A stretch of 63,999 nt of DNA, the filler included, from Licmophora abbreviata (Eukaryota): the NCBI GenBank assembly GCA_900291995.1. It is 15 parts of 15 records of this genome, joined end to end, with 100 filler letters (N's around TTAATTAATTAA, not from the genome) between each part and the next. Parts side by side here need not be neighbours in the genome. Positions count along the whole stretch, not along the records: positions 6,452 to 9,267 come from OLMU01003411.1; positions 9,368 to 11,225 come from OLMU01003412.1; positions 11,326 to 21,834 come from OLMU01003413.1; positions 21,935 to 30,044 come from OLMU01003414.1; 11 more parts are not named here. One strand, given 5' to 3'. Positions 1 through 63,999 of this stretch are shown here, piece after piece. A program made the position numbers and the translations under genes. Each line of letters begins with the position of its first letter. Within the stretch, counting starts at the first letter, position 1. The notes beneath the pieces are model-generated. The model made no database searches and had not been told where the DNA came from. It was given only the letters and a program-made list of their open reading frames with translations.

Positions 1-13
1 GCTTGCTTCGACC

Positions 14-822
14 ATGACGACGGCTGAAACGCATCGCCGCGTTCTTCTTCGAGCGCTTCTTGTGCTCGTCGCAGTCTTGAGTGTGACAGCATCCGACGAT
101 GGTAGGTGGATCAAAAGAGAGAGAGAGAGAGAAACGCAAGAAGGAAGGAAAAACACAATTACCACTCGTGCGCACTGGGAACATGCCCCAAAACTAACGA
201 AAAAGACCTGTTGTCTCTTTTTTTTTTTTTATACTATGAATCAGACAAGGCCGTCACTTGCGGAAGCGCCATCAAGCTGCAGCACGTCGAGAGCAAGCAC
301 TACCTTTCTTCCGAAAACAAGAATCTCGGAGGCGGCAGCGGCCAGCAGATTGTAACGCACATTGCCGACAAGGCCTCGTCCCAGACGCTGTGGTGGCTGC
401 GAGGCGGACAAGAGGCACCCACCGAGTGTCCCCCAGCCACACCGGTGCCGTGCAACAGTCTGGTCCGACTGACGCACTTGGATACCCTGAGGAACCTTCA
501 TACACACGAGTATCAGTCACCTCTGAGTCGACAACAAGAGGTGACTGCCTTTGGAGACGGACAGGGCAATGGTGATACGGGAGACGACTGGCTCGTTGTG
601 TGTGTCGATACGAGCTCCAAGTATTGGATGAGAGGATCGCCCGTCTTTTTGAAACACAAGGATACCGACATGTATCTTGGCGGCAGTAGTACGGTGAAGT
701 TCACGTCGCAGAACTGTGGCAACAACTGTCCCATTATGAATCACTTGGAGGCCTTTGGACGCAAGGGAAAGGATCAGTACGGACAGTTCCAAGTGGATGT
801 GGGAGTCTTGTTGAGCAAGTGA
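14..822 (+). CDS. SDF2: Stromal cell-derived factor 2-like (MIR domain) ER protein; exons 14-101 and 245-822
   Basis: Signal peptide in exon 1; the GT..AG intron 102-244 joins in frame; motifs VTCGSAIKLQH, GSGQQIVT, VRLTHLDT..NLHTH, SPLSRQQEVTAFG, DTGDDW. Confidence 0.9.
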
Positions 823-1005
823 GATTTTACTGTAGTGAAGAGAAGCATGGAGGAGATAAGACGATAGATTGGATAGGAACCAAGCGCATGTTGAATGTAT
901 TCATTCATTTGAGTTTCTCTAGAGTCAATAACAGTACACCCTCGTACACATAACAATGATGCCGTCGACTGATGAGTCAATGTGCGCAGAAAGACATCGT
1001 CATCG

Positions 1006-2049
1006 TCAATACTCCATTGCTGTAGCTGCCATAGTGGTCATGACTGCTGCCTCGGACGGTGACACAATGTTACTGTAGGTGTCATGCTGCTGAAAGGGAT
1101 CGACAGTCGAATGAAACAAGAGGTCGTCGTTGTGTTCTGCAAATGGTACGGACGACGACGGATGCTTGGTCGGTGTCGTCGTTGTGTTCATCATTGTCAA
1201 TGGAGCAGTAGTAGTAGTAGCATCCATACTACCACCTTGTCCACCAGCATCCTCCCACGGAATACTGAATCGCGTGACACGAGGCTTGTCCGCCAGAATC
1301 GTTCGAACTACCTGATGCGGCTGCACCATTGGAAGTTCCTCCTCCTCGTGCGTCAACGCGTCGTCGTGGTGGTCCATTGTAGTAGTAGTAGTAGTACTAC
1401 TGCTATTGGTGGTTGTACTATCTTCATTGTTGACATAATATCCAATCCGCACAAACTCGTGTCCTTGATAACTGCAGGCAATCAGCACGACCGTGACTCC
1501 GAGAATGCTGGGAATCTTGGTCGTGTCGGGCGCATCGACGTGCAAGACAAACTTGTGCAAGCCCGCATGGACCGGTCCGACCATGACTTCGTCCAAGACT
1601 TGATCGTAGTCGCTGCTCTCGGCGCTACCGACATACAAGACCTTCCACTCGAGGTCTAAGTGAGATGTATAGTAGTAGTGTGAGTGTAGTAGAGTGTGAG
1701 TTGGACGGCGAAGACAGTGAAATTGTATGATAGCAGTATAAATATATACAAAGCACTTTTTGTGTTTGGAACTCACCGTCTTTGAGATCCTGTAGACATT
1801 CAAAGGTGATTTCGAACTGAAAGGGATTGGTAAAGTTCGTTGGATTGTCCAGAACGACCTATGCAGAGAGTAAGGAAAGCGGTGAAACGGAAAAAAAACG
1901 TGAGAGGAGCGGTAGAATGGAAGCAAGGTACTGGTGATAGTGAGACTGAGTAGACTCGACTCGACTCGACTCTCTCTATTCTCGTCTCTTCTAGAGATCT
2001 CATCATTCTTTCTTCTTCGTACCACATTGACGACATTGACCAGGGACAT
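1006..2049 (-). CDS. ASF1: Histone chaperone ASF1, copy 1; exons 2049-2023, 1858-1777, 1655-1006
   Basis: Spliced product [65 protein letters not shown]...[11 protein letters not shown]...[11 protein letters not shown], followed by a Thr-rich tail. Confidence 0.92.
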
Positions 2050-2264
2050 GCTGCAGAGACTCGAAGCACGAGAGAACAAAAAGAGTCGCGTGTGGTGATG
2101 AAATGCAATGCGATGCGATGGATTCTGCAGAGATAGATTGCCATGTTTACCGTATGAGAATGGCGCGCAGGCCAATGATCACGTAGACGGCAGTACAAAC
2201 CCTACGCAAACTTCAGATGGCGCATTCCCCAGCGCGAGGTCTCGCTCGTACAACGCCTACAAAT

Positions 2265-2310
2265 TGACTGACTCGACTGACTCGACTCGACTGACTCGAC
2301 TCGACTAACT
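2265..2310. repeat. Imperfect (ACTCG)n/(GACT)n microsatellite
   Basis: gactgactcgactgactcgactcgactgactcgactcgact; a similar tract lies at about 1953-1972. Confidence 0.7.
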
Positions 2311-2751
2311 CTCGGACGAAGCGAGCGTGTTATGATAGTAGGTCGAAGCAAGAAATGAAGGAATGAGCTATCATATCATACTTGGTAAACAAAGAAGAAA
2401 GGAGAAAAGAGAAGATGGCAATCTCACGCATGAAGCTACTCCAAGGGCTGTGACATCTAGCCACTCGTCTCGTTGCTTCCGGTCCCTCTAGCTAGAGTGT
2501 CGCTCCCACCGGTACTCTCTCACAGTGATACCATACTAGCAGTCTCAACGATAGACTTTGCGACACTAAATGCTCGATCAAGGCGCATTCGATACTTTCT
2601 TCTTCTTATATAATACTTAAGTTCAACTTCATTATTTCCATCCAGTGCTTTCTCCTTTCACTTCATGTACTAATCGAGCTCTTGTAAAACCATTCCTACT
2701 CGTCCCAATATGTATAATGTCCTCTATACTCGTCTACAATCATAGAATCCA

Positions 2752-5700
2752 TCACGCAACGCAGGTATTGCCAACGCACTTGTTCAATTCACCGTTAGCA
2801 GCGTTGCGACATTGCCAGTTGGCAGTGCACCCCACACATGCATTGTCCACACAGGCAAGTCCGGCGTCGGCATTCCGGCATTGCCCATTGGAGGAACATT
2901 CCACGCACGTGCTGCCAACACAAAATGGTAGAGAATCGCTGCACTGCCCATTGGATTGGCATTCCACACATTCGCTTTCCACGCAATAGTCTCCCTCGTA
3001 CTCGCCGCGATTCCTGCATTGCCAATTCGATTTGCAACCCACGCACATCTTATCGACGCAAGCACGTCCCCTCCCAGCGTTTAGACATTGACCGTTGGTG
3101 TCGCAATCCATGCACACGTGGTCCGAGGAGGTGCATGTTCCCGGCATGTCCATATCGGCACAGGTCAAGCAGAGAAGCTTTGTATCGTCGGTATTGGTAC
3201 GACATTGGATATTGGTCAGGCATGGCACACATGTTCCTGCATCGCATGCAAAGCCAAGTCCACCTCCGACACAATCACTGTCGTCCGTACATGTTCCTGG
3301 GTCAATGTCGTCATTCTCAATGGTAGCCGTTGCACTTGCAACCGCAATCACTTCACCGTTTGTGGGATTGCTGATCGTGACGGTAAACGTCTCGTTGGGC
3401 TCAAAGTCTGCATCCCCCGCTACAAGGATGTCGAGCGGCTGGAAGACATCGCCACTCGCAAAGCTGACGGTTCCTGATGGTAACTCTCCGCCCTCAAAAT
3501 CGGTCCCGTCGACAGTGCCAGAGACGGTATAGTCCACTGAGGAGGCGACGGTAGTGTCGGAGCCACTGCGAACAAGAGCAAACACGAACTTGGTAGAGTC
3601 AGTGTTGCCTTCAGGCTGCGAGGTGTCCACAGCAAACACGGAGAACGTCGTAGGCTGTGCTCGTGTTGAAGATCAAGAAAGTACGATAGGAGGGAGCAAA
3701 GACGATGAGATACAGATACCAGCTGCAGTAGCCTATAAATCAAACAGGATCGAGCAGGGAAAGGACAGCGAACTTACCGGTACAACGTCATCATTCTCAA
3801 TGGTAGTCGTTGCAGAGGTGACACCAAGCGACTCCCCATTGGCGGGGCTGCTCAACGTCATGGTGAACGTCTCATCGGATTCGATATCATTGCCCCCCTT
3901 TACTTGAACCACGACCGTTTGGGTCACTTCACCAACATCAAAGTTGACCGTTCCAGATGGTAAGCTTTCGCCATCATTAAGAGATCGAGAAAAATCGGAC
4001 CCATCCACATTGTCACTAACTGCGTATTCAACACTTGTAGCGCCGCTCGTACTACCGCTTCGACTGACATTAAAGGCAAGGGTGGTGACACCAGACAGGT
4101 CGACAGCAGCAATGTCGAAGGTGTTCTGGTATGGTTAACAATCAAACACAAACAACGTTCGCTAGAAGATAAGAAAGAAAGCGAGCTAAGACGACAAGCA
4201 GCACCGCCCTCAAGCACAACACTCACATCATCACCCTCGACGATAGCGGTGGCAGTTGCGGCTATGATCGCTTCACCATTGGCGGCATCGCTTATCGTAA
4301 CGACAATGGTCTCATCGGATTCGATGTCCGTGTCCCCATTCACTTCAACCGTGATAGACTGGAAGGAAATGCCATCTCCAAAAGTAAGTGTTCCTAATAG
4401 CAAGGTGCCATCCACAAGATCGGACTCGTCGACGTCGCCAGAAATGGCATAGTTCACACTTGTTGTGCCAGTGGTGCCACCTCTGCGAGCAACTTCAAAT
4501 GTGAACGTCGTAGTGCCGCTATCGCCTTCAGGCAGCGATGTGTCGATGGCCGAAATAGCAAACAATGTCTGTATCTATGGTATTCGAGTACAGTTCGTAA
4601 CCAGAGCCAGTTTTGACGCAGGCAAGAAAGAGCGAGCGTCAGTGTGACCACGAATGAAGACATCACAATGGCATTGGCCAATGATGCACAGTCAACACTT
4701 ACTTCATAGACGTATGCAGCGCCACCAGAGCTGGGTTTGTTGATTGGGAAGTAAAACGGAGCCCCCACGACAACGATACCGCTGGATATGCCCACAGAAT
4801 AACCGAACTCAGAATTTGAATACTCTAACGCGGAACCTGGGGCTAGCACTTTCTGCGTTTCAGGCCATGTTTCATCATCAGTAGATTTCTCGAAGACGTA
4901 TACCGCTCCAGCGGAGCTACCGCTAATGTTGTCATCTTGATAGGCACCGACGACAATCGTAGTTCCATCGATCGCCACCGCATATCCAAGCCTATCAAAC
5001 GCAGCGGCATCAGATGCAACCAGCTTTGTCTCCTTTCCAGGCCAGGCATCATCTGACTTTTCAAAGACGTATGCGGCGCCTGCCCTATCACCGCCATCGT
5101 TGTCGTCTTGATAGGCACCGACGACAATCGTCGTTCCATCGATCGCCACGGCGTATCCAAACGCACTAGCCAAACCACTATCAGATGCAATAAGCTTCGT
5201 TGTCTCAAGCCACACATTATTTGATTTCTCAAAGATGTATGCGCTACCATTGCTGCCGTTCCCATAGGCGCCGATGACAATCGTTGTTCCATCGATCGCC
5301 ACGGCCCCTCCGAACATATCAGTCTCAGCACCATCAGAGGCAAGAAGCTTCTGTGTTGGAATCCACGTTCCTCCAAAACGTTTCTCGAAGATGTATGCCG
5401 ATCCCGAGGATGTGCCGTTGTCGTCGTCGAAAAAGGCACCGACAACTATCGTCATTCCATCGGTTGCCACCGCACATCCAAACCGATCCTCCTCGGCATT
5501 GCCATCAAAGCGAAGAAGCCTCAATGTCTCTGTCTCAGGCCAAATACCATTTGACTTTTCAAAGACGTATGCGGCCCCTGCGTTACTGGCACCATCGATG
5601 TCGTTTTGAAAGGCCCCGATGACAATCGTTGTTCCAGCGATCGCCAGAGCAGCTCCAAACAAATCAAACGAACCACCATCGGAGGCAGCGAGCTTCTGTG

Positions 5701-5974
5701 TCTGAAGCCACGTGCCATCATCTTTCGATTTCTCGAAGACGTACGCCGCTTCGAGGTCTTGCAAGGCACCGACGACCATCGTGGTCCCAGAGATCGCCAC
5801 TGCATACCCAAAAAAGATTGGTTCGCTAGCCCCAGGACCAATTTCAGGGACGACGAGCTCAGCCACTGGAAGAATGGAGTTTGCGGTCGCTGTTTTGGTA
5901 ACAGAACTACCAAGAAATAGGAACAATGACAGTAGTCGGGCGGAGAGAAGGAGGACTCGGACAGAAGAAAGCAT
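2752..5974 (-). CDS. Secreted protein with 7 FG-GAP repeats (beta-propeller), 3 Calx-beta domains and a Cys-rich repeat tail; exons 5974-4703, 4568-4227, 4125-3778, 3654-2752
   Basis: Signal peptide MLSSVRVLLL...; seven FGxAVAIxGxTIVVGA..AGAAYVF repeats; Calx-beta motifs SGTVxFxxG..Q..V.V.GDxDIESDETFTVTLS; CVEC..NGQC repeats; canonical phase-0 introns. Confidence 0.85.
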
Positions 5975-6351
5975 TGTTTGTTTGTTGACGTCGTGGCTGT
6001 GGCTGGTATGCGCGCGGGCGTAGTACAAAGTTTGTGGCGAGGCAGCAGCCAGGGTAGTAGCTAAGGCTCGAAGGAAGCAAGGAATCAAGAAACCGACAAT
6101 CTTGCAATCTTGTTCTTCTTTGGATCATCCAACTGAAAGATTTGTGTGCTCAACGAATGATAGCATCGCACAAACAGAGGGATGCGAAAGCACAAGGACT
6201 CACAAGCTACAAGACTCACGAGCAACCGGGACTTCACCAAACGCGGATCGTCTTATGTATCCACATGATCTTAGCAAGCGAGACTTCACGCAGTCGCGGC
6301 TCATTTCCACATACTGTGCAGTACTCCTGGTACTGGGTGACTGTTGCGTGT

Positions 6352-6451
6352 NNNNNNNNNNNNNNNNNNNNNNNNNNNNNNNNNNNNNNNNNNNNTTAAT
6401 TAATTAANNNNNNNNNNNNNNNNNNNNNNNNNNNNNNNNNNNNNNNNNNNN
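6352..6451. other. Assembly gap linker, first of 14; others at 9268-9367, 11226-11325, 21835-21934, 30045-30144, 34251-34350, 37651-37750, 39784-39883, 41450-41549, 49013-49112, 54044-54143, 55334-55433, 61113-61212, 62845-62944
   Basis: N44-TTAATTAATTAA-N44, an artificial spacer with stops in all six frames. Confidence 0.98.
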
Positions 6452-6511
6452 TAGAGAAAGCGCGAGACCACGCAATCGACTCATCCTTCTGCTCCTCTGT
6501 TGCACACGCAG

Positions 6512-7216
6512 TCCCATGGGGCAAACACATGCTGGCAACCAACAAGTGGACCAACACTGCTAAACGCGACGAGAAACAAAACAAAACCAACGTCCTTCCG
6601 GTTGTGCTCACGAGAGATCCCTACTCATGGATGAACAGCATGTGCAAACACCCCTATGCCGCCAAGTGGCATCACTCGACGCAGCACTGTCCCAATTTGG
6701 TCCCCAACGTGCATGACTATGCTTTGTATCCTTTTTCGGGAAAGAATATTCCGGTGAGGATCAATTTTTCAGGGAAACCATGCGAATGCGACGCAGGAGG
6801 TGTCGAAATGGCCGTCGCTGGCGCATGTGTGGACGGATTGGTATCGACAATATCAGCAAGCGGACTATCCGAGACTCATGATTCGATTTGAAGATTTAGT
6901 CTTTCATCCAAAGGAACTCATTTCGACGATTTGCGAATGTGGAGGCGCCGAACCGATGGATAAGGACGAAAATTCGTTCATTTACATGGTGGACAGCGCC
7001 AAGTGGGGGCCCGGTCATGGAGGGGAAAGTGCAAAGAAGACGTCGCTTATTTCAGCCATGATCAAGTATGGGAGTGAAGCAAGACGGTTGCAGGGATTTC
7101 AGAAGGAAGATCTGGAGCTGGCGCATGTTGCGTTGGATCCTGAACTGATGCGAATTTTTCACTACAATGTACCGTTGCATGACGACGATACTGTAGAAAA
7201 GGCCAAGACATTTTAG
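6512..7216 (+). CDS. Sulfotransferase-like protein (VPWGKH family), 3' exon only; apparent +1 frameshift near 6765-6777
   Basis: Acceptor cgcag at 6511, then (V)PWGKH...TRDPYSWMNSMCKHPY...HCPNL; after the frameshift SLAHVWTDWY...IRFEDLVFHP; the 5' part is lost in the gap. Confidence 0.7.
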
Positions 7217-7307
7217 ATGAGTCGACTGGTATCTGTCACTCGTCTAGAGACTATGAGTAGAAACGTTATTACAGCGTCAAGTAGAAATACAAGTTCCCCG
7301 AACCACA

Positions 7308-10300
7308 TCATTTCAATTCTGTCGCGGCGTCGTAGCCAGCTGGAAGGCGACCTAGTTCGAGAAAGACTTTCGGAACTTCCGTGTTCGGAACGACCTTGTA
7401 GTTGCCCGCTTTGTAGCCTGCCATCCAGAGCCTTGCGCCATCCTGCGGGAGGGCGTCAGAGAAGAAGAGCGTTGTCGGGAACACTTCGCTCTCCCCCAAT
7501 ATGTGCCGCACGGACGCTGTGACTTCTTCATCACTTGCAGCCGACAAGGACGGGCCGCTGGACGGTCGACCGACCAGAAAGTCTACTCGGAACATGTCCT
7601 TGTTAGCCCCGAGCTTCTCTGCCGTCTTCATCAGATAGTCCCAGTCGACAAAGCTGGGAACCTCCTTGTCGAAGCTCCCTTTGACGGCTGTACCATTGCG
7701 ATAGAAGAACGCACCCGTGAAACGCCTCTGGCTTTCGACATAGTTGTACTGAGCGACCCACACCTTTCCCCAAATGACAAAGACACAAAACTCCCATGGA
7801 GGTCGTTCCCAATGGGAGACATGCGAAAAGCGTTCTTCCACTGAAAACCCAGGCTGGACGTTCTTTAGCGCCCAGCTCTCCTTTTCTTGCGCAAGCTCGT
7901 GCAGGTTCTCAGCAAGGCCTTGCGCGACGTCTGCGTTACTAAACTTCTTGCCTTCGGCGGCATTCAGGGACCGTGCTCGCGAGCTAATCATGGTCTCATT
8001 GGTTTGGGGATGTTGACTCACAAGCCATATTCCACCCGTCTCGGAGAAATGATTCGGCTTGGCGCAATAGTTCGTATTGTTGGGAAGGAGTTCGAAAATA
8101 GCCTTTGCCTCCTCCTGTACGTCACCTGCACCTTTGAGTTCCGACCCGTATCGCAACACTAGCTGCTTGGCTTGGTCAATCCCTTGAGACGGCATCCACC
8201 TCTTTCGGGCGCATTTGTCAATGTAAAACGACCAGCTGGGTCGCTGGAGGTTGCGGCGAAGCTTCAAGATGTCCTGCCAGTCTTCATGCCCTTGCAGGAG
8301 ATCGCCAATATCAAAGTCTTCAAACAGCTCGTAGGGAGGCTGTTCCTGAGCAACCACCAGATCCTCGCTTAGTTTGTACTCACCAAGATTAACACCAGCT
8401 ACGACAAAGTCAGTCTGCGTATACCGCGAGCGCTCCCAAGGGCCAGTTCCAGCCATGATTGCGCGTTGCATGCCATCCTGCAAAGCAAAGTAGTACTCCT
8501 TCACCAGCCGATATTCGTGCAGTGGCAACTCGTCTGGTGGGACAACGCTGTCGTCAAAGAGTCCCTGCATCGTACCGAGACGATCCAACTCATGTTGCAT
8601 GGCGTCAAATGCCTTGGGCGTTGAGGGACGTCCGTGTGGCCACTTGACAACGAGTTCATCCAAGTCGTCATGAGGCACCTCCAAGATGAAATCGATGTCA
8701 TAAATGGTGCCTCCTTCGCCGTACAGTTGAAAGTCAAACCGTCGAGGGTAGTCTTCCACTATGCCACTGTCGTGAAGCACGTGAGGAGTTCCCATGGATT
8801 CACCGTATCCATTGGACCCATAAACGATCGCCCCAATTTTAATGTACTGAGATGCAGCGACACCGATGTCCTTCCCTGAGTGGGCCTGGGTAAGCTGGGT
8901 ATTGTAGAATGGCTCGTCGCGATGGCTGAACAAATCCAGAAAAGGCATCATGACTTCCTGCTGGTGATGACCAGGTGTATGGAATCCGCCAGAGCGGTTC
9001 GAAATCACAAACAAAGCTATTCGGATTGCCTCTTCGTCGTTTTTATCGATTCCACATGATTGCGTTATCCATCGTCGGTGACTGCCTGTGTTCTGAGGGG
9101 GCAGATTCTCTCCCACCACGCTTGAGAGAAGATTAATTCCAGGATCGGACCATCCGTCTGGAAGCATCACCGGCTTGGACAAGTGCTCAAGTAGGCGCAA
9201 ATAGGGCGCCTTGTCGGACGTGCCGCTATGATATCGATCAAGCTCACGTACGGTGGCGAGAATGGTTNNNNNNNNNNNNNNNNNNNNNNNNNNNNNNNNN
9301 NNNNNNNNNNNTTAATTAATTAANNNNNNNNNNNNNNNNNNNNNNNNNNNNNNNNNNNNNNNNNNNNGTCTATTCGCAGGTGCTTGTTCACGCATCCGCC
9401 GTTTTCGCGAATCCACCGAATCAAGTCCTCAATCATCTGTCCCACCTCTGTCGTCGCATTCGACTCGATCACACTCTCAGGAACTTCCAACATTGGATCT
9501 GGAAGTCGGCCCCACTCAAGAAACTCGTTCGGGACCTCCGTGTTTGGAACGACCTTATAGTTTCCCTGCTTGTAGCCCGCCATCCACAGCCTCGCGCCAT
9601 CCTCAGGGAGACTGTTGGAAAAGAAGAGCGTCGTCGGAAACACTTCACTCTCCGATAAAATGTGTCTCATTGACGCTTTGACCTGTTCATCGGACGCTCC
9701 GGTCAACGATGGACCGCCAGATGGGCGACCGACGAGGAAGTCGACTCGAAACATGTCCTTGTTGGCTCCAAGCTTCTCCGCTGTCTCGACCAAGTAGTCC
9801 CAATCGACCAATTCCGGAATCTCGTCAAAACTCCCTTTGACAGCCGTTCCATTGCGGTAAAAGTAGGCACCCGTGAATCGCTCCTGCTCTTCCACATAAT
9901 TGAACTGTCCCACCCACACACGACCCCAAATGACAAAGATGCAAAACTCCCAGGGCGGCCTTTCCCAGTGTTGGACATGCGAAAAGCGTTCTTCGACGAC
10001 AAAGCCGGGCTGGACATTCTGCAATGCCCAGGACTCTTTTGCGGGAGCGGTCTCATCCAAGTTGTCGGCCAAGTCGTAGGCTACATCCCAGTTATCAAAC
10101 TCGTCGCCTTCCTCCGCATTGAGCGATCGAGCTTTCGAACTAATCATGGTTTCGTTGGTCACTGGATGCCGACTCACAAGCCAAATCCCACCCGTTTCCG
10201 AGAAATGATTCGGTTTGGCACAAAAGTTGGTAGTGTTGGGCAGGAGCCGGTAAATGACCTCGGCGGTATCCTGACGGTCGCCCGCCCCCTCAAGTTCCGA

Positions 10301-10792
10301 CCCATAGCGCAATGCGAACTGCTCCGCTTGATCGATCCTCTTTCCTTGCGTCGCAGCACCAATCCATCGTTTGCGAGCCACCTTGTCGACGTAAAAGGAC
10401 CATGACTTTCGTGGAAGATTTTTCCGAATCTCTAAGATTTCCCACCACCCCTCGTCTCCTTGAAGCAGACTGCCAATATCAAAGTCTTCAAAGAGTTCGA
10501 AAGGCGGGGTGGTTGTCGCATCTACTTCTTCTGAGTGCGATGGCAACCCGTAGGCTCCCAAATTGACTCCTGCTACCCAAAAGTCGGTTTGCGTAAAATC
10601 AGATGGTTCCAAGATGGAAGCATTGTCGTCAGGGCATGTACCAGTGCTACTGCACTGCCCCGGATGGGTTTGGTGTGTACTAGCAGCCGTGACAGAGTGT
10701 TGCGGATGCGGGTCTTTGGATTCCGCTGCTGTCGCCACCAGTGCAAGTGCCGGCAACAAGAACAACAGCTCCCAGACGTAGCAGCGTGTCAT
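7308..10792 (-). CDS. Probable single gene across the gap: signal peptide, TupA-like ATP-grasp, SET-like domain, second TupA-like ATP-grasp
   Basis: 10792-9368 reads signal peptide, ATP-grasp (YVDKVARKRW, AKPNHFSETGG, VVEERF, EFCIFVIWG, FRVDF, SESEVFP), then WIRENGGCV (SET start). 9267-7308 resumes TVRELDRY..APYLRLL..MMPFLDLFSHRD and ends in a second ATP-grasp. Confidence 0.75.
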
Positions 10793-11489
10793 AATTCTTC
10801 GATTCCAGGATCCGTTAAGGAGTCTAGAGTTCCTGCAGTAGGTAAACTAGTAGATGGAATGATGAACCTTGGATAAACGCCTTGTCGCCTTCTTGTGATC
10901 ATTTCCAACCGGATCTGCAGTGATTGATGATTGAGAACCCTAAAAACTACCCATCGGTCAATGTTCTCGGATAAAAACTACTCGCATTAAAGTAGCAGGA
11001 TGAGCAAACGATCAAGCGCAAGACTTGAAATATTTAGTAGGCGTACCTGTGTACTACGAAATATATTTTATTATAAATGATGTAAGTCTTCGTTGAGAAA
11101 GTTCTTGCTGATTATTTTGTTCATACTTGAGTATCAGCATTACGGATACATTATAATTAAACGTTTACAGGACTTAATACTATTTTGACGGACTCGCGCT
11201 TGAAAGACCTTGCCAAAATTGTGAGNNNNNNNNNNNNNNNNNNNNNNNNNNNNNNNNNNNNNNNNNNNNTTAATTAATTAANNNNNNNNNNNNNNNNNNN
11301 NNNNNNNNNNNNNNNNNNNNNNNNNGTTTTGCGCGCCCTCATCACTCATTGAGTGCCTTTCTCTCCTCTTTTTTCTCTGATGCAGCAGCACATATCACAC
11401 TCAGACGGGCCCGTTTAGATATATCTGAACCAAGAAGTCATCCCCACGCACGCTCAAGGTCCACACGCAACTCAAGTTAAGCCCGAACA

Positions 11490-14228
11490 ATGGTCGCATT
11501 TCTACGACTCCTCCTACCGCCCGTCCTCTTGCTTTCGCATCTGCTTCTTGACAAGGCGATGGCCCAAGTCTACGACATCACCCCGGCCGAGCTTGCCGCG
11601 GACGATGGCATTGTGGGCGACGAGTTTGGCATTTCGGTGTCCATATCGGGAGACACTGCGGTCATTGGGGCCATTCAGTCGGGGGCCGCTTACGTCTTTG
11701 AAAGATCGAATGGCGTGTGGACTCAGACGCAGAAGCTTCTTCCCACGGGTTACGCTGTAGGGGCTCAGTTTGGAGTCTCGGTGTCGATCTCGGGCAATAC
11801 GATTGTCGTTGGCGCAAACGGAGGCCGCGCTAGTGGCATAGCTTCGGGGGCCGCCTACGTGTTTGAAAGACCAGACGTAGATGGGGCTTGGACTCAGAAG
11901 AAGAAGCTTGTCTCCTCAGATGGCGCCTTGTATGACAACTTTGGTTTTTCAGTGTCCATCTCTGTCGATACAATCGTCGTCGGTGCCGGTGCAGACGACG
12001 ATGGGGGTACCAACACAGGGTCTGCCTACGTGTTCGAGCGGACCAATACCTCGTGGACACTGAAACAGAAGCTTCTTGCCTCCGATGCGGCTCAAGAAGA
12101 CTTTTTTCGGAATCTCCGTGTCAGTCTCCGGCAACACGATTGTCGTAGGCGCCTGGCTTGCCATCGTTGGTTCCTCCATGTCAGGATGCGCCTACGTCTT
12201 CGAGAAGTCCAATGACGTTTGGTCTGAGACACAGAAGATTCTTCCTTCCGATGGCGCTTCCGCGGATTTCTTTGGAGTTTCCGTGTCGATCTCTGGCACT
12301 ACGATTGTCGTTGGCGCTAACGGGAACGACGGTACTGGCGAGGACTCCGGCGCTGCGTACGTCTTTGAGAAGTCAAATGATGTCATGTGGCCTCAGACCG
12401 AGACACAGAAGCTTGTGGCTTCTGACGCTGCCACGAACAAGTTTTTTGGACTATCCGTGTCCATCTCTGACGAGAGAATTGTCGGCGGTACACTTTCTGA
12501 CGACGGCGGTGGCACTTCCTCAATGCCCACGTATGTGTTTGAGAAATCAAACCTGACGTGGGAAGAGATCCAAAAGCTGCTGGCTCCGGCCTCTGGGTCC
12601 GGGAATGCAGCTGGTGGTTTTGGTCGATCTGTGGGCATATCCAATGGCCTTGTTATCGTAGGTGATCCCGTTGCGGACCCAGTCATTGCCGCCAATGCCG
12701 GCGCTGTGTATTTCTTCAAGGAAAAAGTAAGTGTTGGCTGCGCGGTGTGGTATCCGTCTGGGATTCTGTCGCTCTGCTCTTGCGGCCGGATTATCCTGGG
12801 GAATTTTTTCACTGACGCTCTTTTGCATCCGTCCTATGGAACAGACGGCTTTTGCCATTGCGGCGGTCGACTCTTCCCTGCCCGAAGATAGTTCTTCTTT
12901 TGCCTTTACTGTCACTCGCAGCGGCAGCACCACGGGCACTGCCAGTGTAGACTTTGCGGTTACAGGCGATGTCGATGGATCTGATTTTGTTGGTGGTGTC
13001 TTGCCAACAGGGACGCTTACTTTTCAGGATGGCGAAACAAGCCAGTCCATCACGATTGAAGTTAATGGAGATACAGATATCGAGTCAGACGAAACGTTTA
13101 CGGTGACACTTAGCAATGCCGCGAATGGGGCAATGATTACCACCGCAACTGCTACGGCCATCGTTCTGAATGATGATGTAAGTACTCTGTTTGGATCGCT
13201 ATCGTCATTTTGTCGTGCCTGGTCTCTCTCATCGCCCTTGTGCTGGACAGCTCAACGTACAAACGACGGCTTTTGCCATTGCGGCTGTCGACTCTTCCCT
13301 GTCCGAAGGTGATACGGGTGTCACTACCTTTGCCTTTACGGTCACTCGCAGCGGCGTCACCACTGGCGTATCAACTGTAGACTTTGCCGTTACAGGCGAT
13401 GTCGATGGATCTGATTTTGTTGGTGGTGTCTTGCCAACAGGGACGCTTACTTTTCAGGATGGCGAAACAAGCCAGTCCATCACGATTGAAGTGAATGGAG
13501 ATACAGATATCGAATCCGACGAAACGTTCACGGTGACACTTAGCAATGCCGCGAATGGCGCAATGATTACTACCGCAACTGCTTCGGCTACAATTGACAA
13601 TGATGACACTGACCTAGAAGCATGTTTAGACGACAGTGACTGTGTCGGAAGTGGGCTTGGCTTTGCATGCGATGCAGGATCGTGCGTGCCGTGCCTGACC
13701 AATATCCAATGCAGTTCCAATACCGACGATGCAAAAACAGTTTGCTTGACCTGTGCGGATATGGGCATGGTGGGCGGATGTACCTCCTCTGACCACGTGT
13801 GCGTTGATTGCGATGCCAACGGTCAATGTCAGAACGCTGGGAGGGGACGTGCGTGTGTGGACAAGACGTGCGTTGGTTGCTCATCGAATTGGCAGTGCAG
13901 GAATCGCGGCGAGTATGAGGGAGACTATTGCGTGGACAACGAGTGCGTTGAATGCAAGTGGAATGGACAGTGCAGCGATCCACAACCCTATTGCGTCGAC
14001 AATGCGTGCGTTGAATGCAAGTGGAATGGCCAGTGCAGCGGATCTGCCGTGGGACCGTATTGCGTGGACAAGACTTGCGTTGAATGCAAATCCAAAAGGC
14101 AATGCCGCAATGCCGATGCCGGACTTGACTGTCTGAATAATGCCTGTGTTGGCTGCACTGCCAACTGGCAATGCCGCAACGCTGACAACGCTGGGTTGAA
14201 CACGTGCGTTAATAATACATGCGTTTAG
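11490..14228 (+). CDS. Secreted protein with 7 FG-GAP repeats, 2 Calx-beta domains and a Cys-rich tail, paralog of 2752-5974; exons about 11490-12726, 12845-13177, 13251-14228; +1 frameshift at the T6 run 12102-12107
   Basis: Signal peptide MVAFLRLLL...; FG-GAP repeats continue across ORFs 11490-12215 and 12076-12891; C-terminal Cys-rich region closely matches copy 1 (CRNRGEYEGDYCV). Confidence 0.82.
12946..13583 (+). repeat. About 208-bp direct repeat (12946-13153 and 13376-13583), a duplicated Calx-beta exon
   Basis: Copies offset by 430 nt with about 7 mismatches by eye, all at synonymous third positions. Confidence 0.9.
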
Positions 14229-15052
14229 TTCTGCAGAGGAAAGCACATGTTTTGTCAGGCGAGGATAAGCGAGAGAGGTCGATACCTCGTACGCGAAGCA
14301 ACAAGGAGGGTTTGATAAAAAGGAAATACCAGAAGTCTACATCTCTAGAGACGAACGATGATAGGCAAAAGATCTGAAGTACATGGTACACATATACCAA
14401 GGAAGCACTCAATGAGATTTGACATTAGCTAAACTGCTTTCATAAGACAACGTGTTGAATGTGAATGTCCTCAGGTCGATCGTATGAGTCTTACATTCGA
14501 ACGCAGCAATTGCACCACAGAGGAAGTAATTGATGGAAATTGCATCATTGCTACCGGTCTGTTTGGCAACGGGTCTGTCGTGGCCGAAAGCCTGTATCTT
14601 ATTCTGTTTAGAGAGAGCTAGATTTGTGAGCCTTTCGCCGTCACCTCGTCTTGATTGAACGAGGGCAATGGATCTACTGTCAACAGGAATTATCAACTAG
14701 GGAGAACAATGAGGCTAGACAACGTTATGGTCTGGTTTGTGTTCGCAAGACCTTGCTCGAGACGGCGGTTGTGCGTATCTGAGGGTGCCACAACTTCATG
14801 ACTCGTGTCGGCGAAGAACGGTAATCTTCCCTCTACTTCCGCCGTCCTATGCGGAAGATCAGCCGTCGCTGAAGATTATTGCATACATTGGACACTGGTA
14901 TCTATCTACACTCGTCCAACACGACGATCTGGCCAACCAGTCGTTAAAAAGTATTGGAGGAAGCAAAATCACAAATACAGCGAAGGCAAACAGTGAAAGT
15001 ACGATCGATTATGCAGGTTCACAAAACGAGAAGGCTCTCGCATAGTTTCTTT

Positions 15053-17593
15053 CTAGTCTTGCTTAGCTGGCGGAGCGCCAAGGCGCCCTGTCTCCAAGAA
15101 TTCTTTAGGCACTTCATCATTCCGAACGAGTTTGTAGTTGCCCTTCTTATAGCCAGCTATCCAAAGCCTGGCGGCATCGGCTGGAAGACTGTCCGAGTGA
15201 AACGTCGTAGTAGGATAAATTTCGCTTTCTGAGACGACGATGCGTAGGGCTGCCACCTTGTCTTCGTAAGTGCCATTGCGCAATGATGGAGAGCTCGCCG
15301 GAATGCCTGTGGGTAGTGTTCGTTCGAAAAGCATTAAGAACATTGTAATATGAGTCCGTGGTTGCTTTCTTATACATTCGCACAATTTCACGCATTTTGA
15401 ATTTACGAGCACCGCTTACCGACAAAAAAGTCTGCTCTGAACATGTCCTTGTGCTTGCCAAGTTCTTCGGCCTGCCTTACAAGCTCCGGCCAGTCCAGCC
15501 AGTCGAATGGAATGTTCTTATGAAAGCTACCTTTAACGGTAGTGCCGTTGCGATAGATAAACGCACCAAAGAAACGATGCTGCTCTTCAATGTAGTTCAT
15601 CTGTCCACACCATACGCGCCCCCAGATGACAAAGATGCACAGCTCCAGCGGAGGACGATCCCATTGATGAAAGTCGACCAAGCGTTCTTCCACGACAAAG
15701 CCTGGATTCACATTCTTCAACGCCCAACTCTCATACGGCTTGGCGATTCCGTGAAGATCTTTGGCAAGACTTCTGGCAACGACCCAGTTGTCAAAGGACT
15801 TGGCCGTCTCGTCGGCAATGAGCTGTCTCGCAGTAGAGCTAACGATCGTCTCATTGGTGTCCAAGTCGCGACTGACGAGCCAAATTCCGTTCGTTTCGGA
15901 AAAGTGCGACGGCTTGGCCGCAAAGTCCGTTTCGTTGGGAAGCAACTTTGTAAATGGCATTCATCTCGTCTTCGACAGTGCCTGTTTCGGAAATCTCCGA
16001 ACCATAGTGCAGCGCGTACAGACGAGGCTGATCGAATCCCATGGTGGGCAACCAGCGCTTGCGTGCCACCTTGTCGACATAAAAGGACCACGACTTGCGC
16101 TCCTGCTTGTTGCGATAGTTGAGAATATCCTGCCACCCTTCGTTGCCTTGAACAAGATCACCAATGTAAAAGTCTTCGTACAATTCAAAGGGCAGTTCAT
16201 CCGTCTCGGTGGGCAAATCGTCCTCTTCGTCACCCATCTTGTAGGTACCCAGGTTGACACCCGCCACGACATAATCCGTCTGCGTAAAGGGGGACCAGGA
16301 GAAGGGATCAATGTCATCGAGGAGAGCATTTCGTATTCCATCCACAAGCGCCGCATGGTAGGCAGCGACCAACTCGCGTTCGTGTTTCGGCACAGACGCC
16401 ACATAGGGCGCGTCTGGTTGGAGAACATCCTGCAAGGCTTCCAGACGCTCCAGTTCCTCTTGGAGTAGGTCCATCGCCTTGTCCATGGTTGGACGCCCGT
16501 TCGGCCACTTGACGACCAATGTCTGATTTTCGTGCAACTCCGCCACACTGATACTATCCGGTTCCTCCACTTGAAAGGTAAATTCGTACGTGCGACCCGT
16601 GTCCTCCTCTACCAATGGAAACGAAAAGTACCTCGGCAATTCTTCCACGATCCCTCCATCCATAAGCAAGCGTGGCGTCCCCAAAGGCGTCCCGAATCCA
16701 ACACTCCCATGAATCGCTTCTCCCTTTTGGATGGTCCTTGCTGCCACAAGGACAATATCTGCTCCCACCTGGAAGGATTGGAGTTGCGTATTGTAGTGAG
16801 GACCATCCCGATGCGAGTATACATCAAAGAAGGGCATCATGGCTTCTTGGTATCGCGAAGCAGTCGTATCGGGAGTCTTGAATCCATTGGATCGGTATCC
16901 CACCACCAAGAGTGCAGCCTTGACCCCCATCTCATCCTGCAAGTCCCCCTCACAGGTGTCACGGTACCACAGCAAGTGACTCCCCACATTCCGCGGCGGG
17001 AGCGAGTCTCCCACGACAGTGGCCAAGAGTTCCTTGCCCCCCTTCGTCCATCCATCGGGAAGACGCATGGGTTGCGTGTATCCAAACAACAAGCGCATGT
17101 AGGGTTCCAAGGCCGACGTGCCGTCGAGGTAGCGCTGGAGTTCTCGATGCGTCACGTGCACGAGATGGCAGAGATCTTCCGATTCCGGGTCGTCGGAAGA
17201 GAGAATGAGATCCCACGGGACGCGGAGGAGCGTGGTGCCTTGGGGGATGGTGGCTGTGGCGAAGACTTTGCGAGAAGGATTGTAAGGAGAAGAATCGTAT
17301 CGGACTTGTTGACGCGCGTCGACCGTGCCTCCGTTCTGGCGAATCCAGTCCGTGACGTCTTGAATCATCGATAGCATCCTAGTAGAGTGTGCTTCCGCCT
17401 CGTTGCAGCTGTCTGTGATGCTTGTATCGCCCTTCGTGTCGACTTCCATGCAGGATTGAAGACTGCGGATGTCGGCGTAGACCGTGGCGGTTTGCTGTGC
17501 GAACACTGCAAACACGACGAGCCGCAATAAGGAGACTCCCACGACGAGGCTCCCAAAACTAGCCCGGCCGAGCGAGAACGGGCGAAGCAGCAT
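15053..17593 (-). CDS. Signal peptide, SET-like domain, TupA-like ATP-grasp; intron 15419-15307; +1 frameshift near 15947-15949
   Basis: WIRQNGGTV, FATATIPQGTTLLRVPWDLI, MMPFFDVYSHRD; then YVDKVARKRW, AKPSHFSETNG, VVEERL, FRADFFVG, SESEIYPT; the spliced junction gives VG-IPASSP. Confidence 0.8.
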
Positions 17594-18047
17594 CCTCCAA
17601 TCTGGTCTGATATGATTTTTGCTCTCTGGTGGACTACACGTAGACTCGTTTCGTACGAGGATGAATGCGACGACGACGAATGTGCACCGACATGGTCAAC
17701 GGGAACATGAGAACCCTTATTCTCGATCTCTCTATATATACTTGCGACACTCTGGTATTCTGTTCTACGCTGCTTCTCTACCAGCCCAAAGGACATTTCT
17801 CGCCCAAGGCTTCCCCTATGAAGTGTGACTGTACTCGTCCATTTATACACTAAAAATGTCAACAGTGTCCAAAATGTCGTTGTCGACTCTGCGCGCTCAC
17901 AATTTGAACTCGATCGGGTGCTTTTTCTTCGTTTGAGAGAGGGATGACGATGATTGAGTATCGGAATGTGACACCCCACGTATCATACACAGACAGACAC
18001 AAAGACACACTGTATCCTCTACTAGATCCACAGTACCAGTGTTGACA

Positions 18048-20129
18048 ATGACGATGCCGAGGAGAATGATCCAACGACGACCCTCCTTTGCGCATCCTTC
18101 TCTTTCTACATCGTCATCATCGTCATCGTCATCGTCGTCAGTATGGAACCTTGCACTCCTCATGACATCCGTGCTCTTCTTCCTTGTCACCATTAATACT
18201 CTCGCCATGTGGAAACTTGTACAGGACGACCACCACAATCAGCAGCTACAACACTCACAAGAGCTTCCCTATTGGTTGTTGTCGACTACTGTGAGTACTG
18301 ACAACCTGTCGACGACGACGGACGAGAGTCTTCTTTCCAATACAACAACTGCTGAATACACCACTCCACCCGCACCCTCCTTCCTCACCTCACGCCACGA
18401 CAATCTCACATTCGGTCATGCAATCCCCACCGACCCCGACGTGTACTACTATTCATCGCCGCCACCACCCCACACTCCACCGGACCATCGCTGGCGCTAT
18501 CGATCCAACAATGTCTATTGGAACACTACAACAGACCCTCTCTACCTTCACTTTCATCAACACGTCACCCGCATGCGACTCTCGCAACACTCCACCGGCG
18601 CCATTGTCCCCACCGCCGTTCGAACCTACCAGAACAAGGTGACCATGACACTGCTGCAGAACAATCTGACGAAACTCGCGACGCTCTGGAACAACTCATT
18701 TCCCTTTACACTCGAACGAACGACCTTTCCACTCTTTGACGGGACCACCTACATTATTACCGGCGACATTGAACTCATGTGGCTGCGAGACTCCTGTGCG
18801 CAAGTTCAACCCTACTTGAGACTCTTGGGACAATCGGAGGAACTACTGGCATTGGTGGAAGGATTGTTGAGGAGGCAAGCCTTGTTTATTCTGCTGGATC
18901 CCTATGCGACATCCTTTCGATTGTTTCTTGATTTTAATTTCAAGGGCAAGATGGCGTTGGAGGAATGGGATTACAAGTGCGGACGAACGGTTCATGTGGC
19001 CATGCACAATTACGAATTGGACAACCTTGCGTACTATTTGAAATTGTCCTACGAGCTCTTTGTTCACTACCATCGTCAATATCAAGAGAGTAACAATACT
19101 ACTACAACAACAATGACGATGAGAGCGCTTGATGACACTTGGTTGCAATCGTTGGATCGAATTTTGGAAATTGTCGAACGTGAACAGAACCACAATGCTT
19201 CCAACTATACGTATCCGGAATTGCCTCGCAACGGCAGAGGAAGTGTCGTGTGCGATGGAGGCGGTCTCTCCTGGAGCGGCTTTCGGCCATCCGACGATCG
19301 GACCAAGTACGGGTACTTGATTCCGGCCAATCAAATGATGGTGGTGTCCCTGCGGAATGTTGTGAAAATTCTATCGAGCATGGCGGACGGCAATGACGCT
19401 CGCTTGATGCGAGTGCAACAACTGGCCCAGTCCATGGACGAGGGCATTCACAAGCATGGTGTGGTCGACGATGCGGAGTTTGGGCCTATCTACGCTTACG
19501 AAGTAGACGCCTGTGGAAACTACAAGGCCATGGATGATGCCAACATTCCGTCGCTGCTGTCGTTGCCCTATTTGCAATACACATCTCCGCACGATCCAAA
19601 CAATACGATTCGAGACAATACCCGACGGTTTGTCTTGTCACCTCGGAACAAGTTCTTTTACAGAAGCGAAGACCATGGCTTGGAGTACGTCAGTATGGGT
19701 CTTCGACTATCAGGTGTCAACAGCTCTACAGAACAACAGAACTGGAACGAGTCGGAGCTCACCAAACTCGGCAACATCCCAAATACAAGCACAGGGAATC
19801 AAGGGATCGGGTCGGAACACACGAAATCCTGTTATATCTGGCACTTGTCGCTCATTATGCAGGCGCTCACCTCGACAGACGACAATGAGTTGCGAGACTT
19901 ATTGAATATGCTGCAACGAACGGCGTCACACGATCTAATGCACGAGAGTTTTCATATGGACAGGCCCAAACGGTTCACAAGAAAGTCATTCGCATGGGCC
20001 AATAGTCTCTTTGCGGAGCTCATCTCGACACGACTGGAGGATATCGTGCGAATCATGGGTAATGAGACCCAAAGAAAAACAAAACGGATATTGGATTCCA
20101 ATACTCTAGCTATTGCTGCACCATCATGA
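18048..20129 (+). CDS. Glycoside hydrolase family 125 (exo-alpha-1,6-mannosidase-like), type II membrane anchored
   Basis: Motifs TGDIELMWLRDS, YELDNL, GFRPSDD..YGYLIPAN, MDDANIPSLLSLPYL, FAWANSLF; N-terminal TM helix; possible in-frame intron near 19693-19794. Confidence 0.88.
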   Translation: MTMPRRMIQRRPSFAHPSLSTSSSSSSSSSSVWNLALLMTSVLFFLVTINTLAMWKLVQDDHHNQQLQHSQELPYWLLSTTVSTDNLSTTTDESLLSNTTTAEYTTPPAPSFLTSRHDNLTFGHAIPTDPDVYYYSSPPPPHTPPDHRWRYRSNNVYWNTTTDPLYLHFHQHVTRMRLSQHSTGAIVPTAVRTYQNKVTMTLLQNNLTKLATLWNNSFPFTLERTTFPLFDGTTYIITGDIELMWLRDSCAQVQPYLRLLGQSEELLALVEGLLRRQALFILLDPYATSFRLFLDFNFKGKMALEEWDYKCGRTVHVAMHNYELDNLAYYLKLSYELFVHYHRQYQESNNTTTTTMTMRALDDTWLQSLDRILEIVEREQNHNASNYTYPELPRNGRGSVVCDGGGLSWSGFRPSDDRTKYGYLIPANQMMVVSLRNVVKILSSMADGNDARLMRVQQLAQSMDEGIHKHGVVDDAEFGPIYAYEVDACGNYKAMDDANIPSLLSLPYLQYTSPHDPNNTIRDNTRRFVLSPRNKFFYRSEDHGLEYVSMGLRLSGVNSSTEQQNWNESELTKLGNIPNTSTGNQGIGSEHTKSCYIWHLSLIMQALTSTDDNELRDLLNMLQRTASHDLMHESFHMDRPKRFTRKSFAWANSLFAELISTRLEDIVRIMGNETQRKTKRILDSNTLAIAAPS

Positions 20130-20341
20130 TGAATCAATATTTGAACATACTACTACAGGGACCACACAATGCAAGACGATATTTTACGATTGAGTATCTC
20201 CTCTTCCATACCAGACGCTATAGGATGGTAGTGTTGATGGCAACGTGTAAGAACATGTATTGCTGCACCTCGTACAACATTAGATCTAGACAGACTGTTT
20301 CCTTCTCGCAGCTCATTCCTTTGTTTGATCTTTAGTTTTTC

Positions 20342-21438
20342 TTATAATAGTAATTGAAACTGCGGTTGCTGCAGGGCCCACTGATAGAGGTCAACATCCC
20401 ATCGATTGACGGCACGCACCTTGTTGTAGATGTTGCTGCCCGTCAGGTTTGGCCGTTTGCGATTCACATTTCGCTTGTTTACCGCATCACTGTTCTTGAT
20501 TCCCCAGGACATTGTTGCACTAGTAGTAGAAGTATTCGTATGGACATCCTGAGTGTCATGACCCAGCAACATGATTCGCAACTGCCTTGTACACTCTTCC
20601 AGGTTGCTCTGAAAGCATACGAGATCCATGTCCAACAAGAACTGCTGGGCCAGTTGTAGAGACGTGTCATTGACTGGCACTTGGTAATAGTTCTGGGCAT
20701 CGTAGGCAGTCCAGGTCGGCCCCTGCCCCGCCAGGAATCGAACCATATCATTCCTATACTGCCAATAGTAGTTGCATCGCGTGGCGTCCGAAAAGAGACA
20801 GTCGTCCCATTCGGGTGTGGCATGACTGTGGTAGTAAAAGGCACTGATCGCTCGATCCACGGGTTCTCGGAGCAGCGTGATGAGCTTGCAGCGTTCGGTC
20901 CCCGTCTTGTGGAGGAAGGGGCGAGTGAGATGACCCGTGTGATAGACCTTATCGTGAAAGGAGTGAGTGGGAGGAAGCATGGTGGGTGGTCTGGACGAGC
21001 CGTACTTGTCGTAGAAGGAGTACCACTCTCGATTGATCCATGGAAGGTTTGTTGTTGCTGTTGTAGTATTATTGGTGGAAGAAGCAGTAGTAGTAGTAGT
21101 ACGAGTAGCAGAGTAGTAGCAGTACAGAGGGACTTGAGATTGGCGCCCAGGGCAGTGCCGGCCGTCTTGGGAATGTGAAAAAAGACAAGGCAATTGGCGT
21201 CTCCGGGGGGACGAGAGGCATGAAGCTTTTTCGGAGAAGTAGTAGTAGTAGTTTCATACTGGTGCTGACACGTACTACTACTAGTACACGTACCGGTACT
21301 ACTAGCAGTAGTGTTCGAATGAGACGACAGTGATGCAGACATGTTTTCCCAAAAGACTGCGTCGTCGGTGACTAGCGCAATGGTCGCCGCTACCAAAACC
21401 ACCGCCGCCACGACATACGCAATGCGCGACTGCACCAT
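20342..21438 (-). CDS. Golgi-type sulfotransferase (Sulfotransfer_2/HS2ST-like); frame change near 21125-21058
   Basis: N-terminal TM; 5'-PSB motif FFHIPKTAGT; 3'-PB motif LLREPVDRAISAFYY; C-terminal N.WDVDLYQWA; a 68-nt GT..AG intron 21125-21058 would restore the frame. Confidence 0.8.
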
Positions 21439-21720
21439 GATGACGACGACACTGACGCAAGAAAGTGGTGCGACTGATGAAGAGAGAAACGACGAGGTCA
21501 CTTGGTCATCCATCCATCCTCTCCTTTTTCCCGCCAAACGGACGCAGAAGGCGTCTCAAAATTCAAAGTGTGCACGGTACCTCACCTCCGGGTCCGGCCA
21601 CGCTCACTTTTCCATCGTCTGTTCAATTACCTTCCCAACACTCTGTCTACCCAAAACTCCTGTTCCTACGCTCAGGAGTGCGCACAGAATGTTTCACACA
21701 GTTCACTCACTCTATCGACC

Positions 21721-23911
21721 ATGGGCGCCACCCTGAGCAAGAAGTCCGAGTCGTTTTCGGTCGTTTCGACGGCCGACGACTGCAGTGACGTTCTTGTTTC
21801 AGTCTACCATGATGATGAACAACAACAACAACAANNNNNNNNNNNNNNNNNNNNNNNNNNNNNNNNNNNNNNNNNNNNTTAATTAATTAANNNNNNNNNN
21901 NNNNNNNNNNNNNNNNNNNNNNNNNNNNNNNNNNAAGAAAACAAGACCCTTTGAAACTACTGGGAACTCCTACTACTACTTCCACGAGTCGACGGTCCTT
22001 TTCCTCCTGCACCAGTACCTTTCTGAGCACCAGCACTAGAAGTAGTACAACCGGAATGGATCCAGACGACGAGGATGAATCATCCTCCGCATCCTCCGGC
22101 TACAACACAGACGGCTGCGTCTCGGCAATTCCAAAGTCCTCCTCCTGGTCCACTGGACTCGACGAGCCATGGTACTCGTACTATACACAGGATGAATTGA
22201 ACTTGCCCCAAGGCGAACTTCCCACATCCGAAAGTGACTTGAGACCCTCACAGACCAATCTACGAACCTACCATGTCGTCACGACGGCAGCCCTCCCCTG
22301 GATGACCGGCACGGCCGTCAATCCTCTCTTGCGAGCGGCACACCTCTCGCAGCTCAATCGACCCTTTGTTCCATACCATACTACAACTGACTTGCCCACA
22401 TCGACCGTCACTCTAGTCCTTCCCTGGCTCGAGTCGTCCGAAGATCGCCTTCATTTGTATGGCAACGAATGGAAGGACAAGACGCGGGCGGACCAAGATG
22501 CCTATATTCGGGACTGGTTGGCGCACAAGGCAGAACTGCCCCTCGAAGCGGATCTTGCCACGGGGGGAATTCAAATTCAATTTTACAATGCGCGTTGGCA
22601 CAAGGGTATGAACAGTATCTTTGCCATGGGAGATATCGAGTCGTCCATACCGGACGACCAAGCGGGTAAGAGTATCGTTGTTTTGAAAGTACCATGTTAT
22701 AGTGCCGAACAGACTCGTACGACGTCGCTCACATCAATTCCTCTTTCGATATTGAACATTCTTATTCAATAGACTGCTGCATTTTGGAAGAGCCGGAACA
22801 TTTGAATTTCTATCGCGCACCGAGCAAGGACTGGTGGACCGAAAAGTTCAACCACGTCGTTGGTATTGGCCATACGAACTATAAGGCCTATGTGAGAGAG
22901 CAATTCTACCTCATGTCACCCGTTGTGGGCGTTCTCAGTAGTTGGATGGTCCGAGCCTATTGTCACAAACTCGTCAAATTGAGTAGTGTATTGCAGACAT
23001 ATGCTCCAGAAAAGGAAGTCGTGTGCAATGTTCATGGCATTCGATCGGATTTTTTGAAAGTGGGGAGACAGCAGGATCTATCCAAGCTGCGGGGTATTTA
23101 CTTTATTGGAAAGCTTCTGTGGGCGAAAGGCTTTGATCGGATGATTGAACTGCAGGTGGAGTATCGAAAGGTGACGGGACACTACTTTGACTTGGATATT
23201 GTGGGCAGTGGACCGGATCAGACGGAGATTGAACGCGCCTTTTATGGCAAGGGACAGCCGAGTCCGAAAAAGCCATCAAAGGCCGGTTCGGAAGATCATC
23301 AGCAGCAGCCGAGTCAGCCGCCGATGCAGCAATCGCAATTGCGTATTCCAAAGTCCAGGTATGAGTTTCGCAAGGAAGTGATTCCAGTAGAGTTCCAAGG
23401 ACGCCATGATCATGCCGATTTTTGCCAGGGATACAAGATTTTTGTCAATCCAAGCTTGACGGAAGTGTTGTGTACGACGACCGCAGAAGCTCTCGCTATG
23501 AACAAGTTCGCACTTGTACCAGCCCACCCGTCGAATGTATTCTTTCAACAATTTCCCAACTGTCTGCAATACCAAAGTCGGACTGAATTTGCTTCTTTGC
23601 TCCAGTACGCACTGTCGCACGACCCCGAGCCACTCTCGTCTGAACTGCAGTACGTGTTGACCTGGGAAGCTGCTACAGAACGTTGTTTGGATGCAGCAGC
23701 CATTTCTCGTCGCGATGCTATGCGACGGGAAAGAGTCGGAAAGGCTAAAGACGACGCAAAAATTGCACAGCTGCATTACCAACTCGGCAAGGGCGTCAAG
23801 GGCGATGTCATTCGTAAGGTTCTTGGAGGAGGGCCTGTTTCTGACCAGGCGCAGTACGGGATGCAGGCCGTGCAGCAGCAACAGCAACAACCAGTGGAAG
23901 TCGGGTGTTGA
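21721..23911 (+). CDS. DGD: Digalactosyldiacylglycerol synthase (GT4); spans a gap; intron 22666-22772
   Basis: VVTTAALPWMTGTAVNPLLRAA, ILEEPEHLN, HTNY, CHKLVKLS, NVHG, YFIGKLLWAKG, FVNPSLTEVLCTTTAEALAM; the start MGATLSKK before the gap is inferred. Confidence 0.88.
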
Positions 23912-24206
23912 GGATTGTCAAGTCTGATTTGAGTTTTGTGCATGTGATACATGGAAGTAGATGTGACGATGTGAATAGTGCAGTACGATGCCATGTCAGT
24001 GAGTGATGCTGTCATCGTGGACAGAAGTGGGCACCCCGATCTTGTTTGAAACGTATGGTGAATAAGTGATAGTTGTTAGCCAGTAAGTAGAATGAATCAA
24101 CTTGAAATTTATAGTTATGAACATCAGGCAGTCCGTACGAAGTCGACCTGCAACACTATTAAGACTCAACCTCTGCTGAGAGCTAATGCTTTCCTCGCTT
24201 CCTCAT

Positions 24207-26639
24207 CTACACCACCAAGGCTAACTCTGGGCACTCCGTCTCTCTGTCGATCTCGCGGCTCTCAACAACTTTCAACTCGGACAGGGCTCCAGTCTCGACA
24301 AACTCAGTCGGGACTTCACTATTGGGAACAAGCCTGTAATTCAGCATGGCATAGCCTGATTTCCAAAGCCTTGCAGCCTCGTGGTTGAGCTCGGGTGTGT
24401 GAAACACGGGCGTTGGATGAAAGGCGCTCTCAGAGTATACGTAACGTACTTCCTTGATTCGCTCCGCGCGGGAAGCATTCTTTCGTCGCATCACGGGGGA
24501 GTTGGCAGAAACACCAACGAAAAAGTCGGCACGAAACATATCCTTGTTGGCGCCAAACCGTTCGGTCAATGCTACAAGCCGTTCCCAGTCCACGTAGTCA
24601 GGCAACTGAAAGTTTTCAAATCCATGTGCTACGGTTCCATTTCGATAAAAGAATCCGCCGTAGAGTCGATCTTGCTTTCTTACTAGATTCATCTGACCTC
24701 CCCAGAAAACGCCCCACATAGTGTACAGCTGAAACTCGACTGCAGTACAGGAGGGGTGGTCAACATCCACAAAGCGTTCTTCTACGACAACACCCCCCTC
24801 GACGTTTTTTAATGCCCAGCTCTCAAACGAAAATGGTTCGGCTCGCAAATTGCGAGACAAACTTTCTGCGACTGTGCTGTGACGAAACTGCGAGTCCGGG
24901 CGGACCTCTCGGATGTTCGAACTCACGCTAGTTTCGTTGGTATCGCGATCGAAACTCACGAGCCACACCCCACTGCCTCCCGAGTGATGCGTCGGCTTAG
25001 CGCAGTAATCCGTGCGCTCTGGTAACATTTCCAGTAGTGCGTGCGCATCTTCCTGCAATCTCCCGGAGAGTTCCGATCCATAGCGCAATATGTATGGCTT
25101 TGGCTGATCAATGCCAATAGAAGGGACCCAACGCTTCCTGGCAATCTTGTCGCCATAAAATGATAGAGTCGGCCTTTCAAGCACTTGACGATAGGCCAGC
25201 AGCTCCTCCCATGTCTCATCACCCGAAACAGATTTTCCAATATCAAAGTCTTCAAAGAGCTCAAACAATTGCTCGTTGCTGTGTCGCTCATCTTCCTCTC
25301 CACTACTCGCAAGCTGATACTGGGCTAGATTAAGACCATTCACATTTAAATCCATCATCGTCCATGGCGATACAGATGCCTTGCCCTCGGTCGCAAGCGC
25401 AAGACGAATTCCCTCCACGAGCGCCTCATGATATCTCCAAATGATTCGCTGCTCATAACTTGGAGCCCTTGTTTGCAGTTCCGGATCCATGGTGTAAGTA
25501 GACAGCGACTCGAGTCTCCCAAGTTCGTTCCACAAGAGCTGCAATGCCATCTTGGATGGTTGACGTCGCCATTTGATGACATGACGAAGATTATGCGCGT
25601 CGGCTACACCTCTCCATATACTATCTTGCGTCACATCCACGTCAAACACAATCGTTTCCATCCTTTTGTCGCCATGATTGTTGTTAATTTGGATAGGAAG
25701 CAGTTCAAACCGCCGGGGATAGTCTTCCACAATCCCATGGTTCATCAAGACAGTGTGCATTCCAACGGGTTGCTTTCCAAAGCCAAGAGACACATGAATC
25801 GGTTGTCCCGCCACAATATTCTCCGACGCTCGCAACTGAAAACTCTCTCCAATCGCAGCATTGCTAATTTCCGTATTGTAATAGGGTGGATCCCGATGCG
25901 TGTACAGGTCGAACAAGGGAATCATGACCGATTGTGTCGAGTCCTTATTGCTCGCTGGGTGGTGCAATCCCGGCGACCGTCGTGTCGAGACCAACAAGGC
26001 AGTCTGCCATGCCTCGTCATTATGTTGCATTGTAGGAATCGCAGTGTTTCCATTACTATTAGAATTTGTACCACACCATACCTGCCACCATTGTGCAGTA
26101 GCATCAATCTGTCGAGGCAACCAGTAGTCGCCCAAAATGATGCGAAACATACGCTGACCCCACGAACTCCAACCACTCGGGGTGTGTCGTTGTCCAAGAC
26201 TACTGGGTTGGTCCGTTCGTAGCAACACAGAGTGTAAATACCGAGCATATGGAGTGTCTGTTTGGAGTTCCCGCTGTGTGACTCTAACAAGCTCGCAGAG
26301 ATCATGGTCTTCTGGATCATCTGGATGAACAATGAGGTGCCATGGAACTTCGAGTAGAATTGTGCCAGCCCGAATGTAGCTCGTCGCGTACATCTGTGGC
26401 GGTCTGCTTGCATCTTCATCTTCTAATAATATATCTTGACGAGAATCCACAATACCACCGTTCTCAAGAACCCAGGACTTGAGATTGATAAGCAGTTGTC
26501 TTGGGTCATGGCGATGATGATGTGTTGCGACGTCAATATTTTCGGCCAAGACAACCGTACCAAGGGAAAAAGTCCGTAGAAAAACAATTCCGTTGAGGAG
26601 AAGTGCCCAAAGAATAGGGAACGAAAGGCGATACATCAT
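24207..26639 (-). CDS. Signal peptide, SET-like domain, TupA-like ATP-grasp (intact and intronless)
   Basis: Uninterrupted ORF; WVLENGGIV, YATSYIRAGTILLEVPWHLI, MIPLFDLYTHRD; YGDKIARKRW, AKPTHHSGGSG, VVEERF, EFQLYTMWG, FRADF, YSESAFHP. Confidence 0.85.
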   Translation of the reverse strand: MMYRLSFPILWALLLNGIVFLRTFSLGTVVLAENIDVATHHHRHDPRQLLINLKSWVLENGGIVDSRQDILLEDEDASRPPQMYATSYIRAGTILLEVPWHLIVHPDDPEDHDLCELVRVTQRELQTDTPYARYLHSVLLRTDQPSSLGQRHTPSGWSSWGQRMFRIILGDYWLPRQIDATAQWWQVWCGTNSNSNGNTAIPTMQHNDEAWQTALLVSTRRSPGLHHPASNKDSTQSVMIPLFDLYTHRDPPYYNTEISNAAIGESFQLRASENIVAGQPIHVSLGFGKQPVGMHTVLMNHGIVEDYPRRFELLPIQINNNHGDKRMETIVFDVDVTQDSIWRGVADAHNLRHVIKWRRQPSKMALQLLWNELGRLESLSTYTMDPELQTRAPSYEQRIIWRYHEALVEGIRLALATEGKASVSPWTMMDLNVNGLNLAQYQLASSGEEDERHSNEQLFELFEDFDIGKSVSGDETWEELLAYRQVLERPTLSFYGDKIARKRWVPSIGIDQPKPYILRYGSELSGRLQEDAHALLEMLPERTDYCAKPTHHSGGSGVWLVSFDRDTNETSVSSNIREVRPDSQFRHSTVAESLSRNLRAEPFSFESWALKNVEGGVVVEERFVDVDHPSCTAVEFQLYTMWGVFWGGQMNLVRKQDRLYGGFFYRNGTVAHGFENFQLPDYVDWERLVALTERFGANKDMFRADFFVGVSANSPVMRRKNASRAERIKEVRYVYSESAFHPTPVFHTPELNHEAARLWKSGYAMLNYRLVPNSEVPTEFVETGALSELKVVESREIDRETECPELALVV

Positions 26640-27026
26640 TACCAGGCACTGCTGATGATGGCGATCGATGTGGTGAGGCAAGGATGACTAATGTCTGTGT
26701 GTTCGACGTTCGAGAGGCGGTTGGCGCCAAAACTCCAGCAAACGACACATCGAGCACCAAAACGAGTTTGTAATCTCACGCCATTAATACAAAACAATGC
26801 TCTACTCGAAATATACACAACCATGTGCGAATACAAGAGACTCACACGAGGACCGCGCGCGCGCCGATGCGAGAAAGAGGCGCCAAAGAAAACCGTCGCG
26901 GTTCTCGTGTTGGTGTTTGTGTTTGGTGCGGAAGAGTGGCGCCGAGGATCGCTACGAGTATGTGTAATGTGCTCTGCCATCATTGTAGTACAGCACACTA
27001 CACATCCCGCACAGCAAAACACCAAG

Positions 27027-27716
27027 ATGGAAAAGAGTGGCAGCAGCAGTACTTCTACAAATAATAGTAAGAATGAAGAGGAGCAGTCAAGAGCCGCCGT
27101 CCAGGCCTGTCAACAACTTGCCGATCTGTGTAGCGACGATAAGGACGGCGCCAAAAAGAACCGCAAGGCCGTCTATCAAGCGGGAGGACACAGGGCAGTC
27201 TTGAATTCCATGAAACGACATGGAGGTTCCATACTAGTTCAAGCCGAAGGTCTCCGGGCGCTGGCGAATATGTCTTCCAACAATCCGAAAATTAAAACAG
27301 CGATTGTGAGACTGGACAACGATACTGGAATGGATGTTATATTGGCAGCCATGATTCGATTTCCAGGCGTGGACAATAGTGTGCAGCGCAATGGAGCGTT
27401 TCTGTTGAAGAATCTGTGCAAATGTAAGGAACCTGCGACGCGTGTGGTGGACCATCACGACGGAATTCCTTTTCTCGTAGGTGCCATCAAGGACGTTTCC
27501 AGACGCAGCAAGGACACCGACCAAAACAGTGACGTTCTGGTGGGATACTTGTGTTGTGCGCTCGCCAACATTGGTGCGCACCAGGAGTTCAATGAACAAA
27601 TTGTCGTGGCGGGAGGTCTCGTGGCACTGGCAGAGGCAAAATCAAAATTTCCCAACAATGAAGAAGTTCAAAAGGCTTCTCGGTTGGCCATGAAACTGCT
27701 GTTGGTGAAGTTGTAG
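27027..27716 (+). CDS. Armadillo-repeat protein
   Basis: Repeated GG..AVL..M..H/FP....VQ..G...L.NL units. Confidence 0.75.
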   Translation: MEKSGSSSTSTNNSKNEEEQSRAAVQACQQLADLCSDDKDGAKKNRKAVYQAGGHRAVLNSMKRHGGSILVQAEGLRALANMSSNNPKIKTAIVRLDNDTGMDVILAAMIRFPGVDNSVQRNGAFLLKNLCKCKEPATRVVDHHDGIPFLVGAIKDVSRRSKDTDQNSDVLVGYLCCALANIGAHQEFNEQIVVAGGLVALAEAKSKFPNNEEVQKASRLAMKLLLVKL

Positions 27717-27856
27717 CTAGCCTACGTCGACAAGATTTTGGAGCAGTCTTACTAGTAGCGTTCCAACTAGTCTAGAATCCTTTTTTCGTTTGAGGTTGTA
27801 TTCTTGCAGCAGAGTCGTTCTCCAACCACGACTTGCACTAGCTACGTGCGTTCCAT

Positions 27857-29065
27857 TTACAGTTCATCGCTCCAGTCTTCCTCGTCTTCCTCTTCGTCGT
27901 CGTCGTCGTCATACTCTTCTTCTTCTTCATCATCATCATACTCTTCATCGTCTTCTGCAACCCCTCCATTGTTCCACCAGTCTCCATTTCGCTGAAAGTT
28001 CTCCCACATACCCGGCGACGGCCGCAGTATTCCAAACGGCACATCGCCGTATGTCCATATCTCGGTCCCAAAGGTCTGTCGCAATCCACCCCGGATTTTT
28101 TGCACGCCATGATTTTCATCGCTCAGAAAGACCAAGGCCGAAAAGCGATCCGGTTTGACCAACAATCGCTCGTGTGCGGTCTGGGGACGATTGTGCGGGT
28201 GCATGTAAATCTCACCGCCCTCGTAGTCCATGGGATCCGATAGGACTGTAAGGACGGTATACAAGGACTCTGCGTCCGAATGAGGACCCAACTCATCCCA
28301 TCCTTCATAGGATAAGTGTCCTGAAGTACGAATGCCCGTCTTCATCGGATCCTTGTACGGTCGCTCAAGGGTGCCGTCGTAGGACGGAAGTTGGATGTCT
28401 CCCCACTTTGCTTCCTCCCACGCCAATTTCCCAACACGCTTAACCTGTGCGGCAACCCCGGGAGCAAAGAATTGTAGGAAAGCGCCCATGAATGTACAAT
28501 CATTTCCTCCCTTGTAGTCTTGTCCATCTATTCCATAGGCAAAAGGCCGGTGTTCCAACAACGATCGACCATGATGTTTCTGTATACACCGCTTCAAGTC
28601 TTCCAGTGCCGCCCCCTCGGCCGGTCCAAAGGCATTCTTGACAATCACAGCGACGGGATCATCCTTGGAAGGGTACAATCCTTGAATTGTCGGAGCGACT
28701 GGCGGCAGCAGCTCGTTCTCATCGCAGTCCGTCCTCGCCATACAGGCAAGGACACGCTGTTCCGAAGCCTCGTCCATGCAGTCCATGAGGGTGTGGGCCC
28801 AGTTCAAGTCGGATTTCGAAAATTCCCACGACGATCCATTGAAGAGATCGTAGGTTTCTGGATCAAAGCCAGTGGCGTCAATACAAGAATCTAAACTGAC
28901 GTCCTCGTGACCACGCCAAGTGGGAAATAAGCGACACAGGTCGAGTGGAGAAAGTGGAGTTTTCGTAGAATTGGAGTCAGCGGCATTCGTCAGCCTGCGA
29001 CTGCTCGTCGCTACTAGCAAGCATATTGCTAGAAGGAGTGTTCTATGCATGCTGCTTCCGCGCAT
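27857..29065 (-). CDS. ER-luminal 2OG-Fe(II) oxygenase (prolyl-hydroxylase-like) with acidic tail and SDEL
   Basis: Signal peptide; HxD motif (PHSD), DYEGGE, HGVQKIRGGLR (distal His and 2OG-binding Arg); C-terminal SDEL. Confidence 0.8.
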   Translation of the reverse strand: MRGSSMHRTLLLAICLLVATSSRRLTNAADSNSTKTPLSPLDLCRLFPTWRGHEDVSLDSCIDATGFDPETYDLFNGSSWEFSKSDLNWAHTLMDCMDEASEQRVLACMARTDCDENELLPPVAPTIQGLYPSKDDPVAVIVKNAFGPAEGAALEDLKRCIQKHHGRSLLEHRPFAYGIDGQDYKGGNDCTFMGAFLQFFAPGVAAQVKRVGKLAWEEAKWGDIQLPSYDGTLERPYKDPMKTGIRTSGHLSYEGWDELGPHSDAESLYTVLTVLSDPMDYEGGEIYMHPHNRPQTAHERLLVKPDRFSALVFLSDENHGVQKIRGGLRQTFGTEIWTYGDVPFGILRPSPGMWENFQRNGDWWNNGGVAEDDEEYDDDEEEEEYDDDDDEEEDEEDWSDEL

Positions 29066-29371
29066 GTATCAAATCAATGCAGTTCGTAGTAAGCGGATGC
29101 ACACAAAGGGTCTTTTCACTCAACACCATGATAATGTGTTTCGCAGAAGAGACTTTCAACTTGCAGTGTGTTTGTGAGATCGCGGTTTGATGACCTCATG
29201 ACGTCACACAGAATGTCATGACGAAAGCTGTGGGAGCGCGACACTGCCGCCGGTCATCGATACTATGATACCAGTCTTAGCATCGGGCTTACAATGATGT
29301 TTGATGATGGTGCTTCAATGTCAAATTGACGGTGGACACTTCTCTCTTTCGACGACACACGTGGCCTTAGG

Positions 29372-30817
29372 ATGACACGACTCTTTCAAATGAGCTTTCT
29401 GGCACTCTGCTGCTCGTATCGAACCTCAGCAGAGCCAAGTTTTGCCCAGAAGGACTCGTGCATCAGCAGCAGCAGCAGCAGCAGTACTATAGACGAAACT
29501 ACTACTTCTTCTACTACTACTACTACTTCTGCAGAACGACAACTGCTCTGTCGACACTACCCCACTTGGTCAGGTCACTTGACGTCTACAATAAATCGAA
29601 CGCAATGTATCGAAGCGACCGACTACGATCCTGACCAGTACGATCTCCTCCCACAGGGAATTCCAGACGAGTACGTGGAACATTTCGGATTTGCCTGGAT
29701 GCAACGCATGGTACTCTGCGTCGACGACGCCATGCGGTCACGACACTACAACGAGACACTTCGACAGGAACCTACTTTCGAGCCGACTATTACAGACATG
29801 TACCCCAATAGGGAGAATCCAGTCATGGCTACAGTCTCCTTTGCCTTGTCCGAAGAAGAGGCTGCGACAGTCCTCGACTTGGCCAAGTGTGTGAGGCGAT
29901 ATCATTATGAGAATCAATTCAAACACCGCTCCTTTGGTTACAGCGAGGACGATGACTTTGTTGAATCCCAAGACGACGACGTTCAAGGTGGAAACGACGT
30001 GACCTTCCTCGGTGGCTTCTTGCAGCTCTTTCTTCCAGGAGTCGNNNNNNNNNNNNNNNNNNNNNNNNNNNNNNNNNNNNNNNNNNNNTTAATTAATTAA
30101 NNNNNNNNNNNNNNNNNNNNNNNNNNNNNNNNNNNNNNNNNNNNCTCGTTTGGTTACAGCGAGGACGATGACTTTGTTGAATCCCAAGACGACGACGTTC
30201 AAGGTGGAAACGACGTGACCTTCCTCGGTGGCTTCTTGCAGCTCTTTCTTCCAGGAGTCGCGGCACAAATTATTCGGGTCGGTGAAATGGTGTGGGAGGC
30301 AGCAGGGTGGAGTGACATACCCGAGTATCCAGGCATTGAGAACCAGGAGTTTCCGTTTCAAGCTTCCCCGAGAGAGCTGGGAATACGCACCTCTGAACAT
30401 CTTTCGTATGAGGGCTGGGGAGAACTGGGACCGCATGCCGATTCGAGTTCGCTCTATACTATTTTAGTGTCCCTTGTGGATCCTGACGAGTATGAAGGGG
30501 GCGAATTCAGCATCTTTTTGGAAGACTCGGATCAACACGAAATCAGCATCAAACCGGAACGACTCTCTGCGATTGTATTCTTGAGTGAAGAGATGCATGG
30601 AGTCAAACCCATTCGGGGTGGACGACGAGAAATGTTCGCAACAGAACTCTGGGAATACGGTGATGCACCTCTGGGAGAACAGCGACCCGTACCTATTGTT
30701 TACAAAGAGTATGTTCGCACAGGAGTCTGGCCAAACGAGCGAATGATGGAGGAAGGCTTGTATGACTGGAACCTTGACGAAGACGAAGACGAGGGGGAGT
30801 ACAGTGAATCACTATAA
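29372..30817 (+). CDS. Secretory 2OG-Fe(II) oxygenase, paralog of 27857-29065; spans a gap with overlapping flanks
   Basis: Signal peptide; GGNDVTFLGGFLQLFLPGVAAQ, GIRTSEHLSYEGWGELGPHAD, EYEGGEF, HGVKPIRGGRR; 29929-30044 is duplicated at 30145-30260. Confidence 0.8.
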
Positions 30818-31153
30818 GACGTCGGCTGGCTCGACATGTTGGCAGTGTTCTACTAGCTATCGTAGGCGCGATTGTCTCATCAGGAATGACAGTGTAAGAC
30901 TGCGTGATCTCAGTGAATGCTCGTAGCCGTCTCGTTCGGCGCCAGGTTGGATTGCTTCGACATCCACAAGACACCCGGATATCACTTCTCCGAACACTTC
31001 GACTCATACCTTACCACTTACTTCCACAAACACAGTCTTCTCGTACAATCCTACGCTTCACAGAGTACTAAAACCTTCTCATGCCTCCTCTCCCAGCCGC
31101 ACAAAGCATCCTACCGACGGTTCATTATTTCAACAAAAGACACCGACCGCACC

Positions 31154-31873
31154 ATGAAGACTCCTGAATCGGTTTTGAAGAAGCAAGCGACGCAGGCCAA
31201 GATCGCCGAGGCCAAGGCCGCCGCTGCCAAGGCTGCCGAAGCCAAGGCTGCCGCGGACGCAACGAAAATCGTGGAGAATGCCAAGAAATACGAAGCCGAG
31301 TACGCCGCTTCCGACAAGGCCGCAGTGGACGCGCGTCGCGAGGCCAAGGCCAAGGGTGGATTCTACGTGCCTGCGGAGCCCAAGCTTGCCCTGGTGATTC
31401 GAATCCGTGGTACCATCGGTGTTTCTCCCAAGGCCAAGAAGGTCATGCAGCTTTTCCGACTGCGACAGCTGCACAATGCCTCCTTTGTTCGTCTCAACGA
31501 AGCTACCATCCGTATGCTTCGTATGATCGAACCATACGTCACTTATGGCTATCCTTCCCTTGCGACTGTGAAGCACCTTGTCTACAAGAGGGGCTTTGGA
31601 AAGCTCAACAAGCAACGCATCCCCATCGCCGACAATAGTGTCATTGAAGAGGGACTCGGACAATTCGACATTTGCTGTACTGCCGATCTCATTCATGAAC
31701 TCGTCACTGTCGGACCGCACTTCAAGCAGGCCAACAACTTTTTGTGGCCATTCAAGCTATCCAACCCTACCGGCGGATTCTCCCGCAAGACCAAGCTGCT
31801 GCATTTCATGGAAGGCGGTGAAGCAGGTGCCCGTGGCGAGGAAATCAATAAATTGGTCAAGCGTATGATCTAG
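31154..31873 (+). CDS. RPL7: 60S ribosomal protein L7 (uL30)
   Basis: PESVLKK, FYVPAEPKLALVIRIRG, LFRLRQLHN, EPYVTYGYP, VYKRGFGK, NNFLWPFKL. Confidence 0.95.
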   Translation: MKTPESVLKKQATQAKIAEAKAAAAKAAEAKAAADATKIVENAKKYEAEYAASDKAAVDARREAKAKGGFYVPAEPKLALVIRIRGTIGVSPKAKKVMQLFRLRQLHNASFVRLNEATIRMLRMIEPYVTYGYPSLATVKHLVYKRGFGKLNKQRIPIADNSVIEEGLGQFDICCTADLIHELVTVGPHFKQANNFLWPFKLSNPTGGFSRKTKLLHFMEGGEAGARGEEINKLVKRMI

Positions 31874-32329
31874 AGAGCAGTGGAAGCTATTCAAGACAGT
31901 AACAAACTGTAATATCTTATGCGTAACTGCAACTGAAAACGTCCCGACCCCCATAACACCACTGCGCAAGCAGCTGGTGGGGGGCGGTCATCCTTACTTT
32001 CGTCTACTAGCTGTAGCTGCTGTAGTTGAGCAATCTTTTGGAGGATGGATTGCGTCGACCGAACTGGTTTCTAGTTTTGTTCTTGGTCTCTCATTCCGAA
32101 TGTGCTCTTTTATGTCAACAATCAACCATGCGCTCCTTTTTTTGAATATCCGGGCATTCTACAATGCGTCTTGTGTAACAATAGCGGTCTGGTAGTGAAG
32201 GGCACTTATCCTACAGCTTCTCATACGTTATTGCGCAAAACTGGCTGACTCTATTTCACGTGACAATTTCTTTTGTACATCCGTTCTACCACCTATCAGG
32301 CTTCCTTCGAGCTATGGCCTCCTCTTTCT

Positions 32330-35225
32330 TTACTCTCCTCGTTTGCTTGCGCCCGCAAGACCCAACATGATGACGATACTCGCCGCCGTGGTCGTTGGAG
32401 CTTGCATGGCGGCTACGAGACAACCAATCATGTAGCCGGTGTTTGTTGTCGTTGCCAACGGTGGGGTGTCGGCATCGCTGCCGTCTTCGTCATCTCCTTC
32501 GGCTCCACTGCTGCTGCTATCGTCCACTGTTACCCACCATGGAATATCGGAAGCGGCTCGTCGATCCATGGCTTGAAGTGTGCGATGAGTTTCGGTCAGA
32601 ACATTCGATGCATGACTCTTCATGTGGCCCTGCAAGTCTCCTGGGAGCCATCGGAGATCCAGACTTTGCCTGCTTGCCGGCGAGAAGCTCGTTGCTCCAC
32701 CCTTGGAACGCAATCGCTTGGCGAATGCCTCCTTTGACGATCGGTGTAGCATATGATGCTGGTCTTCGGAAACGTCGCCTAGAAGGATGGATCGCGTGAC
32801 CTCTTGTAGGGCATGTGACGAGTCGTCGGCTGAGAATTCTGCATGCCCGACCAGAAGATCCATCCCCTCTTGTCGGTCTGCGTCGATAAAGTTATTCAGA
32901 TAGTATCGTTGCAACGAATTCATACCGTCGTCCAGCGCACCACGCTTCGTTCGCTTGCCGGTTCGTGTGAAGTCTCCTTTGAGAGCGGGAGTGCCGGCGT
33001 AGAGACGCGAAATGGCGTCCGCATTGTCGGCCCATAGATATCGATGGGCTGTCTCTCCTTCGGACCAAGGCAGCGCCAAGGAGTTTCCATCAAACGCGGT
33101 CGTAAACCCCAAGGGAAGACTACGCGCGGAGCTACCAGCAGTGCCGACGTAGTGACCGCATTCCGAGAGCTGTCGATACATCATAAATCGCCCAAACAAG
33201 CTCTGCACCACATTTGTTCGATCGAGACAATCCATGCAGTTGGTTCTGACGACACCGCGCTGTTTCGACACTACCGTCCAGTTACTGTCCGGTAAAACAC
33301 ACAAGTACCCCTGCTCCTCCAAGGTAGGAGATAGATCCTTGAGCAGTGACCCCAGTCTATCCCATCGACCGTTTTTCACTTCCGCATGAAAGTCGAACCA
33401 CACGTGTCGCACCATGTTAGGTGCCAACCTCCAGAAAGAATCTTTGCCAGCCTCTTCCTCCTCCTCACTGCTCACCGTGCTGTTCGATACCGTGTACACG
33501 TCCAACACAGCCTGCAAGACGGCATCGAACGCCCGTCCCAGTCTACCTTGATCCTTCTTTTTGTCAATCAAATTGACAAACGCCAGCTGCGCATATTTCG
33601 TCGGATTCTCATAGTCATAGGTAGCATACAAATCACACTCGCGACGGACGTGACTCCGCAGTGCACGACCCTGTGCCAGGGGATCCGTTCCGATACGCAC
33701 ACGCGGTCGATATGTCTTGACATCAGCCGGACTGGACCATCGCAATGGAACCGACCCTCGCGTCTGCACATGACTCAACAAGACGCTGGATGTATTGTTG
33801 GTGCTCTCGCGTTTGGCCTTCCTTGATGCGCTCTTATCACTACTACTCCGCAACCACAAAACTTGCTCCGTTTCGGCGTAATTCGCAACATGCCCGTGGG
33901 CATCAGCTCCCCGTTTCGTAAATCGCGTTCCTGCACGAAACCGACTGCGCCGACTCATCAAGACTTGATCGTACGTCATGTTGGCAGCCGCAAGCTTGAC
34001 ATTGCGTTGGACTCCTACAAACATGGATGTGACAGGAATAGTGTGTCGCAGGAGCGTTTCGTACGCTCGTCGCTCGTCCGAATCTGTCTTGTCCAGCAGC
34101 TGCTGATACTTGCGTTCCATGGGAGCCACAGACGGTTCGTTCCAAAAGAAGCGCTGATCGGGACGGTAGGCGCTGCCAGAAAGCCACCAATCGTTCGTTG
34201 CAGTCTTATTCCTGTTGCTACCATCCACTGGATGCGATACTTCAAGTGCGNNNNNNNNNNNNNNNNNNNNNNNNNNNNNNNNNNNNNNNNNNNNTTAATT
34301 AATTAANNNNNNNNNNNNNNNNNNNNNNNNNNNNNNNNNNNNNNNNNNNNGTTGCTACCATCCACTGGATGCGATACTCAAGTGCGCGTTGCCACGAGTG
34401 CGTCATGTCACGCACAATACTACTCCGACACTGGTCGTCTTGTTCTCTGTTGCTCGACGGTGGCGGCACCAGATAGAATTCATGCTGCCGCAACGCATGT
34501 CGCAACAATCGCACCTGTCGAGCTTCTTCCTTCATCGTTCGTTGTTGCAAGGGAACTGCAGTAGAAGTTGCTTTTGTGCCATCACGGGGCAATTGCATAT
34601 GCACTAGTTCAAGTGCATTGACGCGATGAATCTTCCAGTCGCATTCCTTGTTTTCATAGACACTTTCCGTAGAAGTAATCAAGACCCAAATCAAGCCCGA
34701 GGGAACGGAGTAGACTCCATAGATGCCCTCAAGGGGGACCCAAGATTCATCCTTCGAGTCAGTTTTTCCTCGACGATTGTAAGGCTCGGCATGCCATTGT
34801 CCGTCCTCACTGTCAAGCGAGACCTGTACGGTTGTATTTGTAGACGTCGCGGGGTCGAGACATCGAAATCGGAGCAAATGGCCGTGTTTACTTTGCTGAA
34901 CCCACAAGGATGATGAATGCGACGTATCATCATGCCTATCGGACGATATTCGTCTTTTCGAAAGCAGTGTACCGCTGTTTTGTTGGCTGTGATGAAATAT
35001 GCTCTTCTTGGAGGATCGACTTCCAAAACCAGAAAGACGCGTACGATGACGGCGTCTCTTGCCACTGCTACTCAGTGAGGAAGCAGGCAGGGAGGCTGCA
35101 GCAGTGACGGGAATGACTACAGTTTCCTCGACACTCCATAAAATCAAGATCCATATCAAGAGCACCAGTACAGGAAACAGCTGGATCCTTCGAACACGAC
35201 GACGCGATGTCTGTTCCTCCATCAT
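32330..35225 (-). CDS. SAC1: Sac1-family phosphoinositide phosphatase; spans a gap
   Basis: SRRSRFRAGTRFTKRG, ANYAETEQ, QTRGSVPLRW, catalytic RTNCMDCLDRTNVVQ, WADNADAISRLYAGTPALKGDFTRTGKRT; gap flanks overlap. Confidence 0.9.
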
Positions 35226-35743
35226 CGTCTATCGGTTCTACACGTTTTACAATTCTTTGTATGGCGTGGTTGTGCGCTATCTGGAGGTCATTTCTGTCTT
35301 GCGCTCTTCTCTCTTCTTCTCTATCTGGTACTTGAAGATACCTCTCGTGTTTGGTTCCTCTAATGGACTTCTCTTTTTGCTTCGATTGCTCTCACACGAA
35401 CGAACGAACAACACCAACAGCGAGACCCTCAATCGATGATGTGATCTCTGCCATCATCCCATCCTTTTTTTGGTGAGTTCGGAGTTTTGCCCCTTCCACG
35501 TGGAGTGCGCCACTTCCGGGTGACACCAATGACGAAACGTCCCAAACTCCCACAAGATCGCGAACCTGGATCTTCAACAAAAAGACGCGTCGTCTGTGCG
35601 AAACAACGGCGAGTTTTCTCGTTTCGAACGAAAAGTGGCGACGTGGATGATGACGGGAAGAAGGAACCAAAGGCCTTCCTTCTCTCATCACGAGCAGTCT
35701 TCCAATTAAACACTACCAGTTCGAATAAGGGATCAACAGCAAC

Positions 35744-36376
35744 ATGGAAAAGTATAGACTCGTCGAAGAACACAAGGGCGAAGGCGAGGACTTTCTAGAC
35801 AGTCCCCCAGATGTTAGCACAACTTCGACTTCCTCCGGCGCTCCTCCTCCCCACCTCTCGTCATCTGATCCTTCCTCCGAAGTCCGAATTACACAACAGG
35901 GCAAACCGCGGAACTATATATCTTACATTATGACTCTCTTCAATTCTGGTCACGACCTGGTGGTCCTCAAGGCCATGGGCCGCGCCATCAACAAGGCCGT
36001 CACCATTGCCGAGATTCTCAAACGAAAACTGCCGCTCCACCAGGTGACGCAGTTGAGCAGTCTGCAAATGATGGATGTCTTTGAACCTCTCGAGGAGGGA
36101 CTCGATGTGGTGGCCTCCAAACGATACGTCAGCTGCATGAAGATTATACTCTCGACTTCCCCGCACAATGTCAGTACAGACGACATTGGCTATCAAGCGC
36201 CGACGACTGCCATGGAGGAAGCATCGAGTGAGACTGCTGCAGCCGGTGGTGGTCCTACCAGTATACAGCATGCTATGCATTCACAACAACAACAACAACA
36301 ACAACAACAGCAGCAGCAGGCTGTGGCATCCTATGCCAGTGCAGCACGGCATGGAGAACCACCGGTAGTGTCATGA
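35744..36376 (+). CDS. Alba-domain protein (Rpp25-like); 3' end uncertain
   Basis: EVRITQQGKPRNYISY, VVLKAMGRAINKAVTIAEILKR, FEPLEEGL, GYQAP; polyQ tail. Confidence 0.85.
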   Translation: MEKYRLVEEHKGEGEDFLDSPPDVSTTSTSSGAPPPHLSSSDPSSEVRITQQGKPRNYISYIMTLFNSGHDLVVLKAMGRAINKAVTIAEILKRKLPLHQVTQLSSLQMMDVFEPLEEGLDVVASKRYVSCMKIILSTSPHNVSTDDIGYQAPTTAMEEASSETAAAGGGPTSIQHAMHSQQQQQQQQQQQQAVASYASAARHGEPPVVS

Positions 36377-36727
36377 TCGAGACACTATCAATATGATCAG
36401 TTTTGGGGCACATATATGATGTGATAGAAGGATGAGGAGAGAGATCTTCCACTCAGAATGAGCTCATTGCTTAGAAGGAAGCATCATCCAGGGAAGGGTC
36501 AACAAGCAATGGAACCGGAAACAAAACGCGCGCGAATGCTATATCACCGAGAGGCGGAGCTGCCCCGAGTCTGGACCACAGTAATGGCATGACGGACTCT
36601 CCACTTCTCGAGTCAAACGATACTCTACAGCAATACTTAATAGAAGAGATAGGACGTTCGACACTCCTTACACACTTTCAACATGATATTGCTGGACTAG
36701 CATTCTCTGCTACTACAAGCTATTCTA

Positions 36728-37650
36728 CTAGTAGGAGCTCTTTGTTGGATGCCTGTACCCGAAAGCCTCCATCATGTCGCGATCCAGAATTCTTCGTGCA
36801 GCTTGTAGATCTTTCTTACTCCATTGATGTTGGTAGCTACCTCGCTTCCACCCATACCGAATCCACGTGTCGAGTAATCCCATGCGTACACTCCCATGTC
36901 CCGTGTAGTCTTCTTTGCTACTCGTTAGTCGGGCTTGAAACTGGCGTCTGGGAGCCACCGAAGCACTACCTCTGCTACTAGTATTCGTTCTATCCCCCAG
37001 GCACTCACACAGTCGGTTCGCAACCACATCTGGATAAAAGATGAGATCTTCCAGTCGAATCACGATACGAGGCTCCAAACTGTCAAAGTAAGAACGATAC
37101 CATCGATTCCAGACATGCGCAAGTGAGTCGTACGTCAAATTGCCAGCCCCGTAGTGGATGGTCACCGGAACGCCACCACCGCTCTGGTCGTCTATTAAAT
37201 TTGGACAGTGCTTCGGTGAGTGCGTCCAGTTTGCCGCATAGGGTACGGCACACATCCTCACAAACCAATCGTAGGGATGGCGAATGGTAACAAGAGGGAG
37301 TGTGTAGTGTTGCTGTAATGATTCGTTCCTTCCATCCTCATCCAGCGAACCTACTCGATGGATGTTTCGATACTCGTATGGTGTATGTTTGCCAGATTGT
37401 GGCTGAAACAGTACACGATCTCCAATGTTGCCATCCTCTTGATCTAGATGACAATTGGTCCGGAGCAAATCGTACAGCAAATGAGTACCCGAGTGAAACA
37501 AGCCCGTAGGAGCCATCCGTAGCAACGGTGTACTTGTAGATGTGCTAAGGATGGTATTGCACCACCCCTCTTCCAGTCCAAGTATCACAGGCTCCTCGCC
37601 GTATTGATCCACAACGTGTTGCCAGGGTGGGAGGTGCCGTTGCATGCTCG
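36728..37650 (-). CDS. Sulfotransferase-like protein (VPWGKH family, divergent), 5' end truncated by a gap
   Basis: GLFHSGTHLL, PQSGKH, IRHPYDWFVRMCAVPY, HCPNL, SLAHVWNRWY, IRLEDLIFYP. Confidence 0.72.
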
Positions 37651-38111
37651 NNNNNNNNNNNNNNNNNNNNNNNNNNNNNNNNNNNNNNNNNNNNTTAATT
37701 AATTAANNNNNNNNNNNNNNNNNNNNNNNNNNNNNNNNNNNNNNNNNNNNACTCCTGAACGTTTGTGGTGTCTTTGAAAATACATGAAATACAGGAAATA
37801 CGTGAATATGAGTAAACAAGAACGTTTGAAATTTTCGCGGGCGCAAAATTTGCGAAAGCAAACCGATGCTGTGAGTGATGTGAGTGATGTCTCATTGATT
37901 TCGGGACTGCTACTCGAGACCTGGGAGCCAGTGTCGTTCGTTCGTTCGTTCGTTCCACTAGAACAGGCCTCCACATTGGAGAAACGGAAATTATTCTCTT
38001 ATCACTTCTGCAAAAGGAACAGGGAAGTTTGGGAGAAGAGATCCCAAAAAGAAGAGAGAGTCGCGAACCGGGAGTGAGATTGATTCTCGCAAACAGAACA
38101 ATCCCCTCACA

Positions 38112-39692
38112 ATGGAAGAACGCTGTCGTAAGGAGATTGAGCGTCTCCATCGCTTCTTTGTCGAATGGTTCTGTGGGACTGTGCCAAAGGACCACGAGTA
38201 TTTTGAAGCGCACGCTAGCTGTGCCTTTTCGCCGGACATGACCATGATTACGCCGGCCGGTGTCGTGGTGACACGACCGGCACTGATGGATCGACTGCAG
38301 CAGGGGTACGGATGCCATGCGGTAAAGAAATTTTCCATTGATGTTCGAGATATTCAAGTCATACATTCGCACAACGATGAGTACTGCCTCTTGACGTATC
38401 AAGAATGGCAGCAGCTTGGTGATGATGACACTGAGACGACGCGTATTTCCACTGCCTTGTTTCGAAGTACAACAAGTGATTGCCCGCATGGAGTCCAGTG
38501 GGTGCACCTGCAGGAAACATGGGTAGAAGACAACACCACTGAACTACCAAAAGAAGAAGGAACGAGTTCGGAGCCGGCTCCGTCGCACTCTCTCGATACT
38601 AAAACACGAGTACCGGTACAGCCATCTTCTGCTCTGAACCGACCGAGCTTGACACGCGAAGCGAGCTTGGTGTCGAAGCGGCGCCACTTGTATCCGAAAA
38701 TAGACAGTGAGTTCGAAGAGATCGAAATGATCAGTAACACAGATGGTGAAATTGCAGGAATCAATATTGAGGGCTGGAAGATTACAACGCAACAAGGCAG
38801 TATTGCCGACGAAGCCTGGCTGAGCCAGGCCACAGAACGACTCTCCGAATTGTCACAGCCGAAAGTGTCCTCACGTTCTTCCGTCGAGAGGAATAATGAT
38901 GCACAAGCCGATATGCGTCGACTGAATCTGCCCGAAATGGTATTCTCGCATGCACACGTGTCGTTGGTACACGAAGAGCGGCAGCTCAAGGTAACGTTTG
39001 GAGCCTATGCCGCCCTACGTGCGTGGGCGTTGGCTCATACGGGAATCCCCTTGCAAAGCAAGAAATCACACCGCGGTGTATCCGTACTGCAATCCATCGA
39101 CGCTGCATTGTGGCTGCAACGGAAAAGGAGCGACTCTGTCTCGAACAGCAGTGGTGATATAGTGTGGAGCAACTTTCACTACGACTGGACGTTCAGTACA
39201 CCGCACGCTTCGAGCAGTACGATGGATATCACATGGCACCCGCTGGAAGAGTCGGGCATCAACCAAACCTTGCTTCAGGACCAGTCGATCCCAATTTTGT
39301 TGTTTGACGATGTCTTGCTGTACGAAGACGATTTGCATGACAATGGAGAGGTGAAGTTGTCGGTCAAGGTTCGAGTAATGCCTACATGCATCTTTTGCTT
39401 GGAACACTTGTGGTTACGTGTCGATGGTGTTTTGTTGCGTGTACGTGATACCAGAGTCATGTTTGACTTTGGGAAAGAGGGTGAAGAAACTGCCGTGTAT
39501 CGAGATATATCGTGGCGCGAGTGCCCGTGGGCACAGCTGGAAGTGAATGGATTGCCGTCCGACGTTCGGTCTTGGTGCGTTCCTCAGGATGGTTCGGCTG
39601 CCGAGTCTCGCGCCTTTCAGGAGCAGCTACAAAAGATTCCGTCGGTGCCGCTACCTACTGATTTGCCAGCGCATTCTGTCATGAACGAGTGA
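38112..39692 (+). CDS. Fusion of an N-terminal NTF2-like/DUF4440-type domain and a TIP41 (TIPRL) domain
   Basis: N-terminal EIERLHRFFVEWF..FSPDMTMITPAG..WVHLQETW; C-terminal LPEMVF, YDWTFSTP, LYEDDLHDNG..LSVKVRVMP..LRVDGVLLRVRDTR. Confidence 0.82.
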   Translation: MEERCRKEIERLHRFFVEWFCGTVPKDHEYFEAHASCAFSPDMTMITPAGVVVTRPALMDRLQQGYGCHAVKKFSIDVRDIQVIHSHNDEYCLLTYQEWQQLGDDDTETTRISTALFRSTTSDCPHGVQWVHLQETWVEDNTTELPKEEGTSSEPAPSHSLDTKTRVPVQPSSALNRPSLTREASLVSKRRHLYPKIDSEFEEIEMISNTDGEIAGINIEGWKITTQQGSIADEAWLSQATERLSELSQPKVSSRSSVERNNDAQADMRRLNLPEMVFSHAHVSLVHEERQLKVTFGAYAALRAWALAHTGIPLQSKKSHRGVSVLQSIDAALWLQRKRSDSVSNSSGDIVWSNFHYDWTFSTPHASSSTMDITWHPLEESGINQTLLQDQSIPILLFDDVLLYEDDLHDNGEVKLSVKVRVMPTCIFCLEHLWLRVDGVLLRVRDTRVMFDFGKEGEETAVYRDISWRECPWAQLEVNGLPSDVRSWCVPQDGSAAESRAFQEQLQKIPSVPLPTDLPAHSVMNE

Positions 39693-40134
39693 ATGTTAAA
39701 TGTATGATACTTGAATAGAAGTCGGAGTGTTATATTAATCTTGAGAAGAGAAGTGGCAGTACCGGTAGCGCTCGGGAAATGGCNNNNNNNNNNNNNNNNN
39801 NNNNNNNNNNNNNNNNNNNNNNNNNNNTTAATTAATTAANNNNNNNNNNNNNNNNNNNNNNNNNNNNNNNNNNNNNNNNNNNNAAATGTTAAATGTATGA
39901 TACTTGAAAAGAAGTCGGAGTGTTATATTAATCTTGAGAAGAGAAGTGGCAGTACTGGTAGCGCTCGGCAAATGGCGGAACGACCACACCAATTAAACAT
40001 TAGTATTCGTTGCCTCCAGTTCGTCGATGAGCCTCACGCCTAGCCACTTACAATCTCGTACAATGAATTTAACAACAGGCACGTGACGAGGTTTTGTACT
40101 TCGTATTATAAGAGTATATTGAAACTTGAAAGTG

Positions 40135-41028
40135 CTAGCACTGCTCCTCGACGTATGCCATCGCATATTCTTCCGTTGCCATCATTGTAATGACAATATC
40201 GACCAATGGTTCGTCCCCATCGAAGAAACAGACACCCGCGAGATTATGTCCTTCGCCCAAAAGAGTTTGAATTCTGTAGGTGAGATCTCCCTCAAGTTCT
40301 TGAAGCCTTGATCGTAATGTGACCGCTTCTGACTCGTACTCGGTGTAAAGCTCCAAGATCTGGGAGAGAATCAATTTCTCGTTCCCCTTATTCTTTTCCA
40401 TAATCAAGTCCAGCTCGAGCTCCGATATAAAGTGACTCTCTGTAAGCGTACTCTCCAAGCGCCGATCATTCGTAATGAGCGCATCCCTCTTGCGTGCCAG
40501 GGCCCTGAGCTTTTCCTTTTGGTCTTCGCTAAGCCACTGCTTCGCCTCGAAATCGGGAACCGACGCGGCTGTATTATGACTCCCTCTTAATCTCTGAACG
40601 TCCATAGCTCGTCGAAGTCTCTTATCCGTCGTGATTGGAGTGCAATCTGGATTCGGTCTAAAGACCCCACAGCTCCCAATGCCCTTCCAGTTCCAAACAA
40701 GCGATGCCTCCCCGTCCTCGTGCTCCGCCAAGTATCCTGGACATGGCTGCATGTCGGCCAGGGGAAGTCCGCGACAAATATCAATTTCTTCTTCATCCTT
40801 GGTAACATTCGGCAGTGGCATGGGGCTGACGAGGTGGTCTGTGACTACGTCGGCCAATATTGCCAAGTCATGCTCCGCGGTGCAGTGTACCCCCGTGACT
40901 CTGACTTGTATCGAGTAGAAGAATCGCTCTTCCAGTACGTCCACGCAGTCCTCTCCAGCGGAGCCACCAGAGGTCCCTATGGGGAAGTATAGCAGGCCGA
41001 GCAGTGCGGTGATATAGTAAAGCTTCAT
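40135..41028 (-). CDS. Secreted protein of unknown function (Cys-containing N-domain plus coiled coil)
   Basis: 297-aa ORF with a clear signal peptide; a paralogous C-terminus lies directly upstream. Confidence 0.7.
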   Translation of the reverse strand: MKLYYITALLGLLYFPIGTSGGSAGEDCVDVLEERFFYSIQVRVTGVHCTAEHDLAILADVVTDHLVSPMPLPNVTKDEEEIDICRGLPLADMQPCPGYLAEHEDGEASLVWNWKGIGSCGVFRPNPDCTPITTDKRLRRAMDVQRLRGSHNTAASVPDFEAKQWLSEDQKEKLRALARKRDALITNDRRLESTLTESHFISELELDLIMEKNKGNEKLILSQILELYTEYESEAVTLRSRLQELEGDLTYRIQTLLGEGHNLAGVCFFDGDEPLVDIVITMMATEEYAMAYVEEQC

Positions 41029-41369
41029 GGGACCTGTCCTAAAAAGATCGAGAACGGTGAACAGCAGATATTGAATATACGACTGAAGCTACACGATCAG
41101 CGATGTGTGCGTGTGTGTTCATGGTCGACAACGAGTTTGGGCCTCCTCTGGCGATGACCCGATGTATTTATGGCATACTTGAATATTATGAAATATATTC
41201 AATCCTGAAGCATATATACTTGTGTATCAATGGTCATCGTGGCAGTTGCGCCTGCCGAGCTCGAAAGGAAACGCCTTCGAAACCTGATCCTCATCCCAAT
41301 GCTGAGGCCTGCAAGTGTACGACCAACAACAATACCTAAAGGCCAGTTTATACACCACATCTTATTTCA

Positions 41370-41449
41370 TCAACACTGCTCGTCTACATAAGCCGCTGCG
41401 TATTCTTCCGTTGCCATCAGAGTAATGACAACGTCGACCTGCGGTTTCT
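41370..41449 (-). CDS. 3' end of a tandem paralog of 40135-41028 (rest in the gap)
   Basis: KPQVDVVITLMATEEYAAAYVDEQC* versus EPLVDIVITMMATEEYAMAYVEEQC*. Confidence 0.75.
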
Positions 41450-41632
41450 NNNNNNNNNNNNNNNNNNNNNNNNNNNNNNNNNNNNNNNNNNNNTTAATTA
41501 ATTAANNNNNNNNNNNNNNNNNNNNNNNNNNNNNNNNNNNNNNNNNNNNTGGGATCAGTTCAGGTCGCCAACGACATTCGCCGATTGAGGAGCCACTCGA
41601 CTTACCACTGTGTTCCCTTTTGATTCTACTAG

Positions 41633-42097
41633 GCAAAACGAGGCAAACGCAAGGGCGCTCCCGGTACGAGTAGTACGAAAAAGGCGGCAGCCAGTCTCGC
41701 ACCGGAAGAAGTCTTTTACGAGGGCCCTCCTGCTATTACCGAAACGATCGCCCCTACTATCAGCATCCTGACTGTGGTGGGTATTATTCCCGCTGCAGCC
41801 GCCTGGGCTCGCCAGGCGTGGGTGCGCTATAAGATTACTTCCAGACGCGTCCGAGTCACCTCTGGAATTGGTGGCAAGGAAATGGCCGAGATTGTTTATC
41901 CTGATATTGTCGAGCTGCGAACTGCCAAGAGGCTGTTCGGAGATGGAGACATGGTGGCGTTTTTGAGGGACGGAGCGCGATTCGAGATTCGCAATGTGCC
42001 AAATTTTGAAGAGGCTATCGAATTTGTCCTCAAGTACGTCGATAAGGAAGTTGCAGAGCAGTACCGTGAAGGAGGAGACGTGACGAATCCGCAATAA
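41633..42097 (+). CDS. Membrane-anchored bacterial-type PH domain protein (bPH_2-like, probably plastid), last exon
   Basis: Acceptor ctag at 41632; EEVFYEGPPA, a TM segment, WVRYKITSRRVRVTSG..EIVY.DI..GDMV..LRDG..EIRNVPNF. Confidence 0.65.
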   Translation, partial: AKRGKRKGAPGTSSTKKAAASLAPEEVFYEGPPAITETIAPTISILTVVGIIPAAAAWARQAWVRYKITSRRVRVTSGIGGKEMAEIVYPDIVELRTAKRLFGDGDMVAFLRDGARFEIRNVPNFEEAIEFVLKYVDKEVAEQYREGGDVTNPQ

Positions 42098-42402
42098 GGA
42101 TTTTTTTTGGGACGAAGGAACCGAGTCGAGTTTAGTCGAGTCCAGTCTGCTGAAATCCTATACACAAAATAACCATTGCATTTGTGTTTCACATCAAAAG
42201 CGTATCAAAGCTAAATAATCCGCCTTGCCATCACCAGCCTCGCTCTTGCTGTAATCTGCAAGCTGCACGAACAAACGAATGTAGAACAAACGACTTCGTC
42301 CATCAAAGTCTATGTTTACGCTATGATGCCTGAGCTTCTTGCATAGAGTCCGCCCGCAAATCTCTTGCACCCCGCAACACAGTCCATGCCCATATACTCC
42401 TT

Positions 42403-44236
42403 TTACATCATGCCCCCACCCGACGGATCTGCCGGAGGCCGGCCCATTTGCTTCCCAGCACGCATGACTTCATCCACTAGCAACAATTGCGACGCCAAAA
42501 TCGTCGACAAGAACAGACACTGACGTTTTACACGAAGATTGTCCCACACACCCTCGTCGGCGGGAAGCATCGGCTCGCCCGTCTGGCAGTTGAGTCCCAC
42601 CGCCAGTCCCGACGACTCACGCTCATCCTGAAGCGTCAGCAGACACTCTTGCACATCAAATCCTGAGTTCTCGGCAAGCGTCTTGGGGACGATCAAGAGC
42701 GACTCCGCAAACGCCTCGACTCCCAACTTGGCGCGTCCCTTGGTCTGTTTGACTGTCGTATCCCGCAAATGCATTGCCGCTGCAAGTTCAAAGGCCCCTG
42801 CACCCGGCACAAGCGCATTGTCTTCAATGGCATTCTTGACGGCCCGCAATCCATCTCTAACTGCATCCTTGATTTGTTCAATCGTATGCGCGTTAGGGCC
42901 CTGCAACAACAACGTACATGACTTGGGGTGACGACACTCTTCAACAAAGGTGAACTTGTCATCGCCAATGGTCACTTCAGAGACTTTTCCGGCAAGGCCG
43001 AGCTGCGAAGCATCCATGTCATCTAGCGAATGGATGGGCGACCCGCCACAGGCCAATGTGAGACGCTCCATGTTGCGGCGTTTAGCACGACGCAGACACA
43101 GAATGCCTTCCTTGGCAAAAATGTCCAGGGACAAAGGATCAATGCCTTTTTGATTGATCATGACGAAAGACTGTTAAGTGGAGGGTTGGTCAAAGCAGTT
43201 GAGCACAGGGTGAGCAAGCGAAACGCAACTGAAGTTCCATTCACCCGGTATCATACTCACCTCTCCTTCTTTACAGACCGACCGTTTGAAGTCGACCACC
43301 TGCTTACATCGCTCATCAAGCCACTTTCTTTCACTTTCTACCAACTTTTCGCGCTCTTCTGCATTGCTGTAGAAGAATCCACTCTGCACTTCGGTCTTTT
43401 CGTATTCAAACGTGACGTTGCATGTCATGATGTGACAATTCATCAGCACCTTGGGCATGTCGGGATGACGACCACCATGATCCAAGACGAGTCCATTGAC
43501 GAATCGAGAATCAGTCCCCAGCTTTCGCTGCATCGTCATGACTTCAATGCGATTCAGATCGATCGGTTCTTTGTTCGTATCGTCCGCAATACATTGGATG
43601 GCGTCCACCACCGCATTGGTCATTTGACTCGCAAGTTCTGGGTCCAGTTTGGTATGGAGCGATGTAGACGCGATCGATGTTAGGAGATCACGATTGGTAC
43701 TCATGGTTTCGAAGGGGACAGCAAAGTCCTTGAGAAAGTCGAGCGTGGCATTCTTGGCCAGTTCGAGTCCATCGACCAAAACGCGTGGATGAAGACCTTC
43801 GTTGGCATAGCGATCGCACTGTTTGAGCAGTTCCCCACAGAGAAGGACCGTGGACGTAGTGCCATCGCCCGTCACGTCATCCTGCGACAGAGAGAAACGA
43901 GTAATGGAATGATGGGTGAGAAAGGACGGTACTCTAAGCTTTACCCTCCACCCCCCAGAAACAAGCCTCATGCCCCCTCACCTGCGCAGTGGCCGTCCTC
44001 GCAATCATTCCAGCGGTCGGATGCTGGATTTGCATTTCATGCAGTAACACATTGCCATCCTTGGTGAGCTTGATCTGTCCGGCGCCGCCAACGAGCATTT
44101 TCAGCGTTCCCCTCGGACCCAAATTGGACTTCAGTACCGACTGCAGTCCGACTCCTGCAGCGACGTTCACCGCGCGGGCTTGAACTTTTCCGACGACTTC
44201 GGCGTTTGGGGATAATTCTTGAAGACGAGACGTCAT
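42403..44236 (-). CDS. CCT6: T-complex protein 1 subunit zeta; introns 43981-43882 and 43260-43171
   Basis: [72 protein letters not shown]. Confidence 0.96.
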
Positions 44237-44682
44237 TGTAGGACGGTGATGAACTGAAGATCGATACGGAAGCTCAGAAAGGGGTTTGAAACGAAACGCC
44301 ACCGTCAACAACAACACAATCTCAATGCAATGCTTCGCCGCTTGTGGTCGTGTGGTCCACCCGCCGCGAAAAGCGAACGCGCGAAGAATGAGCGGTGCGC
44401 GAATGCGGGGGCCGGGGCGCCAAAAGAGTGAGCATCTCAGTACTGAGGCTACATACACGTACGGCTGGTTTATCTCATTGAAGTAGAGTTCGCGCCCCCG
44501 CGGTCGGGTGGTTTGGGGTTAGCGTCTTGTCACACTCGGACAACAATAGCACTCGGATGATGCCGCATTGCCAAATTGATTGTCTCACCTTGTATCATAC
44601 CCGTCTTCGTCGTTACCACACTGCGACGTCGCTCCTTATCGCCCCCGCGCTTCACACGATCCACTACCATTAACTCGCTTCA

Positions 44683-45527
44683 ATGGCGCTCGTCAATGTG
44701 GTCAACATGGTGCGTAACATATCATTCTGGCCTGACTGGTCGAAATCTGATCGACATCCGTCATTTTTGATTTTTCCTTAACTCACCGCGAGTGCATTCT
44801 CTGGTTCTGTCTTGATTCAGGGGGTCCTGGACAATCCAACCAAGTTTATGAGTCCCTTTCAATTTGAAATTACCTTTGAGTGTCTACAAGAACTGGACGA
44901 TGGTAAGTTTGGGGGGCATCAGAGTCCAAGTTCAGGACCGACTTTCAATTTTTGGTGTAACTATGTGTCTCACAATACGTGTCAAACCCCGACTCGACTC
45001 TCTGCGTCTCAGACTTGGAATGGAAGGTTCTGTATGTTGGAAGGGCCGAAGACATGAGCAAAGACTTGGTCTTGGATGAAATCTTGGTGGGGCCCGTGCC
45101 TGTCGGTGTCAATAAGTTTGTCTTGCAAGCCGATGCCCCTGACCTCGCCCAGCTACCGCGAGAAGACATATTGGGCGTCACAGTCGTCTTGGTGACCTGT
45201 TCTTACAAGGAACGCGAGTTTGTGCGTGTGGGATACTACGTCAATAATGAGTACATGGGAGAGTACGACGAAGAGACCGGGCCACCGCAACCACTGGATA
45301 TTTCCAAAGTTTCGCGAACTATTCTGCACGACAAGCCGCGTGTCACAAAGTTTCCCATTCCTTGGGGTGACGAAAACACAAATAACGAGACCCCGAACGA
45401 TGGAGACGAGGCAAAACAGTTGGAGGATGCAGCGAGTGTTACTCCAAGTCCGTCGGCGGCGGCAGCAGCTTTTGGTAGTACTGGGCGAGAGGTATTGACA
45501 GAAAAACCTCAGGCGTCGTCGGAGTGA
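44683..45527 (+). CDS. ASF1: Histone chaperone ASF1, copy 2; exons 44683-44709, 44821-44902, 45013-45527
   Basis: [46 protein letters not shown]...VGPVPVGVNKFVLQADAP...EFVRVGYYVNNEY. Confidence 0.95.
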
Positions 45528-45671
45528 ATCCATGTAGGGATGTATCGCGTTCACGCCGTTTGAAATAACAGTATCTCGTTTCCAACATAAAAAATTCTGT
45601 TCTCCGTGAAAAGAATGGACGACTTATGATTGTTGTAGCCTCTATGTCGTGGGCGTCTCCCCGTACCGGTA

Positions 45672-46164
45672 CTACGATGATTCGGCCATGGGAGTATCGG
45701 CACCTTCTTCGGTCGAAACTATGTTGACTTCTTCCCACTCGTTGTCGGCAACAGGATATACCACATGAAACTCGTCGTTGTTTTGAACCTCTACCAGTGC
45801 AGAACCATCCTCAAGCACGGCTCCATCTTTTGTCAAGAGTCGCATAGAACTAGCACTCGGCAGTGTCTTACGATCCGCCGACTGTTGCTCCTGCAAGGCT
45901 TGCTCCACTTGTTGCTTCAAGTAAAGGGCTGTATCAGATTCCTGGCAAAGAACAAAGAATGTCTGGTTTCGGCGGCGGACGCGGACGTAGCTGCATGGAG
46001 ACAGACAAGAGACCGCGGTGAGTGCGTGCGGGAGCAACGGAACAACGCACGGTACGACGCATCAGGCTCAGCAGGCTCAGGTTCACTTTTTCAAAGTCGC
46101 TCTTTCTAGCGCTTGTTTCCTTTTGACTTTCGCAGACTTACAGCTTGCGCGAAGACGACGCCAT
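45672..46164 (-). CDS. Ubiquitin-like protein, Elongin B-like; intron 46141-45991
   Basis: Spliced MASSSRKLYVRVRRRNQTFFVLCQESDT..LKQQV...MRLL..VLED. Confidence 0.65.
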
Positions 46165-46450
46165 GGTTGTGGGATCTAGTAAGCAAAGGCGTGGCGGTGC
46201 CGGTCAATGGATCAGCGTCTTCATGAGATGCCAAGCCACGCGATGGCTTTTTCACACATTTCTTTTTGGTTTCGTCCAAAATGGAAAATTGAGACGAAAT
46301 CTGAAAGTTTGCATTCTCAGTTTTGATCTCATAAAGACGCAACCGAGCCGTCGCCATGATATGACCGCACCCGCGTTGCGGACTTCCAGTGCTCTCTCTA
46401 GCTAGTCTAGTCTAGTCTTTGGTCCCTTCACCACTCTCACCCACTCCACC

Positions 46451-47811
46451 ATGCGACGTAGTGTCTCATCAGTCCCCCCGAAATCGGGAAATAGCTCTAC
46501 CAGCGGTGCTCTTTCCAGCAGCAGCCATCACCGGCGTACTAGTGACAGTGCGTTCAAGCGGAGACGACGAAGACGACAGCCAAGAAGTTCCACGCCCTTG
46601 ACCGTCATTCGCGTGCTTCTTCAGATTGTTGCAGTTCTCTCGATACTTGATTTCTTTTTGTGGAAACGAAAACGCCTTGAACATTCATCGGAGACTGCGA
46701 GCAACGTGCGTGGTGGTGTCATCCGCAATGACTCAATGACTCGCCGTGTCGCGGAGGCTCCTGTGGAAGAGGAGCATGCGAACGAAGATGTCGACTTTGA
46801 CAAGGATCCCATCTATCACATTCTAGAGCAGGCTGACGTTCATAAGGAAGATCTTGACTATGAAACGAGGCGAAAGTTGCCGACCTGGTCCACCATCAAG
46901 CGCTTGTACGGGGACTCACCGCGTATCTACGGTCTCGATACATGTGAGAGGTTTAGGGACAGTGTCGATCCGACGTTGAAATTCTATGGAATTTCTGGAA
47001 CATTTAACAGTGGAACAAACCTCTTGGCTGCACTGCTGATTCAGAATTGTCAGATCACGGAGCGAATGGAAGCGTTTGGCGAAAAGCAAAAGGGCATGAG
47101 ATGGCAAGGTGCGTTGAAAGGAGCGAGACCTGCGTGACACTGGTGCAATACATCGGAACACTCAAACTTGTCTGTATCATAACCTCAGTCCCGTGGGGGA
47201 AGCATACTCCGGCGCACCTCCGCGAAAGCCACGTGACAGATACGGACAAAGACGTGCCGTTGGAAAACAGTTTGCCCATGATAGCGATACGAGATCCGTT
47301 CGTCTGGCTACAAAGCATGTGTCGTCATCCTTACGAGGCCTTTTGGTCACACACGGACAAGCTTTGTCCCAATCTTCTGAAGGGAGACGGGCTAAATCCT
47401 GTTCATGTGAACTACAGACATACCCAGACAAGACACAGGTCGCTCCCACACATGTGGAACGAATGGTATCGGGAGTACATGGAGGTCGAGTACCCCCGCA
47501 TAATCGTTCGATTCGAAGACTTGCTGTTTCATGGACAGAATGTGACAGAAACGTTGTGCGCTTGCGGTGGCGGCGTCCCTCGACGCAGCAAGTTTCGTCA
47601 CATTTTCAATAGTGCCAAACTGGGTAAGGCACAACATGGGACAGACAAGACAGGCTTAGTCGATGCCTTGATTCGATATGGCACTGACGAGGATCGACTC
47701 AAGGGCATGTCCAAGCAGGAAATTGAGACGGCGAATGAACTATTTGACGATGAACTGATGGAACTATTCAACTACTACTACGCGCCAGTACCAGAAACCG
47801 GGCCTGCGTAG
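46451..47811 (+). CDS. Type II membrane sulfotransferase-like protein (VPWGKH family); intron 47109-47188
   Basis: N-terminal TM; LPTWSTI..LYG.SPRIYGLDTC; GTFNSGTNLL; WQVPWGKH; IRDPFVWLQSMCRHPY; VRFEDLLFH. Confidence 0.78.
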
Positions 47812-47864
47812 ATTGACAGTGATAGTGCCATGACACCATAAGACCCTACTATTCTCTCGGCCCA

Positions 47865-48743
47865 CTAGTAGCTAGTTGAGCCCCAACCCCGCTTCATCTT
47901 GCTAGACACAGCAGACCTTTTCTGCGATGATCTTCGACCGATACGATGTGCCTGTTCCGAATTCCTGGAATCAGATGCAACTCCCCGTGCTTCTTCCAGT
48001 TCGATTCGTAACGCGTCGACCGTTTCTGATTGCAGGATCAACGCCTTTTCAAGCGTCTTGATAGCATCCTCGCGTTGCTGGAGCTTCAACTCGGATTCTT
48101 CAATCTCCTTTTGGTGTTGTCGCTGCATCTCTGCCATTTGATCCATGAGCTCATCCTCCAAAACTGTTCTCTCGCGAACTTTCCTCAATCGCAACGATGA
48201 CACGCGTCTCATCATGCTTCTTCTATCGGAGGATGAAGAGGACAACGTTGACATCGACGATGACGTTGCTGTCAAGACCGTACGACTATCATCTTTGCTA
48301 ACTCTGCTGCAGGAAGATCCCTTTCCACTGAGCTGTCGCAGTCGACCGCGTCGCTGTCTCCGGGATGGGTTCTGTGATACTGACTGTTCCTCTAAAGAAG
48401 AACAAGAATTTGTTGAGCTATCGTCGCCCCAGGCGACCATCAGCTCTGCGTGTGTCGTGTTGGTGTCGAGCTCCGTCTTCTTAGTACGACCATCGAGACT
48501 CTTACTTCGTCTCCTATCATTTTCCTCCTGAGCAGACGAGACGTGAAGAAGCTTCTCCAGTTTCTGTTCCAAACCTTGGATTCGAGTCTCGCTGGCGGCG
48601 TTCACTTCGTATAAACGCTCGCATTCCTCCCAACTGTTCCGGATTGCGTGCTGCGTCGAGCTTTTCAGCTCATCAAGCTGCCTGCTCAAGTCCACGGGGC
48701 TCATCGATCCTGATATATGTGCGTTATCTCCTGGGCGCTCCAT
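47865..48743 (-). CDS. Hypothetical coiled-coil, Ser-rich protein
   Basis: 292-aa ORF with two heptad-like regions. Confidence 0.6.
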   Translation of the reverse strand: MERPGDNAHISGSMSPVDLSRQLDELKSSTQHAIRNSWEECERLYEVNAASETRIQGLEQKLEKLLHVSSAQEENDRRRSKSLDGRTKKTELDTNTTHAELMVAWGDDSSTNSCSSLEEQSVSQNPSRRQRRGRLRQLSGKGSSCSRVSKDDSRTVLTATSSSMSTLSSSSSDRRSMMRRVSSLRLRKVRERTVLEDELMDQMAEMQRQHQKEIEESELKLQQREDAIKTLEKALILQSETVDALRIELEEARGVASDSRNSEQAHRIGRRSSQKRSAVSSKMKRGWGSTSY

Positions 48744-49186
48744 GGTGGTCTATCTCATGATAAAGTCCATTTTCGGGGACTGTTACGCAGCGACCGACTT
48801 TTTCATCCGAGACGAGTTTTTGTTTGGCAGTTGGCAGGACCACATTCACACTTTCTTTTATCAATAATGACCTATCTCGTATTGTACATACTACGGATAC
48901 GAGGAAAGTTGGTCGGAATGACCGGAACTGACATTGTAGCAGTCATGCTTCCGAGGGCTTTTTACTTTTTACGAGAATTACGGCTGCATGTCGTTTTGTC
49001 GGTGACTTATTGNNNNNNNNNNNNNNNNNNNNNNNNNNNNNNNNNNNNNNNNNNNNTTAATTAATTAANNNNNNNNNNNNNNNNNNNNNNNNNNNNNNNN
49101 NNNNNNNNNNNNACCAGCCTACGTCTCAAAGTTATCGTCTACTAGCTGGTACGAACGAATTTGCAAGCCGACGCAAACACTACGAC

Positions 49187-51283
49187 TCACAGCGAGTTGG
49201 ATACCCGCCTATCTTCCTGCGACTCGACCCCTAAGGTGATGCCTCGACCCTCAAAGGGAGTCCATTGACCGGTTCTGTGCATACTTGAAAACACATGATT
49301 GCCCACCACTCGTCCATTTTCCAAGACAGTCGACCCAAATATGTGAATGAAGATCCCGTCGCCTGTTTCACCAACGTCCGAAAGACGCTTGCACGCGAGC
49401 GCAAGAGCAGCTAGGTACACGGCGAGTCGCAGAAGTAGCACTATGCACACCAGAGTCAAACCAAACCACGAGTTTGTGCTCCACAGAGTCCTTGTCACAA
49501 TCCAGCTCGCAAACGTCATAGCGTCGCATAATACACACAAGACGCAAGATACCACAAATCCTCGCAACAATATCCCCAACAAATGCTTTTCTGGACCATT
49601 GTGTCGCACGTTCGAAGTTGTCGTTTTGAAAAACATCGCGTTCATCCTCATACACGAGTAGAAAAAGTACCAACACAACAGCGGTGATAGAAACAGACTG
49701 CCAAGCATGTCCATAGTTAGGACGCTCAGAGCCATGACCAGTATCATGGCATAGTGAACATGGACAAAGAGCCTGTGAAGCGCTTGATCGCGATTTCGCT
49801 TGTGCCGTTGTGCATCGAATCGCCCAGGCGCATCGAGCGACACTTCTTCGTCTTCTGTCATCAGATTGCTGCCGATAGCTTGTAGCTCCTCGTCTCCATC
49901 TTCGTTTTGTTGTCGTCGCACAGGCAGTATGGACCGCACTCGCCACAGCACCACCAAATGTACAGCCGGAATCAACACACACGGCTGCACGTACTCAATC
50001 GGAAGCGCATTCCAGTGCAACAAGAAGCCGGCGATGATCCCTGCGAGGTGTCCCAAGAAAGAAACGCGGGGCATGATCATTTGGGCTACTACCAGCTGTA
50101 TCAGAGGCGATACATTGAACTTGAATCTCCACCAGCTGTATGTATCGAAACACATGTCAGGCAAAAAGAAGACAGGGCAGGTTGATGCTCGTTCCAGCGA
50201 AGCAATGACCATCCAGGCAAAGAGCACTCCCGAGTACCCGACAGTGTTGGAAGGGGTTGGAGCGGTAAAAGAGGCTGCCGTGCTATTTGCTTCTTGCTGT
50301 CGTCGCTGTTGGAGATACCATGCAATCATCAAGAATAGCGTCGTAATTACAACCAGCGATAGGTTGTAAAACAAAAAGACGATGCTTCCATAAAATTCCT
50401 CCAGTTCTGTTCCAAGCGAGAGCAGAGCCATCATGTTGAACCCAAGATGTATTGGTTCAAAGTGTGCAAACGCGCCCGAGAAGGCACGGTAGAGTTCAAA
50501 ATGGTTGAGTATTCGGTCATAGTTCTTTGCGACACTGGCTGGATTTACCCGCCGATTCCAATAGAAGAACGCAAGTACAATGTTGACTGTCATGAGTAGT
50601 GTTGTTGCGGGACGCCGCACAACGTGTTCGAGGTTTCGGTTCTGTCGCGATTTTTTGTTGGGATTGCGGCGAATGCCGTCTTGTTTAGCTCCGTTCGCAG
50701 CGCCCGCTTGCTGGACTTCTGCAGGAGGGCCCATGTAAGAGACTGACACCGACAAAGATCTACTATTTTGGATGCTTTCACGATCATAAGTCCAGACACC
50801 GCTGAGAGGAACTGTCGCACCCACAGAAGTAGAAGTAGTCCCCTCGTTTCTTTCTGAACACAGGTGGCCAGCACCCCTGTTGTCATCTTGCCGCAGCAAG
50901 CACCATCGTTTCTCGCTACTGTCATACGAAATTTTGGAAGGAACTGCCACATTGGATCCGCCGACAGTGCTGGACAGGACCGTCGCCAGTAAGCTGGAGA
51001 CACGCGCCACGGAGGGCCATGCCGTTGTCGACGACTCCGACGAGACCTGCAGGTAGTCTCCCGAAAACGCGTCCGGGCGGTAGATTCCATGCCACTGGGG
51101 GGATGGACTTGCTTTCAATGAGACACCCCTAGGATTCAAGGGACTGCTTTCGACTGTATCGTGTCCGCCGACAAAGACAAGCCGAGATCGTTGGGTGACA
51201 TTGTACAAGTGCAGGAAGGAGAGCAGCGCGGGCAAAACGACGATAGAGAAGACCAATTTCGAGAGTGCCTGCCACCAGAGCAT
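49187..51283 (-). CDS. Rhomboid-family intramembrane serine protease (RHBDL4/RHBDD1-like) with extra TM segments
   Basis: HFEPIHLGFNM, catalytic GYSGVLF, SFLGHLAG; additional TM helices at the C-terminus. Confidence 0.85.
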   Translation of the reverse strand: MLWWQALSKLVFSIVVLPALLSFLHLYNVTQRSRLVFVGGHDTVESSPLNPRGVSLKASPSPQWHGIYRPDAFSGDYLQVSSESSTTAWPSVARVSSLLATVLSSTVGGSNVAVPSKISYDSSEKRWCLLRQDDNRGAGHLCSERNEGTTSTSVGATVPLSGVWTYDRESIQNSRSLSVSVSYMGPPAEVQQAGAANGAKQDGIRRNPNKKSRQNRNLEHVVRRPATTLLMTVNIVLAFFYWNRRVNPASVAKNYDRILNHFELYRAFSGAFAHFEPIHLGFNMMALLSLGTELEEFYGSIVFLFYNLSLVVITTLFLMIAWYLQQRRQQEANSTAASFTAPTPSNTVGYSGVLFAWMVIASLERASTCPVFFLPDMCFDTYSWWRFKFNVSPLIQLVVAQMIMPRVSFLGHLAGIIAGFLLHWNALPIEYVQPCVLIPAVHLVVLWRVRSILPVRRQQNEDGDEELQAIGSNLMTEDEEVSLDAPGRFDAQRHKRNRDQALHRLFVHVHYAMILVMALSVLTMDMLGSLFLSPLLCWYFFYSCMRMNAMFFKTTTSNVRHNGPEKHLLGILLRGFVVSCVLCVLCDAMTFASWIVTRTLWSTNSWFGLTLVCIVLLLRLAVYLAALALACKRLSDVGETGDGIFIHIFGSTVLENGRVVGNHVFSSMHRTGQWTPFEGRGITLGVESQEDRRVSNSL

Positions 51284-52239
51284 TTCTCACTAAAAAGAAA
51301 CTTCTGTTAACGCCACGAGAGAGGGATGAAACATACGAATAGAAAGGATGAAAAGAGAACACAGGACAGCAGTAAAGTAAAAGTGATGATGGTGTTGCCG
51401 CGACCAGCAATTGTTGTCTCCATCGATCCGTGTTCATGTCGCAGTGACATCATCATCATCATCATCGATCGACTTCTTCGATCAAAGAAGATGAAAGACA
51501 CAAAGACACGACACTCTGAACTCTGACAATCGCGCCTGCATCGCCCAACACTACACGCGTGACTGCCTCTCATCTAAAACCCACCCACAATCTTTCGACA
51601 TACTCGTACCTGTGGTATCATGCATACTTTGCACCCCAGGTCGCAGCAGGAGTAATGTGCTTGTATTCAAAGTCTAGCTAGCAGGCGATACTTGCGCTGG
51701 TGTCCTGTTTATTGCTTCTACTCTAGCCTCACTTTTTCCATCATGATGACTGCCGACGACGAAGATCAACGGGAGCATCCCTCAAGCTCTAGTTGCACAA
51801 TGTTTGACCGCCTGTTTCTCTTGCTCTGCGGCGTCGCTGCTGCCGTGTATCTGAGTCGAGCATTATCGCATTTGTATTCTCACTTCCACCATAGCGACGA
51901 GATCGCATCAATACTGAATGGGACTCTGAGGGGTTAGGAAGTTTGGAATCGGTGATTTCTCGCAGACTTCGAAGATACCCGAAGCTTCCGACGACCTTCT
52001 GTCGACGGAGTGCGTAGTACGTAGCAGGTGCGCACATGATCATATTGGTGTGGAGGCGTTCTCTGATTGAGATTTCGGTCCTGGCACAGTCTACTGCGTT
52101 ACAACAACGTTTCATCTTGCATTCACGATTTTACATAGAGTCGAAACGACGCTGCTCACGGTTACAGCAGTTCTTGCACACCACTAAACCCTCGAACTAC
52201 TGGTTACCTAGCTCTCTGGGATTGAGTCTTATAACACCA

Positions 52240-53735
52240 TCATTGCTCCGGAGGATGCGAATATCCAAACGTTGTCATCAAGTCACCATCCAAAAGTTCC
52301 TTCGACGTCTCGTAGTCCAATTGGGTAAAGCCCGCCTTGACCTCCGGTCGCTTGCCATAGTGAATCCACGCCTTCACCATGCCGGTTCTCTCACTCACTT
52401 TACCATGCCCAGGGCCATCCTTGGCACTGTCCACAATGTACTTGAAGTTGCCATCTTCGCTGTACATTTTGCCGCCCGCGCATTCGCAAATCGAGCGAGT
52501 CATTTCCTTGGAGTGAAAGATCAGATCCTCAAAACGCACCATGATAATGGGATACTGCGTTTCTCGAAAATAATCATTGTACCAGTCGTTCCAGAGATGC
52601 AGTAGTGATGAGTGATTCTCTTGTCGACCCGAATACGATAGGTGCAGTGAGACGAAATGTTTCGTTTCGAAATCTCGCAAGTGCGGACAATACCGATTGT
52701 GAGACCAGCGTGCCGTGTAGCCATTCCTACACATGCTCTTCATCCATTCGTATGGATTTCGAATGGTGACGATTGGCAACACACTCTCTTTGTCAATGTC
52801 TCGAGCCTTTTCTGTGGCATGCTCCCACTTGTAGTGTCCTGGAGTATGCTTGCCTGCGAGTGAAAGAGTTTTGACAGTGCATGGTTGGCACCTGGTGTAA
52901 GAAGAACTGATCTTGATTGATTCGCACAACAGAAGACGATTGATTCTACTTACCCCACGGGACTGTTACGAGATTGAGAGCGAATAGAACGTGAGCATGG
53001 GTTAGAGTTGGGTTGCGTCGAACCCAGTCAATCACACTTCCTTCATGTACCTTGCCATCGTATTCCATGGGCCTCTCGAGTAGCGTTCATGCCGTACTCG
53101 TCAACTCGCTCGGGGATCTTGCAGTTGTTCTTCAGGAGTTGAGTCATAAGATTTGTACCACTGTTAAACATACCGGCCGCTCCCAGATTGCGTTCCACCG
53201 CCGGTACGCCTTGTCGAAAGGCTTCGCACTGATCGAGTCCATATATCTTGGGTTTCGCTCCAAACAGCTCGACAATATCGTCCCACGTCGGCATCTCCTG
53301 CAACACCTCCTCATCCAGCTCGACTCCAGCTTCGGCAAAGATGTCCAGAATTCGGTTGCTACTGCTGTCGCCTGAGTGCCCTTGCGTACTATTTTGTAGC
53401 AGGACGGGTCGACCATTCATATCGAACCAGTCGGCATGATCCTCACCATCGGGGTGCATGTGCCGTTGACTCCCGGTGGCCTCCAACGCGGAGGTAACAA
53501 CACGTCTGCCCGATCCTGACGTAGGATGCCTCCGATGCCGTATTCTACTTCGTGAGAGTCGCTCTTCGTCGTCGTCGTTCGTGGGCCACAAAAAGTACAC
53601 ATTGGCCAGCAAGGTAAGGACTGCGAGGATGAACAGAGAGAGCCGAAGCAGTTTGGTCGAACTGGCGCTGCTCGAAGTCTGTTTCGATACATTAGCGCGA
53701 GGTCGTCGTCGGGGGTGCTTTGCAGATACTCTCAT
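52240..53735 (-). CDS. Type II membrane sulfotransferase-like protein (VPWGKH family); exons 53735-53051, 52962-52954 (9-nt microexon), 52853-52240
   Basis: GMFNSGTNLM; spliced WQ-VPW-GKH; IRNPYEWMKSMCRNGY; VRFEDLIFH; DSAKDGPGHG. Confidence 0.8.
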
Positions 53736-54143
53736 GGTACTATGAACCAGACTGACGAAACAAAGCGAGAGAGATCGACTCAATGACAGGCATCACATGG
53801 TCACATTGTGAACATGCCTGCGTCTCACGTCCGTGCCAACAAATGACCACGAGGTCTCACGTGCCCGTGACTGGAAATGAATGAGATGCAGAGCTCGCAG
53901 ATGGGATGTCTCTTGCGGTGTGATCAGCTTGGGTCTGTCGGGGACGTCTCTATGCTACAATGCATCATACTGCGAAGGAAGCCGTCTATCAAAAGGGTAT
54001 CACATCGTAGAAGGGAAAGGATGCAGCTTCGCCATGGACTGGTNNNNNNNNNNNNNNNNNNNNNNNNNNNNNNNNNNNNNNNNNNNNTTAATTAATTAAN
54101 NNNNNNNNNNNNNNNNNNNNNNNNNNNNNNNNNNNNNNNNNNN

Positions 54144-54760
54144 GCGGTGATCTTTTCCGTGTCGACAGTGTCATCCAGTCGGAAGCTCTTAGAGAACTTG
54201 TTAGCACGCGAGTTTGCATCTGTACCCATGACGCGCTCACCCGAGACAGTGAGAATCGTCTCCCTGCCTCCGTCCTCCACACGAATGTCAATATCCGACG
54301 CCTCTACGCCGGGAACATCCAACGATACCTCAAACGCTTCGTCGTTGCTTCGGTTCTCATATCCCGGCGACGAAAATCCAGTGGCAGCCTCAGTCGCAAT
54401 ACCAACAGCTCGGTTTAACCACTCCTGCTGCTGTTGTTGACGAGACTCCTCGGCGGACTCTTGCGCTTCCTCCGACGATAGTCCGGCAGCCACGTCGGCC
54501 GCCAGGCCAAACGCACGATTGATCCACTCTTTCTGCTGTCGGATCCGTTCCTCATTCATGGAAGGCCCCTCCACGCGACGATCGTTCATCTCGGAACGAA
54601 GATTCTCAAAAGCATCCTTGACTTCTTGCCTGCGACCGCCCCGTGGCGGAGGAGAGGTGCACGCCGTAGGCGGCACGACGACACGACCGTGCCCAAAAGG
54701 ACCGCCCATGCCGTATCCGGCGACCAGCGCTGGAAGAGTAGCAGCGGCGATAATCTTCAT
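54144..54760 (-). CDS. Small heat-shock protein (Hsp20/alpha-crystallin) with N-terminal signal peptide; 3' end truncated by a gap
   Basis: FEVSLDVPGVEASDIDIRVE..LTVSGER..KFSKSFRLDDTVDTEKIT. Confidence 0.85.
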
Positions 54761-55451
54761 TCTTGATAAGGGTGTCTGAAGTGTCAGTGAGGGGGCTGAT
54801 TCTTCTGATTGTGCGCTCATTGGAGAGATACACAGTGATGCCTCACACCCGAGAAACGACACGTGTCAAAACTGCTTCGGTCGTGACACCGGGATTGCCT
54901 TCCAGGAAGTTCGCTGCGAGTCAAGTTTTCTTCGGATAGGATCATGTTACGTGGAACTCGGGTGGATTGATCAACACCTCTGCCGGGAGGGAATGGCCTT
55001 GATAGCCTTGATCGCCATGCACGCCGTACCGCACACTGACGTGCCAACTGACGCTGCGTTCTCGTCGTTTGTTTTAGCAAACATCGTTGTCTGTTTCACC
55101 GCGTCACCCCTATACATTTGCAGCCTCGGCAATAAAGAACCCAAGATCTGCGTTGTGGTCAAGGAATCAGCACAAGGACGGAAGGGCGCGACAAGAAACC
55201 AAACAGTGATGATGTTCTGTGCTTGGCGCCGCCATGGCCAAATGAATGTCGGTACAGAACTGTCGAAATCTCCAAAATATCTTCCGAATTGACAATTATA
55301 CTTTGACAAAAACCAAAACTGTCCAAAGTCCCCNNNNNNNNNNNNNNNNNNNNNNNNNNNNNNNNNNNNNNNNNNNNTTAATTAATTAANNNNNNNNNNN
55401 NNNNNNNNNNNNNNNNNNNNNNNNNNNNNNNNNCTTTTGGTTTCATCGACC

Positions 55452-56705
55452 ATGGCGACTTCCTCCCTCACCAACGGCAGCAATGGCCGCGGAAGCAGCA
55501 CTTCTGTCGTACCAGTGCCTCTGCCCTCACACCACAAGCGCGGCGGAGGAGCTCTGATTGCGACGATTCTGAGCGTTTACGATCTTCCGCGCAGTGAGCC
55601 GCCTTCTTGTGTGTCATTGCAGGCTGACGGAACGACGGTCGCCAAGACGGGTCCTCCTACGAGCCGCCACAAGGATCGCAACTCGTTCCGGTTCGTTAGC
55701 AAGCAGATTCTTCGTATTGACGCACCCTTGCGGGACTTGTATCCCACCAACGCCAAGTTAACGGTGGAGTATCCGAATCCCGCCAACAATTGGACTGCCG
55801 ACGTGGTGCTCAAGACGCTCCCCATTCAAGAAACAACTTGGCTCATTCTGAATCTCGAACCTGCGACTGCAAGTGCCCCCACTCCTTCCAATGACGAGGA
55901 GGAGGAAACTCCGACGCTGCGACTGCAGATGCGGTTGGAGGGACCGTATCGCATGGAAATTGGTGCTCTTGTGAATCTTGCTCGACAGTGGTTCGGTGTC
56001 ATGGACGCCATCGAGGACGGAACGCGCAGTCTAGTCAAAAGCGCACCAGACATACCATCCGCGAAGTATCTACTGGTTCCAGCCGTGCCTCTGGCGGCGG
56101 GGGCGGTCGTGCTAGCTCCCGTACTCGCCGGTGTCCTCGTGGTCGGACTGCCGGTCTTCTTGCCGATTCTGGTCGTCGTGCTTGGAGTCGTTGGGGCCAC
56201 AGCTCTGGTCGGAACCGCCATGTGGGCCAGTACCAAGAGCGGACGTGGACAAGTTGGAGGTATGTTTGCACCCATGGTTCAGACGCTCTTGTCGACTCCC
56301 AGCGGACAGAATATTGTGTACGAAACAGGTCCTCGCCCGACCCCAGTTTCTGTCGCTCGCACGGTGCTGCCGCAAGATCTCTTGGGTAAACTCATCGTAA
56401 GTCTCTTGATCGATCTGATTGGAAGTAGTAGTTACTTAATTCCGGTGGTGGGAGAGGCGCTGGATCTGACTTGGGCCCCCGTACAGACAATCTTGATAAT
56501 GGCCATGTACGACAGCGTATCTCCAAACTTGAAGTACGTGAGTTTCCTCGAGGAGATCCTGCCCTTTACCGACGTCGTGCCCTCAGCGACGATTGGATGG
56601 GCGTCCGAGTTTGGTCCCCAGATTCTGCCGTTGGGCTCCGGAAATGGTGCATCTGCTGTGGGTTCCGCACCTCCGGCGAGCAGTTCGATCGCTCCTCGAC
56701 CATGA
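55452..56705 (+). CDS. Membrane protein with a C2-like N-terminal domain, a hydrophobic hairpin and a conserved C-terminal membrane domain
   Basis: Long ORF; C-terminal IDLIGSSSYLIPVVGEALDLTWAP...FLEEILPFTDVVPSATIGW. Confidence 0.65.
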   Translation: MATSSLTNGSNGRGSSTSVVPVPLPSHHKRGGGALIATILSVYDLPRSEPPSCVSLQADGTTVAKTGPPTSRHKDRNSFRFVSKQILRIDAPLRDLYPTNAKLTVEYPNPANNWTADVVLKTLPIQETTWLILNLEPATASAPTPSNDEEEETPTLRLQMRLEGPYRMEIGALVNLARQWFGVMDAIEDGTRSLVKSAPDIPSAKYLLVPAVPLAAGAVVLAPVLAGVLVVGLPVFLPILVVVLGVVGATALVGTAMWASTKSGRGQVGGMFAPMVQTLLSTPSGQNIVYETGPRPTPVSVARTVLPQDLLGKLIVSLLIDLIGSSSYLIPVVGEALDLTWAPVQTILIMAMYDSVSPNLKYVSFLEEILPFTDVVPSATIGWASEFGPQILPLGSGNGASAVGSAPPASSSIAPRP

Positions 56706-56965
56706 GCCAAACAACCTTCTAAGAGATCTGACAAGGCAATGGGGTCGCGGTGAACAATTAGGACCGCCGAGGACTTGACTCGACTATCAATCAGGAGCAG
56801 TTTCCGCTAGAGAAATGTTACATACGTATAGAAAAAAACCGATTTCGATAGTTAGTGATGCATTTCAAAGTTGACGGGTCGATGTAAGCATCGGTCTCGC
56901 CACACTGTTAGCGCGTCGCTCCCTCCGCTCAATTTAAGGGGCGAAGAGGTTGGGTGATGCAGCCA

Positions 56966-57151
56966 CGCCGATTGCTACTGTCGCAATCCTCTGCGCCAAT
57001 AGTCAATATTAACCAGGGTCTCTGCTGTGAGCTACCTACAGCAACGTCCGGACGACATCGCCGTGGTGTCTATTGGTTGCCGATTGCTCCTCTCACAACC
57101 CCCCGGGTCAACATTGACCAGAGACTCTGTTGTGAGCTACCAACGGCAACG
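56966..57151. repeat. Two-copy imperfect direct repeat (core 57002-57046 and 57107-57151)
   Basis: gtcaatattaaccagggtctctgctgtgagctacctacagcaacg versus gtcaacattgaccagagactctgttgtgagctaccaacggcaacg, each preceded by gccgattgc. Confidence 0.75.
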
Positions 57152-57319
57152 AAGAAATACTTATTCTTTCATAAGGGTGTTTTAGAGTTATATTTGCTCT
57201 TGCAAAAGTGGGTGTGAGTTATATTTTCAGGCGTGTAGACAAGACGGTACAGATCCTTCTATTGTAGCGCACGGCGGTCGGGAGAAAGCCCCGTTGTATA
57301 AGTTGTAATAAGGACAGAG

Positions 57320-58363
57320 CTATGAGCGCGGTGGCCGCGAAGATGAGTCCGCACGCCGGCGAGACGTTTGCTGTTCAGATCCGCCTGAGGACGGTGTCGA
57401 CGGTGCACTACTTTTGCTGCTGGAGCTGGAGTAGATCTTGACCGAGTCGGGGACAACGTCGTCTTCGTCCAGTTCCATCGACTGGGGCGCAGCGGGTCGT
57501 TCTGACGACTCTTCGGCCTCTTGTTCTTCTTCACTAGATGACGAGTCGTCCAGCTTGACGTTGGGATCATGGACATTCTGCAAGAGGCGAACCATTTTGA
57601 GAGAACTGTGCGAGTCTGTTGCGACGATTCTTCGCAATTGATCCGTGCCTCCCTCATTGACCTTGAATTGGTGAAAGAGAGGCATCGGTGGTCGCTTCTC
57701 TACCATATGGGAGATTTTTGAATCGAAGTAAAGAGTGGAGGTGATCGTCTCATCTTCACACGTGTTGAGGGTGTGGGCGTCGCTGGCGTCGTCGACGGCG
57801 ATGTTATCTTCGCGTATAGGAGTGGCAAAGCAGAGCGCATTGGCGACCCCTTGATGATTGCTGAGAAAGCGAGAAAACGAGTTAGCGGCGGTCTTCCCTA
57901 CCGGACTTCGTCTAGGAGAAGCAGAATCGTAGGGTCGACTCCGGAAGATGTCATTCCGACGTGCAGAGGGAGACTTTCTCCCCTTGGAGCTATGCTGCCG
58001 CATCGAGGACGCAATCTTTTTCAGCGCGTACTTTCGACGGATGGGCGGGTTCGCGGCGAGCTTAGCCTTCGCTAGGGCTTGCGCGTACTCCAAGTCAACG
58101 ACACCGATCGACGCAGACGACTTCTTCCGCGGTATCCCCTTGTGACTTGACGGTGATCCCGCCTTGCTCGTGGGATCTGAAAAGAGAGAATCCCACTCCT
58201 TGTCCTGCAGTTCCACGCGACTCGTTCGCCGCCGGATCTCTGTGGTGTGATCTGCATGCTCACCGTCGGACCCTTTCGAACTATTTCTTCCGCCAGTGGT
58301 CGCATGGTTTGACACAGATCCAAAGCAGCGGCACACCGAATCGAATATTTCATGGACGACCAT
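57320..58363 (-). CDS. Hypothetical, largely disordered protein
   Basis: 347-aa ORF starting at ATG; no recognised domain. Confidence 0.6.
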   Translation of the reverse strand: MVVHEIFDSVCRCFGSVSNHATTGGRNSSKGSDGEHADHTTEIRRRTSRVELQDKEWDSLFSDPTSKAGSPSSHKGIPRKKSSASIGVVDLEYAQALAKAKLAANPPIRRKYALKKIASSMRQHSSKGRKSPSARRNDIFRSRPYDSASPRRSPVGKTAANSFSRFLSNHQGVANALCFATPIREDNIAVDDASDAHTLNTCEDETITSTLYFDSKISHMVEKRPPMPLFHQFKVNEGGTDQLRRIVATDSHSSLKMVRLLQNVHDPNVKLDDSSSSEEEQEAEESSERPAAPQSMELDEDDVVPDSVKIYSSSSSKSSAPSTPSSGGSEQQTSRRRADSSSRPPRS

Positions 58364-59297
58364 TGTGCAGCGCAGCTCAAAACTGGATTAAGTGGTGCGT
58401 ACTTCACGGGCCTCGTCCCTTTCCAAGCTCCTGCAGCTTTCCTGTCAATCGCCAGCGTTTCTTGTCGACCCCTATGCTTCCCGGAAAAGAATTCCAGCGA
58501 AAATAAGGCAGCTATCCTAGAGTCGCGGCTCGTTCAGCGACGTGTCCTCTGATGGCAGCCGGGCGTGAAAAGCGCTCGCCAAATAGGTACGGGAATCTCC
58601 GGTCAGAAAAGGCCGGGTTCGATCAATCTTCGATATTGCTTGGCTCGCAGATTGTCTGTTGTATCATTGACGCTCCCAACAATCCAATCGTGTGCTTTCA
58701 CCGGTTCTTTGTCGACCTCTCACAGTCTATGGCTGAGTGTTGTTGTGATCGTTGTGTTCGGTTGCGCGCCTTGTTGACTCTTGCGAAAGACGCTTTCGTG
58801 AGCCGGGCCAGCACTAAATTTTGGAGGGAAAGATTGAAGTGATCGGCGTGCGCGCCACGTCCGTTGAATGGCTTACGTGGTCTGGATTAATTTATACAAG
58901 ATCGAGGATCTGCATTAACGGAAAAGAAGCATAGAATAGCTTGGAGTGGAATTTCCGGTTAATGCAAGTAATATTCATCTACAGGATTGATTATAATAAT
59001 CGACATAATTACATACACAAGCACATTCTTACAAAGTTCGTGTTTGAATATATTAATATAAAATTCGAATTTTCACTCTTTTTGAGGCAGGGAGGTGGTG
59101 AGTGAATGAGCATTACAGCTCCGCGTCTGTTCTTCTGACGGGAAGGATGCAACATCGACACGAGCTCTCGTCAGGTCCATCTGCATTCGAGGGGGCACGA
59201 GCACGCACGAAGAATGCTTCCCAGTACGGAATGATAACACAATACAATCTACGGTGACATCCTCTCTATCACAATATATTTCATTCATATCTATCTA

Positions 59298-60644
59298 TCA
59301 AAGGGTGGTGGACTTGAGTGGGACAAGAGTTCCTCCCACAATCATGCCCAAAATAACAAGGAGCGCTGTTTCAAACATCTCCCGGAATTGCTCAATTCCT
59401 TCTTCCCTATTGCCCGCGGCCGATGAAGCTAGCCCCAGAAAACCGATGCTACCACTGACGAGAACCAAACTTGCTGGTGCCGTGTAGACCACTGCTGGTC
59501 GGTTCGTCAGCCTTTGGATGACATTTGCAGTGACTGCCATGCAGACGGAGCCAAAGAAGGTGCCGAAGTCGGCACTCACCAAACGCTCTCCGAGTCGAGC
59601 GAAGCCGTACGCCGCGGTTGTGACAAGGTATGCACCTAGGAGTCCTCGGGACGGCGTTCGGAAGTAAAAAGGTAGCACGAACACCAGTATCGGCACTCCA
59701 ACACCCAACCAGACTGGATCGATCTTTAAATCTTTCGGCTTCTCCGGAACGTCAGTAAACGCGTCGACCAAAGCAAACCCTAGCCAGCACGCCCCAAACT
59801 GTTTGAACAACGTCAGGACACCACGAATGATGTTGTGACTTCCGGACAAAGTATTCAAACTGACCAGTTCTGCAACGCCTAACGTGATGGTGAACCCCGG
59901 GATTTCGATCATGATGCCGCCAAGTGCTACCAAAACCATGTCGATCTCAGGAAAGCCCAGTTTCGTGAGAGTCGCGCAGAGGCCGACAAAAAATGAGTAC
60001 ACGACGGGTAGCCAGCGGGTCATGATTTCGTCGTCGAACCAGGGCAGAGGATACTCAGCTGCTAACCAGACAACGGTGTGCGTGATACCCACGCTAAAGA
60101 GTGCCGCAAAGCCAGCATCTATCCAGGCCACTCGAAAGAGACTCGAGAATCCAAAGCCTGCACCGGCATAACAGATCGCAAGGACGCTTGTAGGCCACGG
60201 CTTTGGCTTTCTTTCGATCTGTTTTATCTTCTCGAGAGCATCGACGATGGATATTTTCCGTGAAAGAACGTCTGCCTCGATAGTGGATAGTTTATCGAGT
60301 CGATCGGCCCTGTTTCCAGGCGACGCTCGCATGTGGTAGACTCGTTGCGAACAATCCTCACGGTCAGTCTCAAAGGCAAAAACAATTTGTTGTGGAGAAA
60401 CGAAGAAAGTTCCCCTATGGCCCAAGCTTGTAGTCAGGTTTTTGAGGTTGCGTTCGACCAACCAACAAACGGTCCCGTACTCGTACGCCAAACAGCCCAT
60501 GCGAACGACCAAGCGGCATACATCGTTGAAATCTTCAGCGGGTGGAGTCTTTTCACCTGTTTCCACGTCCTCTACCACTCCTCTGTCATGGTCAGCGCCA
60601 TCAGACATAGTTTTAGTGGAGCACACACTTGGTTCCGAAGACAT
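59298..60644 (-). CDS. Threonine/serine exporter family (ThrE + ThrE_2) membrane protein
   Basis: G..AYEYGT...VER, about 10 TM helices, IPGFTITLGVAEL, LVSGSIGF. Confidence 0.82.
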   Translation of the reverse strand: MSSEPSVCSTKTMSDGADHDRGVVEDVETGEKTPPAEDFNDVCRLVVRMGCLAYEYGTVCWLVERNLKNLTTSLGHRGTFFVSPQQIVFAFETDREDCSQRVYHMRASPGNRADRLDKLSTIEADVLSRKISIVDALEKIKQIERKPKPWPTSVLAICYAGAGFGFSSLFRVAWIDAGFAALFSVGITHTVVWLAAEYPLPWFDDEIMTRWLPVVYSFFVGLCATLTKLGFPEIDMVLVALGGIMIEIPGFTITLGVAELVSLNTLSGSHNIIRGVLTLFKQFGACWLGFALVDAFTDVPEKPKDLKIDPVWLGVGVPILVFVLPFYFRTPSRGLLGAYLVTTAAYGFARLGERLVSADFGTFFGSVCMAVTANVIQRLTNRPAVVYTAPASLVLVSGSIGFLGLASSAAGNREEGIEQFREMFETALLVILGMIVGGTLVPLKSTTL

Positions 60645-60895
60645 ATCTCTTGGGGCATGGCGGTGAGGACGAGATTGCAGAATTGCTATTTGTAGTTTCG
60701 GGGGACCATGGAGGATGGAGGAAGTCTTTCCCACGACGACGACGAGCCGGCATCCATTTATTTTTGTCGGAGTTGACAGTTTGTTGTTTTTGGCGGGAAG
60801 CGCGCGAACGCGCATATGACCTTTCGGCGGTTAGTATTCTCATTTTTTTTATCACAAAAAAGAAGAACAAGCAAACGGGTGGAGTTCGCATCACC

Positions 60896-61112
60896 ATGAC
60901 AGCACGACGGTCTTTGCGATCTTGCTCAGCGCTATTGGTTCTTTTTGCCTTATTCTACACGCCGGCACAATGTATTGGCTTTACGAATCCTACTGCGAAG
61001 AATATTATGGATAAAAGGGAACAAAAGTTGGTCGACGACAAGAATCGACCTCCCAAATTCGAGAAACCCAGAGTAGGCCTATCTGCTCGAAGGGCAAGGA
61101 GCGAAGGCGACG
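60896..61112 (+). CDS. N-terminus of a signal-peptide protein, truncated by a gap
   Basis: MTARRSLRSCSALLVLFALFYTPAQC, open into the gap. Confidence 0.45.
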
Positions 61113-61434
61113 NNNNNNNNNNNNNNNNNNNNNNNNNNNNNNNNNNNNNNNNNNNNTTAATTAATTAANNNNNNNNNNNNNNNNNNNNNNNNNNNNNNNN
61201 NNNNNNNNNNNNGTTGATATTTCTCATGTCCAATGGTCTAATCTAGTCGTCTTTTTCAAATTATATGACTTCCGCTGATGGTTATGCTGGTATAGGCGAT
61301 GTTTTGTACCAACTGAGCGTGTGGCGTCGGGTGTCGGACGTGTTGGAGTGGTGGTTCTCTTGAAGTCTGTTCCTCTAATATTATGTCTTGACATTGGTTC
61401 CTTGTTCCTTGACTTATCGACGTCGCGGATAAAG

Positions 61435-62667
61435 CTACTGGTCCGTTTTCACTCGTACTTTGACGAAGCGATCGCGACCGTACATGTCGGGGTGGCTGGA
61501 CTCGAATATGACCGGACTATCACGTTCCTCTTCTAAACTGTCACGCAGTAGTTTTGGATGTGTAGGGTCAACTTCCATCCAGCAGACAGCCCCCGGACTA
61601 GTCCATTCCGGTAGAAGCCTTACAATGTCACGAACGACATCCATACCATCCACGCCTCCGCACAACGCCGTATGGCTTTCGTACGCCGACACCACGGCAC
61701 GCAGATCAGCCATGTCCGACTTTGGAATATATGGGGGATTGCTGACGACAATGTCAAACGGAGCTTGACCATCATCCAAAGTGAAGTCAGCAGCGGAACA
61801 GAGTATCGCTTTGTAGGACGACTCGGCTCGCGCCCCCAGAATCCGATTGGCATTCTCACATGACGTCTCGGTGGCGATAGGTTCCACATCGATTGCCAGG
61901 ACCTGCGCCCGGGGCAGCATAGCAGCCAACGAGACTCCAATTGCGCCTGTTCCACATCCGATGTCAAGTATACGGACGCTTCTCTCTCCGTATCCGTCTA
62001 TCTCGTTCTTGATATCTTCTGTGACCATGAGTACCAACTCTTCCGTTTCAGGACGAGGGCACAGCAAAGGAGCCCGAATTCGAAAAGTGTAGTCGAGAAA
62101 GTCCCACCGACCCAAAATGTACTGAAGTGGCTCATGTCTACCTCGACGCTGCAACATTTGGTCATATGTGCTCAACTCCTCTTCTGTAAGGATCCGCGAG
62201 ACAAGCGCCTTGTCGTCATGGAGGCCATTCAGAACAGTCCGCAGTTGGGAGAACCCATTCGACCAAGACAGCCCTAGCGCCTGCGCCAGTAGCTGTGTCA
62301 CTGATGATTCCGGTTCTGGAACTTGTCTGGCTTCAAGCCACTGCTTGGACTCTGTCAGCACTTCCAGTACCGATCGGCCAGCGGTAATAGGCTCGTCTGT
62401 TCTGAGAGACATCGAGGCGGTCGTCGTGATCGTTGCGCCATATCGCAAGGCTGGGAATCTTCGCGAGTCTTTTACTAGCATCCTCGGGGAATAAGACAGT
62501 AACGAACTCCTCCTCCCAAAGTTCCGCGGTAGGGTCCTCGCACTCTGTCTCGTCGCTTTCGCTGTTCGAAACGCCGCCGACACTGAACCGTCGGGGCGTC
62601 TTGGCGCGCCAAACAGAAACGCCAACATGACGCCGACGTGAGCAGTTTTCCAGTACCAAAAGTTCAT
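61435..62667 (-). CDS. prmC: Release-factor glutamine methyltransferase (PrmC/HemK), organelle-targeted
   Basis: RR..HEPLQYILG.WDF, LCPRPETEELV, LDIGCGTGAI, DIVVSNPPYI, ALCGGVDG; N-terminal presequence. Confidence 0.92.
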   Translation of the reverse strand: MNFWYWKTAHVGVMLAFLFGAPRRPDGSVSAAFRTAKATRQSARTLPRNFGRRSSLLSYSPRMLVKDSRRFPALRYGATITTTASMSLRTDEPITAGRSVLEVLTESKQWLEARQVPEPESSVTQLLAQALGLSWSNGFSQLRTVLNGLHDDKALVSRILTEEELSTYDQMLQRRGRHEPLQYILGRWDFLDYTFRIRAPLLCPRPETEELVLMVTEDIKNEIDGYGERSVRILDIGCGTGAIGVSLAAMLPRAQVLAIDVEPIATETSCENANRILGARAESSYKAILCSAADFTLDDGQAPFDIVVSNPPYIPKSDMADLRAVVSAYESHTALCGGVDGMDVVRDIVRLLPEWTSPGAVCWMEVDPTHPKLLRDSLEEERDSPVIFESSHPDMYGRDRFVKVRVKTDQ

Positions 62668-63390
62668 GGACGTTTCATCTACCGTCGCGTTGCTTTCAGT
62701 GCATCATTTTATTGCCCAGCCTATCAGGGTACCTGGTACTGCTGCACCAGGAACATCATTGACCCGGCGGCGATGATGCCAACCAGGGTTTCTTTGTCGA
62801 TTGGCGCGCGAAACTTCTAAACATCGTTTGGGTTATGAGTTGAANNNNNNNNNNNNNNNNNNNNNNNNNNNNNNNNNNNNNNNNNNNNTTAATTAATTAA
62901 NNNNNNNNNNNNNNNNNNNNNNNNNNNNNNNNNNNNNNNNNNNNACGTCGTAGCGGTTTTAGTCGGACGTGCAAAGAACTTAACACCTTATTGAACGGCT
63001 CATTTTCAAAGCATCTGGTAGGCGGACGGAGTGACTGAAAAACAAGAAGCTAACAACATGGAAACGAATCAGTGAGAGTCCAACGAGTCCTTTCCCTAGC
63101 GGATTGCCAGAAAACCATAAGGTTTGCGGTCGTGGTGGCCGATGCATGAGCGTACTATACGACTGACAACGAAGTAGACTGATCGCGTCTTGGACCTTCG
63201 CCCCTGCTCATTTCGAAACCAAGCTCAAGCGAATTCGCGGTTGTGGATACGGTAGGCCGCACTTCCACTCAAGATATCGAGGACGGGGCGGATCCGACAG
63301 AGCGGTGTCGATATCTTTTCTCATACGAGATCCCATGACAAGCTCTTGCCGGTCGCTCATATGGACGTCGAAGCCACGTTGGGGTTGTCC

Positions 63391-63979
63391 TTAACTTGAA
63401 GATTGCAGTGCGTTTTGCCATTTTCTGTTTGCATGCTTGGTGAAGAACGGTCCAAGCACCAGAAGGAGCAGTCCAAAATAGCTGACTGGGGTAGCTGCCA
63501 GTCCAACGGCAATAGCACAAATGGCGGTATCAACCATCGCGTCCACCACGAAGTAGTCAAGTTTATCATTTTGATCACGCACCCCTTCTTTCAGCAAATG
63601 CTTTTTGCGTCTCACCTCCCAAACCATGAGTCCCATCAACCCTCTATTCAAGGTCAAAACAAGAGTATAATGGATAGCGCCTCCTGTTCTATCCAGTGCA
63701 TTGATCAACGCAGTCGCAACGGGCGTATAGACAATACTTAGCATCCAAAGAAAGTTGAGGCGGTCCAAGAGATTCGAAAAACCGCCCACCAAGCCAAAAA
63801 GCTGAGAATGTCCCTTCCAAAACGACGCTACAACGAAGAACGAGATCGCTGTGCTCTCGATACCAGTCGACTGCCGACGCTTCTTCCGATTTACTCGCGT
63901 CGTCCATCAAAATTAACAGTGTCATGGCAATGGCAACTACCGCATCCGTAAAAGCAATGCACCTTTCAGAATCGTCGAG
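63391..63979 (-). pseudogene. TMEM175 (DUF1211) K+ channel-like gene with a frameshift and apparent small deletion near 63845; 5' exon outside the window
   Basis: ERCIAFTDAVVAIAMTLLIL in one frame; SFFVVASFWKGHSQLF..LNFLWMLSIVYTPVATAL in another. Confidence 0.65.
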
Positions 63980-63999
63980 CTGTCTTTGTCAGGTGTTAT

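Follow-up and report, generated by a model that had tools for sequence, protein, structure and literature searches.

Paralogous diatom genes that combine a hydrophobic leader, a SET-like module and an ATP-grasp domain

Three paralogous genes of the diatom Licmophora abbreviata combine a leader, a SET-like module and an ATP-grasp domain, which confirms the observation made in the initial annotation of this DNA. The genes (7308-10792, 15053-17593 and 24207-26639) lie on the minus strand of the window, a stretch of 63,999 nucleotides in which contigs are chained by 14 artificial 100-base linkers, and they contain four ligase domains in total; ORF and sequence inspection showed that these coordinates and contents had been given correctly. 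New here is that the SET-fused ligase domains form a single clade and that a 2OG-Fe(II) oxygenase-like gene neighbouring the third fusion gene is elsewhere fused to the SET-like/ATP-grasp unit. We favour, with modest confidence, the hypothesis that the proteins function as luminal ATP-dependent amide ligases with a SET-derived substrate-holding module. The features discussed below are:

9368..10792, minus strand: gene 1, upstream contig, with the leader, the first ATP-grasp copy (about 9497-10726) and the start of a SET-like module up to the contig end (ORFs, profiles)
9268..9367, no strand: artificial contig linker within gene 1 (44 N, TTAATTAATTAA, 44 N), one of 14
7308..9267, minus strand: gene 1, downstream contig, with the rest of a SET-like module and the second ATP-grasp copy (about 7335-8444) (ORFs, profiles)
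15053..17593, minus strand: gene 2, with leader, SET-like module and ATP-grasp domain, frameshifted (ORFs, Pfam SET match)
24207..26639, minus strand: gene 3, a single open frame of 810 aa with hydrophobic leader, SET-like module and ATP-grasp domain (ORF list, profiles)
25389..26510, minus strand: SET-like module of gene 3, SETD6/SETD3/LSMT type, including the C-terminal helical lobe (AF2, Foldseek, Z scores)
24237..25352, minus strand: TupA-like ATP-grasp domain of gene 3 (AF2, fold search, hhalign, motifs)
27857..29065, minus strand: 2OG-Fe(II) oxygenase-like protein, putatively secreted, 402 aa, on the same contig as gene 3 (similarity to P0036 and P0119)

The SET-like module

In gene 3, profiles built for this analysis place the SET-like module at residues 44-417 and the ATP-grasp domain at residues 406-801. 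The N-terminal module had been described as SET-like, and fold search and sequence profile both assign it to the SETD6/SETD3/LSMT type. Its AF2 model (pLDDT 81.3) matches SETD6 with a Z score of 21.8 over 315 residues, followed by SETD3 (19.4) and LSMT (19.3), with the next family at 11, and the best Foldseek match is SETD3 (E 5.8e-11). The sequence profile matches LSMT with an E value of 3.2e-4 and SETD3 with 3.1e-3, and the Pfam SET model scores 22.6 bits (E 1.5e-4) in gene 2 and only 14.3 bits in gene 3, against a cut-off of 22.4.

The module shares with SETD6, SETD3 and Rubisco LSMT a two-lobed fold, in which a SET domain is joined by a helical lobe that binds substrate (Z 19.3-21.8 over 307-322 residues). 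In contrast to these enzymes, it is fused to a ligase, follows a secretory leader and lacks the GxG motif, with P-x-x standing opposite the G-L-G of LSMT in the profile alignment. The same alignment sets a family S/T-H, which reads T-H in gene 3, against the N-H of LSMT and SETD3, and a two-residue insertion precedes the catalytic-Tyr position; this position is mostly Phe and may still hold an aromatic residue (F or Y). N-H is kept in only two of the 12 aligned modules, and in the other ten S, T, I, A or Q stands in place of the Asn; the His is lost in five of the 12 and retained in the window copies. The absence of GxG and of the NH-motif Asn makes a working methyltransferase doubtful, and to judge from its motifs the module is probably no longer active as one.

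A group of diatom SET proteins has been described previously. BacSETs are Bacillariophyceae-specific, ER-targeted SET-domain protein methyltransferases with cell-wall proteins and long-chain polyamines as proposed targets, according to passages of papers citing the original work (Nemoto et al. 2020, Mar Biotechnol 22:551, via PMC11151724, PMC11554505, 10.1101/2020.11.23.393678). The fusion proteins resemble them in being diatom-restricted, secreted and of the SET type, and the citing passages make no mention of an ATP-grasp domain on BacSETs. It is conceivable, if rather doubtful, that the SET-like module is likewise an active luminal lysine (or histidine) methyltransferase, in which case it and an active ligase would modify one cell-wall protein or polyamine in succession. 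The fold and profile resemblance to the active enzymes SETD6, SETD3 and LSMT would fit such a bifunctional protein, as would the retained His and the aromatic residue near the catalytic-Tyr position in the window copies. The class I methyltransferase domain PF13578 is fused to the ligase-family relatives P0011, P0043 and P0051, suggesting a recurrent functional tie between ligation and methylation, and the same citing passages describe the secreted SET proteins of diatoms as responding to silicon and as being co-expressed with genes of the cell wall (PMC11151724, PMC11554505, 10.1101/2020.11.23.393678, citing Nemoto 2020). However, the motif losses described above argue against methylation, and an equivalent Asn loss is the reason given in passages on the human fusion protein TTLL12 for its lack of methyltransferase activity (PMC3520985).

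Gene structure and secretory cues

Signal peptides had been annotated on all three proteins, and the leader part of that claim holds: the first 30 residues of each protein include a hydrophobic segment (12-residue Kyte-Doolittle maxima of 2.35-2.80). Further secretory cues are an NGT sequon common to all four ligase copies and a ShK domain in one relative. All copies carry the series of motifs listed in the initial annotation, apart from minor departures (WV for WI in gene 3, EL for EF in gene 2) and from the initial two SET motifs of gene 1, which fall into the contig gap. The similarity to other proteins is far above chance, with 72 relatives of the C-terminal domain at E <= 1e-30 among 1.84 billion representative proteins searched.

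Gene 1 is split between two contigs and, because of the artificial linker at 9268-9367, we infer its continuity. An order of ATP-grasp, SET-like and ATP-grasp was absent from all 183 database proteins examined. The frame of gene 2, which has a 113-base intron (GT..AG, 15307-15419) and a stop codon at 15053-15055, is broken in the window by one additional base in a homopolymer 'aaa' run at 15947-15949. The linker, the missing precedent and the frameshift would all be explained if gene 1 were a false join of different paralogues and gene 2 a pseudogene, leaving gene 3 as the sole intact fusion, but we regard such an assembly artefact as unlikely. The upstream contig of gene 1 by itself runs in one uninterrupted frame from the first ATP-grasp copy into the start of a SET-like module, and the downstream contig is open from its edge and begins, in frame, in the middle of a SET-like module. 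The two contig ends have the same orientation and fit together as one such module that lacks about 50 residues. Furthermore, the two ATP-grasp copies are 75% identical and are each other's closest relatives (tree support 100). As for gene 2, a single independent 190-base marine metagenome contig (run X3, depth about 3) spans 15797-15987 and is otherwise identical, but it is shorter by exactly one base, at 15947, and its frame is thereby restored.

The ATP-grasp domain

The C-terminal domain was predicted to adopt an ATP-grasp fold, and structure searches with its AF2 model from gene 3 (pLDDT 86.6) bear this out. The best VIA-align match is ArgX (Z 13.1, rmsd 3.2, 208 aligned residues); 47 chains reach Z >= 8 and all 50 matches listed have the ATP-grasp fold. 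Foldseek returns 128 PDB matches at E <= 1e-3, those listed being ATP-grasp enzymes. The motifs of gene 3 read DKIARKRW, AKPTH, ESWAL, VVEER, FRADFF and SES.

The more specific assignment to TupA-like proteins stands on profile comparison, but not on the Pfam TupA model PF14305. When 34 family members were compared with 11 bacterial TupA-like proteins, hhalign gave a probability of 95.2% (E 2.8e-8, 219 columns) and paired the motifs in order (DK/DK, AKPxH/KCNH, ESWAL..VVEE/rEw.Yk..I.E, FRxDiFV/RVDLY, SE/GE). When compared with this 34-member profile on its own, one TupA-like protein gave 32% (E 4.9e-4) and a single E. coli DdlB, the one other ATP-grasp family used as a control, 0.5% (E 0.11). 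PF14305 clusters account for 28 of the 30 named Atlas matches of the domain. A tblastn search of plasmids with the relative P0063 matched 16 records, all weakly (E 0.05-0.9), 12 of them within genes whose annotation reads 'ATP-grasp fold amidoligase family protein'. PF14305 itself matches all three of the 11 bacterial proteins that were checked (E 1e-42 to 5e-74) but finds no window copy at an E value as permissive as 10 and only one of 91 relatives, under the cut-off (22.5 vs 25 bits); at the curated threshold the window copies therefore lie outside the formal family. Pfam's only direct hints come from ATPgrasp_ST, which matches four of 24 sequences below threshold.

TupA-like amidoligases (PF14305), a ligase type otherwise known from pathways for bacterial surface sugars, include the C-terminal domain of Campylobacter jejuni Cj1438, Proteus WemR and Klebsiella CfmP. 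The diatom domains have the same fold and motif order (DK..R, K.xH.SG, E...P.I..E, R.D,.E.T), and the stretch just ahead of the DK motif aligns as well. They differ in being eukaryotic, in following a secretory leader, in scoring under the Pfam threshold and in length (about 370 aa compared with about 240-290 aa), with additional N-terminal and loop segments. Their fusion partners are SET-like, class I methyltransferase, ShK (in one relative) and 2OG-oxygenase-like domains, not glycosyltransferases. What the two groups are expected to share chemically is the ATP-dependent formation of amides on carboxylates borne by a polymer, as described in passages of two papers (PMC11800379, PMC13419641); in the characterised relative Cj1438C, the amide is formed on the glucuronate C6 carboxylate (PMC11800379).

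Neighbouring and related fusions

All nine SET-linked ATP-grasp domains fall within one 10-row clade (SH-like support 96). The product of 27857..29065 is 46% identical to residues 800-1101 of P0036 (322 aa, E 6e-92) and matches P0119 with E 2e-118. In P0036 the 2OG-like domain follows a SET-like module and an ATP-grasp domain, and in P0119 it follows the end of the ATP-grasp domain. The product has zero Pfam matches; Atlas groups it with 2OG-oxygenase clusters (0.95), which we take as a lead only. No SET-like or 2OG-like gene was found near relatives at any of 48 metagenome loci, suggesting that most members of the ligase family act without these partners. Pattern scans found no relatives in 185,579 prokaryote species genomes or in viral contigs.

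Silaffins contain phosphorylated trimethyl-hydroxylysine. This, together with the 2OG-like fusions and the ATP-grasp kinases among the fold matches (PPIP5K2 at Z 12.0, ITPK1, rifampin phosphotransferase), could point to a phosphotransferase acting, for example, on residues hydroxylated by the associated 2OG-oxygenase-like protein. We consider this very improbable, as the sequence kinship is with TupA-like amidoligases and not with kinase families, and the characterised TupA-like enzyme makes amides (PMC11800379, in part).

The initial annotation knew of no characterised protein with this architecture. Our literature search likewise found no paper on a fusion of SET-like and TupA-like ATP-grasp domains, but BacSETs have been described and TTLL12 is a known analogous fusion. 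In its published description, as far as passages of PMC3520985 go, TTLL12 is broadly conserved across eukaryotes, acts on histone and tubulin modification, and has an N-terminal SET-like domain (nearest SETD3/SETD4/SETD6) that has lost the SAM-binding Asn, followed by a C-terminal ATP-grasp-fold domain, which, unlike the diatom domains, belongs to the TTL family. No TTL family match is among those listed for the window proteins, and by fold TTLL11 ranks only 35th against the C-domain model (Z 9.2). To our knowledge, TTLL12 has no secretory leader. Its ligase motifs are partly lost, whereas those of the diatom proteins are kept. That both diatom modules are pseudoenzymes forming a scaffold, as proposed for TTLL12, which has the same two-fold logic and is inactive in vitro (PMC3520985, in part), is the least likely reading despite the degenerate SET motifs, since the ATP-grasp motif residues invariant in bacterial TupA-like proteins are also invariant, or nearly so, among the diatom relatives; the Lys, Glu, Arg-x-Asp and Glu positions invariant in both families are intact in each of the four window copies, and such a pattern is unexpected for a dead enzyme.

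Proposed function

On the amide-ligase hypothesis, the genes would encode secretory-pathway enzymes located in the ER, Golgi or vesicle lumen or outside the cell. In the ATP-grasp domain, apparently a working ligase by its conserved motifs, a carboxylate would be activated by ATP to an acyl-phosphate and then coupled to an amine through an amide bond. A secreted or cell-wall macromolecule may be the target, with the modification on either a protein side chain or a uronic-acid glycan. The SET-like module appears to descend from a SETD6/SETD3/LSMT-type methyltransferase and to retain the two-lobed, substrate-clamping fold, and would most likely present or hold a substrate, perhaps a lysine-rich one, instead of methylating it. 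The fusions are thus new candidate enzymes for the modification of the diatom cell wall.

Gene models and contig setting

The window is eukaryotic and diatom-like, and the source names carried by the best relatives of the genes studied are Fragilariopsis cylindrus, Seminavis robusta, a Bacillariaceae MAG and MMETSP transcripts; more distant relatives are placed taxonomically by those few names and by the eukaryotic genes present on two long metagenome loci. The window contains 14 identical 100-base linkers of the type used for stringing contigs, each made of 44 N, TTAATTAATTAA and 44 N (6352–6451, 9268–9367, 11226–11325, 21835–21934, 30045–30144 and nine others). Since the window is a chain of short contigs, it does not establish gene order or clustering across a linker. 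The three fusion genes are spread over four contigs (6452–9267, 9368–11225, 11326–21834 and 21935–30044), and whether they are neighbours depends on the order of these contigs, itself an artificial join in the window.

7308–10792, minus strand: gene 1, interrupted by a linker
15053–17593, minus strand: gene 2, reading through a leader, a SET-like module and the opening third of the ligase domain before the frame shifts
24207–26639, minus strand: gene 3, one open frame of 810 aa

The frame of gene 2 breaks at an 'aaa' run (15947–15949), and a 113-base GT..AG intron is predicted at 15307–15419. A marine metagenome contig of 190 bases matches gene 2 at 15797–15987 except for one base missing at 15947, and this absence restores the frame and yields the residues expected from the paralogues. 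This favours a homopolymer error or strain variant over an old pseudogene, with modest support from a single metagenome contig at a depth of ~3; read coverage of gene 2 from four runs is patchy. Gene 1 begins in its upstream contig with a leader, a complete ligase domain and the first SET-like residues in one frame, and its downstream contig starts in-frame within a SET-like module and runs on to a second ligase domain; joined across the linker, the two would lack ~50 residues of the module. The two ligase copies share 75% identity and are sisters in the tree. A three-domain form of gene 1 (ATP-grasp/SET-like/ATP-grasp) is likely, and is rated no higher because this domain order was found in none of 183 fetched database proteins.

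The ligase domain

An AlphaFold2 model of the C-terminal domain built from 24 family members is confident (pLDDT 86.6, pTM 0.86). Foldseek returned 128 PDB matches at E ≤ 1e-3, the best being ArgX/LysX, cyanophycin synthetase, D-Ala-D-Ala ligases (Ddl), DcsG, RimK and PsnB. VIA-align, an independent aligner run against 48,161 chains, also ranked ArgX best (Z 13.1, rmsd 3.2, 208 residues aligned), with Z ≥ 8 for 47 chains and an ATP-grasp fold in all 50 rows listed. The initial annotation had proposed an ATP-grasp domain from sequence motifs, and the model and both structural searches bear this out; the predicted ATP-grasp fold can be regarded as secure. Direct scans with the domain stayed below threshold (Pfam ATPgrasp_ST, E 0.053; NCBIfam rimK-related, E 0.23), and a PDB sequence-profile search with the domain alignment gave no relevant match.

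ATP-grasp enzymes as a superfamily bind nucleotide and Mg through a central-sheet Lys, a hinge Glu, an Arg-x-Asp pair and a later Glu. Numbered along the gene 3 domain, the corresponding diatom residues are K139, E211/E212, R294, D296 and E328; none of them varies among the 24 family members, and they align with K112, E165, R250, D252 and E264 in TupA-like proteins. All four ligase copies of the window keep the residues that vary in neither the diatom nor the bacterial family, namely the Lys of AKP.H, the Glu of ESWAL, the Glu-Glu of VEER, the Arg-x-Asp of FR.DF and the Glu of SE.

Kinship to TupA-like amidoligases was assessed with PF14305, the Pfam family of TupA-like ATP-grasp proteins (gathering cut-off 25 bits), and by profile comparison. 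PF14305 matched none of three window copies even at E 10, neither piece of gene 2 at E ≤ 0.1, none of the 24 family members and, among 91 relatives, only the database protein P0063, below the cut-off (22.5 bits, E 9.2e-5). On the Atlas, a language-model protein map, 28 of the 30 named neighbours of the domain fall in PF14305 clusters (score 0.94). A tblastn search of 72,556 plasmids with P0063 gave 16 weak matches (E 0.05–0.9), 12 of them on genes annotated as 'ATP-grasp fold amidoligase family protein'; two others fall on genes annotated as 'glycosyl transferase', and one of these two is a PF14305 member (E 5e-74). Eleven such TupA-like genes were fetched and aligned as a bacterial reference set. 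Against this profile, hhalign gave a probability of 70.5% (E 3.9e-5) for the 24 close diatom sequences and 95.2% (E 2.8e-8, 219 columns) for 34 more diverse members. The controls against the 34-member profile were a single TupA-like protein (32%, E 4.9e-4) and a single E. coli DdlB, the sole other ATP-grasp family serving as a control (0.5%, E 0.11). Each motif of the series from which the initial annotation had read a TupA-like enzyme aligns with its bacterial counterpart in the 95.2% alignment. The proposed kinship thus holds on the profile and Atlas evidence, although the PF14305 cut-off is missed, and we conclude from these sequence comparisons that the diatom ligase belongs to the TupA-like amidoligases as a divergent eukaryotic branch, one lying outside the current Pfam model. 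Pattern scans with the ligase domain alignment returned no relative from prokaryote genome contigs or from viral contigs.

Four of the reference TupA-like genes, on Klebsiella and Duffyella plasmids (L001, L003, L005 and L010), adjoin MipA/OmpV and two-component regulator genes, and the one at L010 also adjoins an annotated mcr-8.1. This gene setting resembles that of CrrAB/CfmP as described in PMC13419641.

The SET-like module

Pfam SET (PF00856, gathering cut-off 22.4 bits) is borderline for these proteins, scoring 22.6 bits for gene 2, just above the cut-off, and 14.3 bits for gene 3, below it; it gave no match to the gene 1 fragment, and three of seven relatives with a SET match reach the cut-off. 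A model built from 13 sequences (pLDDT 81.3) matches SETD6 best (Z 21.8, 315 residues aligned), followed by PDB chain 8xzv_I of the plastid-encoded RNA polymerase (Z 19.4), SETD3 (Z 19.4) and Rubisco LSMT (Z 19.3). The SETD6, SETD3 and LSMT matches cover nearly the whole model (model residues 1–380 aligned), the next family, SMYD, reaching only Z 11. Foldseek agrees with the structural aligner (E 5.8e-11), and of PDB entries the sequence profile of the module recovers LSMT (E 3.2e-4) and SETD3 (E 3.1e-3) alone. The module had originally been described as LSMT/SETD6-type, and this proved right, with the helical substrate-binding lobe included.

According to established SET enzymology, GxG, N-H and the catalytic Tyr are the SAM-binding and catalytic motifs. 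In the printed alignments a P-x-x of the diatom family stands opposite the G-L-G of LSMT, so that GxG is absent. In place of N-H, gene 3 has T-H, and genes 1 and 2 both have S-H; across 12 aligned modules N-H is kept in two and the His is gone in five. The region of the catalytic Tyr carries a two-residue insertion and mostly Phe, making the Tyr position ambiguous. Judged by these motifs, the catalytic signature is eroded. Loss of the same Asn is the reason stated in PMC3520985 for the inactivity of the SET-like domain of TTLL12. The SET-derived module is best read as a substrate-presenting part, yet weak or altered methyltransferase activity may persist in it. Probably, the ligase is active and the SET module decayed.

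The initial annotation knew of no characterised protein with this architecture. That statement stands for the diatom fusion, in that a search for literature on diatom ATP-grasp proteins or diatom SET/ATP-grasp fusions found nothing relevant, although subscription papers and closed supplements may mention one. It does not stand for the architecture at large, since TTLL12 is an established and analogous fusion of a SET-like domain with an ATP-grasp ligase of another family (PMC3520985). The TTL family was compared by fold and Pfam only: TTLL11 is a middling fold match to the diatom ligase domain (Z 9.2, rank 35), and the Pfam scans of the window proteins list no match to the TTL family. Secreted SET proteins of diatoms go by the name of BacSETs, and their expression is tied to wall formation in PMC11151724, PMC11554505 and bioRxiv 10.1101/2020.11.23.393678.

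Family anatomy and the origin of the fusion

The ligase family is small: among 1.84 billion representatives, a search at E ≤ 1e-3 gathers 178 clusters, 72 of which also pass E ≤ 1e-30. The 183 fetched proteins and six window pieces were scanned with profiles made for this analysis.

Table. Domain architectures of the fetched proteins and window pieces
Architecture; number
Ligase domain only; 109
Fragments, profile coverage under 40%; 56
SET-like + ligase (genes 3 and 1b, the latter being the downstream part of gene 1, among them); 9
Tandem ligase domains; 7
SET-like only; 5
Third domain only; 2
SET-like + ligase + third domain (P0036); 1

In three database relatives (P0011, P0043 and P0051) a class I methyltransferase domain, PF13578, lies upstream of the ligase (E 1.8e-6 to 1.1e-11). 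These form a separate ligase branch and are a second, independent pairing of the ligase with a methyltransferase fold. One further ligase relative carries a ShK domain. A FastTree phylogeny with SH-like support only was calculated for 93 eukaryotic and 11 bacterial domains of at least 70% profile coverage, leaving aside the two pieces of gene 2 and shorter fragments. All nine SET-linked ligase domains fall inside one ten-row clade (support 96), the tenth row being a 441-aa protein beside a fused one. The SET-like/ligase fusion therefore looks like a single, retained event.

A third, oxygenase-like domain

The third domain has a counterpart in the window, on the contig of gene 3, ~1.2 kb upstream of it with one opposite-strand gene between.

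27857–29065, minus strand: 2OG-oxygenase-like gene with a predicted secreted product of 402 aa, which has a hydrophobic leader and an acidic tail

The database protein P0036 holds all three domains in a single polypeptide, with the third fused behind the SET-like/ATP-grasp unit, and this third domain is 46% identical to the 27857–29065 product over 322 residues (E 6e-92). In a second fusion, P0119, the end of the ligase domain runs into the third domain. Pfam gave no match to the window product; on the Atlas it lies with 2OG-Fe(II) oxygenase clusters (0.95, with a borderline Atlas consistency check), and its sequence has a His-x-Asp followed further on by another His, as is the usual order. 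Assignment as a 2OG-Fe(II) oxygenase is a lead suggested by these features. The link between ligase and oxygenase is based on two fusion proteins and one adjacency only; beside the ligase relatives at 48 metagenome loci, 13 of which are at least 5 kb long, no SET-like or oxygenase-like match was found.

Location, neighbouring genes and a possible reaction

All three proteins start with a hydrophobic segment, similar leaders occur in most homologues, and all four ligase copies retain an N-G-T sequon within the domain. Luminal enzymes in general have access to ATP. Plastid targeting, which by rule calls for a Phe after the cleavage site, was rejected for the products of genes 1–3, as no Phe follows the likely cleavage sites.

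The contigs of genes 2 and 3 also encode the following products.

11490–14228, plus strand: overlapping open frames that together encode FG-GAP repeats (E 1e-48 to 1e-50), a Calx-beta domain and a tail rich in Cys
18048–20129, plus strand: GH125 metal-independent alpha-mannosidase (E 1.2e-107) whose long N-terminal region is rich in Ser/Thr, on the gene 2 contig
20342–21513, minus strand: sulfotransferase-like gene, near threshold, on the gene 2 contig
22056–23911, plus strand: GT1-type glycosyltransferase in two frames, on the gene 3 contig

The GH125, sulfotransferase-like and glycosyltransferase genes fit secretory glycan work, such neighbourhoods having little proof value in a eukaryote; a scan of prokaryote genome contigs with the GH125 neighbour gave no match. 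The frames at 11490–14228 are probably one secreted adhesion-type gene broken up by introns or frameshifts. On a 90-kb eukaryotic metagenome contig (L019), a lone ligase relative (7484–9013, plus strand) lies head-to-head with a GT92-family glycosyltransferase (5433–7268, minus strand).

The TupA-like protein Cj1438C activates the C6 carboxylate of polymer-bound glucuronate and makes an amide, according to PMC11800379, and members of the family are generally predicted to put amino-acid decorations on surface polysaccharides, according to PMC13419641. By homology, the diatom ligase domains would couple an ATP-activated carboxylate to an amine in the secretory lumen, and the SET-derived module, which keeps a fold suited to clamping a protein segment and threading a lysine or histidine, may present the substrate. 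Candidate reactions would be the amide linkage of a uronic-acid glycan to lysine or polyamine amines, or the addition of an amino acid or polyamine onto Asp/Glu side chains of wall proteins. A bolder reading, which we consider improbable, is that lysines of diatom biosilica proteins or polyamines are decorated in the lumen by three partners acting together, namely the SET-like module, the ATP-grasp ligase and the neighbouring 2OG-oxygenase-like protein, which would be the machinery long sought for this task. In this scheme hydroxylation would fall to the oxygenase and binding or methylation of lysine to the SET-type module, and the ATP-grasp domain would add an amide-linked residue, a cross-link to a uronic-acid glycan, or phosphate. 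If this were true, these genes would directly shape silica formation.

Implications

The original observation was real and its structural interpretation right: a known ligase family occurs here in a secretory, eukaryotic form and in a new fusion setting. To our knowledge, few of the enzymes that put the unusual modifications on diatom cell-wall proteins, polyamines and glycans have been identified, with secreted SET proteins as the main candidates from bioinformatics so far. Our analysis moves attention to other chemistry, in a sub-branch of the secreted SET proteins that has an intact ATP-dependent ligase, akin to bacterial enzymes amidating surface polysaccharides, together with decayed SET motifs. 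The combination suggests ATP-driven amide formation within the lumen of a eukaryotic secretory pathway. The analysis further delimits a family that is un-annotated, its 178 representative clusters being without a curated Pfam match, in which the ligase is recurrently fused with SET-like, class I methyltransferase and 2OG-oxygenase-like domains, and which adds, next to TTLL12, a second and independent pairing of a SET-like module with an ATP-grasp ligase.
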